Under the pieces are notes generated by a model. The model worked only from the letters and a program-made list of their open reading frames with translations. It did not search any database and was not told where the DNA came from. From a virus (lineage: Duplodnaviria > Caudoviricetes), in IMG/VR virus record IMGVR_UViG_3300049306_000006, positions 1-64,000 of that record: a stretch of DNA of 64,000 nucleotides, one strand, 5' to 3'. Positions 1 through 64,000 of the stretch are shown here, one piece after another. How positions within the stretch are numbered: position 1 is the first letter of the stretch; every line of letters begins with the position of its first letter. The translations under genes and the position numbers were made by a program.

Positions 1-378
1 GCGGTTAATGGCGCGCCCCGGCGCTCCGGCGTCCCACTGGTCGGTGAAGCCGTGCTCGTCACCGTTGGCTTCGACGTACGCCGTCGCGTTCTTGGCGATC
101 GGCGTCCAGTAGCGGTAGCCAAACAGCTCGTCGTCCGCGCGCCGGCGAATTACCGCCATCGCGTAGACGCCCTGGTCGTAGCTCTCCGCGGCCAGGTGCC
201 AGTCGTTGTGACTCGTACCGTAGACGCGCTCGAAGGCCGCCTCGAGCTCCGCGACTCCGGCCTGGTGCGTCGCAGTTACGTCTAGGACGACGTCACGACC
301 CAGGTTGCCGCGCGTGATGACCCGGTCGTCCTCGACGACTAGGCGTTGGACGATCGTCACCGCCGGTGACTCAGTCAC
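1..378 (-). CDS. hypothetical phage protein (runs off window start)
   Basis: Hand translation from GTG at 378 (MTESPAVTIVQRLVVEDDRV...) is open to base 1; start overlaps the stop of 371..580. Confidence 0.7.
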   Translation of the reverse strand, partial: MTESPAVTIVQRLVVEDDRVITRGNLGRDVVLDVTATHQAGVAELEAAFERVYGTSHNDWHLAAESYDQGVYAMAVIRRRADDELFGYRYWTPIAKNATAYVEANGDEHGFTDQWDAGAPGRAINR

Positions 379-580
379 GAATCAACCTCCAGTGCTCTTC
401 CATCTTAGTCATACACTCCTCCGCGAGCTCCGAGGAGTCGGCCGCGACAGCCCACAGCCAGCGCTCTAACATGTTCTCAAACGTCTCTGGTGCCTGGTAG
501 CGCCAAGAATCACCGTACAGCATCTCAAAGTACCGGTGAACGTGCTTGGTGATCTCCTGACGTGTTAGGTTCTCAGTCAC
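371..580 (-). CDS. hypothetical protein
   Basis: GTG start with GAGAAAGG RBS; coupled to neighbours. Confidence 0.7.
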   Translation of the reverse strand: MTENLTRQEITKHVHRYFEMLYGDSWRYQAPETFENMLERWLWAVAADSSELAEECMTKMEEHWRLIRD

Positions 581-744
581 CTTTCTCGTCTCCTTCTCAG
601 CGTCTCAACGAACGCTTCGGCGGCTTCGGCGAGCTGACGCCGGCGCTCTACGGACTCACGCTCGCTGTCACACGGCCAGCTCTGGCCGCAGTCTTTACAG
701 ACCTGAACCAGTCGGTGCGTCTTAACGAGACTAGTCTTCCACAT
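577..744 (-). CDS. small Cys-containing hypothetical protein (CKDC...WPC)
   Basis: Hand translation MWKTSLVKTHRLVQVCKDCGQSWPCD..., 55 aa; fills the gap with a GTGA overlap. Confidence 0.6.
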   Translation of the reverse strand: MWKTSLVKTHRLVQVCKDCGQSWPCDSERESVERRRQLAEAAEAFVETLRRRRER

Positions 745-1111
745 CGGTGATCCACCTCGACTTGAGGGTGACCTGGCGCTTGACCAGCACCATCCCGTAG
801 CGGTCGAGCTTACCCTGCGCGCGCCTGTCGTCGTTAGTCAGCCGGGCGTGCGCCAGCGCGCGGCTGGCCGACTCGTCCTCGTAGAGCGGCGTCTCCAGCA
901 ACGCCTGGCGCAGCGCCTCGGGCTGTTCGCCGCGAGCGAACAGCGGCTCCCAGACCTGTGGGTCGTTGAAGATCCCGTACGTCACGCTGACCTCGAGGTC
1001 AGCCGGGTCGACGCCGAGCTCACGCCACTGAGCGTCGAGCTCGGCGAACGCGTGCGTCGGGCCGCTGAGGTCGGCCTGCGCTACGTAGTTTGTGTCCTCT
1101 GTCTCGCTCAC
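731..1111 (-). CDS. hypothetical protein
   Basis: Likely start GTG 1111 (MSETEDTNY...) overlapping the stop of the upstream gene. Confidence 0.65.
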   Translation of the reverse strand: MSETEDTNYVAQADLSGPTHAFAELDAQWRELGVDPADLEVSVTYGIFNDPQVWEPLFARGEQPEALRQALLETPLYEDESASRALAHARLTNDDRRAQGKLDRYGMVLVKRQVTLKSRWITDVED

Positions 1112-1611
1112 GTCGGTAGTACTACCTCGCTCTCTGGGTTGACTCCTAGGCGACGCCAGCGCTCGTCCAGCTGGCCGGTCCGCCACGACAGGCAGGCGCC
1201 GCACGGCGTAGAGTACGCCGACAGGTGCCTGCGGTAGCCCCGCTCGCTGCCGCGGTCGTCGCCGCAGCTGGGCTGCAGCGCTCGCCGGCGAGCGCACGAC
1301 AGCCGCTCCTCTGAGACGGCGACCGGCTCGGCGGTAACGGCCTGGCGCTGACGCCGGCGCAGCGCGTTAACCTGCTCACGCCGGACAGCGTCCTGGACGA
1401 CCTGCTCCTGAGTTCGGTAGCCGAGCGCACCCAGCACCGTGCTGAGCGCCTCGACCTCGTTGAGCTGCGTCTCCGCCTCGTCGCGGCCGTCCAGCTCGGG
1501 GTGACCACGGGCCGCTCTCGCTAGGTTGAGCGCCGCCTGGTGCCGCGTCTCGTCCCGCGGCTCGCGCGGACGCCCCAGCGTCACGAGGGCGTCCGTCAGG
1601 TCGCGTGCCAC
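1108..1611 (-). CDS. hypothetical protein with C-terminal Cys/His zinc-binding-like motif
   Basis: CGDDRGSERGYRRHLSAYSTPCGAC, a motif type common in actinophage proteins. Confidence 0.65.
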   Translation of the reverse strand: MARDLTDALVTLGRPREPRDETRHQAALNLARAARGHPELDGRDEAETQLNEVEALSTVLGALGYRTQEQVVQDAVRREQVNALRRRQRQAVTAEPVAVSEERLSCARRRALQPSCGDDRGSERGYRRHLSAYSTPCGACLSWRTGQLDERWRRLGVNPESEVVLPT

Positions 1612-1915
1612 TACCTGACCAGCGTGATACGTGGCTCGGGCCGCGGTGACGTGCGCGTCACCGGAGCGTCGCTCCGCGGCCCGCAGGCCGCCAGGGTAGC
1701 TGTGGCTAGCACGGCTACGACTAGCACGACCACGACGGCGGCGTTGGTTCTCAAGCCTACCCGGTCTCTCACTCGTCTCTCCTCACGTGTTCAACCGCTC
1801 TCACGAGCTCCATCTTACCAGGTCATGATGATCTTAATAGCCGCGCCGACGTCGTAGTCGACCAGAACGAACAGCCCCAGCGTCGCCGCCAGCTTGTAGG
1901 TCCAGTGCCTGTCTC

Positions 1916-2203
1916 TCACCGGCGTTCCCCCCGTTGGTCGGGTTGGTAGTTCCACTCACCGTCGACGACCGTCAGCATCCCGTCCGACGCGGGTAGGATA
2001 CACACGTGATAGTTACCGTCCCCGTCGAGGTGACAGAGGACGCGTCGCCCGTTCGGACCGTACGTGCCGCGGTGACGCAGCAGCTCACCGCGAAGACCGC
2101 ACGCCGGACAGGGACCGCCGTGAACCGCGGTAAACGACATCTCGAAGGTCGCAGCCTCAGTCGTCGGTGTCACACTGAATACCTCACTCTTCAACTTCCA
2201 CAA
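1916..2203 (-). CDS. hypothetical protein (CPAC)
   Basis: ORF in the minus-strand small-gene run. Confidence 0.55.
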   Translation of the reverse strand: MWKLKSEVFSVTPTTEAATFEMSFTAVHGGPCPACGLRGELLRHRGTYGPNGRRVLCHLDGDGNYHVCILPASDGMLTVVDGEWNYQPDQRGERR

Positions 2204-2440
2204 TCGTGTGATCTAACCGCTCGCTTCCCGCCGACGTGACCCACCCGTGAGCGTCGCGCTCGTCGTCATCGAATCGTTGAAACTTAACCGGTCTAGCCCA
2301 CGACATCGGTCCCTCGGGACACTTCCAGACGTGTTGCCAGGTCAGCTGGCGCGCCTCGGTGAAGTTACCGGTGACGGCGTAGCTGGTGCCGTAGCAGCGC
2401 AGCTCTAGTTTCACAGCGTTACCTCTCGTAGTGTTACCTC

Positions 2441-2794
2441 TCACAGCGTCACGCGGTGAACGACCGCGGCGTGCCTGACGGCGGACGCGACCGCGTCCAC
2501 GTGCGTGTACGCGAGCGAGAACGCTCCGCGGTACGAGACCAGGCACGCGTCACAGCGTACCCACCACAGCCGACTAGTGTATACCCGGTCCCTGTAGATC
2601 CGCAGCTTCGAGTCCAACCACATCACCCTCTGAACTGTCCTAATCGGCTTCCAGCCGCGCACGTCTCGCCGGCCGCGCAGCGTGTGTACCGTCGGTGCGA
2701 AGACGGAGCGTCCCTCGCGGTACGGAGCCACCCACCTCGCCGGTGTGGCCGCCGGTGTGCCTGCCGGTGTCGTTACCTGGCTGGCTAGCTCCAC
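2441..2794 (-). CDS. hypothetical protein
   Basis: GGGGAG RBS; overlapping gene run. Confidence 0.55.
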   Translation of the reverse strand: MELASQVTTPAGTPAATPARWVAPYREGRSVFAPTVHTLRGRRDVRGWKPIRTVQRVMWLDSKLRIYRDRVYTSRLWWVRCDACLVSYRGAFSLAYTHVDAVASAVRHAAVVHRVTL

Positions 2795-3015
2795 GCGCGT
2801 TCTCCCCTCTCCGTCACGTGTGTCTCTCCCCGCGCTAACGCGTCACGTAGCGCGGCTAGGTACTCGACGTCAGCCCGGTTTATGGACCGTACCCACTCGT
2901 TCGGTAGCACGTACTCGTGCCAGCCGACCAGCTGGACGTAGCGTACGCCGTGATCCGCTCTAGAGCTGTCACAGTACGCGCAGGCTACCTCTCGGAGCGT
3001 TAGCGTGTCAGTCAC
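2785..3015 (-). CDS. hypothetical protein (CAYC)
   Basis: GTGA coupling; shares a VGWHxF/YVxP motif with 12882..13151. Confidence 0.6.
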   Translation of the reverse strand: MTDTLTLREVACAYCDSSRADHGVRYVQLVGWHEYVLPNEWVRSINRADVEYLAALRDALARGETHVTERGERAWS

Positions 3016-3272
3016 CGGACATCACTCGCCGCGGCGACGTCTCCGGGACCCGCGAGCCGCAGGAGCTGCGCTCCCTTCACTAGCACCTCACCGAGTACCT
3101 TCTCGGTGTGAATATAGTGTCCCAGCTCGCGTACCTCACGCGTAGTTTTTGACGTAACGTTGTGATCTCGTAGGTACTGACCGCCCGAAGACACGCTGAC
3201 CTTGACCTCCTGTACACGGATCTCGACGACGTAGTGCGTCGTAACTTCGATCTTCTCTGGTGTGTAGCTCAC
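3012..3272 (-). CDS. hypothetical protein
   Basis: GTGA coupling on both sides. Confidence 0.65.
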   Translation of the reverse strand: MSYTPEKIEVTTHYVVEIRVQEVKVSVSSGGQYLRDHNVTSKTTREVRELGHYIHTEKVLGEVLVKGAQLLRLAGPGDVAAASDVR

Positions 3273-3478
3273 TCTGTCTCGTTCTCTCTTTTACACATAG
3301 TCTCTTGCGGAACGTAGTTTCGCCCGCGCCAGCTGATGACCTCACCGTCCAGCGAGGCGAAGCACTCGGGACCGATCACAATCACCGTCGGATCACGCTG
3401 CAGCGCGCGAAGCTCACCCTGGAGAACGCGCGTGCGCGCCTCGATGTCCCAGATTCGGCTCATCTCTCCTCTTTTCAC
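3269..3478 (-). CDS. hypothetical protein
   Basis: GAGGAG RBS before internal ATG (MSRIWDIE). Confidence 0.6.
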   Translation of the reverse strand: MKRGEMSRIWDIEARTRVLQGELRALQRDPTVIVIGPECFASLDGEVISWRGRNYVPQETMCKRENETE

Positions 3479-3521
3479 GGCACATAACCTTTTTTCACGT
3501 TACAGAATCTCCGTCGGTTCA

Positions 3522-3860
3522 CTACGCACCGTAGCAGCCCGTCTCACCGTTGCTCACCCAGCACGCTCTGTGTCTCGCCCAGAAGTTCTCGAACCAGTCC
3601 CAACGCAGCTTGTCACTCTCGTCGTCCCAGTACGCCCAACCGCCGGCGTGAAAGCTCGTCGCACGAACGTAGTCCTCTAGGACACCGCGCCTGAGCGGTT
3701 CGTCGAACCACGCCAGCGCCGCGCACAGACCGCAGTTCTTGAGACAACCAGTGGTGCCGAGCTGCGGGTTATCCGCGGCCGGATCATCCTCGCTAGGATA
3801 CGGAAAGTGCTCGTTGATCAGTCCCACGATCAGCCAGCCGAACGCCTGTCTCTCGTCCAC
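3522..3860 (-). CDS. hypothetical protein (CxxxCxxC)
   Basis: GGAGAGG RBS. Confidence 0.65.
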   Translation of the reverse strand: MDERQAFGWLIVGLINEHFPYPSEDDPAADNPQLGTTGCLKNCGLCAALAWFDEPLRRGVLEDYVRATSFHAGGWAYWDDESDKLRWDWFENFWARHRACWVSNGETGCYGA

Positions 3861-4021
3861 GTCACACTACCTCTCCGAAGACCGTCGTGAACGCCCAGCC
3901 CGCCACAGCGACGACGAAGACGAGACCGGTCGCTCCGGCCGCGAGACGTCGCTCACGCTGCGCCAGGCACTCGTGTGTAACCAGGGCGACCAGCGTCGTT
4001 ACCAGGTAGACGACCGCCATC

Positions 4022-4324
4022 CTACGCCTCCCCCGTGTCGTACGCCGCGCGTATCTTACGCAGCGTCTGTGAGCCGTGCGTGTGACCTATACACCTCTCA
4101 CACCGACGTGTTGGCTCTTGAGCTAGTACCCAGGTCGAGTCGCTCACGTGTGTTAAGTTGACCAGGTACTCGCTGACTAAGCTACACAGTGACCTGCGCA
4201 CACCTTCGGCGTCGGCGTCGTGAAAGCGGTGACTAACCAGCTCACCGCCACTCTTCACGCTGAGGGGCACCAGCCACTCCGGCTCCGGCGGCTTCAACTG
4301 TCGCTCACCCTCACTCACCCTCAC
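4022..4324 (-). CDS. hypothetical protein
   Basis: SLCS...RCERC motif; coupled start. Confidence 0.6.
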   Translation of the reverse strand: MRVSEGERQLKPPEPEWLVPLSVKSGGELVSHRFHDADAEGVRRSLCSLVSEYLVNLTHVSDSTWVLAQEPTRRCERCIGHTHGSQTLRKIRAAYDTGEA

Positions 4325-4599
4325 TCACCCTCGCTCACCTCTCCGACCCTCGCTCTCACGTAGGTTTCACCCAGCCACACCACGCGTCCGGTCGTCGCGA
4401 ACTGCCGGTAGGCGGCGGCGTAGCCCTCCTCCCACCCGAGCGCGTACGGCGCCGTCAGGCGCTTCTGCTCGCGCGTCCGGTCACTCCAGTCCGTGTTGAA
4501 CGCCTGACTCAGCTGTTCGGCCGTCACCCTCTTCCTGGTCTGCCACGCTCCCGTGTTCGGCGACAGGGCACGCCGGATCCGCGCTAAGAATCCTCTCAC
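4321..4599 (-). CDS. hypothetical protein
   Basis: GAGGAG RBS; coupled. Confidence 0.6.
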   Translation of the reverse strand: MRGFLARIRRALSPNTGAWQTRKRVTAEQLSQAFNTDWSDRTREQKRLTAPYALGWEEGYAAAYRQFATTGRVVWLGETYVRARVGEVSEGE

Positions 4600-4707
4600 T
4601 CCACTCCTCTCTCACCTCTCCGACGCCGTAGCCCCGCAGCCAGTCGCACGTGCAGCCGGCCAGCCGCGCCTGGTGGCACGGCTGACCCGGCTGCGGCTCG
4701 GTGGCGC

Positions 4708-4962
4708 TCACGGCGCTAAACCCTCGTCTCTGTCCCAGAGACTACGCTCGACGCGCGTTACGTGATAGTCGACCTCGAACGCCGCACGTACCTTAGTCGT
4801 CGTCACGCTCGAGTCGTCGGTCTCGTAGAGCAGCGTGTGGTGCTCACCGGTGACGTCATCACACCACGCTCGCGGATCCACCGGACACTTACCTACCTGT
4901 TTGTTAGTTGGATCGTGTCCTGGCTGGCGCGCCAGCTTCACGGTTACCAGAAAAACGCTCAC
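4708..4962 (-). CDS. hypothetical protein
   Basis: GAGAGG RBS. Confidence 0.6.
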   Translation of the reverse strand: MSVFLVTVKLARQPGHDPTNKQVGKCPVDPRAWCDDVTGEHHTLLYETDDSSVTTTKVRAAFEVDYHVTRVERSLWDRDEGLAP

Positions 4963-4992
4963 TTCTCAGCGTCCTCTCTTCTCTTCAGCGTC

Positions 4993-5463
4993 TTACCAGC
5001 CGGACCAGTACGTGAACACGTCACCGTCGCTCGCCGCGGCGAGCGCCGACTTGAGCGCTTCGTGCGTCCGGCGCAGGTCGTCCAGGTATCCCTCGTCGTA
5101 CTGCGTCGAACCGAAGAAGAACCCGCTCTGCGTCGGCAACAGCCGCTCGGCGATCGTCGTGTCGCGAATCACTAGACCTGGTTCGATTATGTCGCGCCAG
5201 CCGGTGGCGTTGGTCCATTTTTGACCGCAGTTTATCTCACCCGCGACCAGCTCACTGCCGGCCAGGACGGTCTCACAGTCGTCCAGCAAGCTCGCCAGCT
5301 GCGCTCGCGTGACCAGGTAGTCACCGCAGTCGTCCCGTCCGTCCTGGACGTTGCGAACGAACCAGGCGTGCAGCGCGTTGACCTTGCGCCACGTAATCAG
5401 CTCACGCTCGTTCCTGTACTCGCGGTGACTGTCACCGTACACCAGTCCGTGATCTAGTCCCAC
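4993..5463 (-). CDS. conserved phage hypothetical protein (WRKxNAxHxWF family)
   Basis: MGLD start, WRKVNALHAWF, LLPTQSGFFFGSTQYD and terminal YWSGW, a widespread phage family. Confidence 0.8.
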   Translation of the reverse strand: MGLDHGLVYGDSHREYRNERELITWRKVNALHAWFVRNVQDGRDDCGDYLVTRAQLASLLDDCETVLAGSELVAGEINCGQKWTNATGWRDIIEPGLVIRDTTIAERLLPTQSGFFFGSTQYDEGYLDDLRRTHEALKSALAAASDGDVFTYWSGW

Positions 5464-5513
5464 CTCAGTCTCCTCGCTCTCTCCTCGCTCGTTAAAACCT
5501 AGTTTTTATTGTA

Positions 5514-6170
5514 TCACATCCGGTCGCCGAAGTGCCACGAGTTCGTGCAGGCTTCGACCTCCAGCTCGGCGTTCGCTCGCTCACACTCCGGACAGACCTC
5601 GACGAGCTCAGCTAGCTCACAGCCAAACCTCACGGTCTCGGAGCGAGAGGTCGCCGGCGACCTAACCGGATCGCCAGAACGCAGCCGACGGTGGTTGCGC
5701 GCCAGGAAGACGAGCTGGTCTGCCAGGCGCAGAGCGTCCTCGACGCTCAGCTGAACGTCCGCTGAGTCTCGCGGACCGTCGGGCACGTCGGCGTCCTCCG
5801 GCACGGCCACGAAGATACGGACGCACGGTGTGACGTCCGCTGACTCACGGACACTAACGACGCCGCCCGGGTGGGTGCCTGGAATCACGGGCATGCGGAG
5901 AAGCTTGTGACTCGTCGGAACCAGGTGCGGCTCGACGACGTCGCTCGCTGTCGCCGTGTGAATCAGGTCAGCGTTCAGCCGACACGTATCACACATCCTA
6001 GTACCGCCGCACCGTGCCACGTTTCGCGGCCTGTCACCGACCTTGGCCTCGCCGCAGCACCGGTGACCGTGGTTGGTGTAGCCGTGTCTCACCGTCTCGC
6101 TCGTCACGTTGTCCCTACCTCTCCGGCGCCGTAGCCGCTCTCTGGCACGTAGACTCTCGTCGCCGTACAA
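5514..6170 (-). CDS. hypothetical Cys-rich protein
   Basis: HGHRCC...RCGG..MCDTC motifs; start uncertain. Confidence 0.55.
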   Translation of the reverse strand: MYGDESLRARERLRRRRGRDNVTSETVRHGYTNHGHRCCGEAKVGDRPRNVARCGGTRMCDTCRLNADLIHTATASDVVEPHLVPTSHKLLRMPVIPGTHPGGVVSVRESADVTPCVRIFVAVPEDADVPDGPRDSADVQLSVEDALRLADQLVFLARNHRRLRSGDPVRSPATSRSETVRFGCELAELVEVCPECERANAELEVEACTNSWHFGDRM

Positions 6171-6230
6171 ACTACGGAGCGGCGGCTGTTCGCACGCTCT
6201 CGCACCTCTGAGGCCGTCTCTAGCCGCACT

Positions 6231-6440
6231 CTAGTCGTCGAACGAGGTCGACGAGTCACGAACCACGACGGCGGCCACGACCTCGGCTAAGTTGATGAAC
6301 TCGAGCTTGCGCGTCCACTCAACCGGTGTCCGCCAGCTGAGCTCAACCGGCTGGTGACTGAGCTGACTGTGACCGAAGCTGAGCTCCTCGACGTCGGCCG
6401 TGACTCGTGCGCCGCTCCTCAGCGTGAGCTCTAGTTTCAC
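6231..6440 (-). CDS. hypothetical protein
   Basis: Purine-rich RBS; TAGGAT -10 element upstream. Confidence 0.6.
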   Translation of the reverse strand: MKLELTLRSGARVTADVEELSFGHSQLSHQPVELSWRTPVEWTRKLEFINLAEVVAAVVVRDSSTSFDD

Positions 6441-6542
6441 TCTTTCTCTTTCCTCTCGTTCGCCTCACTCGTCTCGTTGTCACAAACTATCCTATCACAA
6501 GCGGTGAGCCCAGCGCCGGTCGTCGGCGCTGGGCTCTCAAGC

Positions 6543-6773
6543 TTAGCTCGGTACGCGTACCGGATCTTGGTCGAACCGAACGATCAGGCCAGCGGGACGA
6601 CCCGCGTAGCTCGGAACCAGGTCGTACGTCACCATCGTAGCGTACGTGCCGTCCGCGACGTCCTCGTCCCAGTCGGTCGCCTCGAACAGCCTGTCGTGGA
6701 TCAGCGGGTGGTCCGGTGCCTCGACTCGGATCACGTCGTCGGTCAGGATCGCAGTTACCAGTGCGGTCGTCAC
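6543..6773 (-). CDS. hypothetical protein
   Basis: GAGGAG RBS; TATAAT -10 element at about 6850. Confidence 0.65.
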   Translation of the reverse strand: MTTALVTAILTDDVIRVEAPDHPLIHDRLFEATDWDEDVADGTYATMVTYDLVPSYAGRPAGLIVRFDQDPVRVPS

Positions 6774-7029
6774 GTTCTCTCCTCACTTCGTTTCACGTTT
6801 CGTCACTCGCTTCGTCTCGCGCTCAGCGGCGCGAGCTGAACTAGATCCTATTATATCAGGTTCGCGCGTCCCGCGAACCGCCGGAGGCCGTTTTCGCGCT
6901 CTCGCGCTCCCGTGCTCTCTCGCCCTCTCTCGTCCTCTCTCGTCGCCGCCCCAGCGTATCTAGCACCAGGCGCTCGCTGGCACGCTCTCGTGCCTCTGGA
7001 GGCGCTCTCGTGCCCGTCTCCGGCACGCG

Positions 7030-7806
7030 CTAGGCCAGCTCGCCGTCCAGCGTGTCCCGGCCGGCGGCCTGCTCCAGCTCGAGCAGCTTAGCGGACATGG
7101 CCCGCAGCGCCGCCTCACGCGCGCTTCCCGTGACGCCGGCGGCGTCCAGGCCCGCGTTCGCGGCCAGAATCATAGCCTGCGCCTCGACCTCCAGCTGGCG
7201 CACGAGCCGCTCGGCGACCCCCGCGTCGATGGCCAGCTTCGAGATCCTAGCCAGCCGGTCGTGCCAGAACTCGGCCTGCTTGACCCAGAAGTTCAGGTTG
7301 TCACCGTCCTCACCGACCTTACCCGCCCGTCCTGAGTCCTCGCCGGGCGGCTCCAGCTGGCGGTCCGAGTAGGCCGAGCCCAGCTTGGCCTCACAGAAGG
7401 CCACGCGACCGGCCGCGATCCGGACGGCCAGCAGCAGCCCGTCCCACGGGCTGACGTCCAGCGCCTGCGCGAACGCGTGTGCCACGACCCACGCTCCCTC
7501 CCTGACCCCGTCCTCCGTCTCGCCGCCGTGCCTGCGACACCGTCCCACGCCGGGGTGAGACGTTCCCGTTCCCGCCGGCCTGCCACACAGCTCACCGCGC
7601 AGCGGTCCCGTCACAATCTTAGCAAAGCACAGCGAGACGTCCGGGTCTCGCTCCAGCTGTTTCCTAGTCTGGTCCTCGCCGGCCCACGTCAACGTCTCGG
7701 GATCTACCAGGGCTCCTCCCCCCGCACGTTGCCTAGTCCAGGCGGCTCGCGCCGCGGCGTACAGCTCCGGACGAGCTTCAAGCTCGTGAGACGTGTCAGC
7801 TCGCAC
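7030..7806 (-). CDS. terS: terminase small subunit (HGG-motif type)
   Basis: CFAK...CGRPAGTGTSHPGVGRCRRHGG N-terminal motif plus helical C-terminus, typical of actinophage TerS; AGGAGG RBS. Confidence 0.7.
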   Translation of the reverse strand: MRADTSHELEARPELYAAARAAWTRQRAGGGALVDPETLTWAGEDQTRKQLERDPDVSLCFAKIVTGPLRGELCGRPAGTGTSHPGVGRCRRHGGETEDGVREGAWVVAHAFAQALDVSPWDGLLLAVRIAAGRVAFCEAKLGSAYSDRQLEPPGEDSGRAGKVGEDGDNLNFWVKQAEFWHDRLARISKLAIDAGVAERLVRQLEVEAQAMILAANAGLDAAGVTGSAREAALRAMSAKLLELEQAAGRDTLDGELA

Positions 7807-7898
7807 CGTTCACCTCCTACGCTAACCGGTGTAGCCAGGTTGATACGGTTTTCACCGTGTTGAGTAAGCGCGGTACTCGACACGTGGTAAGTCTCAAC

Positions 7899-8414
7899 TC
7901 ACGACAGGTCTCGAGCGTCGCTGACGCGTATCTCAGCGGCCGCTCTCGGATCGATCTTTCCTAACGCGTCGACGAACAGCGTCGGCCAGGTTACCTGTTC
8001 ACCCTCCGACCACAGCGGAAAGATGTCCGCCGAGCCGTCCGTGGGAAGCTCAGCCCCGAGCGCGGCTGTGAGCTCAGCCGCGGGAACGGTCTTAGGTACC
8101 GTGATTACCGCGACGAACTCAGCCCCCAGCGACTCCGCGTAGGTGATCATTCTCACGACCGCGCTAGCAACCGCGCTAGCGGCCGTGAGGTCTCCCTTCG
8201 CTCTGGCTTGCCAGACGCCGAGCTGACCGTTGTCGATGTATCCTACCCAGGTAGGTATGTTCTTAAACCTGTCGAACGCCGCTGCTACGAACCGGGGTTC
8301 TACGACGACTACGAACGACGTCTGGTCCGCCAGCTGTGCTGCGAGCTCGGAGATCGCTTTCCTACGACTAATGATTGAACCAATCATCGTTCTGCTCCTA
8401 GTTTCTTCTCTCAC
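7899..8414 (-). CDS. hypothetical protein
   Basis: AGGAG RBS before ATG (MIGSIISRR). Confidence 0.6.
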   Translation of the reverse strand: MREETRSRTMIGSIISRRKAISELAAQLADQTSFVVVVEPRFVAAAFDRFKNIPTWVGYIDNGQLGVWQARAKGDLTAASAVASAVVRMITYAESLGAEFVAVITVPKTVPAAELTAALGAELPTDGSADIFPLWSEGEQVTWPTLFVDALGKIDPRAAAEIRVSDARDLS

Positions 8415-8865
8415 CGCTGACTTTATATTTAAGATCTTGTAACTCTCTCGTCGCTAACTTCTGCACAGCATATTCAAGATCTTAGGAGTTGGACAGTTGG
8501 ACGGAAAAGTGCGGAATTCAGCTTCAGGCCCACGTACGTACCCAAGCGTACCCCTGCGTATACGTCTAGCTGCTAACTTGTTTTTTTCTGTCCAACTGTC
8601 CAACTGGCTTAGTCCAGCTATAATAATAAATAAGAATATAATCTCTACTATATAAAACATCTCACATCATAAGATCAAAAACTTGGACACTTCGTGGTCC
8701 AGCTAGCTGTCCAACTCTCCGAAAAAGCTGTCCAACTAGCTCAAACACATCACCGTGTTGAAAAATTTAAGTCACAAGTGAGTTGGACACTTCTCTCCAG
8801 AGCAACTTGGACTCAATCATTGATCAACATCTGTGACGTTTCACCGCACCAGCAGATTCACAAGC
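8415..8865. repeat. AT-rich region with GTCCAACT iterons; putative replication origin
   Basis: Seven perfect GTCCAACT/AGTTGGAC copies (8487, 8495, 8590, 8598, 8709, 8730, 8781) plus variants, around an A/T tract, immediately downstream of the primase-helicase genes. Confidence 0.7.
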
Positions 8866-10683
8866 TTAGTTCTGCTCAGCGGCCAAGCTGGCGCGCAGCT
8901 CAGCGAGAGAGACCTCCTGTAGGCGCCAGCCCTCCCACCGGCGAACTCCCGACTTGCAGTCGGTAAACCCGTGATTGGCGCGCAGCTCCGCGTTGAAGCC
9001 CCGCAGTCCGAGCTGTTCTACCCTGTCGTAGCGATCGCCGTAGACCTTGCACCAGCTGGTGTACGTGCTGTACAGCGTCTCCTGAGGCACGTACGTGCTG
9101 GCCGTCCCGTAGGCGCGCTCGTCCTGAGGCACCCACGTCAGCCGCCCCGAGTCCCTGGCCCAGCGCAGAAAGTCACCGAGGTGGTAGAGCTCGTCCGTCA
9201 CGTCGGACGTAGTTTCCGCTCCCGTCAGACCGGTTGCCCTGGCCGCTTGCGGCGCGCCGGAAGCGCTGAAGGCGGCCTCGACGTCGGCCGTCCCGTCGCG
9301 CCTGGCCTCGACGAACCCGCGCACCAGCAGCGCCAGCAGCCACTCGGCGACGACCCGGTCTCTGACGAAGCGCTCCTTGATCTCGGTATCCTCTAGGGAC
9401 TTGGGTAGCGTCTGGTCCATGCGCGGAACCAGCAGCCGCCGGCGCGTCGCCTCGTCGGCGCCGACGATTCGCGGCAGCTCGTTCGCGTAGACGACCGGCA
9501 GGCACACCGGCGTCTGCTCGACGAAGACGTCCGAGCGCATCGCGCGCTGCGGATCCTGGTCACCTCCCGTGAACTGTTTGATCCGGCTGGCGTGCAGCTC
9601 CCACCTGCGCGAGGCCTCCGGCAGGAAGACCAGGCGCTTGCCGTACAACCGGATCACGTCCGGGCGCGGCCTGTCACCCTTGCTCTGGTAGAAGATCGAC
9701 GCCGGGCTGGTGGCCGCGTAGCGGCCCAGCAGCCGTGACAGCGCGGCCACGAGCTGCGTCTTGCCGCTGGTGGTACCGCCGCGCAGGATGACGAAGTACC
9801 GGTGCGGGTTGCCCGCCGCCAGCGCGTGGCCGAGCAGCTTGAAGATCAGCTCTAGCTTGCCCGGCTCCGGCAGGAAGGTCTCGACGAACTGCTTGGCCAG
9901 CTCCGGCGGTGACTCTAGGATCTCCGGCCGCCAGGCGGCCGCCGCGACGCTGTGACACATGTCGTCCAGCTCGCGTCGCCGACACGTGACGTCCCAGCCC
10001 GTCCCGTCCTCTTGACCCAGCTCTAGGACACGCCCGTCGCCGACGGCGACCAGGTTCTTCCGGTCGTCGAAGTCCGTCACACCGCCGACGCGCAGCCCGT
10101 AGCGGTCCGTGCCGATGATCGCGGCGGCCGCCCGCCCGCGCAGCGTGTCCGAGCGCCTGGCCCACGCGCGCAGCGCCGTCGCTCGCTCGCGCAGGCGAAC
10201 CGCCTCGTCACACGAGGCACCGCTGGCTGCGCCGCTGGCTGCGCCGCTGTCTGTCTCCGCCTCTACGACCTGCGCGTCACGCTCCAGGACGTCGGCCCGC
10301 TCGTAGAGCTCAGCTATGACCTGGTCCGCGGCGCGCGCCACGACGCCCGTCCGGTCCCTGTCCCATAGGTTAGTCTCGTCCGCGACGTAGTACGTCCTGT
10401 TTCCGCGCTCGTCCACGTGAGCCAGGACGCGGTGCCCGAAGCGCAGCGCGAACCTGTCGCCGTTGCCGCCGTCCGTGTCGCGCAGCTGCTCACAGGTCTT
10501 GGCGCGCAGCGCAGCCAGGTTCTGGCGCGCCGCTCGCGCCGAGACGCAGGCCAGCTCCACCGGTCCGAGCTGACCCTCGCCGTAGTCGTCAGCTTGGCCG
10601 TCGCTCCCGTCGTCACGCTCACTACCGCCGACGACCCGGTCCTGGTCCGTGAGCTCTCGGCTCGTGAACGGCTCGCCGGTCAC
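8866..10683 (-). CDS. D5/P4-family SF3 helicase (primase-associated)
   Basis: D5_N-like region (GNGDRFALRF...WDRD), Walker A GGTTSGKT, Walker B LVFLPE, IKQFTGGD, RRRL. Confidence 0.85.
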   Translation of the reverse strand: MTGEPFTSRELTDQDRVVGGSERDDGSDGQADDYGEGQLGPVELACVSARAARQNLAALRAKTCEQLRDTDGGNGDRFALRFGHRVLAHVDERGNRTYYVADETNLWDRDRTGVVARAADQVIAELYERADVLERDAQVVEAETDSGAASGAASGASCDEAVRLRERATALRAWARRSDTLRGRAAAAIIGTDRYGLRVGGVTDFDDRKNLVAVGDGRVLELGQEDGTGWDVTCRRRELDDMCHSVAAAAWRPEILESPPELAKQFVETFLPEPGKLELIFKLLGHALAAGNPHRYFVILRGGTTSGKTQLVAALSRLLGRYAATSPASIFYQSKGDRPRPDVIRLYGKRLVFLPEASRRWELHASRIKQFTGGDQDPQRAMRSDVFVEQTPVCLPVVYANELPRIVGADEATRRRLLVPRMDQTLPKSLEDTEIKERFVRDRVVAEWLLALLVRGFVEARRDGTADVEAAFSASGAPQAARATGLTGAETTSDVTDELYHLGDFLRWARDSGRLTWVPQDERAYGTASTYVPQETLYSTYTSWCKVYGDRYDRVEQLGLRGFNAELRANHGFTDCKSGVRRWEGWRLQEVSLAELRASLAAEQN

Positions 10684-11795
10684 CTGACGCCTCCCCGTGC
10701 CTCGACGGCTGTCTTAGCTGTCGTCGTAGTTCGTGACTCGAGGCGCGTACCGAGCGTCTCGCTCACCCCGGCGGCGTCTAGCTTGTACGCGCGCGCCGAA
10801 GCGATCGTGGCCGTGGCCGCGGCGCGCTGGCGCTCGTCCCAGGGCTCGGCGGCCCCCAGGACGAGCTCCTCCACCTGAGCCGGAGCCAGCCCGAGCGCGA
10901 ACAGGTCACACGAGACCTCGAAGATCGTCGAGTTCCAGCCCCCCACCCGGTTGGCCAGCCTGACCAGCTCGGCCAGCGTGGCCAGGTACCGGCCGAACAG
11001 GCCCGAGTCTCGCTGGCTGACCGGGGTAAAGCGCCAGCCGGCCGCGTCGCGCAGCCGGCGCCGCTGGCGCTCCAGCTCGCTGCGCTGGCCGGCGCCGAGC
11101 GGCCGCCGCAGCCGGTCCAGTCGGCCGATCGCCTCGTACAGCCAGTCCGGCACCGGCGCGAGCGCCAGGTCTCGCGCCGCGCGGTAGCCGGGCGTCGGCG
11201 GCGCCGCGACCCAGGAGTTGGCCGAGCTGACGACGTCGATCCGCCACTCGTGCCGGTGGTGCCTGTTGCGCGGCCGCGGACGTCCTGTCAGGTCGTAGTA
11301 CAGGTGAACGCCGCCGGACTTGGTAGCCACGCAGTACGTCGCCAGCTCCGCTGGGTCGTGACCGAGCTCTCGCGCCAGCGCCACCAGGTCGTCTATCCCC
11401 CGCCTGGCGACGGGCTGGCTCACGCTGACCAGGTTCGGGTTGTCCGAGTGAACGACCAGCTCGCCGGCGTACGACTTGACGTCACAGTCCAGGACGACGA
11501 CGTCGTTCAGCGCCGGGATGAACGCCACGTCTAGGCCCTGGACCTCGACGGTCGCCAGCCACTCCTCCCAGGCTAGCCGGTAGCCCCGCCAGTAGCGCGG
11601 GTTGCGCTGGCGCGAGACCAGCGGCGCCCGCGGCCTGGTCTGTGTCCGGCGCGAGACGGCGAACTGGTACCACTTTTCGCTCCAGCCGGCGGGCCTGGCA
11701 CGCAGCTCGGCGGACAGCTCTAGCTTGTGATCGTAGGGACCTGGTACAGTAGTCAATATGTGATCCTTACTTGTGAAAAGTAGTGTGATCATCAC
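10680..11795 (-). CDS. bifunctional DNA primase/polymerase (Prim-Pol)
   Basis: VVLDCD, TKSGGVHLYY, IDV...WVAAPP motifs; true start probably TTG near 11757. Confidence 0.8.
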   Translation of the reverse strand: MMITLLFTSKDHILTTVPGPYDHKLELSAELRARPAGWSEKWYQFAVSRRTQTRPRAPLVSRQRNPRYWRGYRLAWEEWLATVEVQGLDVAFIPALNDVVVLDCDVKSYAGELVVHSDNPNLVSVSQPVARRGIDDLVALARELGHDPAELATYCVATKSGGVHLYYDLTGRPRPRNRHHRHEWRIDVVSSANSWVAAPPTPGYRAARDLALAPVPDWLYEAIGRLDRLRRPLGAGQRSELERQRRRLRDAAGWRFTPVSQRDSGLFGRYLATLAELVRLANRVGGWNSTIFEVSCDLFALGLAPAQVEELVLGAAEPWDERQRAAATATIASARAYKLDAAGVSETLGTRLESRTTTTAKTAVEARGGVR

Positions 11796-11923
11796 CGTGA
11801 GCGGTGCTGCGTGGCCCTCTTACTGTGAAGCTGTTAGCGAAGCCGACCGGCCGGTCACCGGTCCGCTGGAACCAGACGACGAGGGACCGTCCCCTGGCCG
11901 GGTACGGTCCCTTCGTCTGTGCG

Positions 11924-12199
11924 CTAGCCGTCGCCGGTCACGTCGCTGTCCCCGGCTCCGGCTTCGGCTACCGCGACGTAGTCCTCGTAGCGAACGCCGA
12001 CCGAGGCCAGGCGCAGGTCCGCCTGTAGGCGAGCGCTGTCCGCCCGCAGGCGGGCGCGAACCGCCGCCAGCCGCCGGATCTCGGCCAGGGTCTCGGCCTC
12101 GCGCTCGGTGTTACCCCAGCGCTTGAAGCTGCCGGCGGCCGCGGCCAGCCGACGCATCCGGACGGTCAGCTCGGCGTCGGTCACCGTCGTTACGGTCAC
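11924..12199 (-). CDS. hypothetical protein
   Basis: GGGAG RBS; TAAGAT -10 element at about 12241-12246. Confidence 0.55.
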   Translation of the reverse strand: MTVTTVTDAELTVRMRRLAAAAGSFKRWGNTEREAETLAEIRRLAAVRARLRADSARLQADLRLASVGVRYEDYVAVAEAGAGDSDVTGDG

Positions 12200-12404
12200 G
12201 TGTAAGCTCCCAACACAAGTTAATACTTAACGTTAACTAATCTTACAACACCTCACCCGGCTCCGGCTACCTCAGCGAGCGTGCCCGGTTACCGGTGGGC
12301 TCGTCGTCGGCTACAGTAGACCTACGAGGAACACCGCGCACCGCGAGACACCGCGAGACACCACGTAACGCATCACACCTGAGCGAGAAGAGAGGAAGTC
12401 GACC

Positions 12405-12854
12405 TTGTCTAGTCAGACAGCTCTTACCTATGAAGACGTCCGCCTGGAGGGCCGCGACGGCGAGCCGCACAGCTTCACCGGCGTGCTGCTCGGGCGCAGC
12501 ACGAGCCGCGCGGACCACCACGCGCACCCCGGCGACTTCGCGGACCGCGGCGAGAAGTGCTCCGCCTGCCGCTGGTTCGAGGTCGCGCTGTACCGGCGAC
12601 GTGCGCGGACCGCGGACGCACCGACGACGTACGACTACGTCGTTCACACCGTCGGCGGCACCGTGGTTCCCGGCGAGAGCCGGCGTAGCCGCGTCTCGTA
12701 CACGCCGTCCGCGTACGACGTCATCGAGATCCTAACCGTTCGGCCGCGCGACGGCCAGCCGTTCATCGCGCAGCAGTCCGCCCGCGTCCTGGCGCTGGCC
12801 GCCGCGCTGGACGACGACGTTCACGACGCTTACGTGAATAGGGCCATAGTATAG
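12405..12854 (+). CDS. hypothetical protein (CSACRW)
   Basis: GAGAGGA RBS; first gene of the rightward arm. Confidence 0.7.
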   Translation: MSSQTALTYEDVRLEGRDGEPHSFTGVLLGRSTSRADHHAHPGDFADRGEKCSACRWFEVALYRRRARTADAPTTYDYVVHTVGGTVVPGESRRSRVSYTPSAYDVIEILTVRPRDGQPFIAQQSARVLALAAALDDDVHDAYVNRAIV

Positions 12855-12881
12855 TATGATCACTGAGAGAGGAGAGAAGCT

Positions 12882-13151
12882 GTGAAGCTAGCTGAACTGC
12901 ACGCCGGCGCGCTGGTCGAAGCGAGCGTAGTCCGGCTGAACGGCTGCCGCTGGGACGAAGTCATAGAACGTGATCACGCACAACGTTATGACATTCACGT
13001 AGGATGGCATTCCTTCGTACCGCCCACCGACGCTCAGCGCCTGGCTCGCGCGCGTGAACGCCGGGCGTTGCGTCGCTACGCCGAAGCGCTAGCCGCGGGC
13101 TTGTCCGAGGCCGAAGCGTGCGAGGACGGCTGGCCGAGGGGAGAGCTGTGA
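12882..13151 (+). CDS. hypothetical protein
   Basis: TATGAT -10 element and GAGGAG RBS. Confidence 0.6.
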   Translation: MKLAELHAGALVEASVVRLNGCRWDEVIERDHAQRYDIHVGWHSFVPPTDAQRLARARERRALRRYAEALAAGLSEAEACEDGWPRGEL

Positions 13152-13375
13152 CCTTCACCGAGTTCATCAACGAGACGGCGTGGCTCGGCTACGTCCTGGG
13201 CAGCGTTCTCGTCGTCCTAGGCGTAGTCGTCGTGGCGACGCTGCTGACGCGCGACCGGGTAGACGACGGCTACCGCTGGCTCGGCGACGAGGCCGAGCCC
13301 GTCGAGCGGCGCTCACCGTTCGCACCCGTCCGGCCGGCTGAGCTGACCGAGACGTGTGAGCGGCGGCCGACGTGA
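13148..13375 (+). CDS. small membrane protein
   Basis: GTG coupled start; hydrophobic LGYVLGSVLVVLGVVVVATLL. Confidence 0.6.
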   Translation: MTFTEFINETAWLGYVLGSVLVVLGVVVVATLLTRDRVDDGYRWLGDEAEPVERRSPFAPVRPAELTETCERRPT

Positions 13376-13779
13376 GCCGCGCGGACAACTCCTGGGCGGC
13401 GCGTCGTAGCCGGCTGGCGGACTACCGGGTACCGCTCGTGAGCGAGACGGTGCTGGAGTACGCCTACGCCATGGGAGGTCGCGTGTGTGACCTACCGGCT
13501 CCGTACCTGGACGCCGTCGCCGAGGCCAACCGGCGGACGTACCCGACGAGCGTCAACCGCCGAGTCGCCGACCTGATGGCCGGACGCCGGTTCGCCGGCT
13601 CGCTTCACCCCCTGCTCGCCGGGCTGACCTACGCCGAGGTGCGGAAGTTCTACGCGCTGCGTGACCGGACCCAGTGCGAGCGCTACCGCCGGGCGCGCGG
13701 CCAGCTGCCGCGCGCCGAGTGGCTGGCTCGCCGGCGTGCGAGCGCCGAGAGCGCGCGTACCGTCACCGCGCACACGTGA
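13372..13779 (+). CDS. hypothetical protein
   Basis: GTGA coupling. Confidence 0.6.
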   Translation: MSRADNSWAARRSRLADYRVPLVSETVLEYAYAMGGRVCDLPAPYLDAVAEANRRTYPTSVNRRVADLMAGRRFAGSLHPLLAGLTYAEVRKFYALRDRTQCERYRRARGQLPRAEWLARRRASAESARTVTAHT

Positions 13780-13833
13780 TATAGTAGGTAGCGCTGAGGT
13801 ACAACCCTTCGTAACACACGAGGAGAACGACTG

Positions 13834-14070
13834 GTGATCGACTTAACGAGCGTCGAGTGGCGCAAGAGCAGCCGCTCCGGCGCCTACGGAGACAACTGCG
13901 TCGAGGTAGCTTTCGCCGACGACGACGGCGGCGGTTTCACCGCTGCCGTCGGCGAACGTACCGTCTTGGTTCGTGACTCGAAGAGTCCCGGCGGACCGGT
14001 GCTGACCTTCACCGCCGGCGAGTGGAACGCCTTCGTCGCCGGCGCGCGTGACGGCGAGTTCGACCTGTAG
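13834..14070 (+). CDS. DUF397 protein (copy 1)
   Basis: WRKSSRS..NCVEVA...VRDSK...LTFTAGEWNAFVAG signature; GAGGAG RBS. Confidence 0.9.
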   Translation: MIDLTSVEWRKSSRSGAYGDNCVEVAFADDDGGGFTAAVGERTVLVRDSKSPGGPVLTFTAGEWNAFVAGARDGEFDL

Positions 14071-14074
14071 CTCG

Positions 14075-14340
14075 CTTAGGACCGCGACGGCGTCAACCCC
14101 GGCTCCACCTATACCTTCACCGGGGAAGGACGGCCAAGACTCGAGCGTGAGGGCTCGACAGTCGTACCTGCGCCGTCGCGGCTCTAGCGTGACAGCTGTG
14201 TAGACAAACCGCACAGAGCGCACAGACTGCGCCGAACAACGACGAACAACGACGAACAAACTACACGCTAGACGCCAGAGTGGTGTACGCGGAACGAAGC
14301 CGCTGGACCGCCCACGCCGAGGTGGTAACCCAGTTCAAAA
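14075..14340 (+). ncRNA. candidate structured non-coding RNA
   Basis: Nested perfect stems 14082-92/14171-81, 14097-102/14120-25, 14141-46/14153-58 and 14183-91/14264-72; no credible ORF; strand inferred from flanking genes. Confidence 0.5.
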
Positions 14341-14358
14341 AACACAGAGGAGAGACGA

Positions 14359-14685
14359 GTGAAACTAGTAAAACCGCTCGAGACCGCTCGAGCGTCCGCG
14401 CAGTCCCTGCGCGAGACCGTCGACTCGTGGCTGCACGGCTTACTCAAGCACATGGCAGCGGCGCGCGCCGCGGACGAGCGCGTCCAACGGCGGCTCGGTC
14501 AGGTTCGAGTCCTGTACCAGAACCTGACCGAGGAGCAGCTGCGTGCCAAGGTCAAGGTCGACTACGACCTTAACGACGCGCTCAGCGAGTACCGACAGCA
14601 CTGCAGCGAGGTCCAGCGCTACTCGAACGCGATTCAGGCGCTGGCCGCGGGACACGAGCTTCTGACCGAGCTGAGCGAGCGCTAG
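14359..14685 (+). CDS. hypothetical coiled-coil protein
   Basis: GAGGAG RBS. Confidence 0.7.
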   Translation: MKLVKPLETARASAQSLRETVDSWLHGLLKHMAAARAADERVQRRLGQVRVLYQNLTEEQLRAKVKVDYDLNDALSEYRQHCSEVQRYSNAIQALAAGHELLTELSER

Positions 14686-14792
14686 CTCGGCGTCGACTTG
14701 CACGAGCGACTGACCTCGTTGTAGGATCACAGACAAGAGCCGCGTGACGCTAGCGCGAGAGACGAAGAGCAGAGAGTGAGAAGTGATGATTC

Positions 14793-15755
14793 ATGAGTGA
14801 CCAGAAGTGGCAGGACAACTTTAAGCTACGCTGCCAGGCCGTCGGCTGGCGCGTCGAGACGTCCAAGTCGAACCACAACAAGGTGTTCAGCCGGTCCGGC
14901 CAGCTGCTGCTGACGTACTCCGGGACGCCGAGCGACCGGCGTACGATGCTAAACGTGCTGGGACAGGCCAAGCGCGCCGGCCTCGAGCAGCTCGAGGCCG
15001 ACCAGAGGCTGGCCGCCGAGCGTGACAGGCTGACACGCATCGAGGTCGACAGGACGTCCAACGGTCACGTCGAGAGCCGGGTGACACCTCCCGTGTTCGT
15101 CGCGCCGGTCACCTCCGACGCGGCGCCGTTTCCCGCGACGGCCGAGCCGCGGAGCGAGCTCGGCCTAGGTCAGGTCGACGGCGTCGCGATCGTCGCCGTC
15201 GCACCCGCCAAGACGCAGACTCCAGTCATGGCGCAGCCGGCTCCGCTGGCTAACGCCGAGGAGCTGCTGCTGGCCGACGGTCGTGTGCTGTACCGGTGCC
15301 TCAAGCCGCAGCCGCTAACGGGTAACCCCTGTCACCGAACCTTCGAGACGGTCAACAGCGTGCGAGCCCACATTATTCACCACGCTCGTACCGCGGGGTC
15401 GCTGCGAGACCGAGACGTCGAGCCGGTGAAGCCGGTGAAGACAACGAAGGTTGCGAAGCCCGTAAAACCAGTGAAGCCTAGGGAGAAGAGCTCAGTGACA
15501 ACCACCGCCTCACCCGTGTCCGCGTCCGGCGAGCCGCCGACAGAGAGTCCCGCGAGCGACCGGGCGAGCGTCACGCAGCTCCAGCGGCGCGTGACGGCGA
15601 TCACCGAAGCGCTCGAGCTCATCTCGAACGGCGTGCGAGCCGTCTCACAAGAGGTGTCCGAGATCCAGTGTGAGCTCAACGAGCTCCAGGTGACCAGCGC
15701 CGAGACGCTGCGCAAGGCTGAGCAGTTCGACAACCTGAAGGCTATGCTGAGCTAG
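14793..15755 (+). CDS. HicA-like N-terminal domain + C2H2-like zinc finger + coiled coil
   Basis: GWRVETSKSNHNKV...GTPSDRRTMLN..KRAG (actinophage HicA-like); RCLK...CHRTFETVNSVRAHIIHH. Confidence 0.6.
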   Translation: MSDQKWQDNFKLRCQAVGWRVETSKSNHNKVFSRSGQLLLTYSGTPSDRRTMLNVLGQAKRAGLEQLEADQRLAAERDRLTRIEVDRTSNGHVESRVTPPVFVAPVTSDAAPFPATAEPRSELGLGQVDGVAIVAVAPAKTQTPVMAQPAPLANAEELLLADGRVLYRCLKPQPLTGNPCHRTFETVNSVRAHIIHHARTAGSLRDRDVEPVKPVKTTKVAKPVKPVKPREKSSVTTTASPVSASGEPPTESPASDRASVTQLQRRVTAITEALELISNGVRAVSQEVSEIQCELNELQVTSAETLRKAEQFDNLKAMLS

Positions 15756-15805
15756 GGCCGCGAGCGCCCCGCGAGCGTCCCGTAGACGTGTACGCTAGTT
15801 TCTAC

Positions 15806-15843
15806 GCGCGATCGAGCGCAGCCTTCCCCGCGCTCGATCGCGC
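15806..15843 (+). terminator. 14-bp perfect hairpin, probable terminator
   Basis: GCGCGATCGAGCGC-N10-GCGCTCGATCGCGC after the HicA-like gene. Confidence 0.6.
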
Positions 15844-15894
15844 ACGTAAGACCTAATCGTTCACCTGAGACACAGCGAGAAAGAGAAGAAAACC

Positions 15895-16533
15895 GTGACC
15901 GTAGCTGGTGTGGCCGTCGTTGCTCCTCTCACCGAGGACAGCGGCGGCCTCTTTTTTCTCGACGACCGCGACGCAGCGGTCATCGAGGCGCGTGAGAGCG
16001 CGCCGAACTCGTGGGACGTTCCGACAGCCCTCTTCGACGTCCTCAGCGAGAGTGACGAGCCCGACCGGAGCGAGCCGGTGCTCGGAACGGACGTCGCGGT
16101 CCGCTCCGTCACCCTCGCTCAAGCTAGTCGCCAGACGCCGCGCGTCCGACGGCGTCAGCGGCTCTCTGACGCGCTCTCGCGGGCCAGAGCCGCCTGGCGC
16201 GGGTTTGTTACCACGCTGCGCGACTCCTGGGCCTGGCTGACCGCTGAGACGCTGACCGAGGTACGCCGGCGTCGTCACGTCGGTCGTCACCGCCTAGCGC
16301 CGACGGGCCTGCACCGGACGACACGCACCGTCCTCGGCCGTGAGCGCTCCAGCGCCGAGTTCGCTCACGCGGCCGCGCTGCGCGCCCGCGAGCCGCGCGA
16401 CGAGGAGGGTGACTTAGTCTTTCGCGACGGCGACACGTTCGTGTCGTGGGTCGCGCTGGCGCTCGAGTCCGCGCGCCGGCTGGGTGAGGCGCGCCACCCG
16501 CCGGCACCCAGCCACCGCTTTCTCTGTTCATAA
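15895..16533 (+). CDS. hypothetical protein
   Basis: Purine-rich RBS; long ORF in operon direction. Confidence 0.55.
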   Translation: MTVAGVAVVAPLTEDSGGLFFLDDRDAAVIEARESAPNSWDVPTALFDVLSESDEPDRSEPVLGTDVAVRSVTLAQASRQTPRVRRRQRLSDALSRARAAWRGFVTTLRDSWAWLTAETLTEVRRRRHVGRHRLAPTGLHRTTRTVLGRERSSAEFAHAAALRAREPRDEEGDLVFRDGDTFVSWVALALESARRLGEARHPPAPSHRFLCS

Positions 16534-16559
16534 GCTGCGAACGGAACGGAGCTCAGGTC

Positions 16560-17648
16560 GTGTTATGTATCATCGATGGTCCGGACGGTACCGGCAAGTC
16601 GACGCTCGTCGCCGAGCTCAGCGCGTCGCTGCGCGAGCGCGAGCCCGCCGCTGAGGTCAGCGTAATCCACTGTAAGAGACCGACCGGTCACCCGCTGGAC
16701 GAGTACCTGACGCCGCTGCTGGACTACCGACCGGGAGCGGGTAAGCACCTGCTCTTCGACAGGTGGGCGTGGGGTGAGTACGTCTACCCGCACCTGTACG
16801 GCCGCGTGACGCAGCTCGACGAGCCAATCCTGTGGTACCTGAACCAGTACGTTCGCCGACTGGGCGGAGTCGTCGTCTCGACGAGGCTGCCGCGTGACGA
16901 CGTCGAGCGCGTCTACCGCCAGCGCGGCGAGTCCGAGCTGCTGGCGGACTACGCGCGGACGCTCGAGCTGTTCGCCGAGGTGGCTGCCGCCTCGCCGGTG
17001 CCACAAGTGACCTATGACTGGAGCGACGAGGTGAACCAGCGAACGCGGGGAAGTCTCACGGATCTGCTGGACCTGGCGCGCCGGTGTGAGCAGACCGTGA
17101 CTCCCCTAGCTAAGTACGTGACGCTGGTCGGAGCGACTCGGCCGAGCTACCTGCTGCTCGGTGACGTTCGTCACAAGGTCGACCGCGTGACGCAGCTGGT
17201 GACACGGACGGACCGCCGTCCCGCCTTCGTGCCGTACCGCCAGACGTCGGGGCACTGGCTGCTCGAGACGTTCGTCACTGACCCCGAGCTGCGTTCCGGC
17301 GTCGCGCTGGCCAACGCTTGCGACGTCGACGACGTCTACCAGCTGTGGCGTGACCTCGGTAAGCCGCGGACCGTCACGCTCGGCCGCAACGCTCACCGTG
17401 AGGTGGCGGCGTACGCCGAGCTGCGACACGGACAAGCTTCCCACCCGCAGTATATGAAACGGTTCCACAACAAGGAGCGTGACGTCTACCGCGCCGCGTT
17501 GCTGGAGGCCCTCGAGACGAACGGAGACTGTTCACGGTGGTTGAAGTCTACGCGACCTACGGCGCCGACGCCTACCCAGAGGTCATCAACTTGGTCCGTC
17601 GCCGAGGTGAGTCCTGTGACTCACGTAACGGTCCCGTCTACGACCTAG
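16560..17648 (+). CDS. dNMP (thymidylate-type) kinase fused to a UDG-superfamily-like domain
   Basis: IIDGPDGTGKST P-loop and FDRWAWGEYVY; C-terminal LLLGD, TVTLGRNA and SHPQY resemble UDG-fold motifs. Confidence 0.75.
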   Translation: MLCIIDGPDGTGKSTLVAELSASLREREPAAEVSVIHCKRPTGHPLDEYLTPLLDYRPGAGKHLLFDRWAWGEYVYPHLYGRVTQLDEPILWYLNQYVRRLGGVVVSTRLPRDDVERVYRQRGESELLADYARTLELFAEVAAASPVPQVTYDWSDEVNQRTRGSLTDLLDLARRCEQTVTPLAKYVTLVGATRPSYLLLGDVRHKVDRVTQLVTRTDRRPAFVPYRQTSGHWLLETFVTDPELRSGVALANACDVDDVYQLWRDLGKPRTVTLGRNAHREVAAYAELRHGQASHPQYMKRFHNKERDVYRAALLEALETNGDCSRWLKSTRPTAPTPTQRSSTWSVAEVSPVTHVTVPSTT

Positions 17649-18442
17649 CTAACCTGACGATCGAGCTCGAGTCGCCGCTGAACGCGCTGCCGTTGGGCTG
17701 CGGACGCAAGCTCAGCCCGCGCATCGCCGCGGCTGAGGCGCTCCAGCTAGTCGGTGGCTTCTCCGATCCCGCGTGGCTGTGCCGCATCGCGCCGCAGTTC
17801 AAGCGCTTTCGCGAGGACTTCAACGTCGACATCTCACCGTCACCTGACCGACCTTCTCGTCTCGAGCCAGTGCCGTGGTTTCACGGCGCCTACGGCAACC
17901 GAATCACGCGCTGGCCGCAGCTCGAGACGGTCGTTCGCCGGCTGCGCGAGTCGCCGAGCACGCGCCAGGCCGTCGTGACCCTGTGGGACCCGGCGCTCGA
18001 CGCGGTCAGTGACGACCACCTGGACTACCCGTGCACCGTGGCGCTGAACTTCCGGCGCACCGGCAAGCACCGCCAGAAGCTGAGCCTGCAAGTCCTAATG
18101 AGGAGCAACGACTGCTGGCTCGGGCTCCCCTACGACATTAATATGTTCACACAGCTCCAGCTGACGCTCTGCAACGTCCTGGCGCTGGAGCCCGGCACGT
18201 ACACTCACACCGCGTGGTCGGCGCACCTCTACCACGCTAACCTGGACGCCTCGTATGACGTGACGGACAACGCCGTGACGCGAACTGTGCGTCTCGATCA
18301 CGTGACGGGCGTCGGCCGCGAGTACGACACGCTCGCTGAGGTACGCCAGCGAGCCCACGCTCTGGCGCTGGAGCCCGAGAAGCTGACAGATCCGACGGAG
18401 AGCGAGAAGTGGTACCTTGACGTCCTCAGCTCGACACGTTGA
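17537..18442 (+). CDS. thymidylate synthase family, probable dCMP hydroxymethylase/methylase
   Basis: GAYGNR, RQAV, catalytic DYPCT, MRSNDCWLGLPYD (Asp at the base-specificity position), SAHLY. Confidence 0.8.
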   Translation: MVEVYATYGADAYPEVINLVRRRGESCDSRNGPVYDLANLTIELESPLNALPLGCGRKLSPRIAAAEALQLVGGFSDPAWLCRIAPQFKRFREDFNVDISPSPDRPSRLEPVPWFHGAYGNRITRWPQLETVVRRLRESPSTRQAVVTLWDPALDAVSDDHLDYPCTVALNFRRTGKHRQKLSLQVLMRSNDCWLGLPYDINMFTQLQLTLCNVLALEPGTYTHTAWSAHLYHANLDASYDVTDNAVTRTVRLDHVTGVGREYDTLAEVRQRAHALALEPEKLTDPTESEKWYLDVLSSTR

Positions 18443-18959
18443 CGCCGTAGCGCGTCCCTCGTGGCACGAGACGCGCCTCGAGATGGCGCGCGCCGTCGCC
18501 CGGCGCAGCCTGTGCTCCCGTGATCAGGTCGGCGCTATCATCGTTGACCGTGACAACAAGGTCATCGGTGAGGGTCACAACGGACCGCCGCGCGGCTTCT
18601 TTCACGACCAGCGGCGGTGCCTCGAGTGGTGCCAGCGAGCGCAGCGAGCGCCGGTGCTGACGGCGCACCTCGGCTCAGTCAGTGAGTTGCACCCTACGTA
18701 CGACGACTGTCCCTCGCTTCACGGTGAGGCCAACTGTCTCATGATGTCGGACCGCTCGCTGCGCGCCGGTGGCACGATCTACGTCACCAGTCACGTCTGC
18801 TTTAGCTGTGCCAAGCTGATCGCCAACTCAGGCTTAAGATACGTCTACGTCACAACCGGTGAGGAGCACGCGCACCGCTCCAGCGCCGTGTCATATGATT
18901 TTCTCGTTTATTGTGGACTCTACGTCACCGTCAACGGTGAGAGGTGGGAGAAGAAGTGA
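18417..18959 (+). CDS. dCMP deaminase family
   Basis: RSLC..DQVGAII, GHNGPP, LHGEANC, VCFSCAKLI. Confidence 0.85.
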   Translation: MTSSARHVDAVARPSWHETRLEMARAVARRSLCSRDQVGAIIVDRDNKVIGEGHNGPPRGFFHDQRRCLEWCQRAQRAPVLTAHLGSVSELHPTYDDCPSLHGEANCLMMSDRSLRAGGTIYVTSHVCFSCAKLIANSGLRYVYVTTGEEHAHRSSAVSYDFLVYCGLYVTVNGERWEKK

Positions 18960-19168
18960 GCACCTGGCAGAGGTCGAGCCGCTGCGGTGAGTCAACGCAC
19001 TGTGTCGAGGTGTGGTTCGAGCCGTCGCGAGAGAAGCTAACCGTCGACGAACCGCGTTTCGTGCTCGTGCGCAGCTCTAGTGATCCGACTGGTCCAACTC
19101 TTAGGTTCACCGAGACTGAGTGGCGTAGCTTTCTCGCCGTCGTTAGCGACGGAAACCACGACCTGTGA
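18956..19168 (+). CDS. DUF397 protein (copy 2)
   Basis: WQRSSRC..THCVEV...VRSS.DP.GPTLRFTETEWRSFL. Confidence 0.8.
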   Translation: MSTWQRSSRCGESTHCVEVWFEPSREKLTVDEPRFVLVRSSSDPTGPTLRFTETEWRSFLAVVSDGNHDL

Positions 19169-20949
19169 GCAAGCTAGCCGGAGTCCAGCTTCACCGCGTC
19201 GATGACTTCGACGACGTCCAGAGCTTTCTCGACTGGGCGTGGGCGGTCCGGAGCAAGCCCGTCGGCGTCGACACCGAGTCGACGGGCTTCTACTGGCACC
19301 GTGACGACTACGTTCGCACCGTTCAGGTCGGTGACGAGACGGACGGCTGGTGCCTGCGCTGGGACAGGTGGTCCGGCCTGTTCGAAGCCTTCCTGAAGGT
19401 TCACACCGGACCGATTGAGATGATGAACTCGAAGTTCGACTACGCCTTTCTGCGCAAGGCCGGCGTCGAGCTGGACAAGTCTCGCGTTCGCGACGTCGGC
19501 GTCATGTCTCACGTTCTCGAGCCGCACCTGTCGCGCGCGCTCAAGAACCAGGCCAAGCGGCACGTCGATCCCGCGGCCAACGCGCTGCAGTACAAGCTCG
19601 ACGAGGCCCTCGGCGCGCACGGCGGCTGGACGTGGGCTACAGTGCCGTACGACTTTCAGCCCTATTGGTCCTACGCAGCGTTGGATCCCGTCCTGACGGT
19701 GCTGCTGGCGCAGCACCACTGGCCGCTGGTCCAGGAGCAGGCGCCGGCGGCCTACGAGCTGGAGAACGCCTTCCAGTGGGTCGCCCTCACCATGGAGACG
19801 CTCGGCACTCCCGTCGACGTCGACTACGCCAGCCAGCACTACGACAAGTTCACGGCCTACTGCGCCGAGGTCGAGCGCTGGTGTCAGGCCGAGTACGCCG
19901 TCAAGCCGGGCAGCAACGCCGCGGTGATCGACGTCCTGTCCAGGGCGGGCTTCGAGTTCTCGAAGGCCACCAAGTCCGGCGCCGTCGCGCTGGACAAGGA
20001 CGTCCTGGAGGGCATCGACCACCCGCTGGCCCAGGCCGTCCTGCGCCGGCGCCAGCTCCAGAAGATCGCCTCGACGTACCTGAGGTTCTACGTCGACAAC
20101 GCGGACGCCGAGGCGCGCATTCACCCGTCGATCAACACCCTCGGAGCGCGCACGAGCCGCATGTCGATGGCCGAACCGAACTTCCAGAACCTGCCGGTGC
20201 GCGGCGGCAACCCCGCGATCAAGGTGGTACGCAACTGCGTCCGGGCCCGTCCCGGTCACACCCTGGTCTTCTCCGACTTCGACCAGGTCGAGATGCGCGG
20301 CCTGGCGATCATGTCAGGTGACCCGGGCCTGATCGCCGCCTTCCGCTCGCCGGAGGACTTCTTCGTCAACCTGGCGCGAACCGTCTACCAGGACTCGAGC
20401 ATCGAGAAGTCGGACCCGCGGCGGCAAGTGATCAAGAATACCGGCTACGCCACCATCTACGGAGCCGGAGTTTCCAAGCTCGCTCAGACCGCCGGAATCA
20501 CGCAGCAGCAGGCCGCCTGGACCAAGCAGATGTTCGACGCGACGTACCCGAGGGTTCCCGAGTTCACGCAGAGCGTCTTCACCGAAGCGATGCAGAACCT
20601 GCACTCACAGGGAACTCCGTACGTTCCGTGTCCGCTGACGGGTCGTCGTCACGTCGCTGACCGCGGCAAGGAGTACGCCCTAGTCAACTACGCAATCCAA
20701 GGGTGGGCCGCCTCCCTGTTCAAGACCAAGCTGCTGGAGGCCGACGCCGCGGGCCTCGGTGATTTCATGATACTTCCCGTACATGATGAAATCATCCTCG
20801 AGGTTGAAAACACGCAGCTGCGCGACGTCATTCACACGCTGCGCAAGGTGATGAACGACGACGAGTCGTTCGCCGTCCCGATCTCCGCCAGCGTCGCCGT
20901 CGGCGAGCGCTGGGGAGAGAAGCGTGAGCTGCGAGACGGTGAGCTGTGA
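19165..20949 (+). CDS. polA: DNA polymerase family A with 3'-5' exonuclease
   Basis: VDTES (Exo I), YAALD, SDFDQVEMR (motif A), KNTGYATIYG (motif B), PVHDEI (motif C). Confidence 0.95.
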   Translation: MSKLAGVQLHRVDDFDDVQSFLDWAWAVRSKPVGVDTESTGFYWHRDDYVRTVQVGDETDGWCLRWDRWSGLFEAFLKVHTGPIEMMNSKFDYAFLRKAGVELDKSRVRDVGVMSHVLEPHLSRALKNQAKRHVDPAANALQYKLDEALGAHGGWTWATVPYDFQPYWSYAALDPVLTVLLAQHHWPLVQEQAPAAYELENAFQWVALTMETLGTPVDVDYASQHYDKFTAYCAEVERWCQAEYAVKPGSNAAVIDVLSRAGFEFSKATKSGAVALDKDVLEGIDHPLAQAVLRRRQLQKIASTYLRFYVDNADAEARIHPSINTLGARTSRMSMAEPNFQNLPVRGGNPAIKVVRNCVRARPGHTLVFSDFDQVEMRGLAIMSGDPGLIAAFRSPEDFFVNLARTVYQDSSIEKSDPRRQVIKNTGYATIYGAGVSKLAQTAGITQQQAAWTKQMFDATYPRVPEFTQSVFTEAMQNLHSQGTPYVPCPLTGRRHVADRGKEYALVNYAIQGWAASLFKTKLLEADAAGLGDFMILPVHDEIILEVENTQLRDVIHTLRKVMNDDESFAVPISASVAVGERWGEKRELRDGEL

Positions 20950-21037
20950 CAACGTGGACTAAGCACCACACCACGCTGCTGTTAGGAGTCGTTCTCGTGT
21001 GTTTCAGCGGCTGCCTCTTTGTATTAGTGAGATGTTG

Positions 21038-21250
21038 ATGAAAACAAGAAAACTAAGAGTTTTAAAGACAGCGTCAACCTGGTGGCGTATCATCACACGT
21101 CAACAAACGCCGATAGAAAAAGCACGACGTGCGATCAGGGGAGCTCGCCGCCAGAGCGAGTGGCTCGGTAAGAGGCCGTTCAGCGACAAGTACGGCTATG
21201 ACGGCAGCGCCGAGTCGTCACGTTTCGTCGGATACGATGACAAGACTTGA
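21038..21250 (+). CDS. small basic hypothetical protein
   Basis: Low-GC ORF MKTRKLRVLK... Confidence 0.45.
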   Translation: MKTRKLRVLKTASTWWRIITRQQTPIEKARRAIRGARRQSEWLGKRPFSDKYGYDGSAESSRFVGYDDKT

Positions 21251-21426
21251 GGAAGTGAGTGATTAGGTGACTGTCGACTGGAAGTGGCGCTTCGTGGACG
21301 CGGGTTGTCCGAACTGCGGCGCTCAGCGAGGTGGACCGGAGGGTCTACACCACCACGACTTAACCGTCTGGTGCCTACGCTGCGGCTGGGGCCGCAACTG
21401 GACTGACCTAGCGGTGAGGTACCAGC

Positions 21427-21879
21427 GTGATCCTAGTAGGCGTTGATCCCGGCAAGGTCACCGGTCTCGCGGTCTGGTGGTCGCCGGAGTCATACGACTC
21501 GGCGGCCGCTAACCGCGGTCCGCTGGATACCGCGGAGGTAACCGCTTCACACGTTACGCCGGTCCTACGCCGAATGCTCGACGGTCGGCGACCAACTCTG
21601 GTGGCCGTCGAGCGCTACCGCCAGACGGGACGTAAGACTCACCAACCGCACGCCTACGAGGTGATCGGCGCCGTCAAGGCGCTGTGTGACGAGCTGACTG
21701 TCCGCTGCGTCTACCAGTCGCCGTCACCGACACAGAAGACCGGTCGTCCCGAGCTGCTGCGCCAGCTCGGCTGGTTCGTTAAGTCCAAGGACGGCCACGC
21801 GAACGCGGCGACCGGTAACGTGCTACACTGCCTAGCTACCTTTTATCCCGAGACATACGCCGAACTTGTTGGCTTGTAG
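21427..21879 (+). CDS. RuvC-like Holliday junction resolvase
   Basis: ILVGVDPGKVTGLA, VAVERY, HANAA. Confidence 0.8.
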   Translation: MILVGVDPGKVTGLAVWWSPESYDSAAANRGPLDTAEVTASHVTPVLRRMLDGRRPTLVAVERYRQTGRKTHQPHAYEVIGAVKALCDELTVRCVYQSPSPTQKTGRPELLRQLGWFVKSKDGHANAATGNVLHCLATFYPETYAELVGL

Positions 21880-21935
21880 TAGGATAGACACGAGACACGA
21901 GACACGAGACGAGCGAAACTGAGAGGAGTGAACCG

Positions 21936-22145
21936 GTGAGTGACGACTTCTACCTCAAGACACCGCCGCTCAACCACCCCGACTGGCGTCCGTACGCCTT
22001 TAACGGCCACTACTGCGTCGCCGAGCGGTGGTGCCCGTGCGGCCACTGGGGCGCCGGTCGCCGTGCCACGAGGCGCGTCGACGGTAAGCGCGGTTTGGTG
22101 ACGCTGGACCGGATCGAGGAGAGCGGTGGCGATGGCGCACGCTGA
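21936..22145 (+). CDS. hypothetical protein
   Basis: GAGGAG RBS; TAGGAT -10 element. Confidence 0.55.
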   Translation: MSDDFYLKTPPLNHPDWRPYAFNGHYCVAERWCPCGHWGAGRRATRRVDGKRGLVTLDRIEESGGDGAR

Positions 22146-22416
22146 CATCCTCGACACGGCTAAGCGCCGGATCTTCGTCCAGACGGTCTGGAGCGAAAAA
22201 GAAATGATCAAGCTGGTTCCCGGCTCGTCGTGGGACAACGACCGCAAGCTGTGGACGGTGCCGCTGACGTGGCCCGCGTGTCTCCAGCTGCGCGGAATCT
22301 TCGGCCAGACGCTGACCGTCGGACCCGAGCTGACCCGCTGGGCGGCCGAGGAGCACGCCGGACGCGTCGGTCGTGCGCTCGAGCTGCGCAACTTGACGGA
22401 ATTAAATCATGACTAA
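22126..22416 (+). CDS. HARP-like helicase accessory domain protein
   Basis: EKEMIKLVPGSSWDNDRKLWTVP, like the N-terminal domain of phage SNF2 helicases. Confidence 0.6.
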   Translation: MAMAHADILDTAKRRIFVQTVWSEKEMIKLVPGSSWDNDRKLWTVPLTWPACLQLRGIFGQTLTVGPELTRWAAEEHAGRVGRALELRNLTELNHD

Positions 22417-24100
22417 GACTTATGAACTGTTCGATTATCAGCGAGCTGACGTAGCGTTTCTTGAAGTCGCAGGCAGTGCGCTCCTCGGTAATGACATGGG
22501 TCTTGGTAAGGGACCTGCAGCTCTAAAGACGATCGAACGAGTAGACGGGCTGCCCGCGCTCGTCGTATCACCGAACTCGATGAAGTTCACGTGGGCGCTG
22601 GAGGCCGAGAGGTGGTTACCGTCCGCCAAGCCGTACGTCGTCGACGGCACAGCCGCGGCGCGCAAGAAGCTGCTCAGTGCGGCCTCGCAGGACCCGAGCG
22701 CGCTCGTCATCATCAACTATGAAGCGCTGCGCGGCCACTCCCGCCTAGCGGGCTACGGCTCGATCGCGCTGGCGCGCTGTCCCGAGTGCGGCGGCAGCGA
22801 CCCGAAGGTGACACATACTAAGTGTGAGGTTCACCCGCGCGAGCTCAACGTCATTCCCTTCAAGACAGTCATACTAGACGAGGCTCACCGCTGTAAGGAC
22901 TGTCACTCGAAGCAGACTCGCGCCGCCTGGGCCATCGGCCAGGGCAAGACGGTGACGCGTCGCTACGCGCTGACGGGCACCGCGATCTCGGGTGACCCGT
23001 CCGACCTGTGGTCGATCCTACACTTTCTGGCACCGGACGAGCACCCAACCAAGACCAAGTTCGTCGACAGGTACTGCGTCCAGGCCTTCAACGCGTGGGG
23101 CGGCCTCGACGTCAAGGGCCTGCACCCCGCGACCCGTGAGGAGTTCTACCGTGTCATCGACCCGCGCTTTCGCCGAATGCCGAAGGACCTAGTCCTCTCA
23201 CAGCTGCCGCCGAAGGTCCGCTCGACCCGCTTCGTCGAGCTGACGCCGAAGCAGCGGAAAGCGTATGACGAGCTCGAGACGGGCCTGGTAACGCGGCTGC
23301 CCGACGGTAACGTGCTGGTCGCCAGCAACGACCTAGAGGCGCAGGTCCGCCTGCTTCAGTTCGCCTCGGGAACCATGGAACGCACCTTTGTGCCGCTGGA
23401 CTACGAGCGCGCCCTCCAGCTGAACCAGGCACACCGCGCCGGCGGCAAGGGTGAGCTGTTTACCGCGGCCGAGCTGGCGTACGTTCGCGAGACCGGCTTT
23501 CATCCCAGGCCGACGTACCGAATGTGCGACCCGTCATCGAAGGTAGACGCGCTGGTGGACATCCTGGAGGAGCTCGGTGACAAGCCGGTCCTGGTCTCGG
23601 CGGCTCACCGCCAGCTGATCAACCTAGCGGCGGCGCGGCTCGACAAGCTGAAGATTCAACACGGTTTACTCGTCGGCGGTCAGCAGGCCTTCGAGCGCCA
23701 GGCGACGCTGCGTGACTTCCAGGCCGGCAAGCTGCGCGTCCTGCTGTTCACGCTAGCCGCGGGCGGCACAGGCCTGACGCTGACCGCGGCCGACACGCAG
23801 GTCAGGCTCCAGCGCTCGTGGTCACTGATCGAGAACCTACAAGCGGAGGACCGAAATCACCGCATCGGCTCGGAGATCCACTCATCGATTCACTACGTCG
23901 ACGTCGTTGCTAGGGGAACCGTCGAGGAGGTCCAGCTGGAGCGCCTGTGGGAGAAGACCGAGCGCCTCGAGGAGATCAACCGTGACCGGGCGCGGCTTCA
24001 GCTGGAACGCCGAGTTACCGACGAGCTCGACGCCGAGCTCGCGCGGCTCGAGGCTCTCAACCTCGGTGAGGTCTCTCAACCTAAGGAAGGAGACGCGTGA
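22409..24100 (+). CDS. SNF2-family helicase
   Basis: DMGLGK, ILDEAH, LTGT, QAEDRNHRIG. Confidence 0.9.
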   Translation: MTKTYELFDYQRADVAFLEVAGSALLGNDMGLGKGPAALKTIERVDGLPALVVSPNSMKFTWALEAERWLPSAKPYVVDGTAAARKKLLSAASQDPSALVIINYEALRGHSRLAGYGSIALARCPECGGSDPKVTHTKCEVHPRELNVIPFKTVILDEAHRCKDCHSKQTRAAWAIGQGKTVTRRYALTGTAISGDPSDLWSILHFLAPDEHPTKTKFVDRYCVQAFNAWGGLDVKGLHPATREEFYRVIDPRFRRMPKDLVLSQLPPKVRSTRFVELTPKQRKAYDELETGLVTRLPDGNVLVASNDLEAQVRLLQFASGTMERTFVPLDYERALQLNQAHRAGGKGELFTAAELAYVRETGFHPRPTYRMCDPSSKVDALVDILEELGDKPVLVSAAHRQLINLAAARLDKLKIQHGLLVGGQQAFERQATLRDFQAGKLRVLLFTLAAGGTGLTLTAADTQVRLQRSWSLIENLQAEDRNHRIGSEIHSSIHYVDVVARGTVEEVQLERLWEKTERLEEINRDRARLQLERRVTDELDAELARLEALNLGEVSQPKEGDA

Positions 24101-24274
24101 GCTTTTTGTTCGGTCTAGTCCTCGGCGCGCTGGTCACCGGCGTCGCCGGGTACGCGTGGCTGTTCTGGTACTTTAAGGACTCGTTCAAGTGATCGGCAGA
24201 GACTGGGCGATCGACGCGGCGTACGTCGTGCAGACGGCGCTGGTGTTCCTCTGTATCCTCGGGACGGTGTGGTC

Positions 24275-25267
24275 GTGACGATCGTCGACGGCGTCCGCGT
24301 CGTGAGTAACTCTGAGCTCCAAGCGTTTAAGTGGTGTCGCCGCCACTGGTGGCTGGCCTGGTACCGCGGGCTGACGCCGCGCGCCGGCGAGAGCGTCACC
24401 GGCGCAGCGGCGACCGGTACGCGGATCCACGAGGCGCTAGCCGGCTACTACGTTCCCGACGACCAGCCGGCGGCCGACCCGCTGGTGACGCTGCGCGCCG
24501 CGCAGCAGCGTGACCTGGCGCTGCACGTCGGTCGCGCCTTCGGTCCGGACCAGCCGCTCGGCGACGAGAACGAGCGGGCGCTGACGCTGAGCGAGGGTAA
24601 GCGCCTCGAGAGCGACTTCGTCCTCGAGCAGCGGGTGATCGAGGGCTACCTGGAGTGGCTCGCCGAGACGGGAGCCGACGCCGAGTGGGAGATCATCGGC
24701 TCTGAGCAGTACGTCGAGACCGTCATCGAGGTCGAGGACTGCGGTCCCGTCAAGCTGATCGGCAAGCTCGACGCGCGGGTGCGCAGCCGGGTCACCGGTC
24801 AGCTTAGGTTCATAGACCATAAAACCGTCTCGACGCTCTTCGACCCGCTGCTCGGCCTCAACCAGCAGATGCTGCACTACGAGCTCATCGGCACGCTGCT
24901 CGGCTGGGGACCGACGACCGGCGCGCTGTACAACATGCTCCGCAAGGTCAAGCGCACCGCCGCGGCGCGGCCGCCGTTCTACGCGCGTGTTCAGATCGAT
25001 CACAACAAGCACGAGCTTCAGGCGTACTCGGCACAGCTGGCAGGTACAATTCGTGATATGATAGACGTCGAGCGTCGGCTCGCCGCGGGCGTCTCGCACC
25101 ACGCGGCGGCGTACCCGACGCCGGGCCGTGACTGCGGCTGGAGGTGCCAGTTCGTCGGTGTGTGCCGCCTGCTCAACGACGGCTCACGCTCCGAGGACGC
25201 GCTGACCGATCTCTATGAGGTCAGGGACCCGCTGACCTACTACGGTAGCAGTAGAGAAGGAGAGTAG
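24275..25267 (+). CDS. Cas4/RecB-like PD-(D/E)XK exonuclease
   Basis: SNSEL..FKWC, GTRIH, GKLD...IDHKT, C-terminal CGWRCQF..VC. Confidence 0.85.
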   Translation: MTIVDGVRVVSNSELQAFKWCRRHWWLAWYRGLTPRAGESVTGAAATGTRIHEALAGYYVPDDQPAADPLVTLRAAQQRDLALHVGRAFGPDQPLGDENERALTLSEGKRLESDFVLEQRVIEGYLEWLAETGADAEWEIIGSEQYVETVIEVEDCGPVKLIGKLDARVRSRVTGQLRFIDHKTVSTLFDPLLGLNQQMLHYELIGTLLGWGPTTGALYNMLRKVKRTAAARPPFYARVQIDHNKHELQAYSAQLAGTIRDMIDVERRLAAGVSHHAAAYPTPGRDCGWRCQFVGVCRLLNDGSRSEDALTDLYEVRDPLTYYGSSREGE

Positions 25268-25271
25268 AGGA

Positions 25272-25607
25272 GTGATTAGTTGGCTCGACACGGACCCGGC
25301 GACGTGGAACGTCGTGGCCGCGGGCTACGCACAGAGCTGCCCGGACGACTGCGGCAACCGGATCGAGGTCGGCACGCCGATCACTCGCGCCTCGGGCGTC
25401 TGGCGCCGGCGAACCTGTGTCCTGCGTCAGTGGAACGACTACCAGCGGCTCGTGCTCACCGGAACACAGGCCGAGCTTACCGCCGCGATCAAGCGTGTGA
25501 CCAGGCTCGGCGGCTACCTGGTAGTGCGCGGCTGGGACCCGCGGGAAGCGCGTGACGCGCGTTTCCGGTGGACGGAAGTGACACCGACCGAGGAGGAAGA
25601 CAGGTGA
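25272..25607 (+). CDS. hypothetical protein
   Basis: RBS; coupled. Confidence 0.55.
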   Translation: MISWLDTDPATWNVVAAGYAQSCPDDCGNRIEVGTPITRASGVWRRRTCVLRQWNDYQRLVLTGTQAELTAAIKRVTRLGGYLVVRGWDPREARDARFRWTEVTPTEEEDR

Positions 25608-25789
25608 CCGGTAACCGCAGAGAGAAGCGGCTCGCCCGTGAGCGCCGGGAGCAGCTCGGCTGCGACTACGCGACGGCGCTGCGTCAGGTTCGCGCCGAGT
25701 ACGAGGAGAAGCTGCTCGCTCGGACGCGAGCGCTGCTCGACAACGTCGAAACCGTGACAGTGACTCACGACAAGGAGTCAAGTGAGTAA
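25604..25789 (+). CDS. hypothetical protein
   Basis: GTG coupled start (MTGNRREKRLAR...YATALR). Confidence 0.55.
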   Translation: MTGNRREKRLARERREQLGCDYATALRQVRAEYEEKLLARTRALLDNVETVTVTHDKESSE

Positions 25790-26555
25790 GTCTGAGACGG
25801 AGGCCGTCCTCTCCACACTGATCCACGCGGACTCCAAGGAGGGTAAGACGACGGTAGCCAGTACGTCACCGACGCCGCACCTGGTGCTGGACGCGGAGGG
25901 TTCGTGGAAGTTCATCGACGAGGTCGGCTACCGCTCGGGAAAGCGGCTGAGCAAGCTGGCGTGGAACCCGCTGACTGAACCTGTCCCGCGCCAGACGGAC
26001 GGAGACTGGAACCTCGTGCGAGTCAACGTTCACTCGTGGGACGTTCTGGCGGCGACGTACCGCTGGCTGTCACAGGCCGAGCACGACTTCGTCTCGGTGA
26101 CGCTCGACTCGATCACCGAGGCTCAGCGTCGGTGCAAGAAGAACATCCGCACTGGCACCGAGCAGATGCAGACCCAGCAGTGGGGCCAGCTGCTCGACCA
26201 GATGGACGGCCTGATCCGCGGCTTTCGCGACCTGACGCTGCTACCTAATCCGATTCGCGTCGTCAACTTCATCTCGGAGACGGTGATGAAGGACGGCAAG
26301 TGGCGCCCGTACATGCAGGGTCAGATACGCGACACGATTCCGTATTTCGTCGACATCTGCGGCTACCTATTCACCGAGCTGCGCCCGAACGGCGACAAGC
26401 AGGACAAGGTCAAGCGCCTGCTGATCGGCGCCGGAGTCAACCCTGGCTACCTGGCGGGCGAGCGCGTCCAGGGACGCCTGCCGGACATCATCGACAACCC
26501 AAGCATCGCGGATATGCTAGCTAAGGTGTATCCCGACTTTAAGGAGAGCGAGTGA
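25782..26555 (+). CDS. AAA_24/Sak4-like ATPase
   Basis: HADSKEGKTT, LDAEG, TLDSITE, QQWGQL. Confidence 0.8.
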   Translation: MSKSETEAVLSTLIHADSKEGKTTVASTSPTPHLVLDAEGSWKFIDEVGYRSGKRLSKLAWNPLTEPVPRQTDGDWNLVRVNVHSWDVLAATYRWLSQAEHDFVSVTLDSITEAQRRCKKNIRTGTEQMQTQQWGQLLDQMDGLIRGFRDLTLLPNPIRVVNFISETVMKDGKWRPYMQGQIRDTIPYFVDICGYLFTELRPNGDKQDKVKRLLIGAGVNPGYLAGERVQGRLPDIIDNPSIADMLAKVYPDFKESE

Positions 26556-27181
26556 GCGAGAACACCATCGACTGGGCCAGCCTACACCAGGACAGCACGA
26601 CGACGCTGGAGGGGGAGTTTCCCGTCGTCATCGTGGAGGCGACGGCGACCAAGACTAACGACCAGTCGAAAGATATGATTAAGTGGAAGGCCAAGGTCGA
26701 GTCCGGTCCGTACGCGGGACGGCCGTTGTGGGGCAACTTCACGATCTCTCCCGAGTCGCCCGGCGCGATGCGCATCCTGTTCTCTCACCTGGCCGTCCTC
26801 GGACTGGACGGCGCCTTCTTTGCGGCCAACCAGCACGCGCCCGTCGCGGTGATCGCGCAGGCGCTGGTCGGCCGCAAGGCGGTCGCCGAGGTCGGCACCC
26901 GCTCGTGGAACGGTACCGAACGTGAGGAGGTCAAGGCGTGGAAGCCCGCGCTCGGCGGACCGGGAGGCGGTACCTCCCTGGGCGTTCTGGGCGGTCTTAC
27001 CGGCGGAGGCGGTAGTTCGCTCGGCGGAACGCCCGTCGCGCCGTCAGCGGGCGTCTCGCCGGCCCCAAAAGCCGCGCAGTCACCGGTCTCGGGCCCTTCG
27101 GTGTCGGCGGCAACTACGCCCGCGGTCTCCGAAGTTACCTCTAGCGAACCGTCGACTCCCGCTCCTGAGCTGCCCTTCTAG
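26552..27181 (+). CDS. DUF669-like single-stranded DNA-binding protein
   Basis: MIKWKAKVESGPYAGRPLW; low-complexity tail ending ELPF; follows the Sak4-like gene. Confidence 0.75.
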   Translation: MSENTIDWASLHQDSTTTLEGEFPVVIVEATATKTNDQSKDMIKWKAKVESGPYAGRPLWGNFTISPESPGAMRILFSHLAVLGLDGAFFAANQHAPVAVIAQALVGRKAVAEVGTRSWNGTEREEVKAWKPALGGPGGGTSLGVLGGLTGGGGSSLGGTPVAPSAGVSPAPKAAQSPVSGPSVSAATTPAVSEVTSSEPSTPAPELPF

Positions 27182-27210
27182 GCTACGATGATACATGACT
27201 ACGTAGTAGA

Positions 27211-28590
27211 GTGGTGGACGATGAGTCCACCGCTCTCTCACAGAGGAGTGAAGTGCGAAAACGTGTAGGATACGCTAAGTTAGGTCGATCGATGCCCCTC
27301 TCGCTTGCCAGGTGCGGCACCGCGGGCGGAGACGTCGAGATGATTCCGACGCTGAAGCTGCTCGCTGAGCGTCACCCGGACGTCGACTTCATCCTAGTCG
27401 GCCGCAACACCGGCGAGCTTCCCGCGGCCGTCGGCCTGCCGACTAACGTCTCCAACCCCTGGGTCACCTGGCAGCCGCTGATCCGCGCCGAGCTCAACGC
27501 GGCGGGTCTCAATCACGGAAATTTGACGATCGACGAGCACGTTCGTGTCCGTGAGATCCTCGAGGCGCACACGCGCGCGACGTTCGAGTCGCTCGACGGC
27601 CTCGTGTCGTGGCTCGGCCAGCACGGCACGACCAACACGCCGCTACCGTCGATCCAGGAACGCTCGAGGCTGACCAAACCGTACGACTGGTCGTCGCTCT
27701 ACTGCTCGTACCTGCTGTGGGGAGTCAACGCCTGGCGTGACGCGGACCCGCTGAGACGTGAGGAGGTGCTGCTGAACGCGGACCCGCGTAACTACCCGAA
27801 GTACCGTGACACGAAGTGGCCGCTGCGTCATCCCGTTCTCGCGCAGTACGACGTCGTTAACACGATCAAGCACGAGCGCTACGGCGACGCTACGGGCTTC
27901 GAGTGGTGGCACCTCGTTCTAGGTGACGACGTCGACGTCGAACCCGGTCGAGACGAGAACGAGCTCTGGCGGTCGAAGGTCCGCAGCGTCTACTCGCGCC
28001 TAGAGATCTCGGCGCTGGTTCCCGGTACGCCGTTCGGCGACACCGTCAAGTTCGATGACGACTTCGAGCGACCGCACGACCTCGGTCTCGTCATCAACGA
28101 GACCCGACGTGAGGGCGCGCTCGGCAAGACTCGTCGTCAGATCTTACGTGACTGGGTACTACCGCTGGAGCCCGCCTTCATCCGCGGCAAGTGGTCCGAC
28201 CAGTCACAGCGCGAGCTGGGTGTCGAGATCACTCCAGTTCCTGTGGTTAACTACCTAAGCTTGCTCCAGACGGCGCGCTGCACGCTGACGACGCCGTCAT
28301 CAGGCTCCGGCTGGGCGACCGCCAAGCCGTGGGAAGCGTTCGCCGCGGGCGTCGTCTGCTTCTTTCACAACGCGTATGACGACCAGGATCACATCCTCGG
28401 TGACGCGCCGCCGGAGCTGCGCGCTTTCCTGCGCGTCGGCTCGGCCGCGGAGCTCGCGGAGCGCGTCCGAACGGTGTCACGAGACCGCGAGACGTGGCGG
28501 TGGGCCGTCAAGCTCCAGCGTGAGCACTTCGAGCGTGCCGTCGCCGAGCTACGCTGGCTCAGGCTGATCGAGGAGAGGCTGGAGCTGTAG
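27211..28590 (+). CDS. GT-B glycosyltransferase, probably DNA/nucleotide-modifying
   Basis: C-terminal TLTTP..SGWATAKPWEAFAAGVVCFF donor-binding motif; located among replication and nucleotide genes. Confidence 0.7.
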   Translation: MVDDESTALSQRSEVRKRVGYAKLGRSMPLSLARCGTAGGDVEMIPTLKLLAERHPDVDFILVGRNTGELPAAVGLPTNVSNPWVTWQPLIRAELNAAGLNHGNLTIDEHVRVREILEAHTRATFESLDGLVSWLGQHGTTNTPLPSIQERSRLTKPYDWSSLYCSYLLWGVNAWRDADPLRREEVLLNADPRNYPKYRDTKWPLRHPVLAQYDVVNTIKHERYGDATGFEWWHLVLGDDVDVEPGRDENELWRSKVRSVYSRLEISALVPGTPFGDTVKFDDDFERPHDLGLVINETRREGALGKTRRQILRDWVLPLEPAFIRGKWSDQSQRELGVEITPVPVVNYLSLLQTARCTLTTPSSGSGWATAKPWEAFAAGVVCFFHNAYDDQDHILGDAPPELRAFLRVGSAAELAERVRTVSRDRETWRWAVKLQREHFERAVAELRWLRLIEERLEL

Positions 28591-29411
28591 TGGACGCGAT
28601 AATCTTGGCGGGAGGTCGCGGCGAGCGGGTCGCGGGTCTGACGGGCCCGTTCTTCAAGCCGCTGCTGGAGGTCGACGGCGAACCGCTGGTTCGCCGGGCG
28701 GTCCGCGTCGCACACGAGACTAGCGACACGATACCGATCGTCGTAACGGCACCAGCGAACACCGAAGCCATTCACGACGCACTGACCGGGTTTGAGGCAA
28801 ACCTGATTGTTCAACGTGAGCCGCTCGGCGACGCGCACGCGCTGCTGACCGGACTCCTAGTTAAGCCGAGAGGCAGTGAAGCACACGAGACGGACGAGCG
28901 AGTGCTCGTGCTGCTCAGTGACAACACGACGACGCTCGCCGACGTCCAGGCCGTCACCGCGCACGAGGTAGCCGTCGGCGTCCAGCGCTTCGACAGGTCC
29001 AAGGCCGCACGCTTCGCGCGCTTCGAGGCCGGACGTTGGGTCCAGAAGGTTCCCGTCGCCGTCGATGACGTGAGCCTGGCGTGCTGGGTGGGTCCGTTCG
29101 TTGGGTCGCGCGCCGCGGTGTACCGTGCCACGCTCGACGTCGTCACGCGCGCGTACCTGAGCGGAGATGAGGCGCTGATCGGTCCCAACCTCGGTCAGCT
29201 GGTACCGAACGCCGAGCTAGTGACCGTCGAGACGGAGGACGTCGGTACGCTGGAGGCCTACGCCGAGTACCTGCGACTGCGTCGACTCGACAGGTGTCCG
29301 CGCCACGACGTCAGCTTCAGCGTCACCGAGCGTACCGGCGTCGGTCGACGCGTCTGTCCCAGCGGGGACACGTGGTACGTTGAGAACGACGTCCTACGTC
29401 AATATGAGTGA
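28590..29411 (+). CDS. sugar-phosphate nucleotidyltransferase (NTP_transferase)
   Basis: AIILAGGRGER..KPLLEVDGEPL, QREPLG.AHA, DVGT. Confidence 0.85.
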   Translation: MDAIILAGGRGERVAGLTGPFFKPLLEVDGEPLVRRAVRVAHETSDTIPIVVTAPANTEAIHDALTGFEANLIVQREPLGDAHALLTGLLVKPRGSEAHETDERVLVLLSDNTTTLADVQAVTAHEVAVGVQRFDRSKAARFARFEAGRWVQKVPVAVDDVSLACWVGPFVGSRAAVYRATLDVVTRAYLSGDEALIGPNLGQLVPNAELVTVETEDVGTLEAYAEYLRLRRLDRCPRHDVSFSVTERTGVGRRVCPSGDTWYVENDVLRQYE

Positions 29412-29557
29412 AAACGACAAAAGAGTAGGAGACACACAGGTGAGTGACAACAAGAGGGACGAAAACAGGACAGACTGGCCGATCGCGACGGTAATGTTGG
29501 GCTTTATGGCCGCAGTGGTTGCCGTCGTCTACATCATTGCGAAGGTGTGGTGCTGAC

Positions 29558-30064
29558 GTGATCGACAAGCTCGAGCACCTCATCCGGCTGCAGCGTGACC
29601 TGCAGACGCGGACGTTCGGCTTCGACTTCGCTACGATGACGCCAGACGAGCGGATCCGGTACATTCGTGACCAGCACCAGGCGATCGTCGTCGAGCTGGT
29701 CGAGGCGCTCGACGAGGTCGAGTGGAAACCGTGGGCCCAGCCGGTCAGTCCCGCTCACGGTCGCCGGATCAACCGCGACGCGTTCGTCGGCGAGCTGATC
29801 GACGTGCTGCACTTCTGGGTCAACATGGTGCTCGCCGTCTCAGGTGACGCGACGCCGACCGAGGTCGCGGACGAGGTCTTCACGCGCTACGCGCTCAAGC
29901 ACCGCGTCAACGTCCAGCGCCAAGCCGACGGCTACGACGGGTCCTCCACCAAGTGTCACAGCTGTAAGCGCGCGCTCGATGATCCGGCCGTAGCGTGCTG
30001 GCGCCGCGGTGACCAGGGGTTCTGCAGCCAAGAAAACGTCGACGTCAACTACGTTAAGAGCTAG
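29558..30064 (+). CDS. all-alpha dUTPase/dCTPase (MazG-like)
   Basis: ELVEALDEVEWKPW, ELIDVLHF, K..VN.QRQ..GY. Confidence 0.85.
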   Translation: MIDKLEHLIRLQRDLQTRTFGFDFATMTPDERIRYIRDQHQAIVVELVEALDEVEWKPWAQPVSPAHGRRINRDAFVGELIDVLHFWVNMVLAVSGDATPTEVADEVFTRYALKHRVNVQRQADGYDGSSTKCHSCKRALDDPAVACWRRGDQGFCSQENVDVNYVKS

Positions 30065-30077
30065 GGAGAGACAGCGA

Positions 30078-30284
30078 GTGAACAGCTCTGAAGTGTCTTG
30101 GCGAAAGAGCACACGCAGCGCCGGCAGCGGTGAGTGTGTCGAGGTAGCTCTAACCTCGGACAGCGTAGCGGTGCGAGACTCCAAGAACCCGGCCGGCGGA
30201 GAGCTGCGCTTCACGCACGTCGAGTGGAACACCTTCGTCGCAGGAGTCAAGACTAGCGAGTTCGACGCTAACGTCGACGGATAA
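30078..30284 (+). CDS. DUF397 protein (copy 3)
   Basis: WRKSTRS..GECVEVA..VAVRDSKNPAGGELRF...EWNTFVAGVK. Confidence 0.9.
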   Translation: MNSSEVSWRKSTRSAGSGECVEVALTSDSVAVRDSKNPAGGELRFTHVEWNTFVAGVKTSEFDANVDG

Positions 30285-30338
30285 GTCTCGTCGTCGGATA
30301 CGGTGTACTTGCGCGGTAGACGACGAGAAGGCGAGAAC

Positions 30339-31895
30339 GTGTACAAAGCTGTCGATGTCATGGGATTTGCGGGAGGTTTCACTCTCGGCGCCGTTCAAGC
30401 GGGCTTCGAGCTCGTCGGTAAGCGTGAGCTCAAGGGCGGCTTCGGCGTTCAGAACTGTGAGAGAAATCGACACCTTCTCGGCGACGCGTGGCGAGCGGAA
30501 GCGTGTAACGCCACCGAGTGGACAGTACCAGAAAGTGAAGTACACTTTACTCTAGGTAACCCACCCTGCAGTGGCTTCAGTGTGTTAAGTGCTAAAGCGT
30601 TTCGCGGTCCCGACTCCACGATAAACAAGTGCATGTGGGACTTCGTCGAGTACGCCGCGCGCGTCCGGCCGCAGGTCGCCGTCTTCGAGTCCGTTCAGCT
30701 AGCGTACTCGCAGGGTGGCGACCTGATGCGTGCGCTGCGCGCTCGCCTGGAGGAGCTGACTGGCGACAAGTGGAACCTGTATCACGTGCTACACAACGCG
30801 CTGTCCGTCGGCGGTCCCGCGATGCGCAAGCGCTACTTCTGGGTGGCCTCCCGCGTGCCGTTCGGAATCGAGTGGCCACGTCTCGTCGAGGTTCCCAACT
30901 TGGAAGACGTCATCGGTGACCTGCGTGACCTACGCCAGGCTTGGGAGCCGCAGCGCTACGTTCGCAAGCCGTCGTGGTACTCCGTCCAGTTCCGCGACGC
31001 GAGCCGCGCCGTAGACGGTCACGTCAGCGTCGACACGCCACACACGCGTCGGACGCTCGAGCTGCTCGAGCGGACCGAGTGGCAACCAAATGAGCACATC
31101 CAGCAGGTGACTCGCCGACACTTCGACGAGCACGGTGAGCTGCCGCCGTCGTGGCAGCACCTGACGGACAAGCTCAAGGGTCGCGACTTCTTCCAGGGCT
31201 TCAACACGCCGATCATGTGGCACCCGGAGCACCACGCGCGGGTCGTCACCGGCGGCGCGCTGCTTCACGCGATTCACTGGGCCGAGCGACGCATGTTCAC
31301 TCACCGTGAGGCTGCCCGAGTCCTCGGCTTTCCGGACGAGTGGCTGATCGAGCCGCTGCGCGGAGTCCCCGGACTGTTTCTCACGTGGGGCAAGGGAATC
31401 AGCGTTCACTGCGGCCGCTGGATCGCCTCCTGGGTCAAGCGAGCCCTCGACGGTGAACCCGGCTCGCTGACCGGTGAGCTGATCGGAGACCGTGAGCGTC
31501 TGATCGACGTCACTCACGCCTGGCGGGACGTCTATGTTACAGTCAGACTCGGCACACAAACACAGAGAGCTGCCGCTAAGCGAGAGGAAAGTTTTGTGAC
31601 CGAACCAACGACCGAACCAACGACCGAAGCTTCGACCGAGACGACTGAGACCGCTCTCCGCGGTCGCCCGCGTCCGTCGGAGACGCTGGAGCGTGATGAG
31701 GTAGTCTTCAACGCGCTGACCGAGCCGCTGTCGCGCGCCGCGCTGACCGCTAGGCTCGCCGAAGCGGGTACTCCGTTTGATCCGAAGGCCGTCTACCTGA
31801 GCATCTGGCGGCTTCACCGCGCGGGCAGGATCGAGCGCAAGCGTGAGGGTGGAACTCACCTGTGGCTTCGTACCGGTGAGACGCCGGCGGAGTAG
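30339..31895 (+). CDS. divergent C5 cytosine DNA methyltransferase with C-terminal winged HTH
   Basis: DVMGFAGGFTLG, GNPPCSGFS, FESV, RKRYF, REAARVLGFP, WGKGI. Confidence 0.8.
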   Translation: MYKAVDVMGFAGGFTLGAVQAGFELVGKRELKGGFGVQNCERNRHLLGDAWRAEACNATEWTVPESEVHFTLGNPPCSGFSVLSAKAFRGPDSTINKCMWDFVEYAARVRPQVAVFESVQLAYSQGGDLMRALRARLEELTGDKWNLYHVLHNALSVGGPAMRKRYFWVASRVPFGIEWPRLVEVPNLEDVIGDLRDLRQAWEPQRYVRKPSWYSVQFRDASRAVDGHVSVDTPHTRRTLELLERTEWQPNEHIQQVTRRHFDEHGELPPSWQHLTDKLKGRDFFQGFNTPIMWHPEHHARVVTGGALLHAIHWAERRMFTHREAARVLGFPDEWLIEPLRGVPGLFLTWGKGISVHCGRWIASWVKRALDGEPGSLTGELIGDRERLIDVTHAWRDVYVTVRLGTQTQRAAAKREESFVTEPTTEPTTEASTETTETALRGRPRPSETLERDEVVFNALTEPLSRAALTARLAEAGTPFDPKAVYLSIWRLHRAGRIERKREGGTHLWLRTGETPAE

Positions 31896-31915
31896 CGGGA
31901 CCGACGGAGCGACTG

Positions 31916-32293
31916 GTGGCGCTCTCCGGCGGTGACCCGGACGACCGGCCTGTGGCCGGTCGTCGAGGATACGTGAGCGGTGACGGTGGTGACTTTACTC
32001 AGGTGACGCTCGCGCGGCTCGAGGCCAAGTTTGACACGCTGGCGCAGGTACAGACGATGCGTCACGAGGCCCTAACTAACGACATCAAGCACATTCGTGA
32101 GACGCAGCTGACCACGTCAAGTGATCACGAGCTGCGAATTCGCACGCTCGAGCAGAAGTCGATCGAGCCGGCGCGCGTCTTTGCCCTCGAGCAGCGACGC
32201 TACGTCGAACCCAAGACGGTCATAACCGCCATTACGATCTTGACCGGCCTCGGGGTGCTAGTCATAGCAATCATCAACGCCGTAACACGGTAG
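31916..32293 (+). CDS. membrane-anchored coiled-coil protein (lysis-associated)
   Basis: DHELRIRTLE plus C-terminal transmembrane helix, upstream of the endolysin. Confidence 0.7.
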   Translation: MALSGGDPDDRPVAGRRGYVSGDGGDFTQVTLARLEAKFDTLAQVQTMRHEALTNDIKHIRETQLTTSSDHELRIRTLEQKSIEPARVFALEQRRYVEPKTVITAITILTGLGVLVIAIINAVTR

Positions 32294-32313
32294 TGAGAGC
32301 GAGGTGAGGTAAG

Positions 32314-32442
32314 GTGCCGATCGAAGATGACGAGCCGCAGTTCGAGCTGGTAGACGAGGAAGCTGGGCGCGCCGAGGCGCGTGAAAACACTGACGACGAG
32401 GAGGACACGACTGAGGACGACGACGACGACGACGAGAGGTAG
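32314..32442 (+). CDS. very acidic 42-aa peptide
   Basis: GAGGTGAGG RBS; MPIEDDEPQFELVDEE...EDDDDDDER; absent from the ORF track. Confidence 0.6.
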   Translation: MPIEDDEPQFELVDEEAGRAEARENTDDEEDTTEDDDDDDER

Positions 32443-32448
32443 TGTCGC

Positions 32449-33468
32449 GTGACGGTATTTGGGTGGGACGTGTCTCACTACGACTGGGATCGTGGTTTAG
32501 TAGACCTCCAGGCGGCGGTCGCCGACGGCGTCACCTTCGCCACTCACAAGGTCAGCGAGGGCAGCACGTACGCCGATCCGCTGTTCGACGACTTCGCCGC
32601 TCGGGCCCGCTACACGCTGCCGCTCTCCGGCGGCTACTGCGTCAACAGACGCGGTGACCAGGTGTCGCAGGTCGACTGGTTTCTCCAGCGACTGGACGCC
32701 GGTGCGCCGTGGTGGCGTGACGGACCGTTCATCATTCAGCTCGACTGTGAACGCTGGTCGAACAAGGACGGCGTCTACGCCTACGAGCCGTCGCTCTCCG
32801 AGATCCACGCCTGGTGTGACTACTTCGTGCAGCGCACCGACGGCCGGTGGACACCGATCGTGTACGCACCGAAGTGGGTCTACGGTGACACGCTCGCCGG
32901 CCTACGCTACCCGCTGTGGGCGTCCAGCTACGGTACCAACCCGGACCTACCCTACCGGCAAGCGTACCCGGGTGACGGGTCGAGCCGGTGGGCGGCCTAC
33001 TCGGGCATCACGCCGACGATCCTCCAGTACGGATCCCGTACGACGATCGGCGCGCAGACGATCTGCGACGCCAACGCCTTCCGCGGCACGCTGGACGAGC
33101 TGCGTACCCTAGTCACAGGAGATGCTATGAGTTGGGCCGATAGGTTCGAAAACCCCGGCGCACCCGGAACTGACGCCTCGGCGGCGGACTACCTGAGGTT
33201 CGCCAACAACTACGCGTTCCAGGCCATGAACGCCTCCTCGGCGGCGCTGGCGCTGCTCGAGAAGATCGCCGGCCAGCTGGGTCTGTCCGTTGAGGAGCTG
33301 GCCGAAGTCAAAGCGGCGGCCGAGGCCGGCGCCAAGGCCGGCGTGCTCGGCTCAGTCGACGAGCTGGTGGCCGCGTTCGTGGCTGCGCTGCCGAACGACG
33401 TCGCCTCCCGCGAGGATGTGGTGTCAGCGCTGCGCGAGGTGCTGATTCGCGGAGTCGAGCCGGTATGA
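32449..33468 (+). CDS. endolysin, GH25 muramidase
   Basis: FGWDVSHY, KVSEG, QLDCE, LWASSY, ILQYGS, DANAFRG. Confidence 0.9.
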   Translation: MTVFGWDVSHYDWDRGLVDLQAAVADGVTFATHKVSEGSTYADPLFDDFAARARYTLPLSGGYCVNRRGDQVSQVDWFLQRLDAGAPWWRDGPFIIQLDCERWSNKDGVYAYEPSLSEIHAWCDYFVQRTDGRWTPIVYAPKWVYGDTLAGLRYPLWASSYGTNPDLPYRQAYPGDGSSRWAAYSGITPTILQYGSRTTIGAQTICDANAFRGTLDELRTLVTGDAMSWADRFENPGAPGTDASAADYLRFANNYAFQAMNASSAALALLEKIAGQLGLSVEELAEVKAAAEAGAKAGVLGSVDELVAAFVAALPNDVASREDVVSALREVLIRGVEPV

Positions 33469-33719
33469 GCCACGTTGACTACGAGACGGAGATCAAGACT
33501 GGGCAGGCCGCACGTACACACGGCCTACGTATGTTTCTCATCGGTCTAGGTCTCGACGTCGCCGTCGCGGGGACGGTGTTTCTCGTGTCCGTGATCAGCG
33601 ACCTAGAGTGGACCCGAACATACTGGTTAATGTTGGGTCTCGGCCTAGCAAAGTCTTGCGTTCAAGGAGTTGTCGGTTACTTCGCGCGAAAGTGGATAAC
33701 TCCGAAGCACCTACGCTAA
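33465..33719 (+). CDS. holin
   Basis: 84 aa with two transmembrane segments, directly after the endolysin. Confidence 0.7.
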   Translation: MSHVDYETEIKTGQAARTHGLRMFLIGLGLDVAVAGTVFLVSVISDLEWTRTYWLMLGLGLAKSCVQGVVGYFARKWITPKHLR

Positions 33720-33735
33720 GTCACAGCACAGTGCT

Positions 33736-33796
33736 ACAACCCGCTTAGATAACCTTAGGCGGGTTGTTTGCGTTTCATCATACTGTATTATATGAT
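33736..33796 (+). promoter_or_regulatory. terminator hairpin fused to sigma70/HrdB-type promoter (cassette 1)
   Basis: ACAACCCGC...GCGGGTTGT stem; TTGCGT (33768)-N17-TATGAT (33791). Confidence 0.75.
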
Positions 33797-33861
33797 TGAG
33801 ACGTAAGCGAATAAAAAATGATGAGTGACAGAGCGACAATTTTGATGGGATAACGTAACCC

Positions 33862-33987
33862 ATGCCGCCGTACATGGCTCTGATGGTCGGCGACCGACCG
33901 GAGGACGAAGAGTGCGCCCGGATCGCAGGCGTGGACTTCATGTGGGCCGCTGATTGGCGCGCTCAAGCTGCTGTTCCCGCCGCCTGA
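33862..33987 (+). pseudogene. C-terminal fragment of a HAD-family phosphatase
   Basis: ALMVGDRPEDEECARIAGVDFMWA is HAD motif IV only; motifs I-III are absent. Confidence 0.55.
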
Positions 33988-34038
33988 TTTTCTCCCCCAC
34001 CTATCCCAAGGACCCGAACCCACTACGGAGTGTTAAGC

Positions 34039-34233
34039 ATGAACACCCACGACTGGACCCCCGAACAGCACCATGCCGAAGCACAACACCTGACCAACCT
34101 CGCGCGACAGCCAGTCATCACCGGCTGGCTAACCGGTTTTCGCACCCACAACGAAGTCGCCGCGCTCGCGCTGCTGCACGCCACGATGGCGCTCTATCGC
34201 CCCGCACCGTCCGGAACGGAGGAGCTGAAATGA
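34039..34233 (+). CDS. hypothetical protein
   Basis: GGAG RBS, ATG start. Confidence 0.6.
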   Translation: MNTHDWTPEQHHAEAQHLTNLARQPVITGWLTGFRTHNEVAALALLHATMALYRPAPSGTEELK

Positions 34234-34352
34234 TCACTCATTTCGACGCATCGGCGCCTGCGGAACCGGCCGTGGTGGCGCTGTATGGCCAGCTCTCCGG
34301 CGAGCTGGGCGCACTGGTCGACCGCGCCCGCACGGATCTAGCTGAGGGCTGA
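34230..34352 (+). CDS. small or truncated hypothetical protein
   Basis: ATGA coupling, GGAGGAG RBS. Confidence 0.45.
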   Translation: MITHFDASAPAEPAVVALYGQLSGELGALVDRARTDLAEG

Positions 34353-34386
34353 AACCCGGTCCGACTGAGACGTCTCACCAAGTAAT

Positions 34387-34429
34387 CTTAGGTAGACTGT
34401 TTGCACATTGTCACACCGTGTTGTATGAT
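34387..34429 (+). promoter_or_regulatory. sigma70/HrdB-type promoter (cassette 2)
   Basis: TTGCAC (34401)-N17-TATGAT (34424). Confidence 0.8.
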
Positions 34430-34469
34430 TATCACAACACAGAGAAACGACGACGAGGGAGAGTAAGAA

Positions 34470-34778
34470 GTGAACGTCAACGTCAAGCGCAACTCTAGCG
34501 GTCGAGCCGTCTCGATCGACCTGACAGAGGTTCCGCCGCGGCCGCGACCCGCCGAAGCCGACGAGGCGATCGCTGTAATCGGCGACGCACTGGGACTGAG
34601 CGCCCTAGCCGTCGTCAAGGTCTCCGGCTACTGGCTGCTCGGTACCCTCAACGAGACTCCCGGTGCTGGCTGGCGGCCGACGTACGGTCACCGCCCCGGT
34701 GAACAGACCCGCAGCTTCGACAAGCTGATTCGTGAGGGACTACAGGTTACCGTCTGTCGCTTGGTGTCCACCAGGTAG
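34470..34778 (+). CDS. early hypothetical protein
   Basis: GAGGGAG RBS downstream of the promoter. Confidence 0.7.
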   Translation: MNVNVKRNSSGRAVSIDLTEVPPRPRPAEADEAIAVIGDALGLSALAVVKVSGYWLLGTLNETPGAGWRPTYGHRPGEQTRSFDKLIREGLQVTVCRLVSTR

Positions 34779-34787
34779 TCAACTCTC

Positions 34788-34847
34788 CAGCCCACCTAAA
34801 AAACCTTAGGTGGGCTGTTTGCACTGTGTCACACCGTGTTGTATGAT
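34788..34847 (+). promoter_or_regulatory. terminator hairpin fused to promoter (cassette 3)
   Basis: 12-bp stem CAGCCCACCTAA/TTAGGTGGGCTG; TTGCAC (34819)-N17-TATGAT (34842). Confidence 0.8.
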
Positions 34848-34884
34848 TGTTGTAGCACACGAACGCTGACGAGGGAGAAGAGAA

Positions 34885-35289
34885 ATGATTAAGTGCGCTC
34901 ACTGCAGGGATCGACACGAGACCGTCACTGAGGTTCGCCTCTGCTCGCAGGTCAAGGTCGCCGTCGCGGTCCTCGACCGCACGCCGGTGACTGAGCCGGG
35001 TATGTACCGACGCAGCGGTGACGTCTTCCAGGTAATCTGGAACAAGGCGAAGACTCACCTGTACGCCCAGCGCTACGTGCCGACGTTCGTCGCGGGTCAA
35101 CTGCACAAGTTCGAGTTCGTTTACGACAAGGGCGCGATCTTCACGCTCGATGCTGTCGACCGCATGACGGTCACCGAGGTCGGTCAGCTCGGTCGCGACA
35201 CAGGCTGGTGCTGGGTCTGTCACCGCAAGCTTACCGTTCAGAAGTCGATCGAGGCCGGAATCGGCCCGGTCTGCGCGAAAAAGGTGTGA
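34885..35289 (+). CDS. DUF6011-like zinc-ribbon protein
   Basis: CWVCHRKLT..KSIEAGIGPVCAKK. Confidence 0.75.
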   Translation: MIKCAHCRDRHETVTEVRLCSQVKVAVAVLDRTPVTEPGMYRRSGDVFQVIWNKAKTHLYAQRYVPTFVAGQLHKFEFVYDKGAIFTLDAVDRMTVTEVGQLGRDTGWCWVCHRKLTVQKSIEAGIGPVCAKKV

Positions 35290-35294
35290 GAGTC

Positions 35295-35507
35295 GTGCCA
35301 GTCAAGAGGATCAAGGTGACAGAGTACGTCTGCGACGGCTGCGGAGGTACACAGGTCGTCACCGACCCGCTCGACGTCATCGGGTTCTCCGGCGTCGTCT
35401 CGGAGCAGTGGAGTTACGGTGGTACGGGTTCAGTCAAGTTCTTCGCCTGTGCCTCCGCGTGTCTTCAGCTCGCGATCGGTCAAGCGTTAGAGAAGTCGTA
35501 TAAGTGA
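35295..35507 (+). CDS. small zinc-binding protein
   Basis: VCDGCG...ACASAC. Confidence 0.6.
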   Translation: MPVKRIKVTEYVCDGCGGTQVVTDPLDVIGFSGVVSEQWSYGGTGSVKFFACASACLQLAIGQALEKSYK

Positions 35508-35743
35508 CCACGTACCGTAGAAAGGGAACGTTTCGTGCGCAGCACGCCGAGAAGTCCGGGCGTGCTGCGCAGCGCAGCGCGCTGCCGCCGCGGTGCACGC
35601 TGTGTCGCATGCCAGGCGTCTTTATGACTAACGGCGAGCCGCGCTGTGACGAGCACCGGCGCGATTGCACGTGCTCGCACGGCAACGACTCACCGGCAGA
35701 GAGCCACACAACCGGGTGTCCGCGGAGTCTAAGAAGAGGATAA
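35504..35743 (+). CDS. Cys-rich hypothetical protein
   Basis: CTLC, CDEH, CTC; coupled. Confidence 0.55.
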   Translation: MTTYRRKGTFRAQHAEKSGRAAQRSALPPRCTLCRMPGVFMTNGEPRCDEHRRDCTCSHGNDSPAESHTTGCPRSLRRG

Positions 35744-35747
35744 AACG

Positions 35748-36104
35748 GTGAGAGCCGAGCCTAAGCCAAGCTGGCGCACGCGCAACAGGCACGTAGCCGG
35801 CGCGGTAGTCACACAGAGTCACATGAGTCCCGAGTCGCTACGCCACGAGCTCTCCGCGACACGTCGCAGTCAGGTCTACCGCCAGGACGTCAAGTTCGCG
35901 CCGGCTGACAAACCGGTGCTGCTACCTCCGCGCGGCTCGCGCGAGCGCGCCGAGCTGATCGCGGAGATCGTGCGACTACGCGAGTCGGGTCTATCACTCT
36001 TGAAGATCAGCGTAGCGCTCGAACCGCAGCTTTCACAGCCTACCGTGGCAAACTTACTTAGAGAGTGGAAACGTTCCCAGAGAGAAAGCGAGGAGACGAA
36101 GTGA
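35748..36104 (+). CDS. HTH DNA-binding protein
   Basis: LRESGLSLLKISVAL..LSQPTVANLL. Confidence 0.65.
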   Translation: MRAEPKPSWRTRNRHVAGAVVTQSHMSPESLRHELSATRRSQVYRQDVKFAPADKPVLLPPRGSRERAELIAEIVRLRESGLSLLKISVALEPQLSQPTVANLLREWKRSQRESEETK

Positions 36105-36352
36105 GAACGTACCGACTTCCGCAGCTGTCGCGGCTCGCGCTGTGGCTCGCGGTTCACGTGGTTCCTGCTCGCGTGTTCGCAGCGATTATGATTATGACGC
36201 TTGACGGTCTCGCCGAGCACTACCGACCGGTGAATCACCACAGTGAAGACGGCTCACGCGAGCTGTTCGACGCCGTCTCGGCGATTCGCATCGAGAAGCT
36301 ACGTCGTCAAGTGTGGCGCTACGAGCTCAAAGCAACCGTAGAGGAGAAGTGA
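36101..36352 (+). CDS. hypothetical protein
   Basis: GAGGAG RBS; GTGA coupling. Confidence 0.6.
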   Translation: MRTYRLPQLSRLALWLAVHVVPARVFAAIMIMTLDGLAEHYRPVNHHSEDGSRELFDAVSAIRIEKLRRQVWRYELKATVEEK

Positions 36353-36356
36353 ACAG

Positions 36357-36590
36357 GTGAGCGAGAGACACATAGATCTACCAGCGCTGACTAGAGCGCT
36401 ACGAGAACTAGATCACCAGCAGCAGAGAACCGACTGGATAGGAGACCGCGAGGTCGCCTGGTACTACTGGCGTGTCGACGTCGAGAGAGCTCTCAGCTAC
36501 GCCGACGGTGAGCTGTTTCCAGACTACACAAACGATGAGCTGTTCGTCTCTACGGACACCTTCTTCAGAGACGGCGAGGAGAGAAAGTGA
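36357..36590 (+). CDS. hypothetical protein
   Basis: RBS; coupled. Confidence 0.6.
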   Translation: MSERHIDLPALTRALRELDHQQQRTDWIGDREVAWYYWRVDVERALSYADGELFPDYTNDELFVSTDTFFRDGEERK

Positions 36591-37573
36591 TGAGTGAAAT
36601 AACTAACCAGGCACCAGACCAGCAGTTCAGCTCCCGTGAGGTGCCGTGGTTGAAGCTAGGTCGCCTCGTTGAGCAGCCCGCGACCGCGGCCGAGGCCGCC
36701 AAGCTGGCGGGGCTCGACTTCACCGTGTCGCTGCGTGACGTCGCGTGGCTCGACCCAGACAACGGCTTCTCACACGACATAACCAACCGCAAGGCCGTCG
36801 TCGCGGACGACAACGGCGACTTCATGGGGTTCGCCTCGTCGAGCGTCTACCGGCCGCTCCAGTACGCCGAAGCGTTCGACTTCATGGACACGCTCGGCGC
36901 GCCGTACGTGGCCGCCGGCGGCCTGCGTAAGCGTCGTCAAGGCTTCATGGTTGTCAAGCCGGACTTCGACTTCGATGTCATCGGCGGCGAGGACCCACAC
37001 GAGCTGTACGCGGTGCTGCGTACCAGTCACGACTGCACCCGCGGCGTCGAGGTGTCCGTCATGCCGCTGCGTAACCGGTGTATGAATCAGCTGACGCTGC
37101 GAACGTTCTCCAAGGGAGCGCGCTACCGCTGGGCGATCAAGCACACCGGCACGATGCACGCCAAGCTTCAGGAAGCACAGCAGTCGCTCTCACGCCTGAC
37201 AGCGTACGCCGAGCGCTACGCTCAGCTAGTCAGTCAGCTCGTCGAGACGGACGTCAAGCCGGAACGCGCGCGCGAGCTGCTCCAGATCGTGATTCCGCAG
37301 CCGCGGACGGGAAAGACCGAGCGGACTCACGACCAGTGGGTCGAGCGCGTCAACACGATCATGAACATGTGGCAGACGTCGCCGGCCGTCGGCTTCGCGG
37401 GTACCGGCTGGGGCCTGGTCAACGCCGTCTCGGAGTACCTCGAGTGGGGACGCGCCGGCGGTACGCCGGAGTCGCGCTTCCTAAACGCGCTGGAGGGACA
37501 GACACACAAGAAGATCAATCACACCGTTGAGCTGCTGCTCACCGATCACACTGATTTTAGTTACGTGGGTTAA
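36587..37573 (+). CDS. DUF932 (TIGR03299-like) phage/plasmid protein
   Basis: REVPW..LG, AGLDFTV, TSHD, RCMNQL, KHT, GTGWGLVNAVSEY. Confidence 0.85.
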   Translation: MMSEITNQAPDQQFSSREVPWLKLGRLVEQPATAAEAAKLAGLDFTVSLRDVAWLDPDNGFSHDITNRKAVVADDNGDFMGFASSSVYRPLQYAEAFDFMDTLGAPYVAAGGLRKRRQGFMVVKPDFDFDVIGGEDPHELYAVLRTSHDCTRGVEVSVMPLRNRCMNQLTLRTFSKGARYRWAIKHTGTMHAKLQEAQQSLSRLTAYAERYAQLVSQLVETDVKPERARELLQIVIPQPRTGKTERTHDQWVERVNTIMNMWQTSPAVGFAGTGWGLVNAVSEYLEWGRAGGTPESRFLNALEGQTHKKINHTVELLLTDHTDFSYVG

Positions 37574-37579
37574 GTCAGA

Positions 37580-37915
37580 GTGACTACCAACTGGGTGCAC
37601 CGTGCGTTCTGTCGCGGTGCCAACCCAGAGATCTTTGAGGACCCGCGAAACCAGGAGACGGCTCTAGCCTACTGTCAGCGCTGCGTCGTTCGTCCGCAGT
37701 GTCTAGCACACGCGCTGACGTTGCTACCTCACCCCGAGGGAGTCTGGGGCGGTACCACCGACGAGAAAAGAGCTCGCCTACGTCGTGGCGGACGGCGAGT
37801 AACCTGTCCCAGCTGCAGCGTGAGTGACGTCTACGCCGATGATCACAGTCAAGTCTGTGTCAGCTGCGGCCTAGCCTGGCGAATCACCTCGTCTGTGTCA
37901 ACATATCAATCCTGA
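37580..37915 (+). CDS. whiB: WhiB-family transcription factor with C-terminal zinc ribbon
   Basis: W..RAFC...CQRCVVRPQCL..GVWGGTT; extra CPSC...CVSC. Confidence 0.9.
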   Translation: MTTNWVHRAFCRGANPEIFEDPRNQETALAYCQRCVVRPQCLAHALTLLPHPEGVWGGTTDEKRARLRRGGRRVTCPSCSVSDVYADDHSQVCVSCGLAWRITSSVSTYQS

Positions 37916-37933
37916 GACACTCGCTGACGTCCG

Positions 37934-37973
37934 AACGGCCACCTGCCGATACAAACTATCGGAGGTGGCCGTT
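37934..37973. terminator. hairpin between convergent transcription units
   Basis: AACGGCCACCT..CCGATA/TATCGG.AGGTGGCCGTT. Confidence 0.75.
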
Positions 37974-37980
37974 AGAGTGT

Positions 37981-39072
37981 CTACGGTGCGACTCGCCGCA
38001 CGAGAGGGTTAGTTGTGCTGTTTTCACGCTGGAGCTGGAGCGCGTCTACCCACGTCTCCCACCAGAGCCACGCGTTACCCTCGATCGTCCACTTACGCAT
38101 GACTTCTCGACCCCGCTGCGCCAGCTCGGCACGCTGGTCTGCGTCGCTGGCGAGGACCTGCAGCTTGGTTCGCCACTCGCTCGGCGTCCGAGCCAGCCAG
38201 CCGACGCCGAGCTTGTGTAGCCGGGTGTACTCGGCGCGCGGAGAGGCGACGACGGGAACGCCGCACGCCGCGGCCTCCGCCGCCTTTAGCCAAGATTTAG
38301 ATATATTAAACTTAGTATCTGCTAACGGCGTGACGGCGACGCCGAGCGAGCTGACCGCCAGCGGCCACTCCTCGAGCTTGACGACACCCGTCGAGGCGAT
38401 CTCGAACTTCGTCGAGACGCCGAGCGCGGCGTGAACTCCGGAGATCGGACCCGCGACCTTGAAGCGGTGGCCCTCGCGCAGCAGCTGTGCCGGTGCGGCT
38501 CCCATGACCTGTAGGTCAGTCGGGTGCGAGTGTACCGAGCCCGCCCAGCCGATGACGTCCGAGTCGTTGTGTGGCACGTCGAGCAGCCGCTGAGGAACGC
38601 AGTTGTACAGCACGCGACCGGGAGACTTGCGCGCGTAGACCTCCAGCAGCGCCGGCGTCGACACCGTCACCAGCGTCGCGGCCTCACACGCGAGCGTCGT
38701 GTTCTGCCACGAGTGATCGGAGTTGCCGTTGATCGCGGGATGCAGCGCCCGAAACGCGGGGTTGGCGGGGTGGATGCACGTCAGGTCGTCATCCATGTCA
38801 ACGACCACCGCGATTCCCTTGGCGCGCATCAGGCTAATCGCGGGAACCATGTACCTGTGTGTTATTCGCTGCAACACAATGACGTCAGCGTCCTCCGGCA
38901 CCTTGACGTCAACCATGCGGTCACCCTTCATGGAAGCCTGCAGCGCGCGACCGCGTTCCTCGGGCCAGATGATCTCAACCTGGTAGCCGTCACGCGCTAG
39001 CTGGCGCGCCGCCCATATTAATCTATAGAATCCGCAGCCGTGAGCGTCAGCGGGAAAGACGTAAACCTTTAT
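37981..39072 (-). CDS. GT-B (GT4-like) glycosyltransferase
   Basis: GCGFYRL, DMDDD, IGWAGS..H, FNISKSWLKAAEAAACGVPVVAS; start codon ambiguous. Confidence 0.85.
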   Translation of the reverse strand: MKVYVFPADAHGCGFYRLIWAARQLARDGYQVEIIWPEERGRALQASMKGDRMVDVKVPEDADVIVLQRITHRYMVPAISLMRAKGIAVVVDMDDDLTCIHPANPAFRALHPAINGNSDHSWQNTTLACEAATLVTVSTPALLEVYARKSPGRVLYNCVPQRLLDVPHNDSDVIGWAGSVHSHPTDLQVMGAAPAQLLREGHRFKVAGPISGVHAALGVSTKFEIASTGVVKLEEWPLAVSSLGVAVTPLADTKFNISKSWLKAAEAAACGVPVVASPRAEYTRLHKLGVGWLARTPSEWRTKLQVLASDADQRAELAQRGREVMRKWTIEGNAWLWWETWVDALQLQRENSTTNPLVRRVAP

Positions 39073-39088
39073 GACTGCATCACCCTCA

Positions 39089-39637
39089 CTACCACAAGTG
39101 TGGTTGGCCCGCGGTACCCTGTCCGCCGCGGTACTCCCACGTGACGTCAGGAACAAAAGTAAACCGAGCACCCAGCCGGTGCAGCCTGCGGTAGAAGCCC
39201 CACTCGTCCCAGTCGGCGTCGAAGCCCGCGCGCTGCGCTAGCTCAGTGTGAACCAGGCTGGTGACGTAGATGTACGGACGCTCGTAGAGCAGCACCGGGT
39301 CAAAGGGCTGACCGATCGATTCCCAGGTCACCTGGTCACCGTTAAAAGCGCGGCACGGCGAGTAGGCGACGTCGGCGCCAGCGTCGCTGGCGGCGCGCGT
39401 CAGCTTCTCGACGTGATCGTCGTACCAGACGTCGTCGTCGTCTAGGAAAGCAACCCACTCCGTTCGCGCGCCGGCCAGCGCGCGGGTCCGCGTCGTCGCC
39501 GAACCCTCACGCCGGTGATCGATCGCGACGCTGAGCGCCGTCACCGGTCGCGTCTGGCTCAGGACGCTCGCGATCGCCCGCTGCAGCTTCTCGGCTCGCA
39601 CCGGTATGTGAGGAATTACCGCGGTGACGTCTACCAC
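39089..39637 (-). CDS. GT2 glycosyltransferase
   Basis: VTAVIP, SVLSQT, WVAFLDDDD, DEW. Confidence 0.85.
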   Translation of the reverse strand: MVDVTAVIPHIPVRAEKLQRAIASVLSQTRPVTALSVAIDHRREGSATTRTRALAGARTEWVAFLDDDDVWYDDHVEKLTRAASDAGADVAYSPCRAFNGDQVTWESIGQPFDPVLLYERPYIYVTSLVHTELAQRAGFDADWDEWGFYRRLHRLGARFTFVPDVTWEYRGGQGTAGQPHLW

Positions 39638-40221
39638 CGGTCACCCCGTCCGGACGTGTTGTACTGGCCGTGGTGCCAGATCCAGGTGACCTCGGGCACG
39701 TGAAGGAAGCGCGCTCCGATCTCCAGCAGCCGCAGGTAAAAGCCCCAGTCGTCGTAGTCCGAGTCGAGCGCGTGCCGCGGCGGACCGAACAGCGCCTGCT
39801 TGGCCATGTTGGCGTGTACCAGGGACGTCACCGGGATGTACGACCTCTGGCGCAGCAGGTCGGGATCAAACGTCTGACCGAAGCGTCCCCACTCCTCGCG
39901 CAGCGGAATTGCGTTGTTTCGCTCGTCGACGACGCGGCAGCCAGTGTAGACGACCGTGGCGCCCTCTCGCTGAGCGTAGCGCACTAGCGTCTCGAGGTGG
40001 TTCGGCAAGAACTCGTCGTCGTCATCGAGGAAGGCAACCCACGTCGTCGAAATGTGGTAGAGCGCGCGGTTGCGCGTAATCGCTGAGCCGTCGTGCCGCT
40101 TGTCGAACGCGATGACGACGTTCTCCGGCTGGAGCGTCTGCGCGGTGACGCTCGCGACCGCGCGGCCGAGCTCGAAGGTCCGCACCGGAATGTGCGGTAT
40201 GACGACGGTCACGCGATCCAA
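39631..40221 (-). CDS. GT2 glycosyltransferase
   Basis: VTVVIP, TRNRAL, WVAFLDDDD, YDDW. Confidence 0.85.
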   Translation of the reverse strand: MDRVTVVIPHIPVRTFELGRAVASVTAQTLQPENVVIAFDKRHDGSAITRNRALYHISTTWVAFLDDDDEFLPNHLETLVRYAQREGATVVYTGCRVVDERNNAIPLREEWGRFGQTFDPDLLRQRSYIPVTSLVHANMAKQALFGPPRHALDSDYDDWGFYLRLLEIGARFLHVPEVTWIWHHGQYNTSGRGDRW

Positions 40222-40227
40222 CGTAAG

Positions 40228-40569
40228 CTACCGCCTCTCTGACCACGGTAGCGCAAGGCCGTCGTTTTCTCTGCGCGGTACCAGGTGAATGTGTAGGTGA
40301 AACACCGACTGAGTAGCGGCCTCACCCTTTGACGTAATTAAGTTTACGTCTCCGCCGACTCGACGCGCGTACTGAAACGCGGCGTGCGTCGCGTCGATGG
40401 TAGCTAGCCAGTCGGTCGTGAAGTCGATGACGTGCTTCTTAGGCAGTACTATGACGTGACCGCTCGTCACCGGGTTCAGCGGTACAATCACCAGTACGCG
40501 GTGAGCGTCGTACAAGACTTCGGCCGGTTCATCACCGGTCACGATTCGACAAAACACGCAGTCGCTCAC
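40228..40569 (-). CDS. HIT family nucleotide hydrolase
   Basis: DCVFCRI, PLNPVTSGH, QSVFHLHIHLVPR. Confidence 0.9.
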   Translation of the reverse strand: MSDCVFCRIVTGDEPAEVLYDAHRVLVIVPLNPVTSGHVIVLPKKHVIDFTTDWLATIDATHAAFQYARRVGGDVNLITSKGEAATQSVFHLHIHLVPRRENDGLALPWSERR

Positions 40570-40570
40570 T

Positions 40571-41137
40571 TCACCACCTCGTCGGTAATCCGCTGGTATT
40601 ACCCGCATGCCCCCTGTAGAACCAGGTCACCTCACCAGTACCGACGAACTTACCACCCGCCGCCGAGCAGCCGAGGATGAAGCGCCAGTCCTCCTGCGGC
40701 AGCGTCCAGCCCTCGGGGTGATCGGTACAGAACTTTACCTCTTGTGCCAGCTCGGTACGAACCAGCAGCGTCATCGTTGTGTGGTGCGGCTCCGCTGGGT
40801 TGAACTGGCGACCTCGGTGCGTCGGAAACGGGTTGTTACCGTCGAACCACGAGTATCCGACGTCAGCCTCGTGCTCGTACACGAGCCTCAGCAACGTTTC
40901 GATGTGACTTGGGTAGAAGTAGTCGTCGTCATCCAGGAAGGCGACCCACTTGGTGAGGACTCCGTTGAGCGCACGCTGGCGAGTGACGGCCGCGCCGTTC
41001 TTGTCGACGTCCAGCGCGCACGAGATGCCGCCGCTCGGCGGAGACGTCTGCGCGCGCACGCTGTCGCAGGCCGCCTGCAGCAGGCCGTTCGTGACACGCG
41101 GAGGTATCGCTGGCAGCGCGACCGTCACGTCATTCAC
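40571..41137 (-). CDS. GT2 glycosyltransferase
   Basis: WVAFLDDDD, QEDW. Confidence 0.85.
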   Translation of the reverse strand: MNDVTVALPAIPPRVTNGLLQAACDSVRAQTSPPSGGISCALDVDKNGAAVTRQRALNGVLTKWVAFLDDDDYFYPSHIETLLRLVYEHEADVGYSWFDGNNPFPTHRGRQFNPAEPHHTTMTLLVRTELAQEVKFCTDHPEGWTLPQEDWRFILGCSAAGGKFVGTGEVTWFYRGHAGNTSGLPTRW

Positions 41138-41181
41138 GACTCAGACACCTCGCTGTCGTTAAAGCTGTCCACGTGCCTACT

Positions 41182-41697
41182 CTAACCTCTCGCTAGGGCG
41201 CCGACGGCGCACTGCCACGTCGGTCGCGCGTCGGCGACCGGCCAGAGCAGCGCGACCTCATCCATGTTCATAGGAGTGACGCTCGACCAGCCCGTGTTCT
41301 CCAGCAGCTCGACCAGCCGGTGCTCGGTACACTCCCACAGGTGAACGTCTCCGGCCCAGCGTCCCGCGCCGAAGCGCAGCGAGTCCAGCGTGGCGCCGAA
41401 GGCGTCCGAACCCGTCTCGCCGAGCAGCTGGCGACCGCGCTCGACGTCGGGCCCCACGAGCATGATCGCACCGTTGAGAACCACGCAGTCTCGCAGCCGC
41501 GCCAGCAGTCGCTCGGCGTCGTCGATCGTCAGGTGCTCTAGGACGTGTCCCGCGTAGACGCGCTCGACGCTACCCGTCGGCCACGGCAGCTCACTAGTCA
41601 GGTCGACTCGCTGGTCCGCGCGGTGCGGCATCGTCCACAGGTCGACGTTGAGCCAGCCGTCAACGTACCTATCACCGCAACCGAGATTAAGCTGCAC
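41182..41697 (-). CDS. class I SAM-dependent methyltransferase
   Basis: LNLGCG, WLNVD, HVLEHL. Confidence 0.85.
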   Translation of the reverse strand: MQLNLGCGDRYVDGWLNVDLWTMPHRADQRVDLTSELPWPTGSVERVYAGHVLEHLTIDDAERLLARLRDCVVLNGAIMLVGPDVERGRQLLGETGSDAFGATLDSLRFGAGRWAGDVHLWECTEHRLVELLENTGWSSVTPMNMDEVALLWPVADARPTWQCAVGALARG

Positions 41698-42924
41698 CTA
41701 GCCTCCTATCGCAGTAGGTACGGGAATCGGTACGACCCAGCGGCCTCCGTTGTCGGTGAACGAGCGCTCGCTCCGCGTAATGTGTTGCGCGTAGTTCCAC
41801 GCCAGCAGCAGGTACGTCGTTCGCGCCGCGACGCTCGCGTACAGCTCTCGCGGCGCTCTGATCTCGAGCCCGGTTCCCGGAATGAAGCGTCCCTGCTTGG
41901 CCACCGTCGTGTCGACGACGTGACTGAGAGCGTTCGAACCGAGGTCACAGAAGTTCAGCAGCGTCGTCGCCTTGGCCGGCGCACCGTAACCGATGACGAT
42001 TCGTCCCGCCTCCCGCTCGGCGTAGACCAGGTCGTTCAGCCGTTGGCGGACACGCTCGACGCGTCCCTGGAACCCGTGATAGGTACTCTCGTGTCGCAAC
42101 CACTCCTCCGAGTCCTCGACGTGCTGTACCCGGTTGAGCTCGGAGCGAGCGTGCCGCAGCGTCACGCGCAGCGAGCCCGACTGACGCTCGGTCAGTCGAA
42201 CTCCGACGACGTGTAGCCCCCACCGGAGCGCGGCGCGCTTGAGGCTCGTCAGCGAGAAGAAGTTACGGTGCTCGTGGTAGACCAGGTCGAACGCGTTCGA
42301 CACCAGCAGGTCCGGCAGGTACTGGACCTCGACGAAGGCGACTCCCGATCCAGCTAGCAGGTTGCTGACGCCCTCCAGAAAGTCAGAGACGTCCTCGACG
42401 TGGGCGAGGACGTGATTAGCTATGATGACACCGGCGTGGCCGTGGCTGCCGACCAGCTCACGAGCCCGCGTCGCGGTGAACGGCTTCTCGACGACCTCCA
42501 GGCCGCGCTCGCGCGCCGCCGCGACGGGTCCGCTGGCCGGATCGACTCCGAGCGTCGGACAGCCCTCGGTGTGAAAGTGACGTAGCATGTCACCGTCATT
42601 ACACCCGAGCTCGACGACTAGTCGGTGTGCGCAGTCCGCGTAGTCTGACTTCAAGATCCACTTTGCGTAGTCCTCGTGATAGGCGGACAACGGTGCCGAG
42701 GCCGACGAGTAGAACGAGTAGCCCGTCCCAAACAGCGTGCGCTGGTCGACAACCTCGAGCAGCTGGACCAGCCAGCAGCCCGTACAGACTGCCAGCTGGA
42801 GCGGGTGGTAACCGGTGACGTCACCGGCCTGAGCGGTGTAGGCGTCGGCGATCGGCGACGCACCTAAGTCGAGAAAGACTCGCAAGTCGTCGTAGCCGCA
42901 GGCGCTGCACTTAGTTCGCTTCAC
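41698..42924 (-). CDS. NDP-hexose C-methyltransferase
   Basis: CSACG...LDLG..P.AD...CTGCWLVQL zinc domain, ELGCNDG, NHVLAHV, YHEH, GYGAPAKATTLLNF, LLLAWNY. Confidence 0.9.
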   Translation of the reverse strand: MKRTKCSACGYDDLRVFLDLGASPIADAYTAQAGDVTGYHPLQLAVCTGCWLVQLLEVVDQRTLFGTGYSFYSSASAPLSAYHEDYAKWILKSDYADCAHRLVVELGCNDGDMLRHFHTEGCPTLGVDPASGPVAAARERGLEVVEKPFTATRARELVGSHGHAGVIIANHVLAHVEDVSDFLEGVSNLLAGSGVAFVEVQYLPDLLVSNAFDLVYHEHRNFFSLTSLKRAALRWGLHVVGVRLTERQSGSLRVTLRHARSELNRVQHVEDSEEWLRHESTYHGFQGRVERVRQRLNDLVYAEREAGRIVIGYGAPAKATTLLNFCDLGSNALSHVVDTTVAKQGRFIPGTGLEIRAPRELYASVAARTTYLLLAWNYAQHITRSERSFTDNGGRWVVPIPVPTAIGG

Positions 42925-43081
42925 ACGTGATCCTTCGATCCGCTCGACAAGATTGTGTAAAGCGGTACGCGGCCGGTACGACGCCGGTTAGGTATCGACG
43001 TCGTGCCCTCCAGCGTCCCGTTCCCCGGTGACAGCCGAGAAAAAACCACGATTTCCACAAGAACCACACCAGCGCTCTCAC
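42911..43081 (-). CDS. small hypothetical protein
   Basis: GTGA-coupled ORF filling the gap. Confidence 0.4.
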   Translation of the reverse strand: MRALVWFLWKSWFFLGCHRGTGRWRARRRYLTGVVPAAYRFTQSCRADRRITCEAN

Positions 43082-43713
43082 GTGCCTAGTCCCCACTTTC
43101 GTCGTACGCGCTCGTCGGCGCGCAGCCACTCCCGGTGACTCTCCGGAGACTTAAAACCGACGTCGGTGTGATGAAACGTGTCGACGTCCGCGACGTACGA
43201 CTTCATTCCGGCGGCGCGTACCTGCAGCGCGATCTCGTCGTAGCCGTGAAAACCGGGCACCTCGTCGAAGCGTAAGTTATCGATCGCCCACGGAGAGAAA
43301 GCTAGCAGGCTTCCCTCGAGCAGGTCGACGTAACCGGTGCGCTGACCGAAGTCGATTAGCCCTGAGTTGATCCGCTGGTGTCCGACGGGCGAGTCGTTCC
43401 ACCACGCTAGTCCCTGGCTGGCACCGCCGCCGACAACTCCGACTAGCGCTACGTCCGGTTGCCTCAGCGCCGCGAGAAGCTTCTCTTCAGCGCGTGGATC
43501 GATAACCTCTAGGTCATCGTGAAGCAGAACTAGCGCGTCGGGTAGGTAGCTGGAGTGCGCGTCGAGCACGGTGTTGTAAGCCTCAGCGATCGACGCTTGA
43601 TCTGTCACTACAACGACTGAGCTGTTCTTCGGAACACAGGGCTCGACATAACTGTGAAATTTGTCCCACGAACCCACGCAGCAGCCGTAAACTACCACGG
43701 CACCGAACCCCAC
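43078..43713 (-). CDS. GT-A glycosyltransferase-like protein
   Basis: SIAEAYN, LVLLHDD, FDE..GFHGYD. Confidence 0.8.
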   Translation of the reverse strand: MGFGAVVVYGCCVGSWDKFHSYVEPCVPKNSSVVVVTDQASIAEAYNTVLDAHSSYLPDALVLLHDDLEVIDPRAEEKLLAALRQPDVALVGVVGGGASQGLAWWNDSPVGHQRINSGLIDFGQRTGYVDLLEGSLLAFSPWAIDNLRFDEVPGFHGYDEIALQVRAAGMKSYVADVDTFHHTDVGFKSPESHREWLRADERVRRKWGLGT

Positions 43714-44387
43714 TTTCGCGTGAACGTCTCGCGGTCGCGTCCGGCCTGCTCAGCCAGCGCGCCGACGGTTGTGGAGTTGGCTAGTAGATTTTTTGTGGTG
43801 TAACCGGGGAGCAGCAGCACACCGCCAGATTGAATAGCAATATATTCAAAATCATTATCTCCGTACCACCACCGAAAGTCCTCGTCAGCGCGCAGGCCGA
43901 GCTCACCGCGAACGACGAACGCCCACGGACACATACGTGTTATGATGTTGTCGTCGGGTCGTGTCTTGAGCAGCGGCTCAGTCACGTTGCCGTACGCGTA
44001 CGTGCAGGCGACGGCGGGCTTGCGTTCACGTCCCGGACCCTCGAGGGCGTGACAAACGTAGGCTAGCCAGCCGGTAGGCAGCTCGGTGTCGTCGTTCAGC
44101 ACGACGACGTTCCACGCTCTCTCGCCGAGAATCCTCGCCGTCTGTTCGATGACGGCGAAGCCGCGGTTCCACAGCGCGTACAGGTTCGGCGGGCTCTCGT
44201 CCTCGCGAATCACCGTGGCGCTCAGGCCCGTCTGCGCGCGAAACCACAGCGCTGACAAGACGGGCTCGGTGTCGTTGTCGATGACGATGACGTGTGTGCA
44301 GCCCTGCTCGCGTAGGTTCTTTACCAGCGCCGTCACCAGCTCGGTTCGGTCGTGCGTCGGAATGATCGCGTAGCTAGGCACCGTCAC
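43692..44387 (-). CDS. GT2 glycosyltransferase
   Basis: IIPT, VIDN, WNRG, VLNDD, DEDFRWWYGDND; likely start GTG 44387. Confidence 0.8.
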   Translation of the reverse strand: MTVPSYAIIPTHDRTELVTALVKNLREQGCTHVIVIDNDTEPVLSALWFRAQTGLSATVIREDESPPNLYALWNRGFAVIEQTARILGERAWNVVVLNDDTELPTGWLAYVCHALEGPGRERKPAVACTYAYGNVTEPLLKTRPDDNIITRMCPWAFVVRGELGLRADEDFRWWYGDNDFEYIAIQSGGVLLLPGYTTKNLLANSTTVGALAEQAGRDRETFTRKWGSVPW

Positions 44388-44450
44388 GAGGTCTACCGTA
44401 GCACGTCGGTGAGTCCGCGAGAACGAGGACCGTGGCTCTCGGCTTAGCAC

Positions 44451-45125
44451 CTAGAATGATGCGATCTCGTGCACGATACTAAAACGGATCTGGTCCGTAG
44501 CTGTCCACGCGTGCGGCACGTTAGCACCGACGTCACCGTTGGGGGTGTTAGTCACGAAGTACTGATCCAGACCCGACGACACGTTAACGATACCGGCCCG
44601 GTTGGCGGTACCGTTGTCTAGCATGTAGCACGCGCCGGTGGCGGTGACGCCGTCGCTCGAGGCGGCGAACGGCGTCGACCACAGGTAACGACCCGTCCCC
44701 TGGTTTGAGCCCGCGCCCCAGAGCGTCAGCACCTCGACGGCGATCGTGCGGTAGCCGACCTTCAGCCAGCGCCCCGTCACCGAGCCGTCACCGACGTCGG
44801 GAGCTACGCCCGTAGAGGTAAACACAGGAGAGTACGTAGTCCAGCCGGGCTGCTCGCTCAGTGAAGCGATCACGTAGTTTCCGCTCGGCGGCACGACCAG
44901 GACCATCACACGCTCGCCGACGGCGACGTAGCCGATCAGTGACGTCAGCGGCACCGGCGTCGCCGCCTGGCCGAGGACGCCGTCACCGTCGAAGTTACCC
45001 AGCGGCGTAACCGCGCTCGCTGTGACTATCGTCGCGGGACGCAGGCTCCACGCGCTGGGCCGCTCGACGCTCTTAGCGTCGAGGACACCGCTTACCACCA
45101 GCTCGGTGAAGTCGGGAGTCGTCAC
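44451..45125 (-). CDS. minor tail protein
   Basis: GTGA-coupled to the upstream tail gene; OB-like N-terminus and WTTYSP beta-rich C-terminus. Confidence 0.7.
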   Translation of the reverse strand: MTTPDFTELVVSGVLDAKSVERPSAWSLRPATIVTASAVTPLGNFDGDGVLGQAATPVPLTSLIGYVAVGERVMVLVVPPSGNYVIASLSEQPGWTTYSPVFTSTGVAPDVGDGSVTGRWLKVGYRTIAVEVLTLWGAGSNQGTGRYLWSTPFAASSDGVTATGACYMLDNGTANRAGIVNVSSGLDQYFVTNTPNGDVGANVPHAWTATDQIRFSIVHEIASF

Positions 45126-46198
45126 GAGTACACCTTTCGGAGCGTGTTTGACATCGGTGCTCCCGCGCTGAGCGGTAGGCTCCACGCGACCTCTACCCAG
45201 CGCTCTCCCTGCCACAGCACCACGTCGTACGAGTCGTGACGTGGGTCAGCCAGCGTCGTGAGCGTCACCTGCTCGACGAGCGTCTGCGCCTGCGCCAGGT
45301 TAGCCGCGATCAGCCCCGCCTGCGCCGACGAGAACACCTGTCGGTTGCTGACCTCCGGCACGACGAAGCCGCGGTTCTGGATCGAGTGCGGCGCGCTGGA
45401 GGGCACGTCGGCGACTCCGACGACCGGTCCGTCGAACGAGCTCGCTCCGTTGCCGACGACGATGAAGCGGTTGGGTGCGTTGATCAGGTTGTCGCTCTCT
45501 ACGATACCAGCGCGCAGGACGAAGTTCTGGTGATCGAAGTCGAACGACGGCAGCTCGTGTCTCGGATCGACCGGTCGCTTGAATCGCAGGACCGAGTCGT
45601 TGTCGAACCACGGGCTCAGGTAGTCGCCGTCCAGCGCCAGCTGCTCGATGATTGAACCGCCGCGCGCTCCGACGCTCCACGCACCTAGGCTGATGAACGG
45701 CGTAGGTTCGACCTGAAAGCTGACCGAAAAGCGTGACACAAACCGCTGGAGCAGCGACGAGACCAGCTCACCGTTGACGGTGTTGGCGCCGAATGACGTA
45801 GACGTCTGCTGGTCGATGATAAACATCTCGTCGTAGAACGACGCGCTGGACGTCGTGCCGCCGGTGCTGACGAAGCGCGCCCAGTCGGACGGCACGTAGC
45901 GCCCAAGAAAGAACTCGCTCTCCCGAATTATCATGAACAGCTCCAGGCGTGACGAGACGCTGTTGAACGCCAGCGTGTCCTCACGATCGAGCAGCAGTCC
46001 GCTGATCGTGCGCTTGATCGTTCGCTGTGTGTCGTGCGCGAGGGTCGCGCTGAGTTTACGCAGCGGGTGAACCTGGCGCCGGTAGCCCGTCACCGCGTCG
46101 ACGATGTCGAACCGAAACGAGATCGCACGCTGGCCGACGGCGCCCGTGATATCCAGCTCAGCGTGTTGAAACTTAGTTAAGTGCGTCACGGATCTCAC
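45122..46198 (-). CDS. minor tail (hub-like) protein
   Basis: Position; PNRFIVV, DPRHDSYDVV. Confidence 0.7.
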   Translation of the reverse strand: MRSVTHLTKFQHAELDITGAVGQRAISFRFDIVDAVTGYRRQVHPLRKLSATLAHDTQRTIKRTISGLLLDREDTLAFNSVSSRLELFMIIRESEFFLGRYVPSDWARFVSTGGTTSSASFYDEMFIIDQQTSTSFGANTVNGELVSSLLQRFVSRFSVSFQVEPTPFISLGAWSVGARGGSIIEQLALDGDYLSPWFDNDSVLRFKRPVDPRHELPSFDFDHQNFVLRAGIVESDNLINAPNRFIVVGNGASSFDGPVVGVADVPSSAPHSIQNRGFVVPEVSNRQVFSSAQAGLIAANLAQAQTLVEQVTLTTLADPRHDSYDVVLWQGERWVEVAWSLPLSAGAPMSNTLRKVYS

Positions 46199-49100
46199 GT
46201 ACCCAGGTCGGCGGGATCGACGACGCTCGCGGTCTCTGTCACCTGGATCACGCTGACCGACGCCAGGTAGAGCCTCCTGTTGTCGCGTACGTCGCCGGCG
46301 GGAACCACCACCGTCGCGAACCAGCGGTTGCCCAGCTCGTCACGGACGCAGACGTAGTCCAGGTCCGCCCACGCCAGGTCACGCAGCCCGCGGAAGTTGG
46401 CCAGCGACGGCAGCGTGATCGCGGCGTTGTTCACCAGGATGACGCGCTGGAACCGCTCTCCGCCACGCTCCAGCGGACGCAGCGCCACGACGAAGTCACG
46501 ACCGTACAGCTGCTGAAGCGCTACCTCCTCCGCCTCGGGGAAGGCGAACTGCTCGACGGGTTGTCCCTCCCACTGCATGACGTACGCGAGGCTGCTGCTC
46601 GGCGCCGCGTTCGAGGTAAAGATCAGTACCGAGTTGCCGTCGCCCGCTCCCTGAACTCCCGGCGACGGCAGCGTCGCCGAGCCCGTCACCCACGGGCCCG
46701 CGAAGTCCAGCGCGTTCAGCGTCCTGATTCGGTACCAGCTGGTGACGCCGACCCGCGCCTCGAAGTCGCTGAGTGAGTTGACACAGTCCGGACTGTCTGT
46801 GAGCATGATTGTCTGCCAGTCGGTTAGCGCGTCGCTCCGCTGGACCTCGAGCTGGCCGCCGGAGAGCGCCGCGTTGAGCGCTCTAAAGCCGGCAAACGAC
46901 ACGACCGGGTCGACGTTGGTGTTTCCGGGAGTACGACGACTACGCACACCGTAGCTGCCGGCCGCGGTCAGACTAGCGTCGGTGACGGTGAGCTGCCACG
47001 TGGGCGTCTCGGTACCGCCGACCTGCCACGCGCGCGCTCGCAGCGTCGTACCGACGACTTGGCCTATGACGTTGTACGACGCACCGGCGTAGTTGACGAC
47101 GTTCGCCAGGGTCGTGTCCGCTAGGTCCGTGATAACACCCGCCACTTGCTTGTGAATGTGAAGCGTCACCGAGTTGTCAGTCTTCACGTGTACCTCGATA
47201 AAGTACCGGTTAGACGTATCGAGGTGACGGAGAACGACTCCCGCTTCCATGTCATTACCGGTTGCTACCTGTGAGAAGCTAACGCCTAGCGCCTCGACGT
47301 ACTGGTCCGGGTGCGGAGCTGTGATGATTGAGTTGCGTGACGTGCTAGCGCTGGTCAACAGGTGAGTTCCCGCCGCTCCGTCGACGTCGTAGTCGCCGGC
47401 AGCTCCCCCCGTGTTAGTCCACGCCTGACCGGTCGAGGCGTTGTTCCACGTGTCGACGTTGACCCGGTCAAACGTGTCACAGGCGCCAAACCCGTTCCAG
47501 GTCAGCTGGTTGTAGCCGATGCCCGTCGGAATGCAGCCGAACGGTGCGGCGCACACGAGCGTCGCCAGTCCCGTCACGGGCTGGCTAGCCGTCGTCAGCG
47601 CGAACCCGGTGACGGCGGGCGGGTCCTGTGAGAAGATGAGCACCGCGTCGCTCGTCGTGTCCTCTGCCGTTCCCGAGATGCTCGGCGACTGCCAGCTCAG
47701 CGTCACCGTCGAGCCCTGCGGCGCGTAGTAGGTGGCGGGACCGGTAGCCGCCGCCGTCGGACTAGGCTGCCACGAGCCGGTTGGTCCGTCGGCGACTAGG
47801 ATCTGCCACTGGTTGCCGGCCGCCTCACCGGCGGCCTGCCAGCGCCAGTCGACGTCACCGGCCGCCGCGCTGAACGTCGGCGGACTCGCGAACCGCAGGT
47901 TGACTTCACGCCAGCCGTCTACGATCTCGTCGAGCGCGTCGAAGTCCGTCACCGAGATCGAGACCGTGGACAGACCCGTAGCGACGTCGACCAGCGTCAG
48001 CGGCACGGTCGTCTCGCCGAAGCGCCGTGCGTAAAAGCGAACCTGTGGAAACTGCGCCGCGCTGGTGACCGGATCATCTTCAATCTCTTGGATGGGACTG
48101 TGACTCGCGTAGACCGGCGCGCCGTAGCTGGTACCGTAGGCGTGTACTCCGGTAACGATCGTCGAGCTCGTGTGAAGCGTCAGGTGCGGCAGAACCAGGT
48201 CGTCACCGTCGCTGACGGTGAACGTGTCTCCCTCCGTCGTGGTCTGGTTGACCTGAACCCCGCGGTGAGTCGGCAGCTCGTAGTAGCCGCGCACGGCGTG
48301 AATCTTCGGTGTGCCCTGGAGGTTCGACAGGCTCGACATGTCACGGTGATAGATCGTGACTGTGTACTCACCGGGCGTGAGCGTCGCTCCCTGCGTGAAC
48401 GTCACGGGACTGTACAGCCGAGCAGCGATGGCGCCGATGTTGTAGAAGTCCGCTAGGAGCTCAGGAAAGTTACTGAACGTGTTGTCGTACGTTCGAAACC
48501 CACCGTAGAGCACGCGGGTCTCCTCGCAGTACAGCACCTCAAGCTCGAGGTAGCCGAGGAGCACCGTAGAGACGGTGGCGTTGTTCTGCATGAACACCGT
48601 GAGGGCCTCGGCGGCCGCGGCGCTCGCACGAAACCTGTTTAGCTCCTGGAAGCGCCAGGGAAGTACCGTGCGCTGGTTACGAAAGCTGACCGTAGAGTCC
48701 CACGCAGGGTTGAGCTCGGTGATCGAGAGCGTCGAGATGTTGCCGGGCTCGGCCGTGTTGGTGATCTCGGTGACGTCGGGAAACGCAAATCCCTTAAACG
48801 CCGCCTGGTTGTGAATGCGAAATTCCATGTTGTCGGCGTTGCTGACGTTAGGCGACTGCAGCACGTAGTGCAGTCGCACGTCGACGATCCGTTTATCCAG
48901 CAGCACCTGCGCGTAGGAGTCCGTGTCGAAGCTGACCTGGAGCTGGCTGGAGGTTCCGGTGTCGGGGTCAAAGATGATAAACTTACGGTCACCTGGGTTC
49001 AGGAGCGCAGCTACGCCCTCCGTCGCGTCGATCGAGCCCGGGTTAGTGACGGTAATCGCGGACGGCTTGATCCGAACCGACTTCACCGGACCGGTCAGGT

Positions 49101-49323
49101 GCTCGCGTCCCGTCGGGTAGATCGAGATGAAATCACACGTCTGTGCAATGATGTTACCGGGTACCTCATTAACGTAGAACGCGCCGCTGACGGGTACCGC
49201 GGTGTGATCAATTCGGAACGTGTAGCCGCGCTCGGTGATGCCGTCTGGTAGGTAGTGCGCGTTGCGAATCGGCACCCACTCTTGACCGATGACGTACGGC
49301 GCGTGTGGATTGTAGTTTCCCAT
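46195..49323 (-). CDS. large minor tail protein (with carbohydrate-binding-like inserts)
   Basis: 1042 aa directly after the tape measure gene; DTFDR...GQAW lectin-like segment. Confidence 0.75.
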   Translation of the reverse strand: MGNYNPHAPYVIGQEWVPIRNAHYLPDGITERGYTFRIDHTAVPVSGAFYVNEVPGNIIAQTCDFISIYPTGREHLTGPVKSVRIKPSAITVTNPGSIDATEGVAALLNPGDRKFIIFDPDTGTSSQLQVSFDTDSYAQVLLDKRIVDVRLHYVLQSPNVSNADNMEFRIHNQAAFKGFAFPDVTEITNTAEPGNISTLSITELNPAWDSTVSFRNQRTVLPWRFQELNRFRASAAAAEALTVFMQNNATVSTVLLGYLELEVLYCEETRVLYGGFRTYDNTFSNFPELLADFYNIGAIAARLYSPVTFTQGATLTPGEYTVTIYHRDMSSLSNLQGTPKIHAVRGYYELPTHRGVQVNQTTTEGDTFTVSDGDDLVLPHLTLHTSSTIVTGVHAYGTSYGAPVYASHSPIQEIEDDPVTSAAQFPQVRFYARRFGETTVPLTLVDVATGLSTVSISVTDFDALDEIVDGWREVNLRFASPPTFSAAAGDVDWRWQAAGEAAGNQWQILVADGPTGSWQPSPTAAATGPATYYAPQGSTVTLSWQSPSISGTAEDTTSDAVLIFSQDPPAVTGFALTTASQPVTGLATLVCAAPFGCIPTGIGYNQLTWNGFGACDTFDRVNVDTWNNASTGQAWTNTGGAAGDYDVDGAAGTHLLTSASTSRNSIITAPHPDQYVEALGVSFSQVATGNDMEAGVVLRHLDTSNRYFIEVHVKTDNSVTLHIHKQVAGVITDLADTTLANVVNYAGASYNVIGQVVGTTLRARAWQVGGTETPTWQLTVTDASLTAAGSYGVRSRRTPGNTNVDPVVSFAGFRALNAALSGGQLEVQRSDALTDWQTIMLTDSPDCVNSLSDFEARVGVTSWYRIRTLNALDFAGPWVTGSATLPSPGVQGAGDGNSVLIFTSNAAPSSSLAYVMQWEGQPVEQFAFPEAEEVALQQLYGRDFVVALRPLERGGERFQRVILVNNAAITLPSLANFRGLRDLAWADLDYVCVRDELGNRWFATVVVPAGDVRDNRRLYLASVSVIQVTETASVVDPADLGT

Positions 49324-49326
49324 GTC

Positions 49327-51834
49327 CTAAACCGCCCTCGCTCGTACGGCGACGCCGCGACGCGCGATCGTCGCCGCGATGCCCGCGCCGACGGCCTGGC
49401 CGACGCTGAAGGCCTCGCTCTCCGTCGGTACCGCGCCGGAGAAGTTCACGTTGATCGCTCCCGGACTAAAGACGACTCCGCCGGCACCGCCGGAGACGGC
49501 GCTGCGAATCAGGCCGATCAGCTTCGACAGCGGCGCGACGACCTCGTCTTCGGATCCCTCGCCGACGTTCGCAATGACGCCGCCCGGCCGGTGCGGGACT
49601 ATCGCTCCCTCCGCTAGACGTGGGATTCGTCCGAGGTCACCGGGGAGGACGGCGTCGATCGACGCGATACCGGAGTTGATCTTATCGATGGCACGGTTGA
49701 GAAAACCCTTGACGGAGCCGACGATGTCGCCGGCGATGTCGCCGATGAACGAACCGACTGACCTAAAGCCGTTCATAAACGACTCGATCAGGTTCTTTCC
49801 GGCACGTGCGAAGATCGGTACTAGCTCGCGGATCTTGTCGGGCACCGACGCGATGAAGTCCACCGCGGCGTTGAAGCCGTTGACGATCGTGTCTCGCGCG
49901 GTCGTCACAGCCGAGGTGACGGCGTCGACGATAAACGTCTTCACGAGAGTGAACGCCGTGGACACACGTCCCGGTACCGAGTCGAGAAACGTAAGCACCG
50001 CGTTGAAGCCGTTGACGAACAGCTCGCTCGTCGCGGTGACGGCTGCTCGCGTCAAGTTGATGATGAAGTCCCTGACGCGCACGAAGATTGCGGCGACTCG
50101 CTCCGGCAGCGAGGCTAGAAACTCGACGATCTTGCCGGGAAGAACCTGGATCGCAAACAGAATGAGACCGATTGACGCGCCTACGGTGAGCAGCACCCGG
50201 TCAAACACGGCACCGATGAAGTCGCCGATGAGCGACGGAATCGACGCTAGAAACTTGCCGAAGTCGCTGACGCGGCTACCGACTCCGCTGATGAAGTCAC
50301 CGACGCGCGTGACGGCCGCCTCGAGAGCGTTACCCACGCGTTCCGGAACGGTACCGACAAAGTTTCCGAACTCGCGCAGCTTACCCAGCGCCTGTGAAAC
50401 AAATCGTCCGATCGCCGCGCCGAGCTTGGTTACTCCGGTTCCTATGAGCTCGAGGACGTCGAGTGTCCTGTGAAAGCTGAACAGCGAGACCTCGAACGTA
50501 GCGACCAGTCCGGCGATCGCCACTCCCAGCGCCTTGACGATCAGTACTAGGTCCTGCAGCGTGCGCTGACCCTCGGCCGACTTGAAGAACGCGTTGAGCT
50601 CGTTGACGCTGTCGGTCAGCGTCTTAATTAAGTCGTGTCCCGCGTCCTCGGTTCCAGCGAAGATGGTGCCGAGCAGGCCGCCGACGGCCTTCAGCAGGTC
50701 AACCAGCTCCTTAACGGTGGTAAACGCATCCTCAATGAAGGTGTTGAAGTCGTTGGACTCGATCGCCTGGTTGAGAAACGCGGCGAAGCTGTCGAGCGCG
50801 TGACCGAGCGCCGTAGCGATTCGCTCGATGAAGGGCAACGACTCCCGAACCGACGAGCCGACCGCGTCGAAGAAGCGAACTAGCGGTCCGGTGAGCGTCG
50901 AGATGATTCGCGCCGTCGCCGCGAACAGCTCGTTGAAGACGTGCACGCTGCGCGCCGACGCTAGGAAGCCGACGAAGTCGTGAACGAGTCGACCTACCGC
51001 GGCCGCCACGGCGTTGAAGCTTCCCGCGATCTGCGGCAGTATTCCCGCCAGAACGGTGAAGCTACCCTTCACCTGTGAGAAGAACGCCTCCTGTGTGACC
51101 CGCTGAAAGCTGCGCAGCGTCGGCAGGAGCGCCGCGACCTCGCGAGCGACCAGCGCCGCCGACGGTGACAGCTTCTTGAGCGCTTCGTTGATCTTGTCTA
51201 TGTCACCGCTGGCGAGCGCGCTGACCGCCTCACCGAAGTTCTGAAACGCGACGACGACTGGAACTATCGCCGCGATCAGAACACCGAGACCTGACGGCAG
51301 GATGCCGACCAGCCCGATGAGGTTAGACAGGGCAGCAGCGAGCGCGATGATAGCAGGTACCAGTGCGAGGATGAGAACTAGCAGCGGACTCGACGTTACG
51401 AAGCTACCCAGGACTCCGGCGAGCTGGCCGAGCAGACCGACAGTCGAGCTGAGACCCGCTCCTAGCTTCTTGAGACCCCGCTCGAAGTGGTCACCGAGGT
51501 CGTCGAAGACGTCACTCACTCGCGTGAACGCGTTGCGCAGCGTTCGCTGAAGGCGGTTCAAGCCGTCGGGCATCCCGCGACCGATACGTGACGTAGTCGT
51601 GACGACCGCGTCGTCGATGTCCCTGAACGCCCTGGTCGCTGTCCTAGCGGTGTCCCTGAAGTGCGCGTCTACCTTGTCGAGGGCGTCGTCTATGCCGTCA
51701 TCGATGTTCTTAACGGTCTTGTCGAGCTCCCTGTCGACGTCGTCGAGAACGTCCTTGATGTCCTTCTTGACCTGCTTTAGGGACTTATCGCGCACCACGA
51801 TGTCGACGTACGCCACGTCGATCGGTTGTGTCAC
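49327..51834 (-). CDS. tape measure protein
   Basis: Ala/Leu-rich amphipathic repeats; IPRLAEGAIV...VGEG..DEVVAPL C-terminus. Confidence 0.9.
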   Translation of the reverse strand: MTQPIDVAYVDIVVRDKSLKQVKKDIKDVLDDVDRELDKTVKNIDDGIDDALDKVDAHFRDTARTATRAFRDIDDAVVTTTSRIGRGMPDGLNRLQRTLRNAFTRVSDVFDDLGDHFERGLKKLGAGLSSTVGLLGQLAGVLGSFVTSSPLLVLILALVPAIIALAAALSNLIGLVGILPSGLGVLIAAIVPVVVAFQNFGEAVSALASGDIDKINEALKKLSPSAALVAREVAALLPTLRSFQRVTQEAFFSQVKGSFTVLAGILPQIAGSFNAVAAAVGRLVHDFVGFLASARSVHVFNELFAATARIISTLTGPLVRFFDAVGSSVRESLPFIERIATALGHALDSFAAFLNQAIESNDFNTFIEDAFTTVKELVDLLKAVGGLLGTIFAGTEDAGHDLIKTLTDSVNELNAFFKSAEGQRTLQDLVLIVKALGVAIAGLVATFEVSLFSFHRTLDVLELIGTGVTKLGAAIGRFVSQALGKLREFGNFVGTVPERVGNALEAAVTRVGDFISGVGSRVSDFGKFLASIPSLIGDFIGAVFDRVLLTVGASIGLILFAIQVLPGKIVEFLASLPERVAAIFVRVRDFIINLTRAAVTATSELFVNGFNAVLTFLDSVPGRVSTAFTLVKTFIVDAVTSAVTTARDTIVNGFNAAVDFIASVPDKIRELVPIFARAGKNLIESFMNGFRSVGSFIGDIAGDIVGSVKGFLNRAIDKINSGIASIDAVLPGDLGRIPRLAEGAIVPHRPGGVIANVGEGSEDEVVAPLSKLIGLIRSAVSGGAGGVVFSPGAINVNFSGAVPTESEAFSVGQAVGAGIAATIARRGVAVRARAV

Positions 51835-52196
51835 TTTCGTCCCCTCAGCTGCAGTCCCACCCGGTTGACGTCACTGACCGTAACGCCTCCCGGCTTAAAC
51901 CACGTCGGTCGTCGGATACCGTGACTCGGTACCGGCGGCGGAGCCTCGTCATAGATCGAGATGTAACCGATCAGTCTCTCGTTGAGGTCCTCGAGACCCG
52001 CTACCTGTTCCTTCGTCAGCGTTCCCTGTGTGATAGAATCGTCGATCAGCCACCAGTGTGCCAGGTTGAGAAACCTGGCCGCCTCGAGTCCTAGTGCATC
52101 AACTCCACGGGCAGCGCACCAGCCGTCGAAGATGTGCCAACGCCGACGCTCACTGATGAGTCCGACGAGTCCGACGACAGCGTCGAACGGCCTTTT
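51831..52196 (-). CDS. tail assembly chaperone, -1 frameshift extension (gpGT-like)
   Basis: Start-less open frame (RPFDAVV...WHIFDGWCAARGVD..RFLNLAHWWL...RGRK*) whose TGA overlaps the tape measure GTG. Confidence 0.7.
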   Translation of the reverse strand, partial: KRPFDAVVGLVGLISERRRWHIFDGWCAARGVDALGLEAARFLNLAHWWLIDDSITQGTLTKEQVAGLEDLNERLIGYISIYDEAPPPVPSHGIRRPTWFKPGGVTVSDVNRVGLQLRGRK

Positions 52197-52516
52197 GTGT
52201 AGACCTCAACGATCCACTGGATGATCTCCAGTAGCTGCTGGATGTCGATCGGCTTGCGCGGGTTACCGAGCCGAGCCTCAAACACCTCGTACGAGTCGTC
52301 CAGCAGAAACAGCTTGAAGATGTCCCGCAGCTTGGCGACGACCGCGGCCGCTCGGTCCGTCTCGCTGTCCTCGGCGCGCGTGCGCACCGCGCTCAGTAGT
52401 TCCTGCAGCGTGTCCGGCAGCAGCGCTTCGACGCAGTGAAAGTGGTCATCGTCGATCTTGAAACGAACCGGCTTGCGCTTCTTAGTGAAGTCTCTGTAGT
52501 GAACCTCGTCGGCCAC
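52091..52516 (-). CDS. tail assembly chaperone (gpG-like)
   Basis: Position before the tape measure gene; GGGAG RBS. Confidence 0.75.
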   Translation of the reverse strand: MADEVHYRDFTKKRKPVRFKIDDDHFHCVEALLPDTLQELLSAVRTRAEDSETDRAAAVVAKLRDIFKLFLLDDSYEVFEARLGNPRKPIDIQQLLEIIQWIVEVYTKGRSTLSSDSSDSSVSVGVGTSSTAGALPVELMH

Positions 52517-52595
52517 CCGCGTCTCCCGTCTGTCTCTCCCGTGTAGTCTCCAGTGACTCTACCCCGCCGCGGACAAGTCCTATGCGATGAAGAAC

Positions 52596-53057
52596 TCAGG
52601 CGTCTCTGAAGGCCGGAAGCGCGTCCTTGAGAAACGGGTTAGGTTTCATACCGCGCACGTAGCGCGCTACGACCTTACCGGCGAGCTTGCCCTTCTTGGC
52701 GCCGTAAACCTGCGACTTGAAGACGAGGACACGTGACCTCAGCGGTCGAATCAGCCGGTGCTTAGGTCCGTACAGTCCGGTACCGTCGTGCACGTAGAGC
52801 GCGTAGTAGACGCCGGTACCGACGCGTACCGCCAGGGAGTTGACGCGCGGAACCAGCGCTACCGCCACGCTAGCGCGCAGCAGTCCCGTGTTGATCCGTC
52901 GCGGTCCCGAGCCCGTGGCTCCGCCGAGGTTGCGCCGGGCGCGCGACTGAACGCGCGCGCCGCGCTTGAGTAGGTCCTTAGCCACGGCGCCGCTCGGACC
53001 CTGCAGCATGTTTCGCAGCTGAACGTCGTTGAACTTATGTGTCACGACGACCGGCAC
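52596..53057 (-). CDS. HK97 gp10-like neck/tail completion protein
   Basis: TGLLRAS, YALYVHDGTG, GMKPNPFLKDAL. Confidence 0.85.
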   Translation of the reverse strand: MPVVVTHKFNDVQLRNMLQGPSGAVAKDLLKRGARVQSRARRNLGGATGSGPRRINTGLLRASVAVALVPRVNSLAVRVGTGVYYALYVHDGTGLYGPKHRLIRPLRSRVLVFKSQVYGAKKGKLAGKVVARYVRGMKPNPFLKDALPAFRDA

Positions 53058-53079
53058 ACCGTCACCTCCTACCTCAAGG

Positions 53080-53601
53080 TTAAATCAGCTCGAACTTGAA
53101 GATCAGCTCTGAGCCGCCGCAGCCCCCCTCGGGTCCGACGAAGTTGGTTCGCCCGACGGTGTACTTCTGGATCGTTCGCGCGGTCTTGTACGTCCGCAGG
53201 CAGCACTCGACGCCGCGACGGACCGCCCACGCGTCCGCCTGTTGGATCAACGCAGCCTCGCGCAGCTTGGCGCACGACGGCGGCTTTCCCGCTTGGTCCA
53301 GTCCGGGAACGCACCTCAAGATCGACACGAGGGTCTCGACGACCAGCGCGAACGGTCCGCAGCTCGTGATCCGCTGCGTCTCCGAGGCGTCCGTCGGAAA
53401 CGTCGACGTCGGGTAGATCCCCTGGATCGTCAGCGCCAGCTGACCACAGTCACAGCCGTCCCACGCGATCGCACCCGGTACCAGCAGGCAAGTCCGCATG
53501 TTGGGAGGAACGCCGCCCGACTCCGGCGTGGTTTGTAGCTCGTCGACGACGCACTGGCCGACACCGGTAACGATCGCGGCCGCGGTTAGCGGAAGTATCA
53601 C
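53080..53601 (-). CDS. tail terminator-like protein
   Basis: AWDGCDCGQL, GPEGGCGG; position. Confidence 0.65.
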   Translation of the reverse strand: MILPLTAAAIVTGVGQCVVDELQTTPESGGVPPNMRTCLLVPGAIAWDGCDCGQLALTIQGIYPTSTFPTDASETQRITSCGPFALVVETLVSILRCVPGLDQAGKPPSCAKLREAALIQQADAWAVRRGVECCLRTYKTARTIQKYTVGRTNFVGPEGGCGGSELIFKFELI

Positions 53602-55238
53602 GGCGTCGTCCCCCAGGCTCGGTGCTGCGGTCCGTCGAGGTCGTAGACCGCGGAGCGGGCCTGGTTGTGATTCGGGTTAGCGGTCTTGATGAACAGGTCA
53701 CACATGCGCAGCTGAATGAAACCGGTGTTGAACAGGTCACTGACGCGCGCGATCGACATCGAGATTCCCTGCCGGCTGATGTCGACGACTCCTTGCGGCA
53801 GCGCGCAGTCCAGACACAGCAGGTACTTGACGATCTCGGCCGCCAGCTCACCGACGGCGATGTTACCGAGCGTCGGAACGACCTCACCGTAGTCGACGGT
53901 AACGGCCCATGTGTCGACCTCAGTGTCCGCCAGGTTCATGTTCTGGCAGAACGGCCACAGCTGGCCGCCGAGCCTGACCAGCTTGCGGTAGTCGTCTATC
54001 CGGTAGTCGACGTTCTTGATCAGAGCGACGCCGTCAACCTTGACCTCGATGATGTCGTAAACGGGACCCGGTAGCGTCGTCTCCTCCAGCGCGACGCACG
54101 AGCACGAGTCGTTCGGACACGAGCCGCACGCCAGGTTGTACCACGTGCCGGACCACCAGTACGGCTGCGGGTACGTGCCGTACTCCCACCACTGGTGCCA
54201 CGGAAACGTCGCCGAGCACGACTGGCGACACGGGCGCAGCGTCACGCGGCACAGGCCGAAGCGCTGCGCCGTCAGCTGGTACAGGATCTCTGAGGCGGCC
54301 TCCAGCGCCGCGCCGGTGACGGCCGCCGCGCCCGTCAGCAGCCGCACGTCACACTCGCCGCCGGGCCAGACCGCGTCCCACGGCTCACAGGGTCCGAACT
54401 TGTACAGGTGCACGTCACCCTCCTCTGTCGCGGAGGGCTGCGGAGCCTGTCCGCTACCGGCGGCGGTCGTCGCCGTCACCGTAACGTTAACTGTAGCTTC
54501 CGTGACGTCTCCGGCGCCTGCCGCGAGTCCCCCGGCTACCACCAGCGTGCCGAAGGCGTCCGCGTCCGGCGAGACGCCGCCGCCCGCGACCGTCGTCGGC
54601 GAGACCTGCACCGCGGAGGTTGCTCCCAGCGCGGCGCCGGAGCCAGCCGTAGCACCCGCTGGTGAACTGACCGCGCCGCTGGCGCTAGTTACCGCACCGG
54701 TGCCGGTCGCCGAGCCAGCGGAGGCGGTGGTGCCCGCCGCCTCGACGTCGACGTCCGCAAAGAAGTACGCCTCGTACGACGTAGCGGGAATCGCAGCTTG
54801 ACCGGCGCCGTTGTTGAACCGGCCCGTCGTCGAGACGACCAGTCCGCCCGAGCCGACGGGAAACGTCTCGCTGCCGTCATCGGTGTAGACGCCGTTACCA
54901 CCCTGGAAGTAGACGTTGACGACGTAGTCATCGGCCGCGCTCAGCGTCACGTTTCCCGGTGTCGTGAACAGCGCGCTCGTAAATGACATCCACGTGCCGC
55001 TGGTCGGTGTGCCGTGTCCGGCTGCGTTGAGGTTAGACTCGGCGACGAGCGCCGAGTCGCTGATCCGCCACAGCTGCCAGAAGAACGTCGTCGGGCGACC
55101 CGCTAACGGAACCCACGCACGACCGCTGGTACACGTGGAGTCGCTGGAGACGGTGAACTCCGCACCCCAGCCGTGGTTGTTTCCGTCGAAGTCGTTCTGA
55201 ACGACGGGCGTCTGTCCCGTGTAGATGGTGTCGGCCAC
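53598..55238 (-). CDS. head-to-tail adaptor with N-terminal DUF4082-like domain
   Basis: C-terminal ASEILYQLT..RFGLC..TLRPC...GELAAE..C.LP...ISRQGIS adaptor; N-terminal beta-sandwich ending YFFADV; Ala/Gly/Thr linker. Confidence 0.7.
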   Translation of the reverse strand: MADTIYTGQTPVVQNDFDGNNHGWGAEFTVSSDSTCTSGRAWVPLAGRPTTFFWQLWRISDSALVAESNLNAAGHGTPTSGTWMSFTSALFTTPGNVTLSAADDYVVNVYFQGGNGVYTDDGSETFPVGSGGLVVSTTGRFNNGAGQAAIPATSYEAYFFADVDVEAAGTTASAGSATGTGAVTSASGAVSSPAGATAGSGAALGATSAVQVSPTTVAGGGVSPDADAFGTLVVAGGLAAGAGDVTEATVNVTVTATTAAGSGQAPQPSATEEGDVHLYKFGPCEPWDAVWPGGECDVRLLTGAAAVTGAALEAASEILYQLTAQRFGLCRVTLRPCRQSCSATFPWHQWWEYGTYPQPYWWSGTWYNLACGSCPNDSCSCVALEETTLPGPVYDIIEVKVDGVALIKNVDYRIDDYRKLVRLGGQLWPFCQNMNLADTEVDTWAVTVDYGEVVPTLGNIAVGELAAEIVKYLLCLDCALPQGVVDISRQGISMSIARVSDLFNTGFIQLRMCDLFIKTANPNHNQARSAVYDLDGPQHRAWGTTP

Positions 55239-55250
55239 GGCACCACCTCG

Positions 55251-55727
55251 CTACGTGTGAGTGTAGCGCAGGATGCCGTTCGCGTGCCAGGCTACGGTAA
55301 ACGTGCCGTTGACGACCGAGTTTGAGCCGCCGAAGTAGTTGTAGCAGACTCCCTGGTCGGCCACGGGCGCGGCCAACGTGTCGTCGTAGACTAGGCAGCC
55401 GAAGACGTTCGCCAGGTCCGCCGCCGAACCGGACACCGTGTCGCTCGCGTCGAAGAAAACCACGTCCGCCGTGGCGCTGTTCAGCGTCTGACCGGTCAGC
55501 GCGACGCCTCCCTGCGCCCACTGTCCCGCCTCGAAGACCTCGTTGCCCGCGCTGGTCCACTGGCCGGCGTTGTACGCCGTGTTAGCCGAGGTCACGTTCG
55601 AGTCCGGCGTGATGTCGTTGTCATAGAGCGCGACCTTGAACGAGTCGGCGTCTAGGTCAAACGCCGCGACGTTGCCGAGGACATCTGCTAGGAAGGCACG
55701 AAAGATCTTGGAGGTCGACCAGGCCAC
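55251..55727 (-). CDS. virion structural protein
   Basis: DLDADSFKVALY...NGTFTVAW, a common phage family. Confidence 0.7.
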   Translation of the reverse strand: MAWSTSKIFRAFLADVLGNVAAFDLDADSFKVALYDNDITPDSNVTSANTAYNAGQWTSAGNEVFEAGQWAQGGVALTGQTLNSATADVVFFDASDTVSGSAADLANVFGCLVYDDTLAAPVADQGVCYNYFGGSNSVVNGTFTVAWHANGILRYTHT

Positions 55728-56050
55728 TACGCACCGCCCCGTGTCACGCCGGAGACGGCGGCCAGCGGTGCCAGCACGCGACAGTCCTGTCCGTCAGCAC
55801 GCTCGGTCACGATCGACATGATCGGACGTCCCTCGCCGTCGACCTGCACGACGTTCTCGCCGACGTAGTCATCACGCTCGCGCGCGTAGACCTTGGCGCG
55901 TACGCCGTCCTCGACCAGCGGAGCGATCAGGCCCCTCAGGCCCCGACAACGGTGAATGACCGCCTGCGGTCCGGACTTGTAGGTGACGCGCGTGTAGTCA
56001 CAGTTGGGACAGCCCCAGTGTCGCTCCACGCTCAGGTCGAAAGTTGCCAC
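55727..56050 (-). CDS. hypothetical protein (CPNC...HRC)
   Basis: EREDY-like ERDDYVG motif; coupled. Confidence 0.7.
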   Translation of the reverse strand: MATFDLSVERHWGCPNCDYTRVTYKSGPQAVIHRCRGLRGLIAPLVEDGVRAKVYARERDDYVGENVVQVDGEGRPIMSIVTERADGQDCRVLAPLAAVSGVTRGGA

Positions 56051-56062
56051 GAGTCACCGTCT

Positions 56063-56746
56063 CTACGTCAGCAGGAACGCGCCGCACGCGTCCGGCGGAG
56101 TCGGCGGCGCGGTCGTCGTGATGTTCCACAGGTAGTCGTCTACGTAGTCAGTCGTGTCGATCGCTCCCGGCAGCCACGAGGTTCCCGTTCCTGGCCCGTC
56201 GCCCCACAGCGCGGACGGGTACTTGGTCTCGGCCTCGGCGGACAGCTCGAGCGGACCGTTCTCGATGGTGAACGAGCCAACCTTCGCGTTCCAGACGTGC
56301 GGCCACGCCCAGTAGACGTAGCGCTGCGCGCCCGTCGTCGGGTCGCACGAGCCCGGTCCCGCCAGCGGCTGCCACGTCTCCAGCGAGAAGTGCGCCTCGG
56401 GGTTGTTGTAGCCGTACGCCGCACCGGTTCCGGTGACGGCCGAGGCGAGCAGCAGCCGCGAGCCGAAGATGATGACCGAGGCGTCCGGGTCGAGGACGCA
56501 GAGGTTGATATTCACCGTCGAGTTAACGTAGGCGTTCGGGCCCTTGACGTTGATGCACAGCCGGCCGTTTGCCTTCTTGGTGCGAATCTCGTCGCCGTCC
56601 TCATACTGCGGCTCGGACTCGACGCTGATGTACCCCTCGGTGACTACCACCGCGCTGGACGCGCCGGTGACGGGGCTGCCACACACGTCCAGCTTGACCA
56701 GACGTAGGACGGTGCCCTGGGCAGCGGCCCCACACTGTGCTACCAC
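56063..56746 (-). CDS. major tail protein
   Basis: LRLVKLDVCG, GDEI..KKANG.LC, WGDGP, resembling cluster-B-like tail tube proteins; GGAGG RBS. Confidence 0.8.
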   Translation of the reverse strand: MVAQCGAAAQGTVLRLVKLDVCGSPVTGASSAVVVTEGYISVESEPQYEDGDEIRTKKANGRLCINVKGPNAYVNSTVNINLCVLDPDASVIIFGSRLLLASAVTGTGAAYGYNNPEAHFSLETWQPLAGPGSCDPTTGAQRYVYWAWPHVWNAKVGSFTIENGPLELSAEAETKYPSALWGDGPGTGTSWLPGAIDTTDYVDDYLWNITTTAPPTPPDACGAFLLT

Positions 56747-56759
56747 AACATCCTCCTAC

Positions 56760-57059
56760 CTAACCCGGTGATCCACCAACAAAAGCTATTAAGCTTGGTT
56801 CACCCGTTGATGACTTAGCCCAAAGTTCTTGTCCCGCTGGAAGAACAATATTTACCGCAGGACTATCAGAAGCTTCAGTACCTGGTCCACCGTCAGGTAG
56901 CCGGAAATCAACATCAGATGAGCTAAAGCCGATATAAACGTGCTCAGCAGTGCTAAATGTAAATGAACGTAAGTTTACAACTCGATCAAAATCAGCAGAA
57001 TCGATATATTTTACAGCAGTGGTGCTTACTGCAGTGTCAAAAGTAAAGAAAACACTCAC
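56760..57059 (-). CDS. low-GC small beta protein, possible capsid decoration
   Basis: GTGA-coupled to the pentamer gene; paralogous to 58003..58281. Confidence 0.6.
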   Translation of the reverse strand: MSVFFTFDTAVSTTAVKYIDSADFDRVVNLRSFTFSTAEHVYIGFSSSDVDFRLPDGGPGTEASDSPAVNIVLPAGQELWAKSSTGEPSLIAFVGGSPG

Positions 57060-57982
57060 GGCGCCACCAAAGTCAATCCACGTGCAGAGTCAAATTGTCC
57101 CGAGATAGTTCCACCGAGGCTGACCGGCACCGCGAAGTGACAGCAGTCCCACGCCAGGGTGAAGCGTTGCTCGATGATGTACGTGGCGTCGTTGACGCTG
57201 CGCGTGATGAACTCGCGCGGGCTCGCTGCGATCGGCGTCGGCTCGGACTGGAGCAGCTTGACGGAGCCCGTCGCGTAGAACCAGTAGACTCCGGCCGCCG
57301 GCGCGACTCCGGCCGGTGAGCTGCCCGTGTAGCCGGGCGCGGGAACCACGATCGAGCCGTTCGTCGTCACGAGCCGGGAACCCTTGGCCGTCACCAGGTG
57401 GTTGGCCGCCAGGTGAGCCGTGGCGCCGCGCGGCACGTGAATCAGCGGCGTGCCGCCGTAGCACTCAGCCATCGCCTGCTCGAGGCGACCGATCGCCTCG
57501 ACGACGTCGACCGAGCCGGTAACCAGGACCGTCGCCGCGGTCTGCAGGTTGACCGTCGAGCCGCCGACGACCTCGGTGATAGCGGTGTCCTCGGCCAGGT
57601 GCTGCGACGTGTTGAAGTCGCCGCCTGTCCAGAAGACCCGCTCGACGATCGTCGGAGCGTTGCGGTTGTGCGCCTCCAGCGTCCGGCGAATCAGGCCGTT
57701 GACGCCGTCCTCGACGCCGACCGGGGAGCAGTCCAGCCACGTGTAAACCGCGAACGAGTCCGCCGCCCGGTTCGGAATCGAGCCCGTCGTCTGCTTGGCG
57801 CTGCCGATGCCGGTCAGGCACGCCGTCGAGGTCTGCAGCGGCAGCGTGCAGGCCTCAGGAGTGAACTGGACGCCGAGCTTCTGGTGTCCCCGGTACGGGT
57901 GCGGACCGTCGACGACGTCGGCTAGCCGGTACTGGAGAGGCTGAAAGACCGGCGGTGACACCCAGTCACGCTGGCTTACCAT
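57056..57982 (-). CDS. second capsid protein (pentamer-like)
   Basis: FAVY...CSPVG, VERVFW, AIGRLE, LIHVP, GYTG; follows the major capsid gene as in cluster-B-like phages. Confidence 0.75.
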   Translation of the reverse strand: MVSQRDWVSPPVFQPLQYRLADVVDGPHPYRGHQKLGVQFTPEACTLPLQTSTACLTGIGSAKQTTGSIPNRAADSFAVYTWLDCSPVGVEDGVNGLIRRTLEAHNRNAPTIVERVFWTGGDFNTSQHLAEDTAITEVVGGSTVNLQTAATVLVTGSVDVVEAIGRLEQAMAECYGGTPLIHVPRGATAHLAANHLVTAKGSRLVTTNGSIVVPAPGYTGSSPAGVAPAAGVYWFYATGSVKLLQSEPTPIAASPREFITRSVNDATYIIEQRFTLAWDCCHFAVPVSLGGTISGQFDSARGLTLVAP

Positions 57983-58002
57983 CCGGCTGTCCTCCTCTCC
58001 CT

Positions 58003-58281
58003 CTAAGCTTTAGTGACGACTAGACCGACGGCTGCGGGATTTTGGTTTTGATCGATCCAACCCTGAAGCTCTTCATCGGCGGGAAGTACAAGTGATACGC
58101 CTAGTCCTACGCTTGGACTAGAAAAGCTAATTTTCGCGCTGTTCACGCCGTCGAAGCTCCAGTTCACCGCACCGGGACTACCCGAAACAAAGTGAACTCG
58201 TCGATCAACGTCGCTGTCCGCCGTCACTACCACCTGTGAGGTGGTAGTGACGGTAACAGTTTTGATCTCGTACGCTGACAC
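58003..58281 (-). CDS. low-GC small beta protein, possible capsid decoration
   Basis: Follows the major capsid gene; DVDRRV...LVLPADEEL. Confidence 0.6.
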   Translation of the reverse strand: MSAYEIKTVTVTTTSQVVVTADSDVDRRVHFVSGSPGAVNWSFDGVNSAKISFSSPSVGLGVSLVLPADEELQGWIDQNQNPAAVGLVVTKA

Positions 58282-58285
58282 TCAG

Positions 58286-59995
58286 CTACGCTCCGGCGTC
58301 GACGCAAGCGATGTCCGCGGCACCGGTCTGGCCGGACGGACAGATGGTAACCGTCAAGCGGCGAACCTCGTGCCCCGGCTGGAAGATCAGCCAGCACTCT
58401 TCCATCCACTCCGCGGTGTGGTCGTTCGTCGCGTTGAGGACCGAGTCGCGGATGATGCCGAGGTCGAGCCGCATGCCACGGCCGAGAACGACGGTGCCCG
58501 GCGCGTACATCAGGAACTCGACGGTCGTCGGCCACACGGTCGGAATTGTGGTTGGAACGCCTGGGAAGCCCGCAGTGCGAACCTGGTAATCGTCAACCCA
58601 CTGAATACGGATGTTGGCTGCGTCGAACAACGTCATGAGCTGCGCGTCGGTGTACGCGAGCATATCCGTCGAAGCACCCATGCGACGCCGCAGGTCCGAA
58701 CGCATGACTCCCCGCAGCCAGCGCGGTGCGATAACCTCGATGAGCGCGTCCTCGCACATCGCGTAGCGGTCACGATAGTCGGTCGCCTGAAGCTCCAGCG
58801 AACCGAGAACAGGCGCGACGACGCCATCCGCCGCGGTATTTGTCGCCAGGAAGCCCGCCGACAACGTCCGAATCGCGTCGATGTACAACCGGTTCATCTT
58901 GTGATCGTGAGACTTCATCACCAGGTCGGTGTGATTCGCGATCAGCTCGGGGAAGGCGTCCTCCGTCAGGTTGCCAACCGTCAGGCAGATGCCGTCACAG
59001 CGCAGGCGCTCCTCGTCGAAGGTCGCACACGGCACACGGCCACAGGTCTTGGTGCCCGACTGGCCGGTGCCGGTGACGGCCGCCACGTCCTGCGTCTCGG
59101 TCCACGTCCACAGCGCGCCGCCGAGGACGACGTCGGCGAACGACGGCGAGACCGGCCAGCGGATGCCGCCCCGGTTGATGCCGATTGTCGGCAGGTCGAT
59201 GCGACCCGCGTTGCAGGCGATGTTGAAAAAGTCGTACGAGATCTCGCTCGGCGCGCACCAGCCGCCCGCGGCGACCAGGATGTCCGGGTTGGCCGCGGCT
59301 GTCATGACCTCGTTGAACTCGGCGAGCGACGAGTCCGGTCCGAGCGTAAAGCGGTGCTCGCGCAGCAGCGAGGCGATCGGCACGCGCGGCGCGTCGTTGC
59401 CCCAGCTGGTCACGGGCAGCGTGCGCGCCCGGGTGTGCATCGCCGAGACCAGCTGCTCCATGCCGGACAGCTTCTGGCCGGCGCCGAAGCCGGGAATGTC
59501 GGCGGACGCCGTCATAACCGTCTCGGGACGCGGCTCGGACGTGCTCGGCGCCTGGCGCTGCGCGTCCGCTAGCGACGGGTTCTTAAACTTACCGGCCGGG
59601 CGCGGGTTTGTCGTAGCGCCGCCGGTCTTGCGCGGCTCGTTGGCGGCAGCCACGGGCGTCGGCTCGGGCTTGGCCTCGGGCTCAGGTTCCTCGGCGGGAA
59701 CCTCGTCGTCGTCGGCCTCGGCGTCACCGCCGGTGACTAGCTCGGCCAGCTTGGCGCTGGCCTCAGCCTTACGCTCACCGGCTTCGGTCGCCCGGCGCGT
59801 CTTCTCAGCCTGGACTCGCTCGATTCCTTCGGCGAGCTCGGCCATCTCGTCGGCCTCTTGGACGGCGACGGAGAAGTCTGTCGCCTGGCTCTCGTAGAGC
59901 TGCTTGGCGCGCTTGCGCGCGGCGGTCTCGAACTCGTTCAGCTGCTTCGCACTGAGGGTTGTGATGTCCTCAGGAAGGCTCAGGTTTTCGGACAC
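58286..59995 (-). CDS. major capsid protein (hexamer-like) with N-terminal scaffold-like region
   Basis: LVAAGGWCAPSEISYD, INRGGI, LDLGIIRDSVLNATND; likely start GTG 59995. Confidence 0.9.
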   Translation of the reverse strand: MSENLSLPEDITTLSAKQLNEFETAARKRAKQLYESQATDFSVAVQEADEMAELAEGIERVQAEKTRRATEAGERKAEASAKLAELVTGGDAEADDDEVPAEEPEPEAKPEPTPVAAANEPRKTGGATTNPRPAGKFKNPSLADAQRQAPSTSEPRPETVMTASADIPGFGAGQKLSGMEQLVSAMHTRARTLPVTSWGNDAPRVPIASLLREHRFTLGPDSSLAEFNEVMTAAANPDILVAAGGWCAPSEISYDFFNIACNAGRIDLPTIGINRGGIRWPVSPSFADVVLGGALWTWTETQDVAAVTGTGQSGTKTCGRVPCATFDEERLRCDGICLTVGNLTEDAFPELIANHTDLVMKSHDHKMNRLYIDAIRTLSAGFLATNTAADGVVAPVLGSLELQATDYRDRYAMCEDALIEVIAPRWLRGVMRSDLRRRMGASTDMLAYTDAQLMTLFDAANIRIQWVDDYQVRTAGFPGVPTTIPTVWPTTVEFLMYAPGTVVLGRGMRLDLGIIRDSVLNATNDHTAEWMEECWLIFQPGHEVRRLTVTICPSGQTGAADIACVDAGA

Positions 59996-60105
59996 AGAAC
60001 ACAACCCTCTCGTGATGTCCGGTTCTAACCTGGCCCGTTAAGATCCGTTTGATTCGGAATACTACTTGTTACCGTGTCGCTTGAGCAAACAGGCGCCGCC
60101 GCGAC

Positions 60106-60276
60106 TCAGCGATAGCGTGAGTTCTCGGCCGCCGCTATGGCCGACTGGACGTACGTCTCGGCCTCCCGGACGGCGTCCGCCTCAGCCCGCGCCAGCGAGG
60201 CGCGTGCCGCCTCGGCGTCCTGCGCGGCCTGGACGCTGGTTACCTGGTCCGCACGCTTACGTCCGCAACCACACAT
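60106..60276 (-). CDS. small MCGCG-start head protein
   Basis: Hand translation MCGCGRKRADQV...SRYR, 56 aa, GGAG RBS; absent from the ORF track. Confidence 0.7.
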   Translation of the reverse strand: MCGCGRKRADQVTSVQAAQDAEAARASLARAEADAVREAETYVQSAIAAAENSRYR

Positions 60277-60303
60277 CAGCTTCTCCGTTTCTGTCTTTAT
60301 CTC

Positions 60304-63300
60304 TCAGACTAGTTCGAGCTGCCTAGCCAGCTCACGCTTGCTGGTCGCTGGATCGACGCCGAGCCGGCTAGCTAGCTCACGCTTGCGTCCCAGCGGGTCG
60401 ATTCCGAGCTGACGCGCCAAGCTAGCCTTGGCTAGCATCACGAACTCCAGCGCCGCGTGAGCGTCCGGGCGTGCCGGACGTACGTGCTGACCGACGTACT
60501 CGATGGGCAGCGCCGCCGCGGACAGGACGCCGTCGCTGTACGAGGCTGACGGCCGCGAGCGTGCCAGCGGAAAGCCGGGAACCGGTACCACGTGAGCCGC
60601 GATGAACTCGCGAACTCCCGGCCGGTCCGGGTGCGGTTGCACGTCCAGCGACAGGCTACAGCCCAGCGCCTGCGCCACCTGCGCCGGATCCGCGCCGGGA
60701 TTCAGCGCTCCCGCCACCCAGATGTCGCCGCCGCGCGTGTAGCCGACGCGCACGTTGGCGAGCACCGAGCACGAGTTGTCGTAGTGCTCACGCCGCTGGT
60801 CCAGCGTGCCGTAGTTCTGCGTCAGCGCGTGCCCACAGTTGGCTGTGATGACTCCGGTCACCACGCGACCGCCTCCGCGAACGATCGTCTCGGCCTTGTG
60901 AAACCGTGAGAAGTCGACGTTGCGCGGTACCTTGGTCTTGACGCTGCGGTGCGTGACGTTCGCCGGCGCGACCAGGCCGTAGAGCCGACCCTCGTCCGTT
61001 ATGGTTAGCGCCCCGGACAGCTCGACGTCCGTCGGCTCGCTGAACCAGTGCGCCGACGGCACGTTCGGAATCGTGATCGTGTGTGTCGAGTCATCCTCAG
61101 CGGACGCGACGACTATCGCCGTCTCGTCGGTTTCACAGCCGCAGTCGTGTACCGACGCGACGGTCGGTTGCCTCTCGTAGTCTTTCTTACGCATTACCTC
61201 TTTCTGCGAGATTCTCTTAGTCTCGTCAAAGTTGTTCTTACCTTGGCGAAACACGGTAACTGTACCGTCATCGTGAATCTCTTGGATGACCCACGGCAAG
61301 CCACGCTGTTCAGCCGGCACGTTACGCTCGACGTCTGGGCTTACGTACACGTGTTCGTGGGCTATGAAGCGTACGCCACGAGAGTCGACGAACCCTGCCA
61401 CGCTCGAGGGACCCTTTATCGAAGGATTTAGGTCCTCGAGTCCTCCTCCATCAACTGAGTTACCGTGACTCTTCTGGTTGTGTGTTCCGTGAGCCACGAG
61501 AACGTCGTCCGCAACGTCGACGTCGGTTCGCTGACCACCGCAGCCGCAGTCCTCGAACTTGGCTGCCTCGACGACTCCCTCGCCCTGGCTGATCTCGGCC
61601 AGCGCGCCGGTAAAGCGCAGCTTGGCCTCGACGAACGCGGGGAAAGCGACCAGCGTGGCGCCGCGAATCCGGCCCCGGTGGAAGATCGTCGTCTCGGGCT
61701 TGGCGAACGGGTTGCCGCCCGCGCCGGGCTCAGCCTCGTCGTCGTTGAAGACTAGCTCGACGTCGGCGTCCTTGACCTTGTCAACGTCGACGGAGACTCC
61801 GCCGACCTTCATCGTGTTGCGAATTCCGTCACCGTGCTCGCCGCCGAGCGCCGTGCCGAAGACGTGGCCCCAGCCGTAGACCTGGTTGCCGCGGCGCGCG
61901 GCGTGCGCGATCTCACCGACGGTGAACGAGCCCGAGTGCCCACCCGTGTTCGCCGGCTGGTAGAGCAGCGGCAGCGGCAGCTGCGCCCAGTCCAGGCTTC
62001 CGAGCGCGAAGATGCGACCGTCACCGGACTCGGCACCCTCGACGACCAGCGTACCCTCCCAGGGCTCGTCGGCGTACTCCGTCGTAGGTGACTTCGACTT
62101 ATCACCGTCGCTTGACATCTCGTCGTCAGACATGCAGGAGCCGTCCGACATCTTGTGCTGGCCGGAAGGACACTTCTTCTTACCTGCCGCCGCGGTCACA
62201 ATCTTTCGCGTCGAGTCAACTCTCGGCGCTGAGGTGTTACCAGGCGCCACGGAGCGCCGGTCCGCCTCGTCCTCGTCGACGTCGTCCTCGTCATAGTAGT
62301 TCGAGGTCCGCTGGCCGACGCCGCGCTCATACTCGGCGCTGCCTGACCTCGGATTGATCTTGCGAGAGCTGGTCGGCTTGCCGCCGCTGCCGAGGCTCTT
62401 GATCGTCTCAGCGAGGTCAGCCTTCGTGACGTTCTTCAGCCCACCGAGCTTCTTCAGCTCCGCGGCGCTCGGGTTTCCGTGGCTACTCTGGTCGTGCGTG
62501 CCGTGAAACTCCTCGAGCGTGTCGCTCGTTGCGCTCACCTGAGCCTCGACGCTGAACGGGTACACCAGCGCCGCGGCCTCCTCGCGCTTACCGCTCGCCG
62601 ACCAGTTACCGGGAATCCGGTCACTCGCCTCGAGGGCACGCGCCCGCTTGATGATGTGTCGTCGAATCTTGTCGTGCGGTGCCGAGCCGCGTCCGACGGC
62701 GCGGATCGCCTTGTCCAGGTCGGCCAGTCCGTGGTGCTCCTGGTCGCGGATCGGGTACGAGCCGTCCGGCAGCGCCCAGCCGCGCTCGGCTGCGATCCGG
62801 CGCGCCGCGGCGTTCAGGTTGCCGGCGTCCGGCGTCTCCAGGTTGGCCTCAGCGGCGTCGTCATTGGGTGTCGCAGCGAAGGCTGTGCTCGTGCTCGTGC
62901 TCATACTAGGCTCCAGGATGCTGCTTGCTACCAGCTCAGCGACGACGTCGCTGAGCTCAACGAGCTCACCGGAGCTCGGAACGCCCTTCTCGGCGGGCCA
63001 CTCGCCCGTGGCAGCCTTGTGGTACTCGGCGCACAGGCCCTGCGGGTTTCTGACGTACTTGCCGAGGTTGCGGACGCACCTGTCGAACGAGCCGTCTGTC
63101 CCCCAGCGGATCTTGATCGCGCCGGGTCCGCGCGTCCAGTACTTCAGCAGGTCGTGGCCACCGGGTCCTGGGATGTTGACGTCACGCTCGCGCGCGGCGC
63201 GAATGACCAGGTTGAGCTCTCGCGCGTCCAGCGATCCAGTGCTCTCCGGTGTGGTGCTCTCTGGCGCTGCTGCGCCCTCTCGCACCGAAGCGTTCGGCTC

Positions 63301-63435
63301 GGCGGCGTACAGCGCGCGCAGCTGCGCTCGGGCCTGCGCCTGTGTCTCGTGACACGCGACGGTCTCGCCGTCGGCCTTCTTCACGACGCAGTACTTGTCA
63401 CCCGACTTACGGACCTTCCACGGCACTCTGGACAC
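60304..63435 (-). CDS. capsid maturation protease, multi-domain
   Basis: WEGTLVVEG.ESGDGRIF, GVSVD.D, RIRGATLV.FPAF; extra modules YWTRGPGAIKIRWG and ALPDGSYPI. Confidence 0.8.
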   Translation of the reverse strand: MSRVPWKVRKSGDKYCVVKKADGETVACHETQAQARAQLRALYAAEPNASVREGAAAPESTTPESTGSLDARELNLVIRAARERDVNIPGPGGHDLLKYWTRGPGAIKIRWGTDGSFDRCVRNLGKYVRNPQGLCAEYHKAATGEWPAEKGVPSSGELVELSDVVAELVASSILEPSMSTSTSTAFAATPNDDAAEANLETPDAGNLNAAARRIAAERGWALPDGSYPIRDQEHHGLADLDKAIRAVGRGSAPHDKIRRHIIKRARALEASDRIPGNWSASGKREEAAALVYPFSVEAQVSATSDTLEEFHGTHDQSSHGNPSAAELKKLGGLKNVTKADLAETIKSLGSGGKPTSSRKINPRSGSAEYERGVGQRTSNYYDEDDVDEDEADRRSVAPGNTSAPRVDSTRKIVTAAAGKKKCPSGQHKMSDGSCMSDDEMSSDGDKSKSPTTEYADEPWEGTLVVEGAESGDGRIFALGSLDWAQLPLPLLYQPANTGGHSGSFTVGEIAHAARRGNQVYGWGHVFGTALGGEHGDGIRNTMKVGGVSVDVDKVKDADVELVFNDDEAEPGAGGNPFAKPETTIFHRGRIRGATLVAFPAFVEAKLRFTGALAEISQGEGVVEAAKFEDCGCGGQRTDVDVADDVLVAHGTHNQKSHGNSVDGGGLEDLNPSIKGPSSVAGFVDSRGVRFIAHEHVYVSPDVERNVPAEQRGLPWVIQEIHDDGTVTVFRQGKNNFDETKRISQKEVMRKKDYERQPTVASVHDCGCETDETAIVVASAEDDSTHTITIPNVPSAHWFSEPTDVELSGALTITDEGRLYGLVAPANVTHRSVKTKVPRNVDFSRFHKAETIVRGGGRVVTGVITANCGHALTQNYGTLDQRREHYDNSCSVLANVRVGYTRGGDIWVAGALNPGADPAQVAQALGCSLSLDVQPHPDRPGVREFIAAHVVPVPGFPLARSRPSASYSDGVLSAAALPIEYVGQHVRPARPDAHAALEFVMLAKASLARQLGIDPLGRKRELASRLGVDPATSKRELARQLELV

Positions 63436-63478
63436 CTCCCGGTGTTGACGACTACGCTATCACCAAGCGGTGAAACTG

Positions 63479-63655
63479 CTACTCTTCACCGTCTTCGTAG
63501 TCGCTGTCGTAGTCACTGTCACCGTCATAGTCACTGTCACCGTCGTAGTCGACGAGCTCGTCTTCGCCGACGAAGACTAAGTCGTCACTAGTCCACACGT
63601 TTTTCTCCGCCGCTGTGATTGTTTCAGCGTCGTCTACGTCTCTGTCCAGGCTCAC
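63479..63655 (-). CDS. small acidic protein (58 aa)
   Basis: GTGA-coupled to the ART gene; MSLDRDVDDAE...DYDGDSDYDGDSDYDSDYEDGEE. Confidence 0.65.
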   Translation of the reverse strand: MSLDRDVDDAETITAAEKNVWTSDDLVFVGEDELVDYDGDSDYDGDSDYDSDYEDGEE

Positions 63656-64000
63656 TTCTTTTTTCCCTTCACAGGTGACGGACTCAGCTCAGCGTAGACC
63701 TGCACCTCACCGTTCACGTACTCGGTCTTTAAGATGTTAAACGTCGAGTCTGAGCCGAAAACGAACTCACCGTAGCCGACGTCGGCCCCGGGCGTTCCCG
63801 CTGGCACATTGACGTGAAACATCGTTTTGATCATACCAGGGATGTAGGACGCACGCGTGTCCGCGTAGAAGTCCGCCGTTCCCCTGTCCTCGTCCGTCGA
63901 GATGATTCCCGGGTCGGTGAGGCGCGCTCCGGGGCGAAGCTTCATAATCAGCTCAGGTGGCAGCACCGCGCCGCGGTAGACGACCGAGTCGTTGGTGACC
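63652..64000 (-). CDS. C-terminal ADP-ribosyltransferase (VIP2-like) domain of a gene starting beyond the window
   Basis: VVYRG, TDPGIIST, GYGEFVF match the R-S-E ART motifs; located in the head-gene block. Confidence 0.7.
   Translation of the reverse strand, partial: VTNDSVVYRGAVLPPELIMKLRPGARLTDPGIISTDEDRGTADFYADTRASYIPGMIKTMFHVNVPAGTPGADVGYGEFVFGSDSTFNILKTEYVNGEVQVYAELSPSPVKGKKK

Follow-up and report, generated by a model that had tools for sequence, protein, structure and literature searches.

Three partner-less DUF397 genes in the replication arm of a probably virulent actinobacterial phage

Few regulators of filamentous actinomycetes are as heavily expanded, or as poorly understood, as the DUF397/BldB proteins: the median genome carries 19-26 copies, and the family has been connected with sporulation and antibiotic production. 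In the described systems, DUF397 proteins form hetero-oligomers and oppose WhiJ-type activators (PMC10294661, PMC6262351) and are thought to hold WhiJ away from its operator (PMC6262351). BldB hetero-oligomerises with its paralogues; when it is lost, WhiJ9 activates the iosA and abaA genes and sporulation is blocked, and 129 natural WhiJ-BldB fusions have been described (PMC10294661). Antibiotic production is boosted by XRE-DUF397 operons (bioRxiv 10.64898/2026.06.17.732583). We found no paper on phage-borne DUF397 genes in the literature searched.

We found three DUF397 genes in the window, the whole 64,000-nucleotide stretch of viral DNA analysed here (IMGVR_UViG_3300049306_000006:1-64000). 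They begin at 13834, 18956 and 30078, where a first, sequence-only reading had called them: copies 1, 2 and 3 score 86.4, 60.4 and 78.5 bits against PF04149 (DUF397; gathering cut-off 24 bits), a six-frame search of the whole genome recovers the same three genes, and their GTG starts, each preceded by a Shine-Dalgarno (SD) sequence, agree. All three also match phrog_10815 (E 1e-10 to 1e-20). The family hallmarks (W-x-K-S-S-x-S, CxE/CVEV, RDS(K)xP and a C-terminal W..F helix) are present, residues C, V, E, R and S are invariant across the three copies, and copies 1 and 3 are fully canonical. At 68-78 aa, the products belong with the small single-domain proteins of at most 100 aa that run from beta-strands into a terminal helix. 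The published DUF397 fold has four strands and a helix (PMC7159879); the AF2 model of copy 1 (pLDDT 82) has strands at residues 23-28, 43-48 and 56-60, a short bridge at 10-11 and a helix at 61-72. All three proteins are net acidic (pI 4.3-5.2) and share 44-55% pairwise identity, and a tree neither shows nor rejects their common origin within the phage (AU p 0.36).

Copy 1 (13834..14070, plus strand; 78 aa, pI 4.3) looks like a self-contained cassette of promoter, gene and hairpin. Its GTG start at 13834 has GAGGAG just upstream, and about 45 nt 5' of the gene lies an extended -10-like motif, TGATATAGTAGG (13777..13788, plus strand), which we regard as a candidate promoter of its own. The motif occurs four times in the window at no more than two mismatches, against 0.49 expected, and none of 100 shuffles reaches four; by our gene calls, two of the three other occurrences (6847-, 8644-) are intergenic in the minus-strand arm. 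On the 3' side, a non-coding gap of about 290 nt holds a long stem-loop (14080..14185, plus strand) with a minimum free energy of -65.8 kcal/mol (z -3.28; none of 200 shuffles was equally stable), a candidate terminator or insulator that may end the cassette. The protein is a canonical DUF397 with a loop insertion separating the CVEV and VRDSK motifs. Its best homologues, at 60-69% identity, are from Micromonosporaceae and Streptosporangiaceae, and the nearest of them are XRE-paired, including a Micromonosporaceae protein at 69% identity.

Two of the copies had been placed within nucleotide-modification blocks, and this is borne out. Copy 2 (18956..19168, plus strand; 70 aa, pI 5.2) is wedged between a dCMP deaminase (18417..18959, plus strand; PF00383 E 3e-14) and DNA polymerase I (Pol A; 19165..20949, plus strand; PF00476 E 6e-65), with a kinase and a ThyA-like gene upstream of this stretch. 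GTGA overlaps flank it on both sides, with the deaminase stop at 18956-18959 overlapping its start and the Pol A start at 19165-19168 overlapping its stop. GGGAG lies just 5' of its GTG at 18956, and the public gene call P0123 uses the same start. The deaminase/Pol A junction is present in the two nearest relatives (L008/G001 and phage DSL-LC01) and holds no DUF397 there, so copy 2 is a lineage-specific insertion. It retains CVEV and R.S but is divergent (RSS for RDS, S for K, R for K, C for S, W for A), and no close relative was found among 1.84 billion representatives, the best match being at 46% identity (E 1e-11). Because the D and K of RDSK are lost, copy 2 may not bind the same partners.

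Copy 3 (30078..30284, plus strand; 68 aa, pI 4.9) starts with a GTG at 30078 with the SD sequence GGGAG just upstream, and is canonical without the loop insertion. A dUTPase_2-family gene, preceded by an NTP-transferase gene, lies on one side of it and a C5 methyltransferase on the other. Its best homologues, at about 60% identity, are from Streptomyces, Saccharopolyspora and Pseudonocardiaceae. The block that holds it (27.2-30.3 kb) has no counterpart in L008. The nearest relatives have collinear replication modules that lack both copy 2 and the copy 3 block, which marks these as acquired, accessory genes and not core ones. All three copies belong to the plus-strand replication/nucleotide arm. 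A WhiB gene had been reported together with them; it is real (37580..37915, plus strand; 111 aa; PF02467 E 1.7e-17, 60.9 bits) and bears a C-terminal CxxC...CxxC extension, but it lies outside the 13834-30284 interval to which it had been assigned.

The absence of an XRE/DUF5753 neighbour extends well beyond the window. In the full record of 98,878 bp, for which CheckV estimates 100% completeness, profile searches gave no match to DUF5753, HTH_31 or HTH_3, and a search for an AbaA-like gene (HATPase_c_2, PF13581) found no match in the genome at E up to 0.1. A purpose-built HMM for WhiJ-like XRE proteins likewise returned nothing from this genome, although in the phages PIS 136, Samy and Picard it detects the XRE partners with E-values from 1e-57 to 1e-84. 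No copy therefore adjoins a gene of about 280-330 aa with XRE-HTH and DUF5753 domains, or an AbaA-like gene, and no cognate antitoxin gene of a type II pair lies next to any of them. The sequence-only reading had named a cognate XRE in the rest of the genome as a finding that would speak against it; the orphan state holds genome-wide, so this objection falls away. Tyrosine and serine integrases were also looked for in the genome, and none was found. The phage is probably virulent (lytic) and presumably infects filamentous actinobacteria; going by best matches only, its host would belong to the Micromonosporaceae or Streptosporangiales.

Partner-less DUF397 genes recur in many uncultured phages. 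Every DUF397 match in isolated phages is XRE-paired. We surveyed IMG/VR with one restrictive pattern, which gave a biased sample with proviral records that may carry host flanks: at least 120 contigs matched, all matches listed are true DUF397, and about half of the contigs listed are XRE-paired and about a third solo. Full-length viral domains among the matches listed number 64 paired, 59 solo and 23 at locus edges, a tally that counts the window's own three copies as well as ten found in genomes fetched separately (G002, G008, G037 and G045). Among the matches listed, DUF5753 is absent altogether from 47 of 50 non-paired records, several genomes of 85-160 kb included, and from 19 of the 21 with a completeness of at least 90%. 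Proviruses are enriched among paired records compared with non-paired ones (29/50 vs 10/50, p 2e-4, among the matches listed), as are tyrosine integrases (29/50 vs 12/50, p 1e-3); for integrases, the difference is not significant in listed records at least 90% complete (15/25 vs 8/21, p 0.24).

Solo viral copies carry W-K-S-S, CVEV, VRDSK and W..F at the same frequency as XRE-paired copies, whereas the bacterial orphan DUF397 proteins in the compared set form a divergent subfamily (C to D, E to Q) that does not keep the hallmarks. Among the solo viral copies, dN/dS ranges from 0.09 to 0.78 and is 0.16 in the sole pair with usable divergence (dS 0.36). Such copies turn up in many near-complete phage genomes whose other gene content overlaps little or not at all with that of this phage, and a weakly supported tree cluster made up of viral solo copies only suggests that DUF397 is maintained within phages. 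No specific phage gene co-occurs with solo DUF397 across G002, G008, G037 and G045. Bacterial chromosomes also carry XRE-less DUF397 genes (60 of the 80 loci of a biased set), so the solo state is not peculiar to phages.

The best-supported mechanism for these genes, to which we give somewhat less than an even chance, is that their products bind WhiJ-type regulators, or DUF397 paralogues, of the host or of a prophage. Three small, acidic, canonical 'partner-type' DUF397 proteins would be made from the early/replication arm in different settings: copy 1 from its own promoter-like cassette, copy 2 read together with the dCMP deaminase and polymerase, and copy 3 within a nucleotide-modification block. 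Lacking a phage-encoded XRE partner, these proteins would most likely act in trans on proteins of the host or of a resident prophage. There they may bind WhiJ-type XRE-DUF5753 regulators or hetero-oligomerise with host DUF397 paralogues, so that the transcription programmes of the bound modules would be blocked or re-wired. The programmes in question could govern developmental arrest or sporulation, the production of specialised metabolites and, possibly, exclusion encoded by prophages. Which proteins are bound, and what the phage gains, is what we infer here. The copies had earlier been proposed as decoys that titrate host XRE regulators; their orphan state throughout the genome, the consistent XRE pairing of DUF397 in isolated phages, the canonical partner-type motifs, the closeness of copy 1 to an XRE-paired protein and the published antagonism between DUF397 and WhiJ-type activators fit that proposal, in which titration itself would be the inferred step. 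A suggested tie to XRE-linked defence modules fared less well: PADLOC v2 gives no match for the three DUF397 proteins and only generic HTH matches for the XRE partners from hosts and phages, which makes the tie speculative.

The proteins might instead be PC4/Pur-alpha-like nucleic-acid-binding accessories, working as dimers on single-stranded or modified DNA in replication, recombination or nucleotide modification. We consider this unlikely. The AF2 model, with its strands followed by a C-terminal helix, retrieves in VIA-align top rows that are nearly all of this one fold class: the PC4 homologue BPSL1147 is best (Z 5.1, rmsd 3.2, 60 aligned, below the tool's noise guide), and PURA, human PC4, Pur-alpha and MoSub1 (4.5 each), a phage T5 PC4-like protein (3.5) and YdbC (3.4) are among the other rows, while MoSub1 is the best Foldseek match (E 0.24, TM 0.52). 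The surroundings could be read in the same way, as two copies are embedded in the nucleotide-modification pathway, copy 2 overlapping both deaminase and Pol A, and as solo copies elsewhere lie by ParB-like and primase genes (G045) or near an Rv2179c-like exonuclease (G037, G008). However, every fold score is under the noise guide (the typical best Z of unmatched models is 7-8) and no Foldseek match reaches E 0.001. The net acidic charge argues against nucleic-acid binding without excluding it, the same module serves replication in the nearest relatives, where DUF397 is missing from it, and other solo copies have unrelated neighbours, such as the M23/LysM peptidase in G008. An HTH motif once claimed for BldB could not be confirmed by Makarova et al. 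(PMC2701414). The same authors predicted in 2009 a type II pair with DUF397 as toxin and XRE as antitoxin (PMC2701414), and a phage without any XRE might thus deliver a stand-alone toxin that arrests the host, much as HTH-less DUF397 proteins are recruited as VMAP-ternary co-effectors (Kaur et al. 2020; PMC7159879). The chances of such a shut-off seem slim to us, since Scr2, the sole DUF397 so tested, is non-toxic on overexpression even when its XRE is missing (PMC6262351), BldB serves as a normal regulator of development (PMC10294661), DUF397 has no catalytic motif, and XRE-less copies are common in bacterial chromosomes.

It is also improbable that the genes are mere passengers, left over from XRE-DUF397 cassettes of hosts or temperate phages after the XRE half was lost and without function in the phage. 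Whole cassettes in temperate phages and proviruses are a possible source, the copies are accessory genes missing from the nearest relatives, and copy 2 is highly divergent. Yet all three frames are intact, score 60-86 bits and retain the family-invariant residues; copy 2 has precise overlaps within an otherwise conserved operon, and copy 1 comes with an SD, a promoter-like motif and a hairpin of its own. Solo copies recur across near-complete, otherwise dissimilar phage genomes with dN/dS below 1, and the weakly supported cluster of viral solo copies suggests maintenance within phages. We give little credence to a role in the phage's own programme, in which DUF397 would pair with a phage DNA-binding protein, for example the WhiB-like one, to time phage genes. 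Three copies in three differently organised transcription contexts and a phage-encoded WhiB would suit it, but the known DUF397 partner types are absent from the phage, and the four separately fetched genomes offer no consistently co-occurring gene.

Binding of host or prophage regulators can be taken further. It is possible, if doubtful, that solo DUF397 proteins are widespread, phage-maintained small anti-regulators that neutralise WhiJ-type XRE-DUF5753 switches of hosts and prophages, and that these switches are infection-responsive checkpoints which virulent phages must disarm. The modules of actinomycetes and the cassettes of temperate actinophages would then lead to developmental arrest, antibiotic or other chemical defence, and superinfection exclusion. 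If virulent phages routinely carry the small subunit only, this argues that, of the two partners, it is this subunit that inhibits and acts in trans. Phage copies would in that case be natural, ready-made probes for the WhiJ-type regulators important in infection, and phage infection would be connected with the regulation of development and specialised metabolism. Were the PC4-like reading true, a large orphan domain family would gain a biochemical activity.

Among known systems, the XRE-DUF397 pairs of filamentous Actinomycetota (WhiJ/BldB-paralogue, Scr1/Scr2) have the domain and hallmark motifs in common with the phage copies, but this phage genome has no XRE-DUF5753 or AbaA-like gene and its copies are inserted among replication and nucleotide-metabolism genes. 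The cassettes of temperate actinophages (Samy SAMYPH_91/90, Picard gp25/gp24, PIS 136 PIS_120/119) are likewise phage-borne phrog_10815 DUF397 genes. In those phages the gene is always 3' of an HTH gene of 280-325 aa, and the Samy pair lies about 1 kb from the Samy integrase, whereas here it stands alone, in three copies, in an integrase-less genome of 99 kb. Actinophages carry host-regulator homologues such as WhiB. The concept is the same as for the DUF397 copies, a developmental or transcription regulator of the host copied by the phage, although WhiB-type homologues are complete DNA-binding regulators and DUF397 is a small partner subunit with no recognised DNA-binding domain. VMAP-ternary-linked, HTH-less DUF397 proteins (PMC7159879) resemble the phage copies in being multiple, uncoupled from an HTH gene and set in biological conflict, but they are bacterial and lie beside vWA-MoxR-type systems, genes of which were not seen near the phage copies. 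BldB of Streptomyces is a DUF397-family protein that has no adjacent WhiJ and acts in trans on WhiJ/AbaA loci through paralogue hetero-oligomers (PMC10294661). Its published description as a poor DUF397 match with an extended N-terminus (PMC10294661) differs from the canonical phage copies; by analogy, it may be their best functional counterpart.

The window encodes three DUF397 proteins (PF04149) on the plus strand, at 13834-14070 (copy 1), 18956-19168 (copy 2) and 30078-30284 (copy 3), with Pfam scores of 86.4, 60.4 and 78.5 bits, respectively, against a cut-off of 24 bits. When the whole genome was searched in six frames, the same three genes came up and no more, and all of them match phrog_10815. 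The sequence-only reading had placed the genes and their starts correctly: GTG at 13834, with GAGGAG upstream; GTG at 18956, in agreement with the public gene call P0123; and GTG at 30078, with GGGAG upstream. The products are acidic (78 aa and pI 4.3, 70 aa and pI 5.2, 68 aa and pI 4.9 for copies 1 to 3) and only 44-55% identical to one another. All hallmark residues are present in copies 1 and 3; copy 2 keeps CVEV and R.S, RSS replaces RDS, and the lysine is lost. The WhiB gene that the same reading grouped with them is real, but it lies at 37580-37915, outside the stretch to which it had been assigned. Past its WhiB domain, the WhiB-like protein continues in a Cys-rich C-terminal extension; the two CxxC pairs there may form a zinc ribbon.

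The source IMG/VR virus record, of which the window is bases 1-64000, comprises 98,878 bp without end repeats, has a GC content of ~64%, and is 100% complete as estimated by CheckV. From ~12.4 to 37.9 kb the plus strand carries genes for replication and nucleotide metabolism; structural genes are on the minus strand beyond ~37.9 kb. Identity to proteins of isolated actinophages (those of Microbacterium, Arthrobacter, Gordonia and an 'Actinomycetia' lake phage) does not exceed 31% for the major capsid protein and 38% for Pol A. Because a megablast of the 18-kb region with the DUF397 genes against INPHARED gave zero matches, we consider that the phage has no close isolated relative. Neither a tyrosine integrase nor a large serine recombinase was found in the phage genome, which suggests that it is probably virulent.

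DUF397 genes usually stand beside a gene for a WhiJ-type XRE-DUF5753 partner. Across the whole record we detected no DUF5753 (E up to 1), no HTH_31 or HTH_3, and no AbaA-like HATPase_c_2, the third gene of some WhiJ-type modules. We also built an HMM of WhiJ-like XRE proteins from twelve representatives encoded upstream of bacterial DUF397 homologues; this model picks up the XRE partners of DUF397 in PIS 136, Samy and Picard, all phages, with E-values of 1e-57 to 1e-84, and has no match in this genome. Because all of these searches came back empty, the three genes are genuinely partner-less at the genome level, the completeness figure being an estimate. Their orphan status, which the sequence-only reading had left dependent on a cognate XRE gene being absent from the remainder of the genome, thus holds across the whole record.

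The three genes sit in different surroundings. An extended -10-like motif, TGATATAGTAGG, lies ~45 nt upstream of copy 1; a motif scan of the window gave four occurrences of this type against 0.49 expected, the others being at 6847 (minus), 8644 (minus) and 3163 (plus). The ~290-nt non-coding gap 3' of the gene holds a long, very stable hairpin (z -3.3), and from its sequence copy 1 (13777-14185) looks like a self-contained, swappable promoter-gene-terminator cassette. Generic scans of 12-32 kb were uninformative: they gave three sigma-70 promoter-like sites where 1.4 are expected, and terminator-like sites were less frequent than in shuffled sequence. Further downstream, at 14793-15755, a 320-aa protein matches the PADLOC HicA-like model (E 8e-5) and phrog_2089 at its N-terminus; no HicB-type partner was among the hits.

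Copy 2 has a GTGA overlap at each end, with the dCMP deaminase stop and the DNA polymerase I start, and is presumably translated within the deaminase-Pol A gene string. The nearest relative found (G001, locus L008) has terminal repeats and a genome of 61.7 kb without any DUF397; its replication module is collinear with that of our phage, at amino-acid identities of 37-51%. Only ~120 nt separate deaminase from Pol A in this relative, and in the isolated phage DSL-LC01, which has the same kinase, ThyA, deaminase, Pol A, helicase and PD-(D/E)XK string, the two genes overlap directly. Because both junctions are without DUF397, we regard copy 2 as a lineage-specific insertion into a conserved operon. 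Copy 3 is flanked by a dUTPase_2-family gene, itself preceded by an NTP-transferase gene, and a C5 methyltransferase gene. It stands at the end of a 27.2-30.3 kb block with no counterpart in L008, and the 27211-30064 portion seems to have been gained along with it. This portion encodes a 459-aa protein without Pfam or PHROG match, the NTP-transferase, and the dUTPase_2-family protein, which has an FCS-type zinc finger.

The best homologues of copy 1 (60-69% identical) come from Micromonosporaceae, Frankia, Nocardia and Streptosporangiaceae, and in 9/9 homologue loci at 51% identity or more, as read from genome contigs, a WhiJ-like XRE gene lies directly upstream; for the closest bacterial homologue this gene is at 1976-3010 of locus L021. 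Copy 3 has best matches of ~60% identity. For copy 2, a search of 1.84 billion representatives gave no close relative (best 46% identity, E 1e-11); the protein has a loop insertion in common with copy 1, present too in Streptosporangiaceae proteins. In trees that rest on ~70 columns and resolve nothing strongly, copy 1 groups with XRE-paired Micromonosporaceae proteins, and a weakly supported cluster (SH-aLRT 90) made up exclusively of solo viral copies has copy 2 inside and copy 3 adjacent. Constraining the three copies to a single clade was not rejected (AU p 0.36, 52-row tree); they may stem from duplication within this phage or have been acquired separately.

Among 50,697 records of isolated phages, tblastn with copy 1 found five matches (PIS 136, Samy, Mojorita and two Picard entries); an HTH gene of 280-325 aa directly precedes DUF397 in PIS 136, Samy and Picard, the three records inspected. 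A search of IMG/VR with a degenerate DNA pattern for CVEV...VRDSK returned at least 120 contigs, and every contig among these listed matches holds a true DUF397. Among the matches listed and the added genomes, full-length viral domains divide into 64 XRE-paired, 59 solo (1.3 kb or more of upstream sequence required) and 23 at locus edges; these numbers include the window's three copies and ten domains of G002, G008, G037 and G045, genomes that were retrieved separately. Whole-record searches of 50 non-paired records among the matches listed found no DUF5753 in 47, among them 19 of the 21 records with a completeness of 90% or more; the DUF5753-less records listed include genomes of 85-160 kb. 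Again among the matches listed, paired records are more often of the provirus class (29/50 vs 10/50 non-paired, Fisher p 2e-4) and more often carry a tyrosine integrase (29/50 vs 12/50, p 1e-3), the integrase difference not being significant in near-complete records alone.

Several of these genomes have more than one copy: three dispersed in G045, one plus a tandem pair in G037, a tandem pair in G008, and two each in G002 and G040. The 95-kb G002, whose two copies are solo, has almost no other genes in common with our phage, and G008 and G045 have only distant structural genes in common with it; none of the compared phages has orthologues of the window's copies. The window is therefore a clear case of a recurrent, apparently undescribed solo-DUF397 pattern, and its number of dispersed copies is unusually high; no papers on phage-borne DUF397 genes were found in the literature searched. 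In two other large phages, an Rv2179c-like 3'-5' exoribonuclease gene adjoins the solo DUF397 genes or lies close by (L227 9821-13745 in G037, L236 9078-10705 in G008), and in G037 two IS605 TnpB (Cas12f-like TNB) genes are also beside DUF397 genes. In many bacterial and phage DUF397 proteins, one or more additional half-repeats (W-x-K-S-S...CVEV) precede the complete domain at the N-terminus (P0018, P0028, P0066, P0105; G008 at 88.5-89.0 kb; G016, G017, G043); the window's three copies have none.

Solo viral copies keep the conserved columns of XRE-paired DUF397 at the same frequencies. Bacterial orphans in the compared set do not; they make up a divergent subfamily whose hallmark residues are altered (C to D, E to Q, K to S), and may be the BldB-like proteins proper. 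They are mostly from Streptomycetaceae (L030, L034 and L083-L090, on chromosomes of Kitasatospora, Streptomyces and Streptacidiphilus), and their neighbours are housekeeping genes, for example ilvC and tatC, not XRE genes. Pairs of solo viral copies have dN/dS values of 0.09-0.78, with 0.16 in the sole pair of useful divergence. The kept columns and dN/dS, the latter computed on genes other than the window's own, argue for a function maintained in phages generally.

What might this function be? DUF397 is thought to hold WhiJ off its operator (PMC6262351). BldB, a stand-alone family member of Streptomyces, hetero-oligomerises with its own paralogues; upon its loss WhiJ9 activates the iosA and abaA genes and sporulation is blocked, and 129 natural WhiJ-BldB fusions are known (PMC10294661). 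XRE-DUF397 operons raise antibiotic output (bioRxiv 10.64898/2026.06.17.732583). A virulent phage making a canonical partner-type DUF397 early, without any XRE, could thus interfere with WhiJ-type switches of the host or a prophage, or alternatively with the DUF397 oligomer network. This is the simplest reading and we favor it tentatively, at somewhat less than even chances, since we infer both targets and benefit. It is close to the earlier proposal of decoys titrating host XRE regulators; the part of that proposal concerning defence modules is so far without support, because PADLOC has no match for DUF397 and no XRE-DUF397 component fits any of its defence models beyond a generic HTH.

Could the proteins instead act on nucleic acids, as PC4 does? 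The AF2 model of copy 1 (pLDDT 82) has strands followed by a C-terminal helix, and searching the PDB by sequence turned up no solved member of the family. No entry of PDB or BFVD matched in Foldseek at E <=0.001 (top match PC4-like MoSub1, E 0.24). An exhaustive VIA-align search ranked a bacterial PC4 homologue first (Z 5.1), then PURA, human PC4, Pur-alpha and MoSub1, with phage T5 PC4-like and YdbC lower; these matches are coherent as a class, yet all score under the tool's own noise guide. A PC4-like fold is a lead, not a result, and with weak fold scores, acidic proteins and relatives that replicate without DUF397, such a role is unlikely. We give still less credence to a toxin that shuts off the host, as the DUF397 protein tested, Scr2, is not toxic (PMC6262351). 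Mere passenger genes are just as improbable, being at odds with intact genes that overlap their neighbours, recur across phages and have dN/dS below 1, and pairing with a regulator of the phage itself is equally doubtful in a genome without any known partner type.

Solo phage DUF397 thus offers a clearly framed lead that can be put to the test, not a proven mechanism. The three proteins themselves are plain members of a known family. What is new is their architecture and setting, as multiple XRE-less copies inside the replication arm of large phages that have no integrase, and their recurrence across phages with few or no other genes in common.

What the first reader, a model, noticed from the sequence alone, without database searches (positions are those of the whole stretch)
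14075..14340. Highly structured ~270-nt non-coding RNA candidate with an anti-Shine-Dalgarno-like loop
Seen: an otherwise densely packed genome leaves a ~290-bp gap. Domain 1 is an 11-bp closing stem (CCGCGACGGCG/CGCCGTCGCGG) enclosing a CCCCGG/CCGGGG hairpin with loop CTCCACCTATACCTTCA and an ACGGC..TCGAGC/GCTCGA..GTCGT arm. Domain 2 is a TCTAGCGTG/CACGCTAGA stem enclosing two small hairpins and an unpaired CGAACAACGA repeat (about 2.7 copies, 14233-14259). Inference: an sRNA whose C/U loop could pair with AGGUGGAG-like ribosome binding sites, or a protein-sponge or antitoxin RNA. It matches no tRNA or ribozyme consensus I recognise.
Basis: partly seen in the sequence, partly recalled or inferred. 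Interest (0 to 1): 0.7.

Follow-up and report, generated by a model that had tools for sequence, protein, structure and literature searches.

The report
Orphan structured spacer RNA in an actinophage
A 288-base non-coding spacer inside an early operon of an uncultivated actinomycete phage folds into two compact branched hairpin domains, but it has no relatives in any database searched, so whether it is a working RNA or a leftover of a swapped-out tRNA cassette cannot be settled from sequence.

Summary
Window 14071-14358 is non-coding, with no codon-phase GC signal. Domain 1 (14079-14184) and domain 2 (14183-14272) fold better than shuffles on the + strand (z -3.4 and -4.5).

A genome-wide control tempers this. 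With boundaries optimised, 92 local structures in this 98.9-kb phage reach z <= -3.4, and D1 ranks 19th. Long-range 11-bp inverted repeats occur at about chance frequency.

No tRNA and no Rfam family matches. No homologue was found in phage, viral-contig, metagenome or actinomycete genome collections, so covariation cannot be tested.

Context is the most informative evidence. The spacer lies behind a conserved TG-extended -10 box. In five distant relatives the same slot carries tRNA-Met, a tRNA-like RNA and a leader RNA (M3) with compensatory changes. Here a DUF397 gene and D1/D2 take their place. D1 weakly resembles M3 (14.9 bits).

Best reading (about 0.4): a co-transcribed, cis-acting intercistronic RNA structure, possibly released as a stable fragment. 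The anti-Shine-Dalgarno, sponge and antitoxin ideas have no support. Interest is low to moderate.

The parts
13777..13785 (+). TG-extended -10-like promoter box (TGATATAGT), the likely start of the transcript that carries DUF397, the spacer and the downstream genes
   Evidence: The same 9-mer or a near-variant occurs at 5 other places in the genome. A similar box sits at the syntenic position in relatives L002, L004, L005 and L007. Promoter function is inferred.
13834..14070 (+). DUF397 gene (78 aa), absent from the syntenic slot of the relatives
   Evidence: Pfam PF04149, E 1.5e-24. Third-position GC is 0.84. Nearest homologues are 64-67% identical, from Micromonosporaceae-like genomes and other phage contigs.
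14079..14184 (+). Domain 1: three-way junction with a 12-bp closing helix, a 6-bp hairpin with a 17-nt C/U-rich loop, and a bulged arm ending in a 6-bp hairpin
   Evidence: MFE -53.0 kcal/mol, z -3.41, 1/200 shuffles. 34 pairs: 26 GC, 5 AU, 3 GU. Rank 19 of 1876 local structures. Best + strand match in the window to the relatives' M3 model, 14.9 bits.
14103..14119 (+). 17-nt loop CTCCACCTATACCTTCA (the 'anti-SD-like' loop)
   Evidence: Unpaired in the MFE and centroid structures. Exact-match scans of viral and metagenome contigs gave only chance hits, one of them inside a 2284-aa ORF.
14183..14272 (+). Domain 2: 9-bp closing helix around two small hairpins and an unpaired A/C-rich stretch
   Evidence: MFE -26.7 kcal/mol, z -4.50, 0/200 shuffles. 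Helices are listed.
14233..14259 (+). Tandem repeat, unit CGAACAACGA, 2.7 copies, predicted single-stranded
   Evidence: TRF score 54, 100% match. The unit is unique to this site in the 98.9-kb genome.
14272..14301 (+). Possible remnant of the 5' part (acceptor strand plus D arm) of the tRNA-like module T2 seen in relatives L004 and L007; no T arm follows
   Evidence: Local alignment of 31 columns, 25 identical, score 30 against a shuffle mean of 20.9; 2/200 shuffles reach it. Marginal after multiple comparisons.
14343..14685 (+). RBS (GAGGAGAG) and 108-aa gene, the conserved downstream anchor of the slot
   Evidence: Homologues P0002-P0004 are 48-57% identical. The RBS is unpaired in the MFE apart from a weak outer helix.

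Best explanation
The spacer is a lineage-specific, non-coding part of an 'RNA slot' behind a conserved early promoter. It is transcribed together with DUF397 and the downstream 108-aa gene. Its two compact branched domains act in cis on that transcript. D1 starts 9-12 nt after the DUF397 stop codon, where it could block 3' exonucleases or partly stop transcription. D1 and D2 together would form a protected 5' block or processing site for the downstream message. A stable fragment of about 100-200 nt may be released as a by-product, much as the tRNA is cut out of the same slot in relatives.

Shown: the spacer is non-coding, the helices exist, the + strand is favoured, no internal promoter was found, and relatives carry RNA genes in the same slot.

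Inferred: co-transcription, processing, and any effect on stability or termination.
For: - Non-coding.
- All six main helices have no internal mismatches, which argues against old, decaying junk.
- z is better on the transcribed strand than on its complement.
- No promoter-like site lies inside the gap, and a conserved TG-extended -10 box lies upstream.
- This phage's other intergenic hairpins also lack U tails, so a hairpin without a U tail is the local norm for gene boundaries.
- In L002-L007 the same slot holds tRNA-Met and structured RNAs. One of these, M3, keeps its helices through compensatory changes.
- D1 is the best + strand match in 64 kb to the M3 model: 14.9 bits, with two hits at or above that score in 128 kb searched. 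That gives p of about 0.005 for the 288-nt syntenic gap.
Against: - No homologue exists, so there is no covariation.
- Equally strong local folds are common in this genome, including inside genes.
- The 11-bp long-range repeat alone is at chance frequency.
- Branched domains are not typical terminators.
- The M3 similarity is at noise level genome-wide: E 0.63, and no match at E <= 0.1 over the whole genome.
- The order of the two weak homologies is inconsistent. The window has M3-like D1 before the T2 remnant, whereas relatives have T2 before M3.
- There are no expression data.
Confidence: 0.4

Rival explanations
1. Trans-acting small RNA. D1, alone or with D2, is cut out of the operon transcript. 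Its exposed C/U-rich 17-nt loop pairs with G-rich ribosome-binding regions of host or phage mRNAs, in the way the actinobacterial 6C sRNA uses C-rich loops.
For: The loop is unpaired in the MFE and centroid structures and contains CUCC and CCACCU. 6C sRNA acts through C-rich loops without a chaperone in high-GC Gram-positives (PMC6486639, found). The slot carries stable processed RNAs in relatives.
Against: No promoter or terminator of its own. There is no match to the Rfam library, which includes the 6C family by my recollection. The 7-nt complement of the loop is absent from the + strand and precedes at most one possible start codon in the phage. Four-base CUCC/GGAG complementarity is not specific. 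The host is unknown, so host targets are untested.
Confidence: 0.2
2. No function. The spacer is debris from the recombination that replaced the ancestral tRNA-Met cassette with a DUF397 gene. The hairpins would be recent palindromic or duplicated sequence not yet eroded.
For: The slot is highly variable among relatives. A short piece looks like a decapitated tRNA-like module. D1 and D2 share a 16-nt direct repeat at 81% identity, hinting at internal duplication (D5). The tandem 10-mer is typical slippage. Strong local folds are common in this genome. No homologue was found anywhere.
Against: Six main helices without internal mismatches, nested into two closed domains, are more order than debris usually keeps. 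Phage genomes are under pressure to lose useless DNA. + strand G.U pairs give a strand bias.
Confidence: 0.25
3. DNA-level element. The inverted repeats and the 10-bp-phased direct repeats are binding sites for a phage or host DNA-binding protein, acting as an operator, an origin-like site or a recombination site.
For: The 10-bp period equals one helical turn. The inverted repeats are perfect, so both strands can form them.
Against: Neither the repeat unit nor the palindromes recur elsewhere in the genome beyond chance. No tyrosine or serine recombinase and no reverse transcriptase is encoded. A better origin candidate lies at 8400-8970 next to the primase/helicase genes. Fold z-scores favour the + strand RNA.
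Confidence: 0.08

Closest known systems
Leader module 'M3' in the distant relatives (L002 3567-3657, L004 1568-1645, L005 1733-1810, L007 1817-1901); unnamed, defined here
   Same: Same slot, between the conserved promoter box and the 108-aa gene. Same architecture: a GC-rich closing helix around two hairpins. D1 is the best + strand match in the window to its covariance model.
   Different: The score is only 14.9 bits, against 72-104 bits for true members. M3 abuts the gene, whereas D1 lies 175 nt upstream. The hairpin-A region is not alignable.
6C sRNA of Actinobacteria (PMC6486639; Rfam accession RF01066 by my recollection)
   Same: High-GC Gram-positive setting. A stable hairpin presents a pyrimidine-rich loop that could pair with G-rich mRNA sites.
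   Different: No 6C match appeared among the Rfam results. 6C has two hairpins with runs of six or more C, by my recollection. Here one loop is mixed C/U/A. 6C is a free-standing chromosomal gene.
Bacterial and phage Y RNA (YrlA, RF02553) with Ro60
   Same: A long helix formed by the 5' and 3' ends closes a branched head. Such RNAs lie beside tRNAs in actinophages. Another phage contig (L008) has DUF397, tRNA-Met, YrlA-like hits and Ro60 together (PMC4201824).
   Different: No YrlA hit in the window even at E <= 10. No T-loop motif in the gap. No TROVE/Ro60 gene in this phage.
Intercistronic stem-loops that set mRNA ends and stability (T7 RNase III sites, REP-type 3' stabilisers, U-tail-less actinobacterial terminator hairpins); named from established knowledge, not tested here
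   Same: Position directly after a stop codon inside an operon. GC-rich perfect helices. No U tail, like this phage's other intergenic hairpins.
   Different: Those elements are single hairpins. D1 and D2 are multi-branched and together span about 190 nt. No cleavage or termination data exist.

Membership tests
Any Rfam 15 family | Score at or above the family's gathering threshold | tested here: not met
   0 matches in the 64-kb window at gathering thresholds. In 13900-14500 at E <= 10, none of the six weak hits lies in the gap itself.
tRNA / tmRNA | Cloverleaf with T loop and acceptor stem detectable by ARAGORN | tested here: not met
   No gene in the window. Only spurious intron and tmRNA calls appear at a relaxed threshold. 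No GGTTCRANTCC motif in the gap.
YrlA / Y RNA | Match to the YrlA covariance model | tested here: not met
   No YrlA hit at E <= 10, although the same library finds sub-threshold YrlA hits in L008.
YrlA / Y RNA | Ro60 (TROVE) gene within about 4 kb on the same strand (PMC4201824) | tested here: not met
   PF05731 is absent from the whole 98.9-kb genome; the control genomes were found.
6C sRNA | Match to the Rfam 6C model; two hairpins with C-rich loops | tested here: not met
   No 6C match among the Rfam results. Only one pyrimidine-rich loop is present, and it has no C run.
Type III antitoxin RNA (ToxI-like) | Tandem repeats of roughly 34-36 nt directly upstream of a toxin endoRNase gene (repeat length from my recollection) | tested here: not met
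   The repeat unit is 10 nt with 2.7 copies. The downstream 108-aa and 320-aa proteins match no toxin family in Pfam or PHROGs.
Canonical intrinsic terminator | Short GC-rich hairpin followed by a U run | tested here: not met
   No + strand terminator-like site in 12800-15000. This phage's other intergenic hairpins also lack U runs, so this does not exclude a U-tail-less terminator.
Retron msr-msd RNA | Adjacent reverse transcriptase | tested here: not met
   PF00078 is absent from the genome.
M3 leader RNA of the relatives | Significant match to covariance model R3, at the syntenic site | tested here: inconclusive
   D1 scores 14.9 bits: E 0.039 over 4 kb and 0.63 over 64 kb. It is the second-best hit of the window. 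True members score 72-104 bits.
Conserved structured RNA (any) | Helices kept through compensatory changes in homologues | not testable with these tools
   No homologue of D1 or D2 was found in any collection.

The most novel reading that the evidence does not exclude
D1/D2 is a new phage-encoded regulatory RNA, processed from an early operon. Its exposed CUCCACCU...CCUUC loop imitates the 3' end of 16S rRNA or titrates G-rich ribosome-binding sites, so that the phage re-tunes host or phage translation. It would sit in a promoter-driven cassette where tRNAs, tRNA-like RNAs and other structured RNAs are exchanged between actinophages.
Probability: 0.1. Interest if true: 0.65.

Novelty: new member of a known kind. 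Interest (0 to 1): 0.3.

Why it matters
If the domains function, this would be an uncharacterised structured RNA in a little-known group of large, tRNA-rich actinomycete phages. It would mark a promoter-proximal slot where stable RNA genes are swapped: tRNA-Met, a tRNA-like RNA, a conserved leader RNA, and here D1/D2 with a DUF397 gene. That slot is a concrete place to look for new phage RNAs. The relatives' M3 and T2 modules already show compensatory changes and may be the better targets. If the domains do not function, the case is a useful caution. In a 64% GC phage, hairpin-rich non-coding stretches with z-scores near -3 to -5 are common and are not evidence of an RNA gene on their own.

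Tried and rejected
**Homologue searches that found nothing beyond chance**
- blastn against 50,697 phage records.
- Exact-pattern scans of viral contigs with the P1/P2 strand and with the loop.
- A loop scan of JGI metagenome contigs gave two chance hits, one inside a 2284-aa ORF.
- Single-sequence covariance models of D1 and D2 were run against the own genome, two relatives' records and seven loci. Only self-matches appeared.
- BLAST of the gap against 5 actinomycete genomes.
- BLAST of 13780-14700 against 401 Micromonosporaceae genomes. Only the DUF397 coding part matched. That sample includes six unpublished genomes (G144, G112, G204, G223, G219, G072). The negative statement 'not found in those searched' rests partly on them.
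- Closest DUF397 homologues were fetched, and similarity stops at the stop codon.

**Readings rejected**
- Small ORF: no codon-phase signal.
- tRNA or tmRNA.
- Y RNA.
- Retron.
- attP: no recombinase.
- Dispersed DNA motif family.
- Read-through extension of DUF397: an in-frame TAG follows three codons later (read).
- HicA-related RNA partner: the 320-aa protein has no HicA match in Pfam at E <= 1.

**Other**
- A crude gene caller missed too many genes to give a clean intergenic set, so genome-wide local-fold ranking was used instead.

Full report
**What the window is**

The window is the first 64 kb of a 98,878-bp IMG/VR virus record rated complete. GC is about 64%. The record carries 36 tRNA genes at 79.5-87.2 kb on the minus strand, outside the window. 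No integrase, resolvase or reverse transcriptase is encoded.

Nothing close is in the phage collection; the best protein-level neighbours are large actinomycete and Gordonia phages at about 30-35% identity. Genes around the finding run on the + strand:
- a DUF397 protein at 13834-14070 (PF04149, E 1.5e-24)
- a 108-aa protein at 14359-14685
- a 320-aa protein
- nucleotide-metabolism genes

**The observation**

- D1 (14079-14184) is a three-way junction. It has a 12-bp closing helix, a 6-bp hairpin with the 17-nt C/U-rich loop, and a bulged arm ending in a 6-bp hairpin.
- D2 (14183-14272) has a 9-bp closing helix, two small hairpins and the unpaired 10-nt x 2.7 repeat.
- The main helices have no internal mismatches.

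The gap is non-coding. Its three codon phases have GC of 0.65/0.57/0.61, while flanking genes show 0.83-0.88 at third positions.

The + strand folds better than shuffles: whole gap z -2.90, D1 -3.41, D2 -4.50. The complement does so less: -0.09, -2.33, -2.75.

**How much more than chance**

- On a fixed 100-nt grid over 34 kb, 28 of 684 windows reach z <= -3, many of them inside genes.
- With RNALfold-optimised boundaries over both strands of the whole genome, there are 1876 non-redundant closed structures of 80-120 nt. Of the 454 densest, 92 reach z <= -3.4 and 27 reach z <= -4.5. D1 ranks 19th.
- Perfect inverted repeats of 11 bp or more number 26, against 7.8 +/- 3.2 in shuffles. The excess is in short-loop hairpins. 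Long-range repeats like D1's closing stem are at about chance level, 7 against roughly 5.5.

The structure is real and in the top 1% of local folds, but it is not unusual enough to prove an RNA gene.

**What it is not**

- No tRNA or tmRNA.
- No Rfam family at gathering thresholds in the window, and none inside the gap at E <= 10.
- No Ro60 partner for a Y RNA.
- No reverse transcriptase for a retron.
- No recombinase for an attP.
- No internal sigma-70-like promoter or canonical terminator on the + strand.
- The 10-nt unit and the small palindromes do not recur in the genome beyond chance.
- The complement of the 'anti-SD' loop is absent from the + strand and precedes at most one possible start codon.

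**Homologues**

None was found for D1 or D2. Searches covered phage records, viral contigs, metagenome contigs, covariance-model scans of relatives, and actinomycete genomes. One search includes six unpublished genomes, and only a negative statement rests on them. Covariation, the decisive computational test, therefore cannot be run.

**Context, the most informative evidence**

The 9-mer TGATATAGT at 13777 is a TG-extended -10-like box. It or a near-variant recurs at five other places in the genome.

The 108-aa and 320-aa proteins have five distant relatives at 40-57% identity: L002/L003, L004, L005/L006 and L007. In all of them a similar box sits at the end of the upstream gene. The gap before the 108-aa gene is 270-730 nt and full of RNA genes:
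- a tRNA-Met(CAU) in every relative
- a structured module X1
- a tRNA-like module T2 in L004 and L007, with a 7-bp acceptor, a T arm, a long extra arm and an extended anticodon arm
- a leader module M3 directly before the gene, whose closing helix is kept by compensatory changes at four positions among only four sequences

None of the relatives has DUF397 there. In this phage the tRNA and M3 are gone, DUF397 has come in, and D1/D2 follow it.

Two weak links to the ancestral content remain.
- Window 14272-14301 matches the 5' part of T2: 25 of 31 columns identical, with 2 of 200 shuffles reaching the score.
- D1 is the best + strand match in the whole window to a covariance model of M3. It scores 14.9 bits, E 0.63 over 64 kb and 0.039 over 4 kb, and only one hit anywhere scores higher.

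For the a-priori 288-nt syntenic gap the M3 match corresponds to p of about 0.005. It is at noise level genome-wide, and true M3 copies score 72-104 bits. The order of the two pieces is also opposite to that in the relatives, so at most one of them is likely to be real homology.

Elsewhere, the closest DUF397 homologues in other phage contigs also sit among tRNAs. In L008 the gene lies next to sub-threshold YrlA-like hits and a Ro60 gene. DUF397 therefore seems to travel with RNA-gene islands. Similarity to the window stops exactly at the DUF397 stop codon.

**Mechanism**

I commit, at about 0.4, to a co-transcribed, cis-acting intercistronic structure.
- D1 begins 9-12 nt after the DUF397 stop codon. 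There it could act as a 3' barrier or a partial, U-tail-less terminator. This phage's other intergenic hairpins also lack U tails.
- D1 and D2 together would form a protected or processed 5' block for the downstream message, whose RBS stays unpaired.
- A stable fragment may be released, as tRNA is from the same slot in relatives.

The shown steps are the non-coding nature, the helices, the strand bias, the lack of an internal promoter and the RNA-rich synteny. Co-transcription, processing and any effect on expression are inferred.

Rivals:
- a trans-acting sRNA using the C/U loop, 6C-like in concept (PMC6486639): 0.2
- functionless recombination debris: 0.25
- a DNA-level protein-binding site: 0.08

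**Verdict**

The general idea of a structured non-coding RNA is plausible but unproven. The specific anti-SD, sponge and antitoxin mechanisms have no support. It is best filed as an orphan candidate of a known kind, a phage intercistronic structured RNA. Interest is low to moderate at 0.3. The conserved M3 and T2 modules of the relatives are probably the more rewarding targets.

Noticed in passing
L004:1568-1645, L005:1733-1810, L002:3567-3657, L007:1817-1901: A conserved structured RNA ('M3') lies directly upstream of the 108-aa gene in the relatives. Its closing helix is kept by compensatory changes at four positions in four sequences, and it has no Rfam match. It may be a new leader or regulatory RNA.
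   Followed up: partly
L004:1425-1569 and L007:1677-1820: A tRNA-like RNA ('T2') of about 145 nt has a 7-bp acceptor stem, a perfect T arm, a long extra arm and a roughly 64-nt 'anticodon' arm. ARAGORN calls it only when introns are allowed, and Rfam does not call it. It could be an intron-bearing tRNA, a Y-RNA-like mimic or something else.
   Followed up: partly
L008:2833-6143 (Logan SRR29078152, 66-kb contig, GC 42.5%): A low-GC phage contig carries, in order: a tRNA-Met homologous to that of the relatives, a DUF397 gene 67% identical to the window's, two sub-threshold YrlA-like hits with a tRNA between them, and a Ro60/TROVE gene. DUF397 appears to travel with RNA-gene islands across phages of very different GC.
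   Followed up: partly
window:14494-14532: A 13-bp perfect hairpin lies inside the 108-aa gene. It is the strongest local fold in the genome on the minus strand (z -8.2). It contains the only T-loop motif (GGTTCGAGTCC) outside the tRNA cluster. The amino acids there are not conserved in relatives.
   Followed up: partly
window:8400-8970: An AT-rich stretch (GC 0.41-0.53) has a 16-bp perfect inverted repeat (8487-8502/8590-8605) built from an 8-nt tandem unit. It lies next to the D5-like helicase and Prim-Pol genes and is a candidate replication origin.
   Followed up: no
G000:79576-87189 (outside the window, minus strand): A cluster of 36 tRNA genes includes one with an odd two-base anticodon call at 86270-86342. 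Extended -10 boxes (TGATATAGT/TGATATAAT) lie at 81216 and 81880 inside the cluster.
   Followed up: no
window:13850-16000: This early region is unusually rich in strong local folds. Examples are 13851, 14082-14181, 14476-14583, 14897-15015 and 15771-15876, several of them inside coding sequence. D1/D2 are therefore not isolated.
   Followed up: partly
Pfam gives no HicA match even at E <= 1; only PHROG 2089 (unknown function) matches residues 12-67.
   Followed up: partly

Follow-up and report, generated by a model that had tools for sequence, protein, structure and literature searches.

Does this phage replace the cytosine of its DNA with a base that carries a sugar? The question is raised by genes at 16560–31895 of the window (the whole 64,000-nucleotide stretch of DNA analysed), part of a phage genome of ~99 kb and of soil origin, for which the first-pass annotation had proposed a 5-substituted cytosine bearing a sugar. 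Each gene that it listed was found where it had been placed, and all of the pathway genes lie on the plus strand. We consider it probable that the phage uses a T-even-type scheme, in which cytosine is replaced by 5-hydroxymethylcytosine (5hmC) before replication and then glycosylated on DNA with a sugar donor that the phage itself activates. The proposed sugar-bearing base gains support from active-site residues, likeness to T4 gp56, a structural match to T4 beta-glucosyltransferase (BGT) and gene co-occurrence; the C5 methyltransferase that had been listed with it proves to be an atypical enzyme.

The proposed pathway genes sit within the early replication operon in two blocks, with replication genes between them: a family A DNA polymerase with 3'-5' exonuclease (PolA; 19165–20949, plus strand; Pfam DNA_pol_A, E-value 6e-65), a SNF2 helicase, a PD-(D/E)XK nuclease, AAA_24 and DUF669. 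The PolA gene holds an identical position in all relatives compared. The hosts are high-GC bacteria, probably actinobacteria. No palindrome avoidance was found in the genome (GATC observed/expected 1.06), which is weakly consistent with modified DNA. Glycosyltransferase and sugar C-methyltransferase genes form a second cluster (37981–42924) that adjoins the structural genes, so the use of nucleotide sugars by this phage is not restricted to DNA.

The grouping of these genes is not a product of chance: they are found together, with synteny kept, in Actinomycetia phage DSL-LC01, in one Logan and one NCBI contig, and in 63 IMG/VR loci. A thymidylate synthase homologue of the type described below accompanies the glycosyltransferase in 34 of the 37 IMG/VR loci that, among the 63, have enough upstream DNA. 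The predicted dCTPase is found alongside the glycosyltransferase in 36 of 41 IMG/VR loci, and the atypical C5-methyltransferase-like enzyme is co-located with it in 40 of 41. The slot after the glycosyltransferase always holds a nucleotide-sugar enzyme, the type of which depends on the lineage: an NTP transferase, directly 3' of the glycosyltransferase, in 11 related loci, a mutase-like RGP/GT75 protein in 23, an NAD epimerase in 17 and a SIS isomerase in four. DSL-LC01 has the same gene order, with a UDP-galactopyranose mutase adjoining its glycosyltransferase. Our literature search returned no paper linking dCMP hydroxymethylase to actinophages.

The predicted DNA 5hmC glycosyltransferase, P0004 (432 amino acids; 27292–28590, plus strand; longest open reading frame from 27211), had no match in sequence searches of Pfam, PHROG and NCBIfam. 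Its AlphaFold model (pLDDT 88.8) shows a GT-B fold, and T4 BGT is the top match of the model in two structure comparisons, with a 3-Z margin and only ~12% identity. Enzymes with GT-B folds act on many acceptors. Glycosylated virions are known among mycobacteriophages, which speaks for an alternative in which 5hmC is made and incorporated, but P0004 and the nucleotidyltransferase next to it glycosylate a target other than DNA (for instance proteins of the virion, or part of the host cell wall), leaving plain 5hmC or a non-sugar derivative in the DNA. The lack of a match between P0004 and any DNA-glycosyltransferase sequence family, and the separate cluster beside the structural genes, fit this alternative as well. 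We nevertheless regard it as unlikely, given the rank of BGT in both structure comparisons, the location of the P0004 gene within the nucleotide/replication module rather than the structural one, and its occurrence with an Asp-type thymidylate synthase homologue and a dCTPase in nearly all loci. Moreover, the second cluster is also present in relatives without the nucleotidyltransferase, which ties the latter to the BGT-like gene.

For glycosylation of DNA, the reading we prefer, the presumed supplier of the NDP-sugar donor is a sugar-1-phosphate nucleotidyltransferase of 273 amino acids (28590–29411, plus strand; Pfam NTP_transferase, E-value 3e-10; NTP_transf_3, E-value 2e-11), whose start overlaps the stop of the glycosyltransferase gene (TAGTG). 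It matches GlmU, AglF, RmlA, MurU and HddC only distantly. No gene next to it in this genome encodes an isomerase, kinase, phosphatase, mutase or epimerase, so its substrate must be a sugar-1-phosphate of the host. The first-pass annotation took the dedicated enzyme to suggest a sugar other than host UDP-glucose, yet UDP-glucose may itself be what it makes. The system is less novel than the first-pass annotation implied, since RB69, DLP3 and HY126 are already known to encode an NDP-sugar supply of their own for DNA glycosylation (PMC13326640).

The best-supported step is the predicted hydroxymethylation of dCMP by the thymidylate-synthase-fold enzyme P0001 (301 amino acids; 17537–18442, plus strand; Pfam PF00303, E-value 1e-20); its residues 143, 146, 169 and 177 all match the experimentally defined hydroxymethylase pattern. 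P0001 is the sole thymidylate synthase homologue in the genome, in which no ThyX was found. The sequence MRSNDCWLGLPYD is present exactly at 18098–18136, and its final Asp (18134–18136) aligns to ThyA N177 and T4 gp42 D179, in keeping with the earlier proposal that Asp at the ThyA Asn site marks a dCMP-type enzyme. Aligned with E. coli ThyA (whose numbering is used here), T4 gp42 and RB69 gp48, P0001 shows L143D (18023–18025), the catalytic C146 (18032–18034), a retained D169 and N177D. This is the pattern of T4 gp42 and of the CMP hydroxymethylase MilA, whereas RB69 gp48 has D169N. The catalytic residues E58, Y94, R126, R166, S167 and H207 are invariant across a seven-sequence alignment that includes P0001. 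Among the 63 IMG/VR loci, C146, D169 and D177 occur in all 33 readable copies, and the hydroxymethylase pattern is kept in 29–33 relatives.

According to PMC13326640, Asn177 specifies dUMP, Asp177 fixes only dCMP as substrate, and residues 143 and 169 predict the product, with a bulky hydrophobic residue at 143 going with a methyl product and D169N present in all tested 5hodCMP synthases. The product call thus rests on two residues beyond Asp177 and on rules derived from the few enzymes so far tested, and P0001 is only ~26% identical to T4 gp42 in a 77-residue local BLASTP alignment. These points leave room for P0001 to make another C5-modified dCMP, either 5-methyl-dCMP (XP12-like) or 5-hydroxy-dCMP (RB69-like), with the sugar on another group or no sugar at all. 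We judge this very unlikely: Asp at 143 speaks against a methylated product, position 169 holds Asp and not Asn, the same pattern recurs in the relatives, and the best PDB sequence match is MilA. A methylase or an RB69-type 5-hydroxy-dCMP synthase does not fit these residues, which point instead to dCMP hydroxymethylation.

Three further enzymes would handle nucleotides. The presumed 5hm-dCMP kinase, P0003 (362 amino acids; 16560–17648, plus strand), had been listed as a dNMP kinase; its N-terminal domain (residues 1–183) is indeed P-loop dNMP/TMP-kinase-like, but the protein has a second domain (residues ~180–321) with a uracil-DNA-glycosylase (UDG) fold. The fusion of this domain to the kinase is conserved and adds to the earlier description. 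A Ser/Thr-rich tail follows, whose coding sequence overlaps the P0001 gene by 112 nucleotides. The zinc-dependent dCMP deaminase (18417–18959, plus strand; Pfam dCMP_cyt_deam_1, E-value 3e-14; PHROG dCMP deaminase, E-value 6e-33) is an analogue of T4 Cd. The predicted dCTPase/dUTPase, a T4 gp56 analogue (181 amino acids; 29519–30064, plus strand), is an all-alpha NTP pyrophosphatase (Pfam dUTPase_2, MazG-like, E-value 1e-10; PHROG dUTPase, E-value 2e-29) with a C-terminal zinc ribbon, and aligns to gp56 itself (BLASTP E-value 2e-12, 27% identity over ~150 amino acids). What the kinase acts on is only inferred, and so are the substrates of the dCTPase and the nucleotidyltransferase. Ordinary nucleotide metabolism raising the dTTP supply, joined to an ordinary methylase that places 5mC at some sites in otherwise canonical DNA, would suit the GenBank annotations of the relatives (thymidylate synthase, thymidylate kinase, MazG) and a deaminase that feeds dUMP to dTMP synthesis, but is extremely improbable given the change of the dUMP-specifying Asn177 to Asp in every member, the Leu143-to-Asp change, the resemblance of the pyrophosphatase to gp56, and the BGT-like glycosyltransferase and nucleotide-sugar enzymes embedded in the module.

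Among the points against the 5hmC reading is a further conserved enzyme. P0242 (530 amino acids; 30303–31895, plus strand; Pfam PF00145, E-value 3e-18) has the C5-cytosine-methyltransferase fold that had been assigned to it, then a linker rich in Thr and Glu and, over its C-terminal ~110 amino acids, what looks on visual inspection like a winged-helix domain. It is not the plain pathway member first supposed. Aligned to M.HaeIII, it keeps the catalytic Cys (motif IV GNPPCSGFS; VI FESV; VIII RKRYF), with altered cofactor-pocket motifs: motif I is VMGFAGGF against the canonical LFxGxGG, and motif X is GKGISV against GNAV. These alterations, not part of the earlier description, are family-specific forms kept in ~45 relatives. 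Among 50,697 phage records, 18 match P0242, 15 of which represent 12 actinophage genomes (three filed twice); in each of the six among them whose thymidylate synthase homologue was read (DSL-LC01, Mareelih, Forza, Phendrix, GodonK and Kurnik), that homologue has an Asp-type site. If all cytosine were replaced, the conservation of an enzyme of this fold would be difficult to explain.

The T4 glucosyl-5hmC pathway (gp56, gp42, the gp1 dNMP kinase, Cd, and alpha- and beta-glucosyltransferases) has the same set of enzymatic roles, and P0001, the pyrophosphatase and P0004 resemble gp42 in active-site pattern, gp56 in alignable sequence and BGT in structure, respectively. In contrast to T4, this is a high-GC soil phage lineage with a PolA replisome; identities to gp42 and BGT are very low, the kinase is TMPK-like with a fused UDG-fold domain, one BGT-like transferase is recognised rather than two glucosyltransferases, the donor has its own nucleotidyltransferase where T4 takes host UDP-glucose, and the set also includes an atypical C5-methyltransferase-like enzyme that is conserved. 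The arabinosyl-5-hydroxycytosine systems of RB69, DLP3 and HY126 comprise, according to PMC13326640, a 5hodCMP synthase, a dNMP kinase, phage UDP-arabinose synthesis and DNA arabinosyltransferases. They share with this locus a dCMP-acting thymidylate synthase homologue, a kinase, and donor activation adjoining DNA glycosyltransferases; the nucleotidyltransferase is of the same 'minimal' class, with weak PDB matches including MurU (4y7t), as that source reports for RB69 and DLP3. They differ from it in residue 169, the predicted product here being hydroxymethyl rather than hydroxyl, and in SIS isomerase, kinase-domain and HAD phosphatase genes, absent from this genome (SIS occurs in four related loci); sequence comparison detected no similarity to RB69 gp53. 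Other phages pair a C5-methyltransferase with TET/5mYOX and glycosyltransferases for post-replicative 5hmC hypermodification (PMC8256090; bioRxiv 10.1101/2023.12.21.572611). Here too a C5-methyltransferase-fold enzyme and glycosyltransferases share a cytosine-hypermodification locus, as in those systems with their diverse glycans, but the P0242 cofactor motifs are non-canonical, 5hmC is predicted to arise at the nucleotide level from the thymidylate synthase homologue and dCTPase, and the genome has no TET/JBP dioxygenase, which excludes that route. Finally, MilA (PDB 5b6d/5jnh), from mildiomycin biosynthesis in Streptomyces, has Asp at the 143 and 177 equivalents, as P0001 does; MilA uses CMP in an antibiotic pathway, whereas the phage dCTPase, kinase and polymerase context points to dCMP.

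In the scheme we favour, the gp56-like pyrophosphatase would, by homology, convert dCTP and dCDP to dCMP and keep cytosine out of phage DNA. P0001 would place a methylene group from CH2-THF on C5 of dCMP, which on addition of water would become 5-hydroxymethyl-dCMP. Homology likewise suggests that the TMPK-like kinase makes 5hm-dCDP, host NDP kinase the triphosphate, and that phage PolA places 5hmC in DNA. The deaminase would turn some of the dCMP into dUMP, from which the host would make dTMP; the phage itself has no dUMP-type synthase. After replication, the BGT-like enzyme may move a sugar, possibly glucose, onto the 5-hydroxymethyl group from an NDP-sugar made by the translationally coupled nucleotidyltransferase with host sugar-1-phosphate. 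Phage DNA modified in this way would resist restriction enzymes and other nucleases, a defence of a kind already known.

The source virus record is 98,878 bp long, has a GC content of about 64%, and is rated complete by CheckV. The only assemblies with near-identical DNA come from soil metagenomes, and one of them is probably the source; in a collection of 50,697 sequenced phages, a megablast search with the region revealed no close nucleotide-level relative. For the replication genes, the nearest annotated relatives are found in Actinomycetia phage DSL-LC01, in the Forza and GodonK groups of Gordonia phages, and in Micrococcus phage Kurnik; the host is therefore likely to be actinobacterial. 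All of the genes named in the first-pass annotation were recovered, each on the plus strand, in a single long operon shared with the replisome. The first block comprises a thymidylate-kinase-type P-loop kinase (16560–17648) and a dCMP deaminase (18417–18959), both recognized by family searches, and between them a thymidylate synthase (TS) homologue (17537–18442; Pfam PF00303, E 1e-20; 74.5 bits, cutoff 24.3). Replication genes follow, encoding PolA, an SNF2 helicase, a PD-(D/E)XK nuclease, an AAA_24 recombinase-like ATPase, and a DUF669 protein. The second block encodes a GT-B protein (27211 or 27292 to 28590) recognized by its modelled fold, and three proteins assigned by Pfam: a nucleotidyltransferase (28590–29411), a dUTPase_2/MazG-like pyrophosphatase with a zinc ribbon (29519–30064), and a protein with the C5 DNA-methylase fold (30303–31895). 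A Prim-Pol primase-polymerase (10680–11795, minus strand) is encoded divergently to the replication operon; 3' of the lysin lie DUF6011 and DUF932 proteins (34885–35289 and 36587–37573, plus strand), and no tRNAs were found within the window. In a 78-kb Logan relative (L005), the AAA_24 recombinase-like gene (7536–9302) encodes 588 rather than 257 amino acids and has Hom_end/LAGLIDADG matches, which suggests an intein insertion.

The TS homologue contains MRSNDCWLGLPYD exactly as quoted in the first-pass annotation. We aligned the protein with E. coli ThyA, T4 gp42, RB69 gp48, and three actinophage homologues, using E. coli ThyA numbering throughout. The catalytic Cys (C146) and the core residues E58, Y94, R166, and S167 are invariant columns, and the equivalent of ThyA N177 is Asp, the dCMP type (LGLPYD, compared with LGLPFN in E. 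coli and FGFRND in T4). Position 143 is also Asp (LDYPC; ALAPC in E. coli, SDFMC in T4), as is position 169 (RSND; RSQN in RB69 gp48). According to a recent study (PMC13326640, 2026), N177D switches the substrate to dCMP in the TS superfamily, and residue 143 sets the product through water access, a bulky hydrophobic residue giving a methyl group and an acidic one, as in T4 gp42 and MilA, a hydroxymethyl group. The combination of D143, C146, D169, and D177 is the gp42/MilA pattern, MilA is the top PDB sequence match, and the whole genome lacks a second TS homologue, ThyX, and any TET/JBP dioxygenase; the protein is therefore best read, on its sequence, as a dCMP 5-hydroxymethylase. By the same token, the label ‘thymidylate synthase’ carried by cultured relatives is probably wrong.

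A 5-hydroxy-dCMP synthase of the RB69 gp48 type would share the Asp at position 177, and the same study gives D169N as the mark of these flavin-dependent enzymes in RB69, DLP3, RL38J1, and others (PMC13326640); the window protein retains Asp169, which by that mark excludes a 5-hydroxycytosine route. Hydroxymethylation by a methyltransferase acting with a TET-type dioxygenase is ruled out by the absence of TET/JBP from the whole genome, and a phage dTMP synthase by the absence of ThyX from it.

Replacement of cytosine along the T4 route also calls on a dCTPase, and the pyrophosphatase at 29519–30064 is a predicted gp56-type dCTPase/dUTPase: it matches Pfam dUTPase_2 at 42.5 bits (cutoff 22.9), and T4 gp56 dCTPase/dUTPase aligns with it from end to end (BLASTP E 2e-12).

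The putative glycosyltransferase was identified through its structure. The GT-B protein (27292–28590) falls into no family of Pfam, PHROG, or NCBIfam at E ≤ 0.01 and has no phmmer match in the PDB; its metagenomic homologues number more than 700. In a model built with an alignment of 53 homologues (pLDDT 88.8), the two-lobe fold is nearest to that of T4 DNA beta-glucosyltransferase (BGT), whose entries rank first in Foldseek (E 1.8e-6), and the top matches among viral models include a protein named DNA beta-glucosyltransferase. There is also a weak local BLASTP match to the donor-binding lobe of T4 b-gt (E 5e-4 over 78 residues), within which K-P-W-E, invariant in the GT-B family, aligns with R-V-W-E of T4, a segment that contacts UDP in the T4 enzyme. 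As modelled, the protein is a structural relative of BGT that lies outside the BGT sequence family, and from its fold, gene position, and co-occurrence with the other modification genes we infer that it transfers a sugar to 5-hydroxymethylcytosine (5hmC) in duplex DNA. A tblastn search of the sequenced phage collection gave no match, so at the sensitivity of tblastn the family is missing from sequenced isolates. Moreover, BLASTP showed no significant similarity to the DSL-LC01 glycosyltransferase, to the neighbour of that enzyme, or to a 442-aa protein of Kurnik.

The association of these genes holds across relatives. Among 63 IMG/VR loci that encode relatives of the glycosyltransferase, 37 extend at least 9.5 kb upstream and 41 at least 4.5 kb downstream. 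The TS homologue is encoded in 34 of the former, and C146, D169, and D177 are present in every readable copy (33/33), with D143 clear in 29. Downstream, the dCTPase-like gene was found in 36 of the 41 loci and the methyltransferase-like gene in 40.

Between the glycosyltransferase and the dCTPase lies a slot whose occupant varies from lineage to lineage in these 63 loci: 23 have an RGP/GT75 protein (UDP-arabinopyranose-mutase-like), 17 an NAD-dependent epimerase, 11 a nucleotidyltransferase, as in the window, and four a SIS sugar isomerase. The variants can be seen in L021, L041, L062, L065, and other IMG/VR loci; where nucleotidyltransferases fill the slot, there are one to two of them. In DSL-LC01, a UDP-galactopyranose mutase adjoins that phage's own glycosyltransferase, which is unrelated to the one in the window. 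A glycosyltransferase always beside a nucleotide-sugar enzyme, within a dCMP-hydroxymethylase/dCTPase module, is what is expected of a glyco-diverse DNA modification system, and the pattern of gene content suggests that different phage lineages use different sugars.

The nucleotidyltransferase itself matches Pfam NTP_transferase at 40.4 bits (cutoff 21.2) and carries the N-terminal GxGxR signature, its ILAGGRGER aligning with ILAGGLGTR of HddC. All scores against NCBIfam equivalogs fall far under their cutoffs, names from the ESM Atlas are generic only, and the protein shows no similarity to RB69 gp53. Its start overlaps the stop of the BGT-like gene (TAGTG), and the two genes are translationally coupled. 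A second glycosylation cluster lies on the minus strand (37981–42924) and encodes a GT1-type and three GT2-type transferases, an unassigned ORF, and a TylC3-like NDP-sugar C-methyltransferase (Methyltransf_13/14); it abuts structural genes and is probably a virion-protein glycosylation cassette. Homologues of this second cluster also occur in relatives that lack the nucleotidyltransferase, and for this reason, together with the coupling to the BGT-like gene, we consider, with moderate confidence, that the nucleotidyltransferase belongs to the DNA pathway. The nucleotide-sugar enzymes of the slot bear out the earlier proposal of private sugar activation. The step from there to a sugar other than that of UDP-glucose does not follow: the genome supplies the nucleotidyl-transfer step only, so that a host sugar-1-phosphate is needed. 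There are already precedents, in RB69, DLP3, and HY126, for phages that encode synthesis of the sugar donor used to glycosylate their DNA (PMC13326640).

The methyltransferase-like enzyme (30303–31895; PF00145 at 66.8 bits, cutoff 22) is unusual in its cofactor pocket. Motif IV (GNPPCSGFS, with Pro-Cys), the Glu of motif VI (FESV), and the Arg-x-Arg of motif VIII (RKRYF) align with M.HaeIII and are invariant in about 45 relatives. Motifs I and X, in contrast, depart from the canonical AdoMet-binding forms (FxGxG and GN-V). Motif I reads xGFAGGF rather than FxGxGGF (MGFAG in the window), with Q, L, or M in the position of the adenine-stacking Phe and a conserved Phe in place of the first Gly, and motif X reads GKGI(T/S)V rather than GNxV. 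The position aligned with the adenine-contacting motif III Asp of M.HaeIII, equivalent to D60 of M.HhaI, is occupied by E, Q, or H. The first-pass label of C5 methyltransferase thus stands for the family and the catalytic residues and gives way at cofactor-pocket motifs I, III, and X. In the full set of sequenced phages, 18 records match and 15 of them belong to 12 actinophage genomes, three of which are filed twice, and the TS homologue is of the Asp type in all six of these genomes that were read, Kurnik included. The Kurnik synthase belongs to the lineage of T4 gp42 and not to that of the window protein, and the methyltransferase-like enzyme therefore accompanies two different Asp-type TS lineages. 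So tight a tie to a cytosine-replacement pathway is puzzling for an enzyme that requires C5 to be unsubstituted or reactive. The end of the window protein (31521–31895) consists of a Thr/Glu-rich linker and a segment of about 110 aa that appears winged-helix-like by eye; GC3 is 0.67 in this tail and 0.76 in the core, and the tail is missing in relatives such as the L005 homologue (424 aa).

Cultured phages that carry the core genes include Kurnik and the Gordonia phages Forza, Mareelih, GodonK, Phendrix, and GMA2. At 257–15371, Kurnik (L073, OR756649) encodes a dCMP hydroxymethylase that closely resembles T4 gp42, together with a deaminase, a MazG-like protein, two glycosyltransferases, and a homologue (42% identical) of the atypical methyltransferase-like enzyme. 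Its modification-type genes have generic annotations throughout, and as a cultured phage it is a ready experimental model. In the literature library searched, we found nothing on Kurnik and no paper linking dCMP hydroxymethylase, hmC, or modified cytosine to actinophages; the GMA2 paper reports no DNA-modification data.

The kinase listed in the first-pass annotation is present, and it is not a stand-alone enzyme. Its model (16560–17648; pLDDT 90.9) has two domains that meet near 17100: an N-terminal domain of the TMPK/YorR-like type, and a C-terminal domain with the alpha/beta fold of uracil-DNA glycosylases (UDG). The C-terminal domain has no Pfam match even at E 10, a profile of it found no UDG in the PDB, and Foldseek with the whole kinase model returned kinase matches only; it is the fold comparison that points to membership in the UDG superfamily. 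Motifs LLGDVR, PAFxP..TSG, ANACD, and HPQYxRRF occur in a UDG-like order and are non-canonical. A search with the domain profile gave 1440 cluster representatives, and of the best 150 almost every one has the two-domain architecture of about 310–360 aa; the fusion is present in DSL-LC01 and absent from the Gordonia phages. The domain might serve to bind pyrimidines or flip bases, or might act as a glycosylase. The kinase ends in a Ser/Thr-rich tail, seen again in many aligned homologues, whose coding sequence runs 112 nt into the TS-homologue gene in a different frame (17537–17648); in an NCBI relative the overlap is 55 nt.

Taken together, the TS residues, the similarity to gp56, the BGT-like fold, and the co-occurrence of the genes support the core of the first-pass interpretation, a 5-substituted cytosine bearing a sugar. 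The genes predict a system that works like the T4 glucosyl-hmC pathway, with dCTPase, dCMP hydroxymethylase, and kinase making 5hmC DNA that would then be glycosylated by the BGT-like enzyme. It differs from T4 in its phage and host world, in its distant BGT-like transferase family and lineage-variable donor-supply slot, and in two added conserved components, the kinase–UDG-fold fusion and the atypical methyltransferase-like enzyme. The 99-kb genome shows no avoidance of 4-bp palindromes (all O/E ≥ 0.9; GATC 1.06) and no general avoidance of 6-bp palindromes, a few of which are rare (O/E 0.43–0.6, small counts); this is compatible with modification-protected DNA and is not diagnostic of it.

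The two added components raise a further reading, which we consider unlikely: that the final base is not simply a T4-style glycosyl-hmC but belongs to a family of cytosine hypermodifications whose chemistry is so far undescribed. The methyltransferase-like enzyme would attack C6 through its Cys, on 5hmC or residual cytosine in DNA, and install or exchange another C5 substituent; the enzyme keeps company with the BGT-like gene, has a rebuilt cofactor pocket, and keeps the residues of covalent catalysis. The UDG-fold domain would serve as a base-flipping reader or as an eraser of wrongly modified pyrimidines; the lineage-variable sugar donor is a further part of this reading.

Glycosylated hmC of the T4 kind remains the preferred reading, and what the present analysis adds is the UDG fold joined to the kinase and an explicit argument that excludes a 5-hydroxycytosine route. 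The fusion and the atypical methyltransferase-like enzyme are two uncharacterised enzyme types tied directly to the pathway, and the variable sugar-nucleotide slot constitutes a natural library of DNA glycosyltransferase/donor pairs. The core genes are labelled ‘thymidylate synthase/kinase’ in hundreds of metagenomic relatives and in several cultured isolates of the SEA-PHAGES type; if the pathway operates as predicted, these routine annotations would need correction, and the sequencing and cloning of such phages, as well as actinophage therapy and engineering, would be affected. So would the outcomes of restriction, CRISPR, and type IV defence in actinobacteria. Glycosylated hydroxymethylcytosine would then not be peculiar to the enterobacterial T-even phages, and would instead occur widely among soil phages that infect high-GC Gram-positive bacteria.
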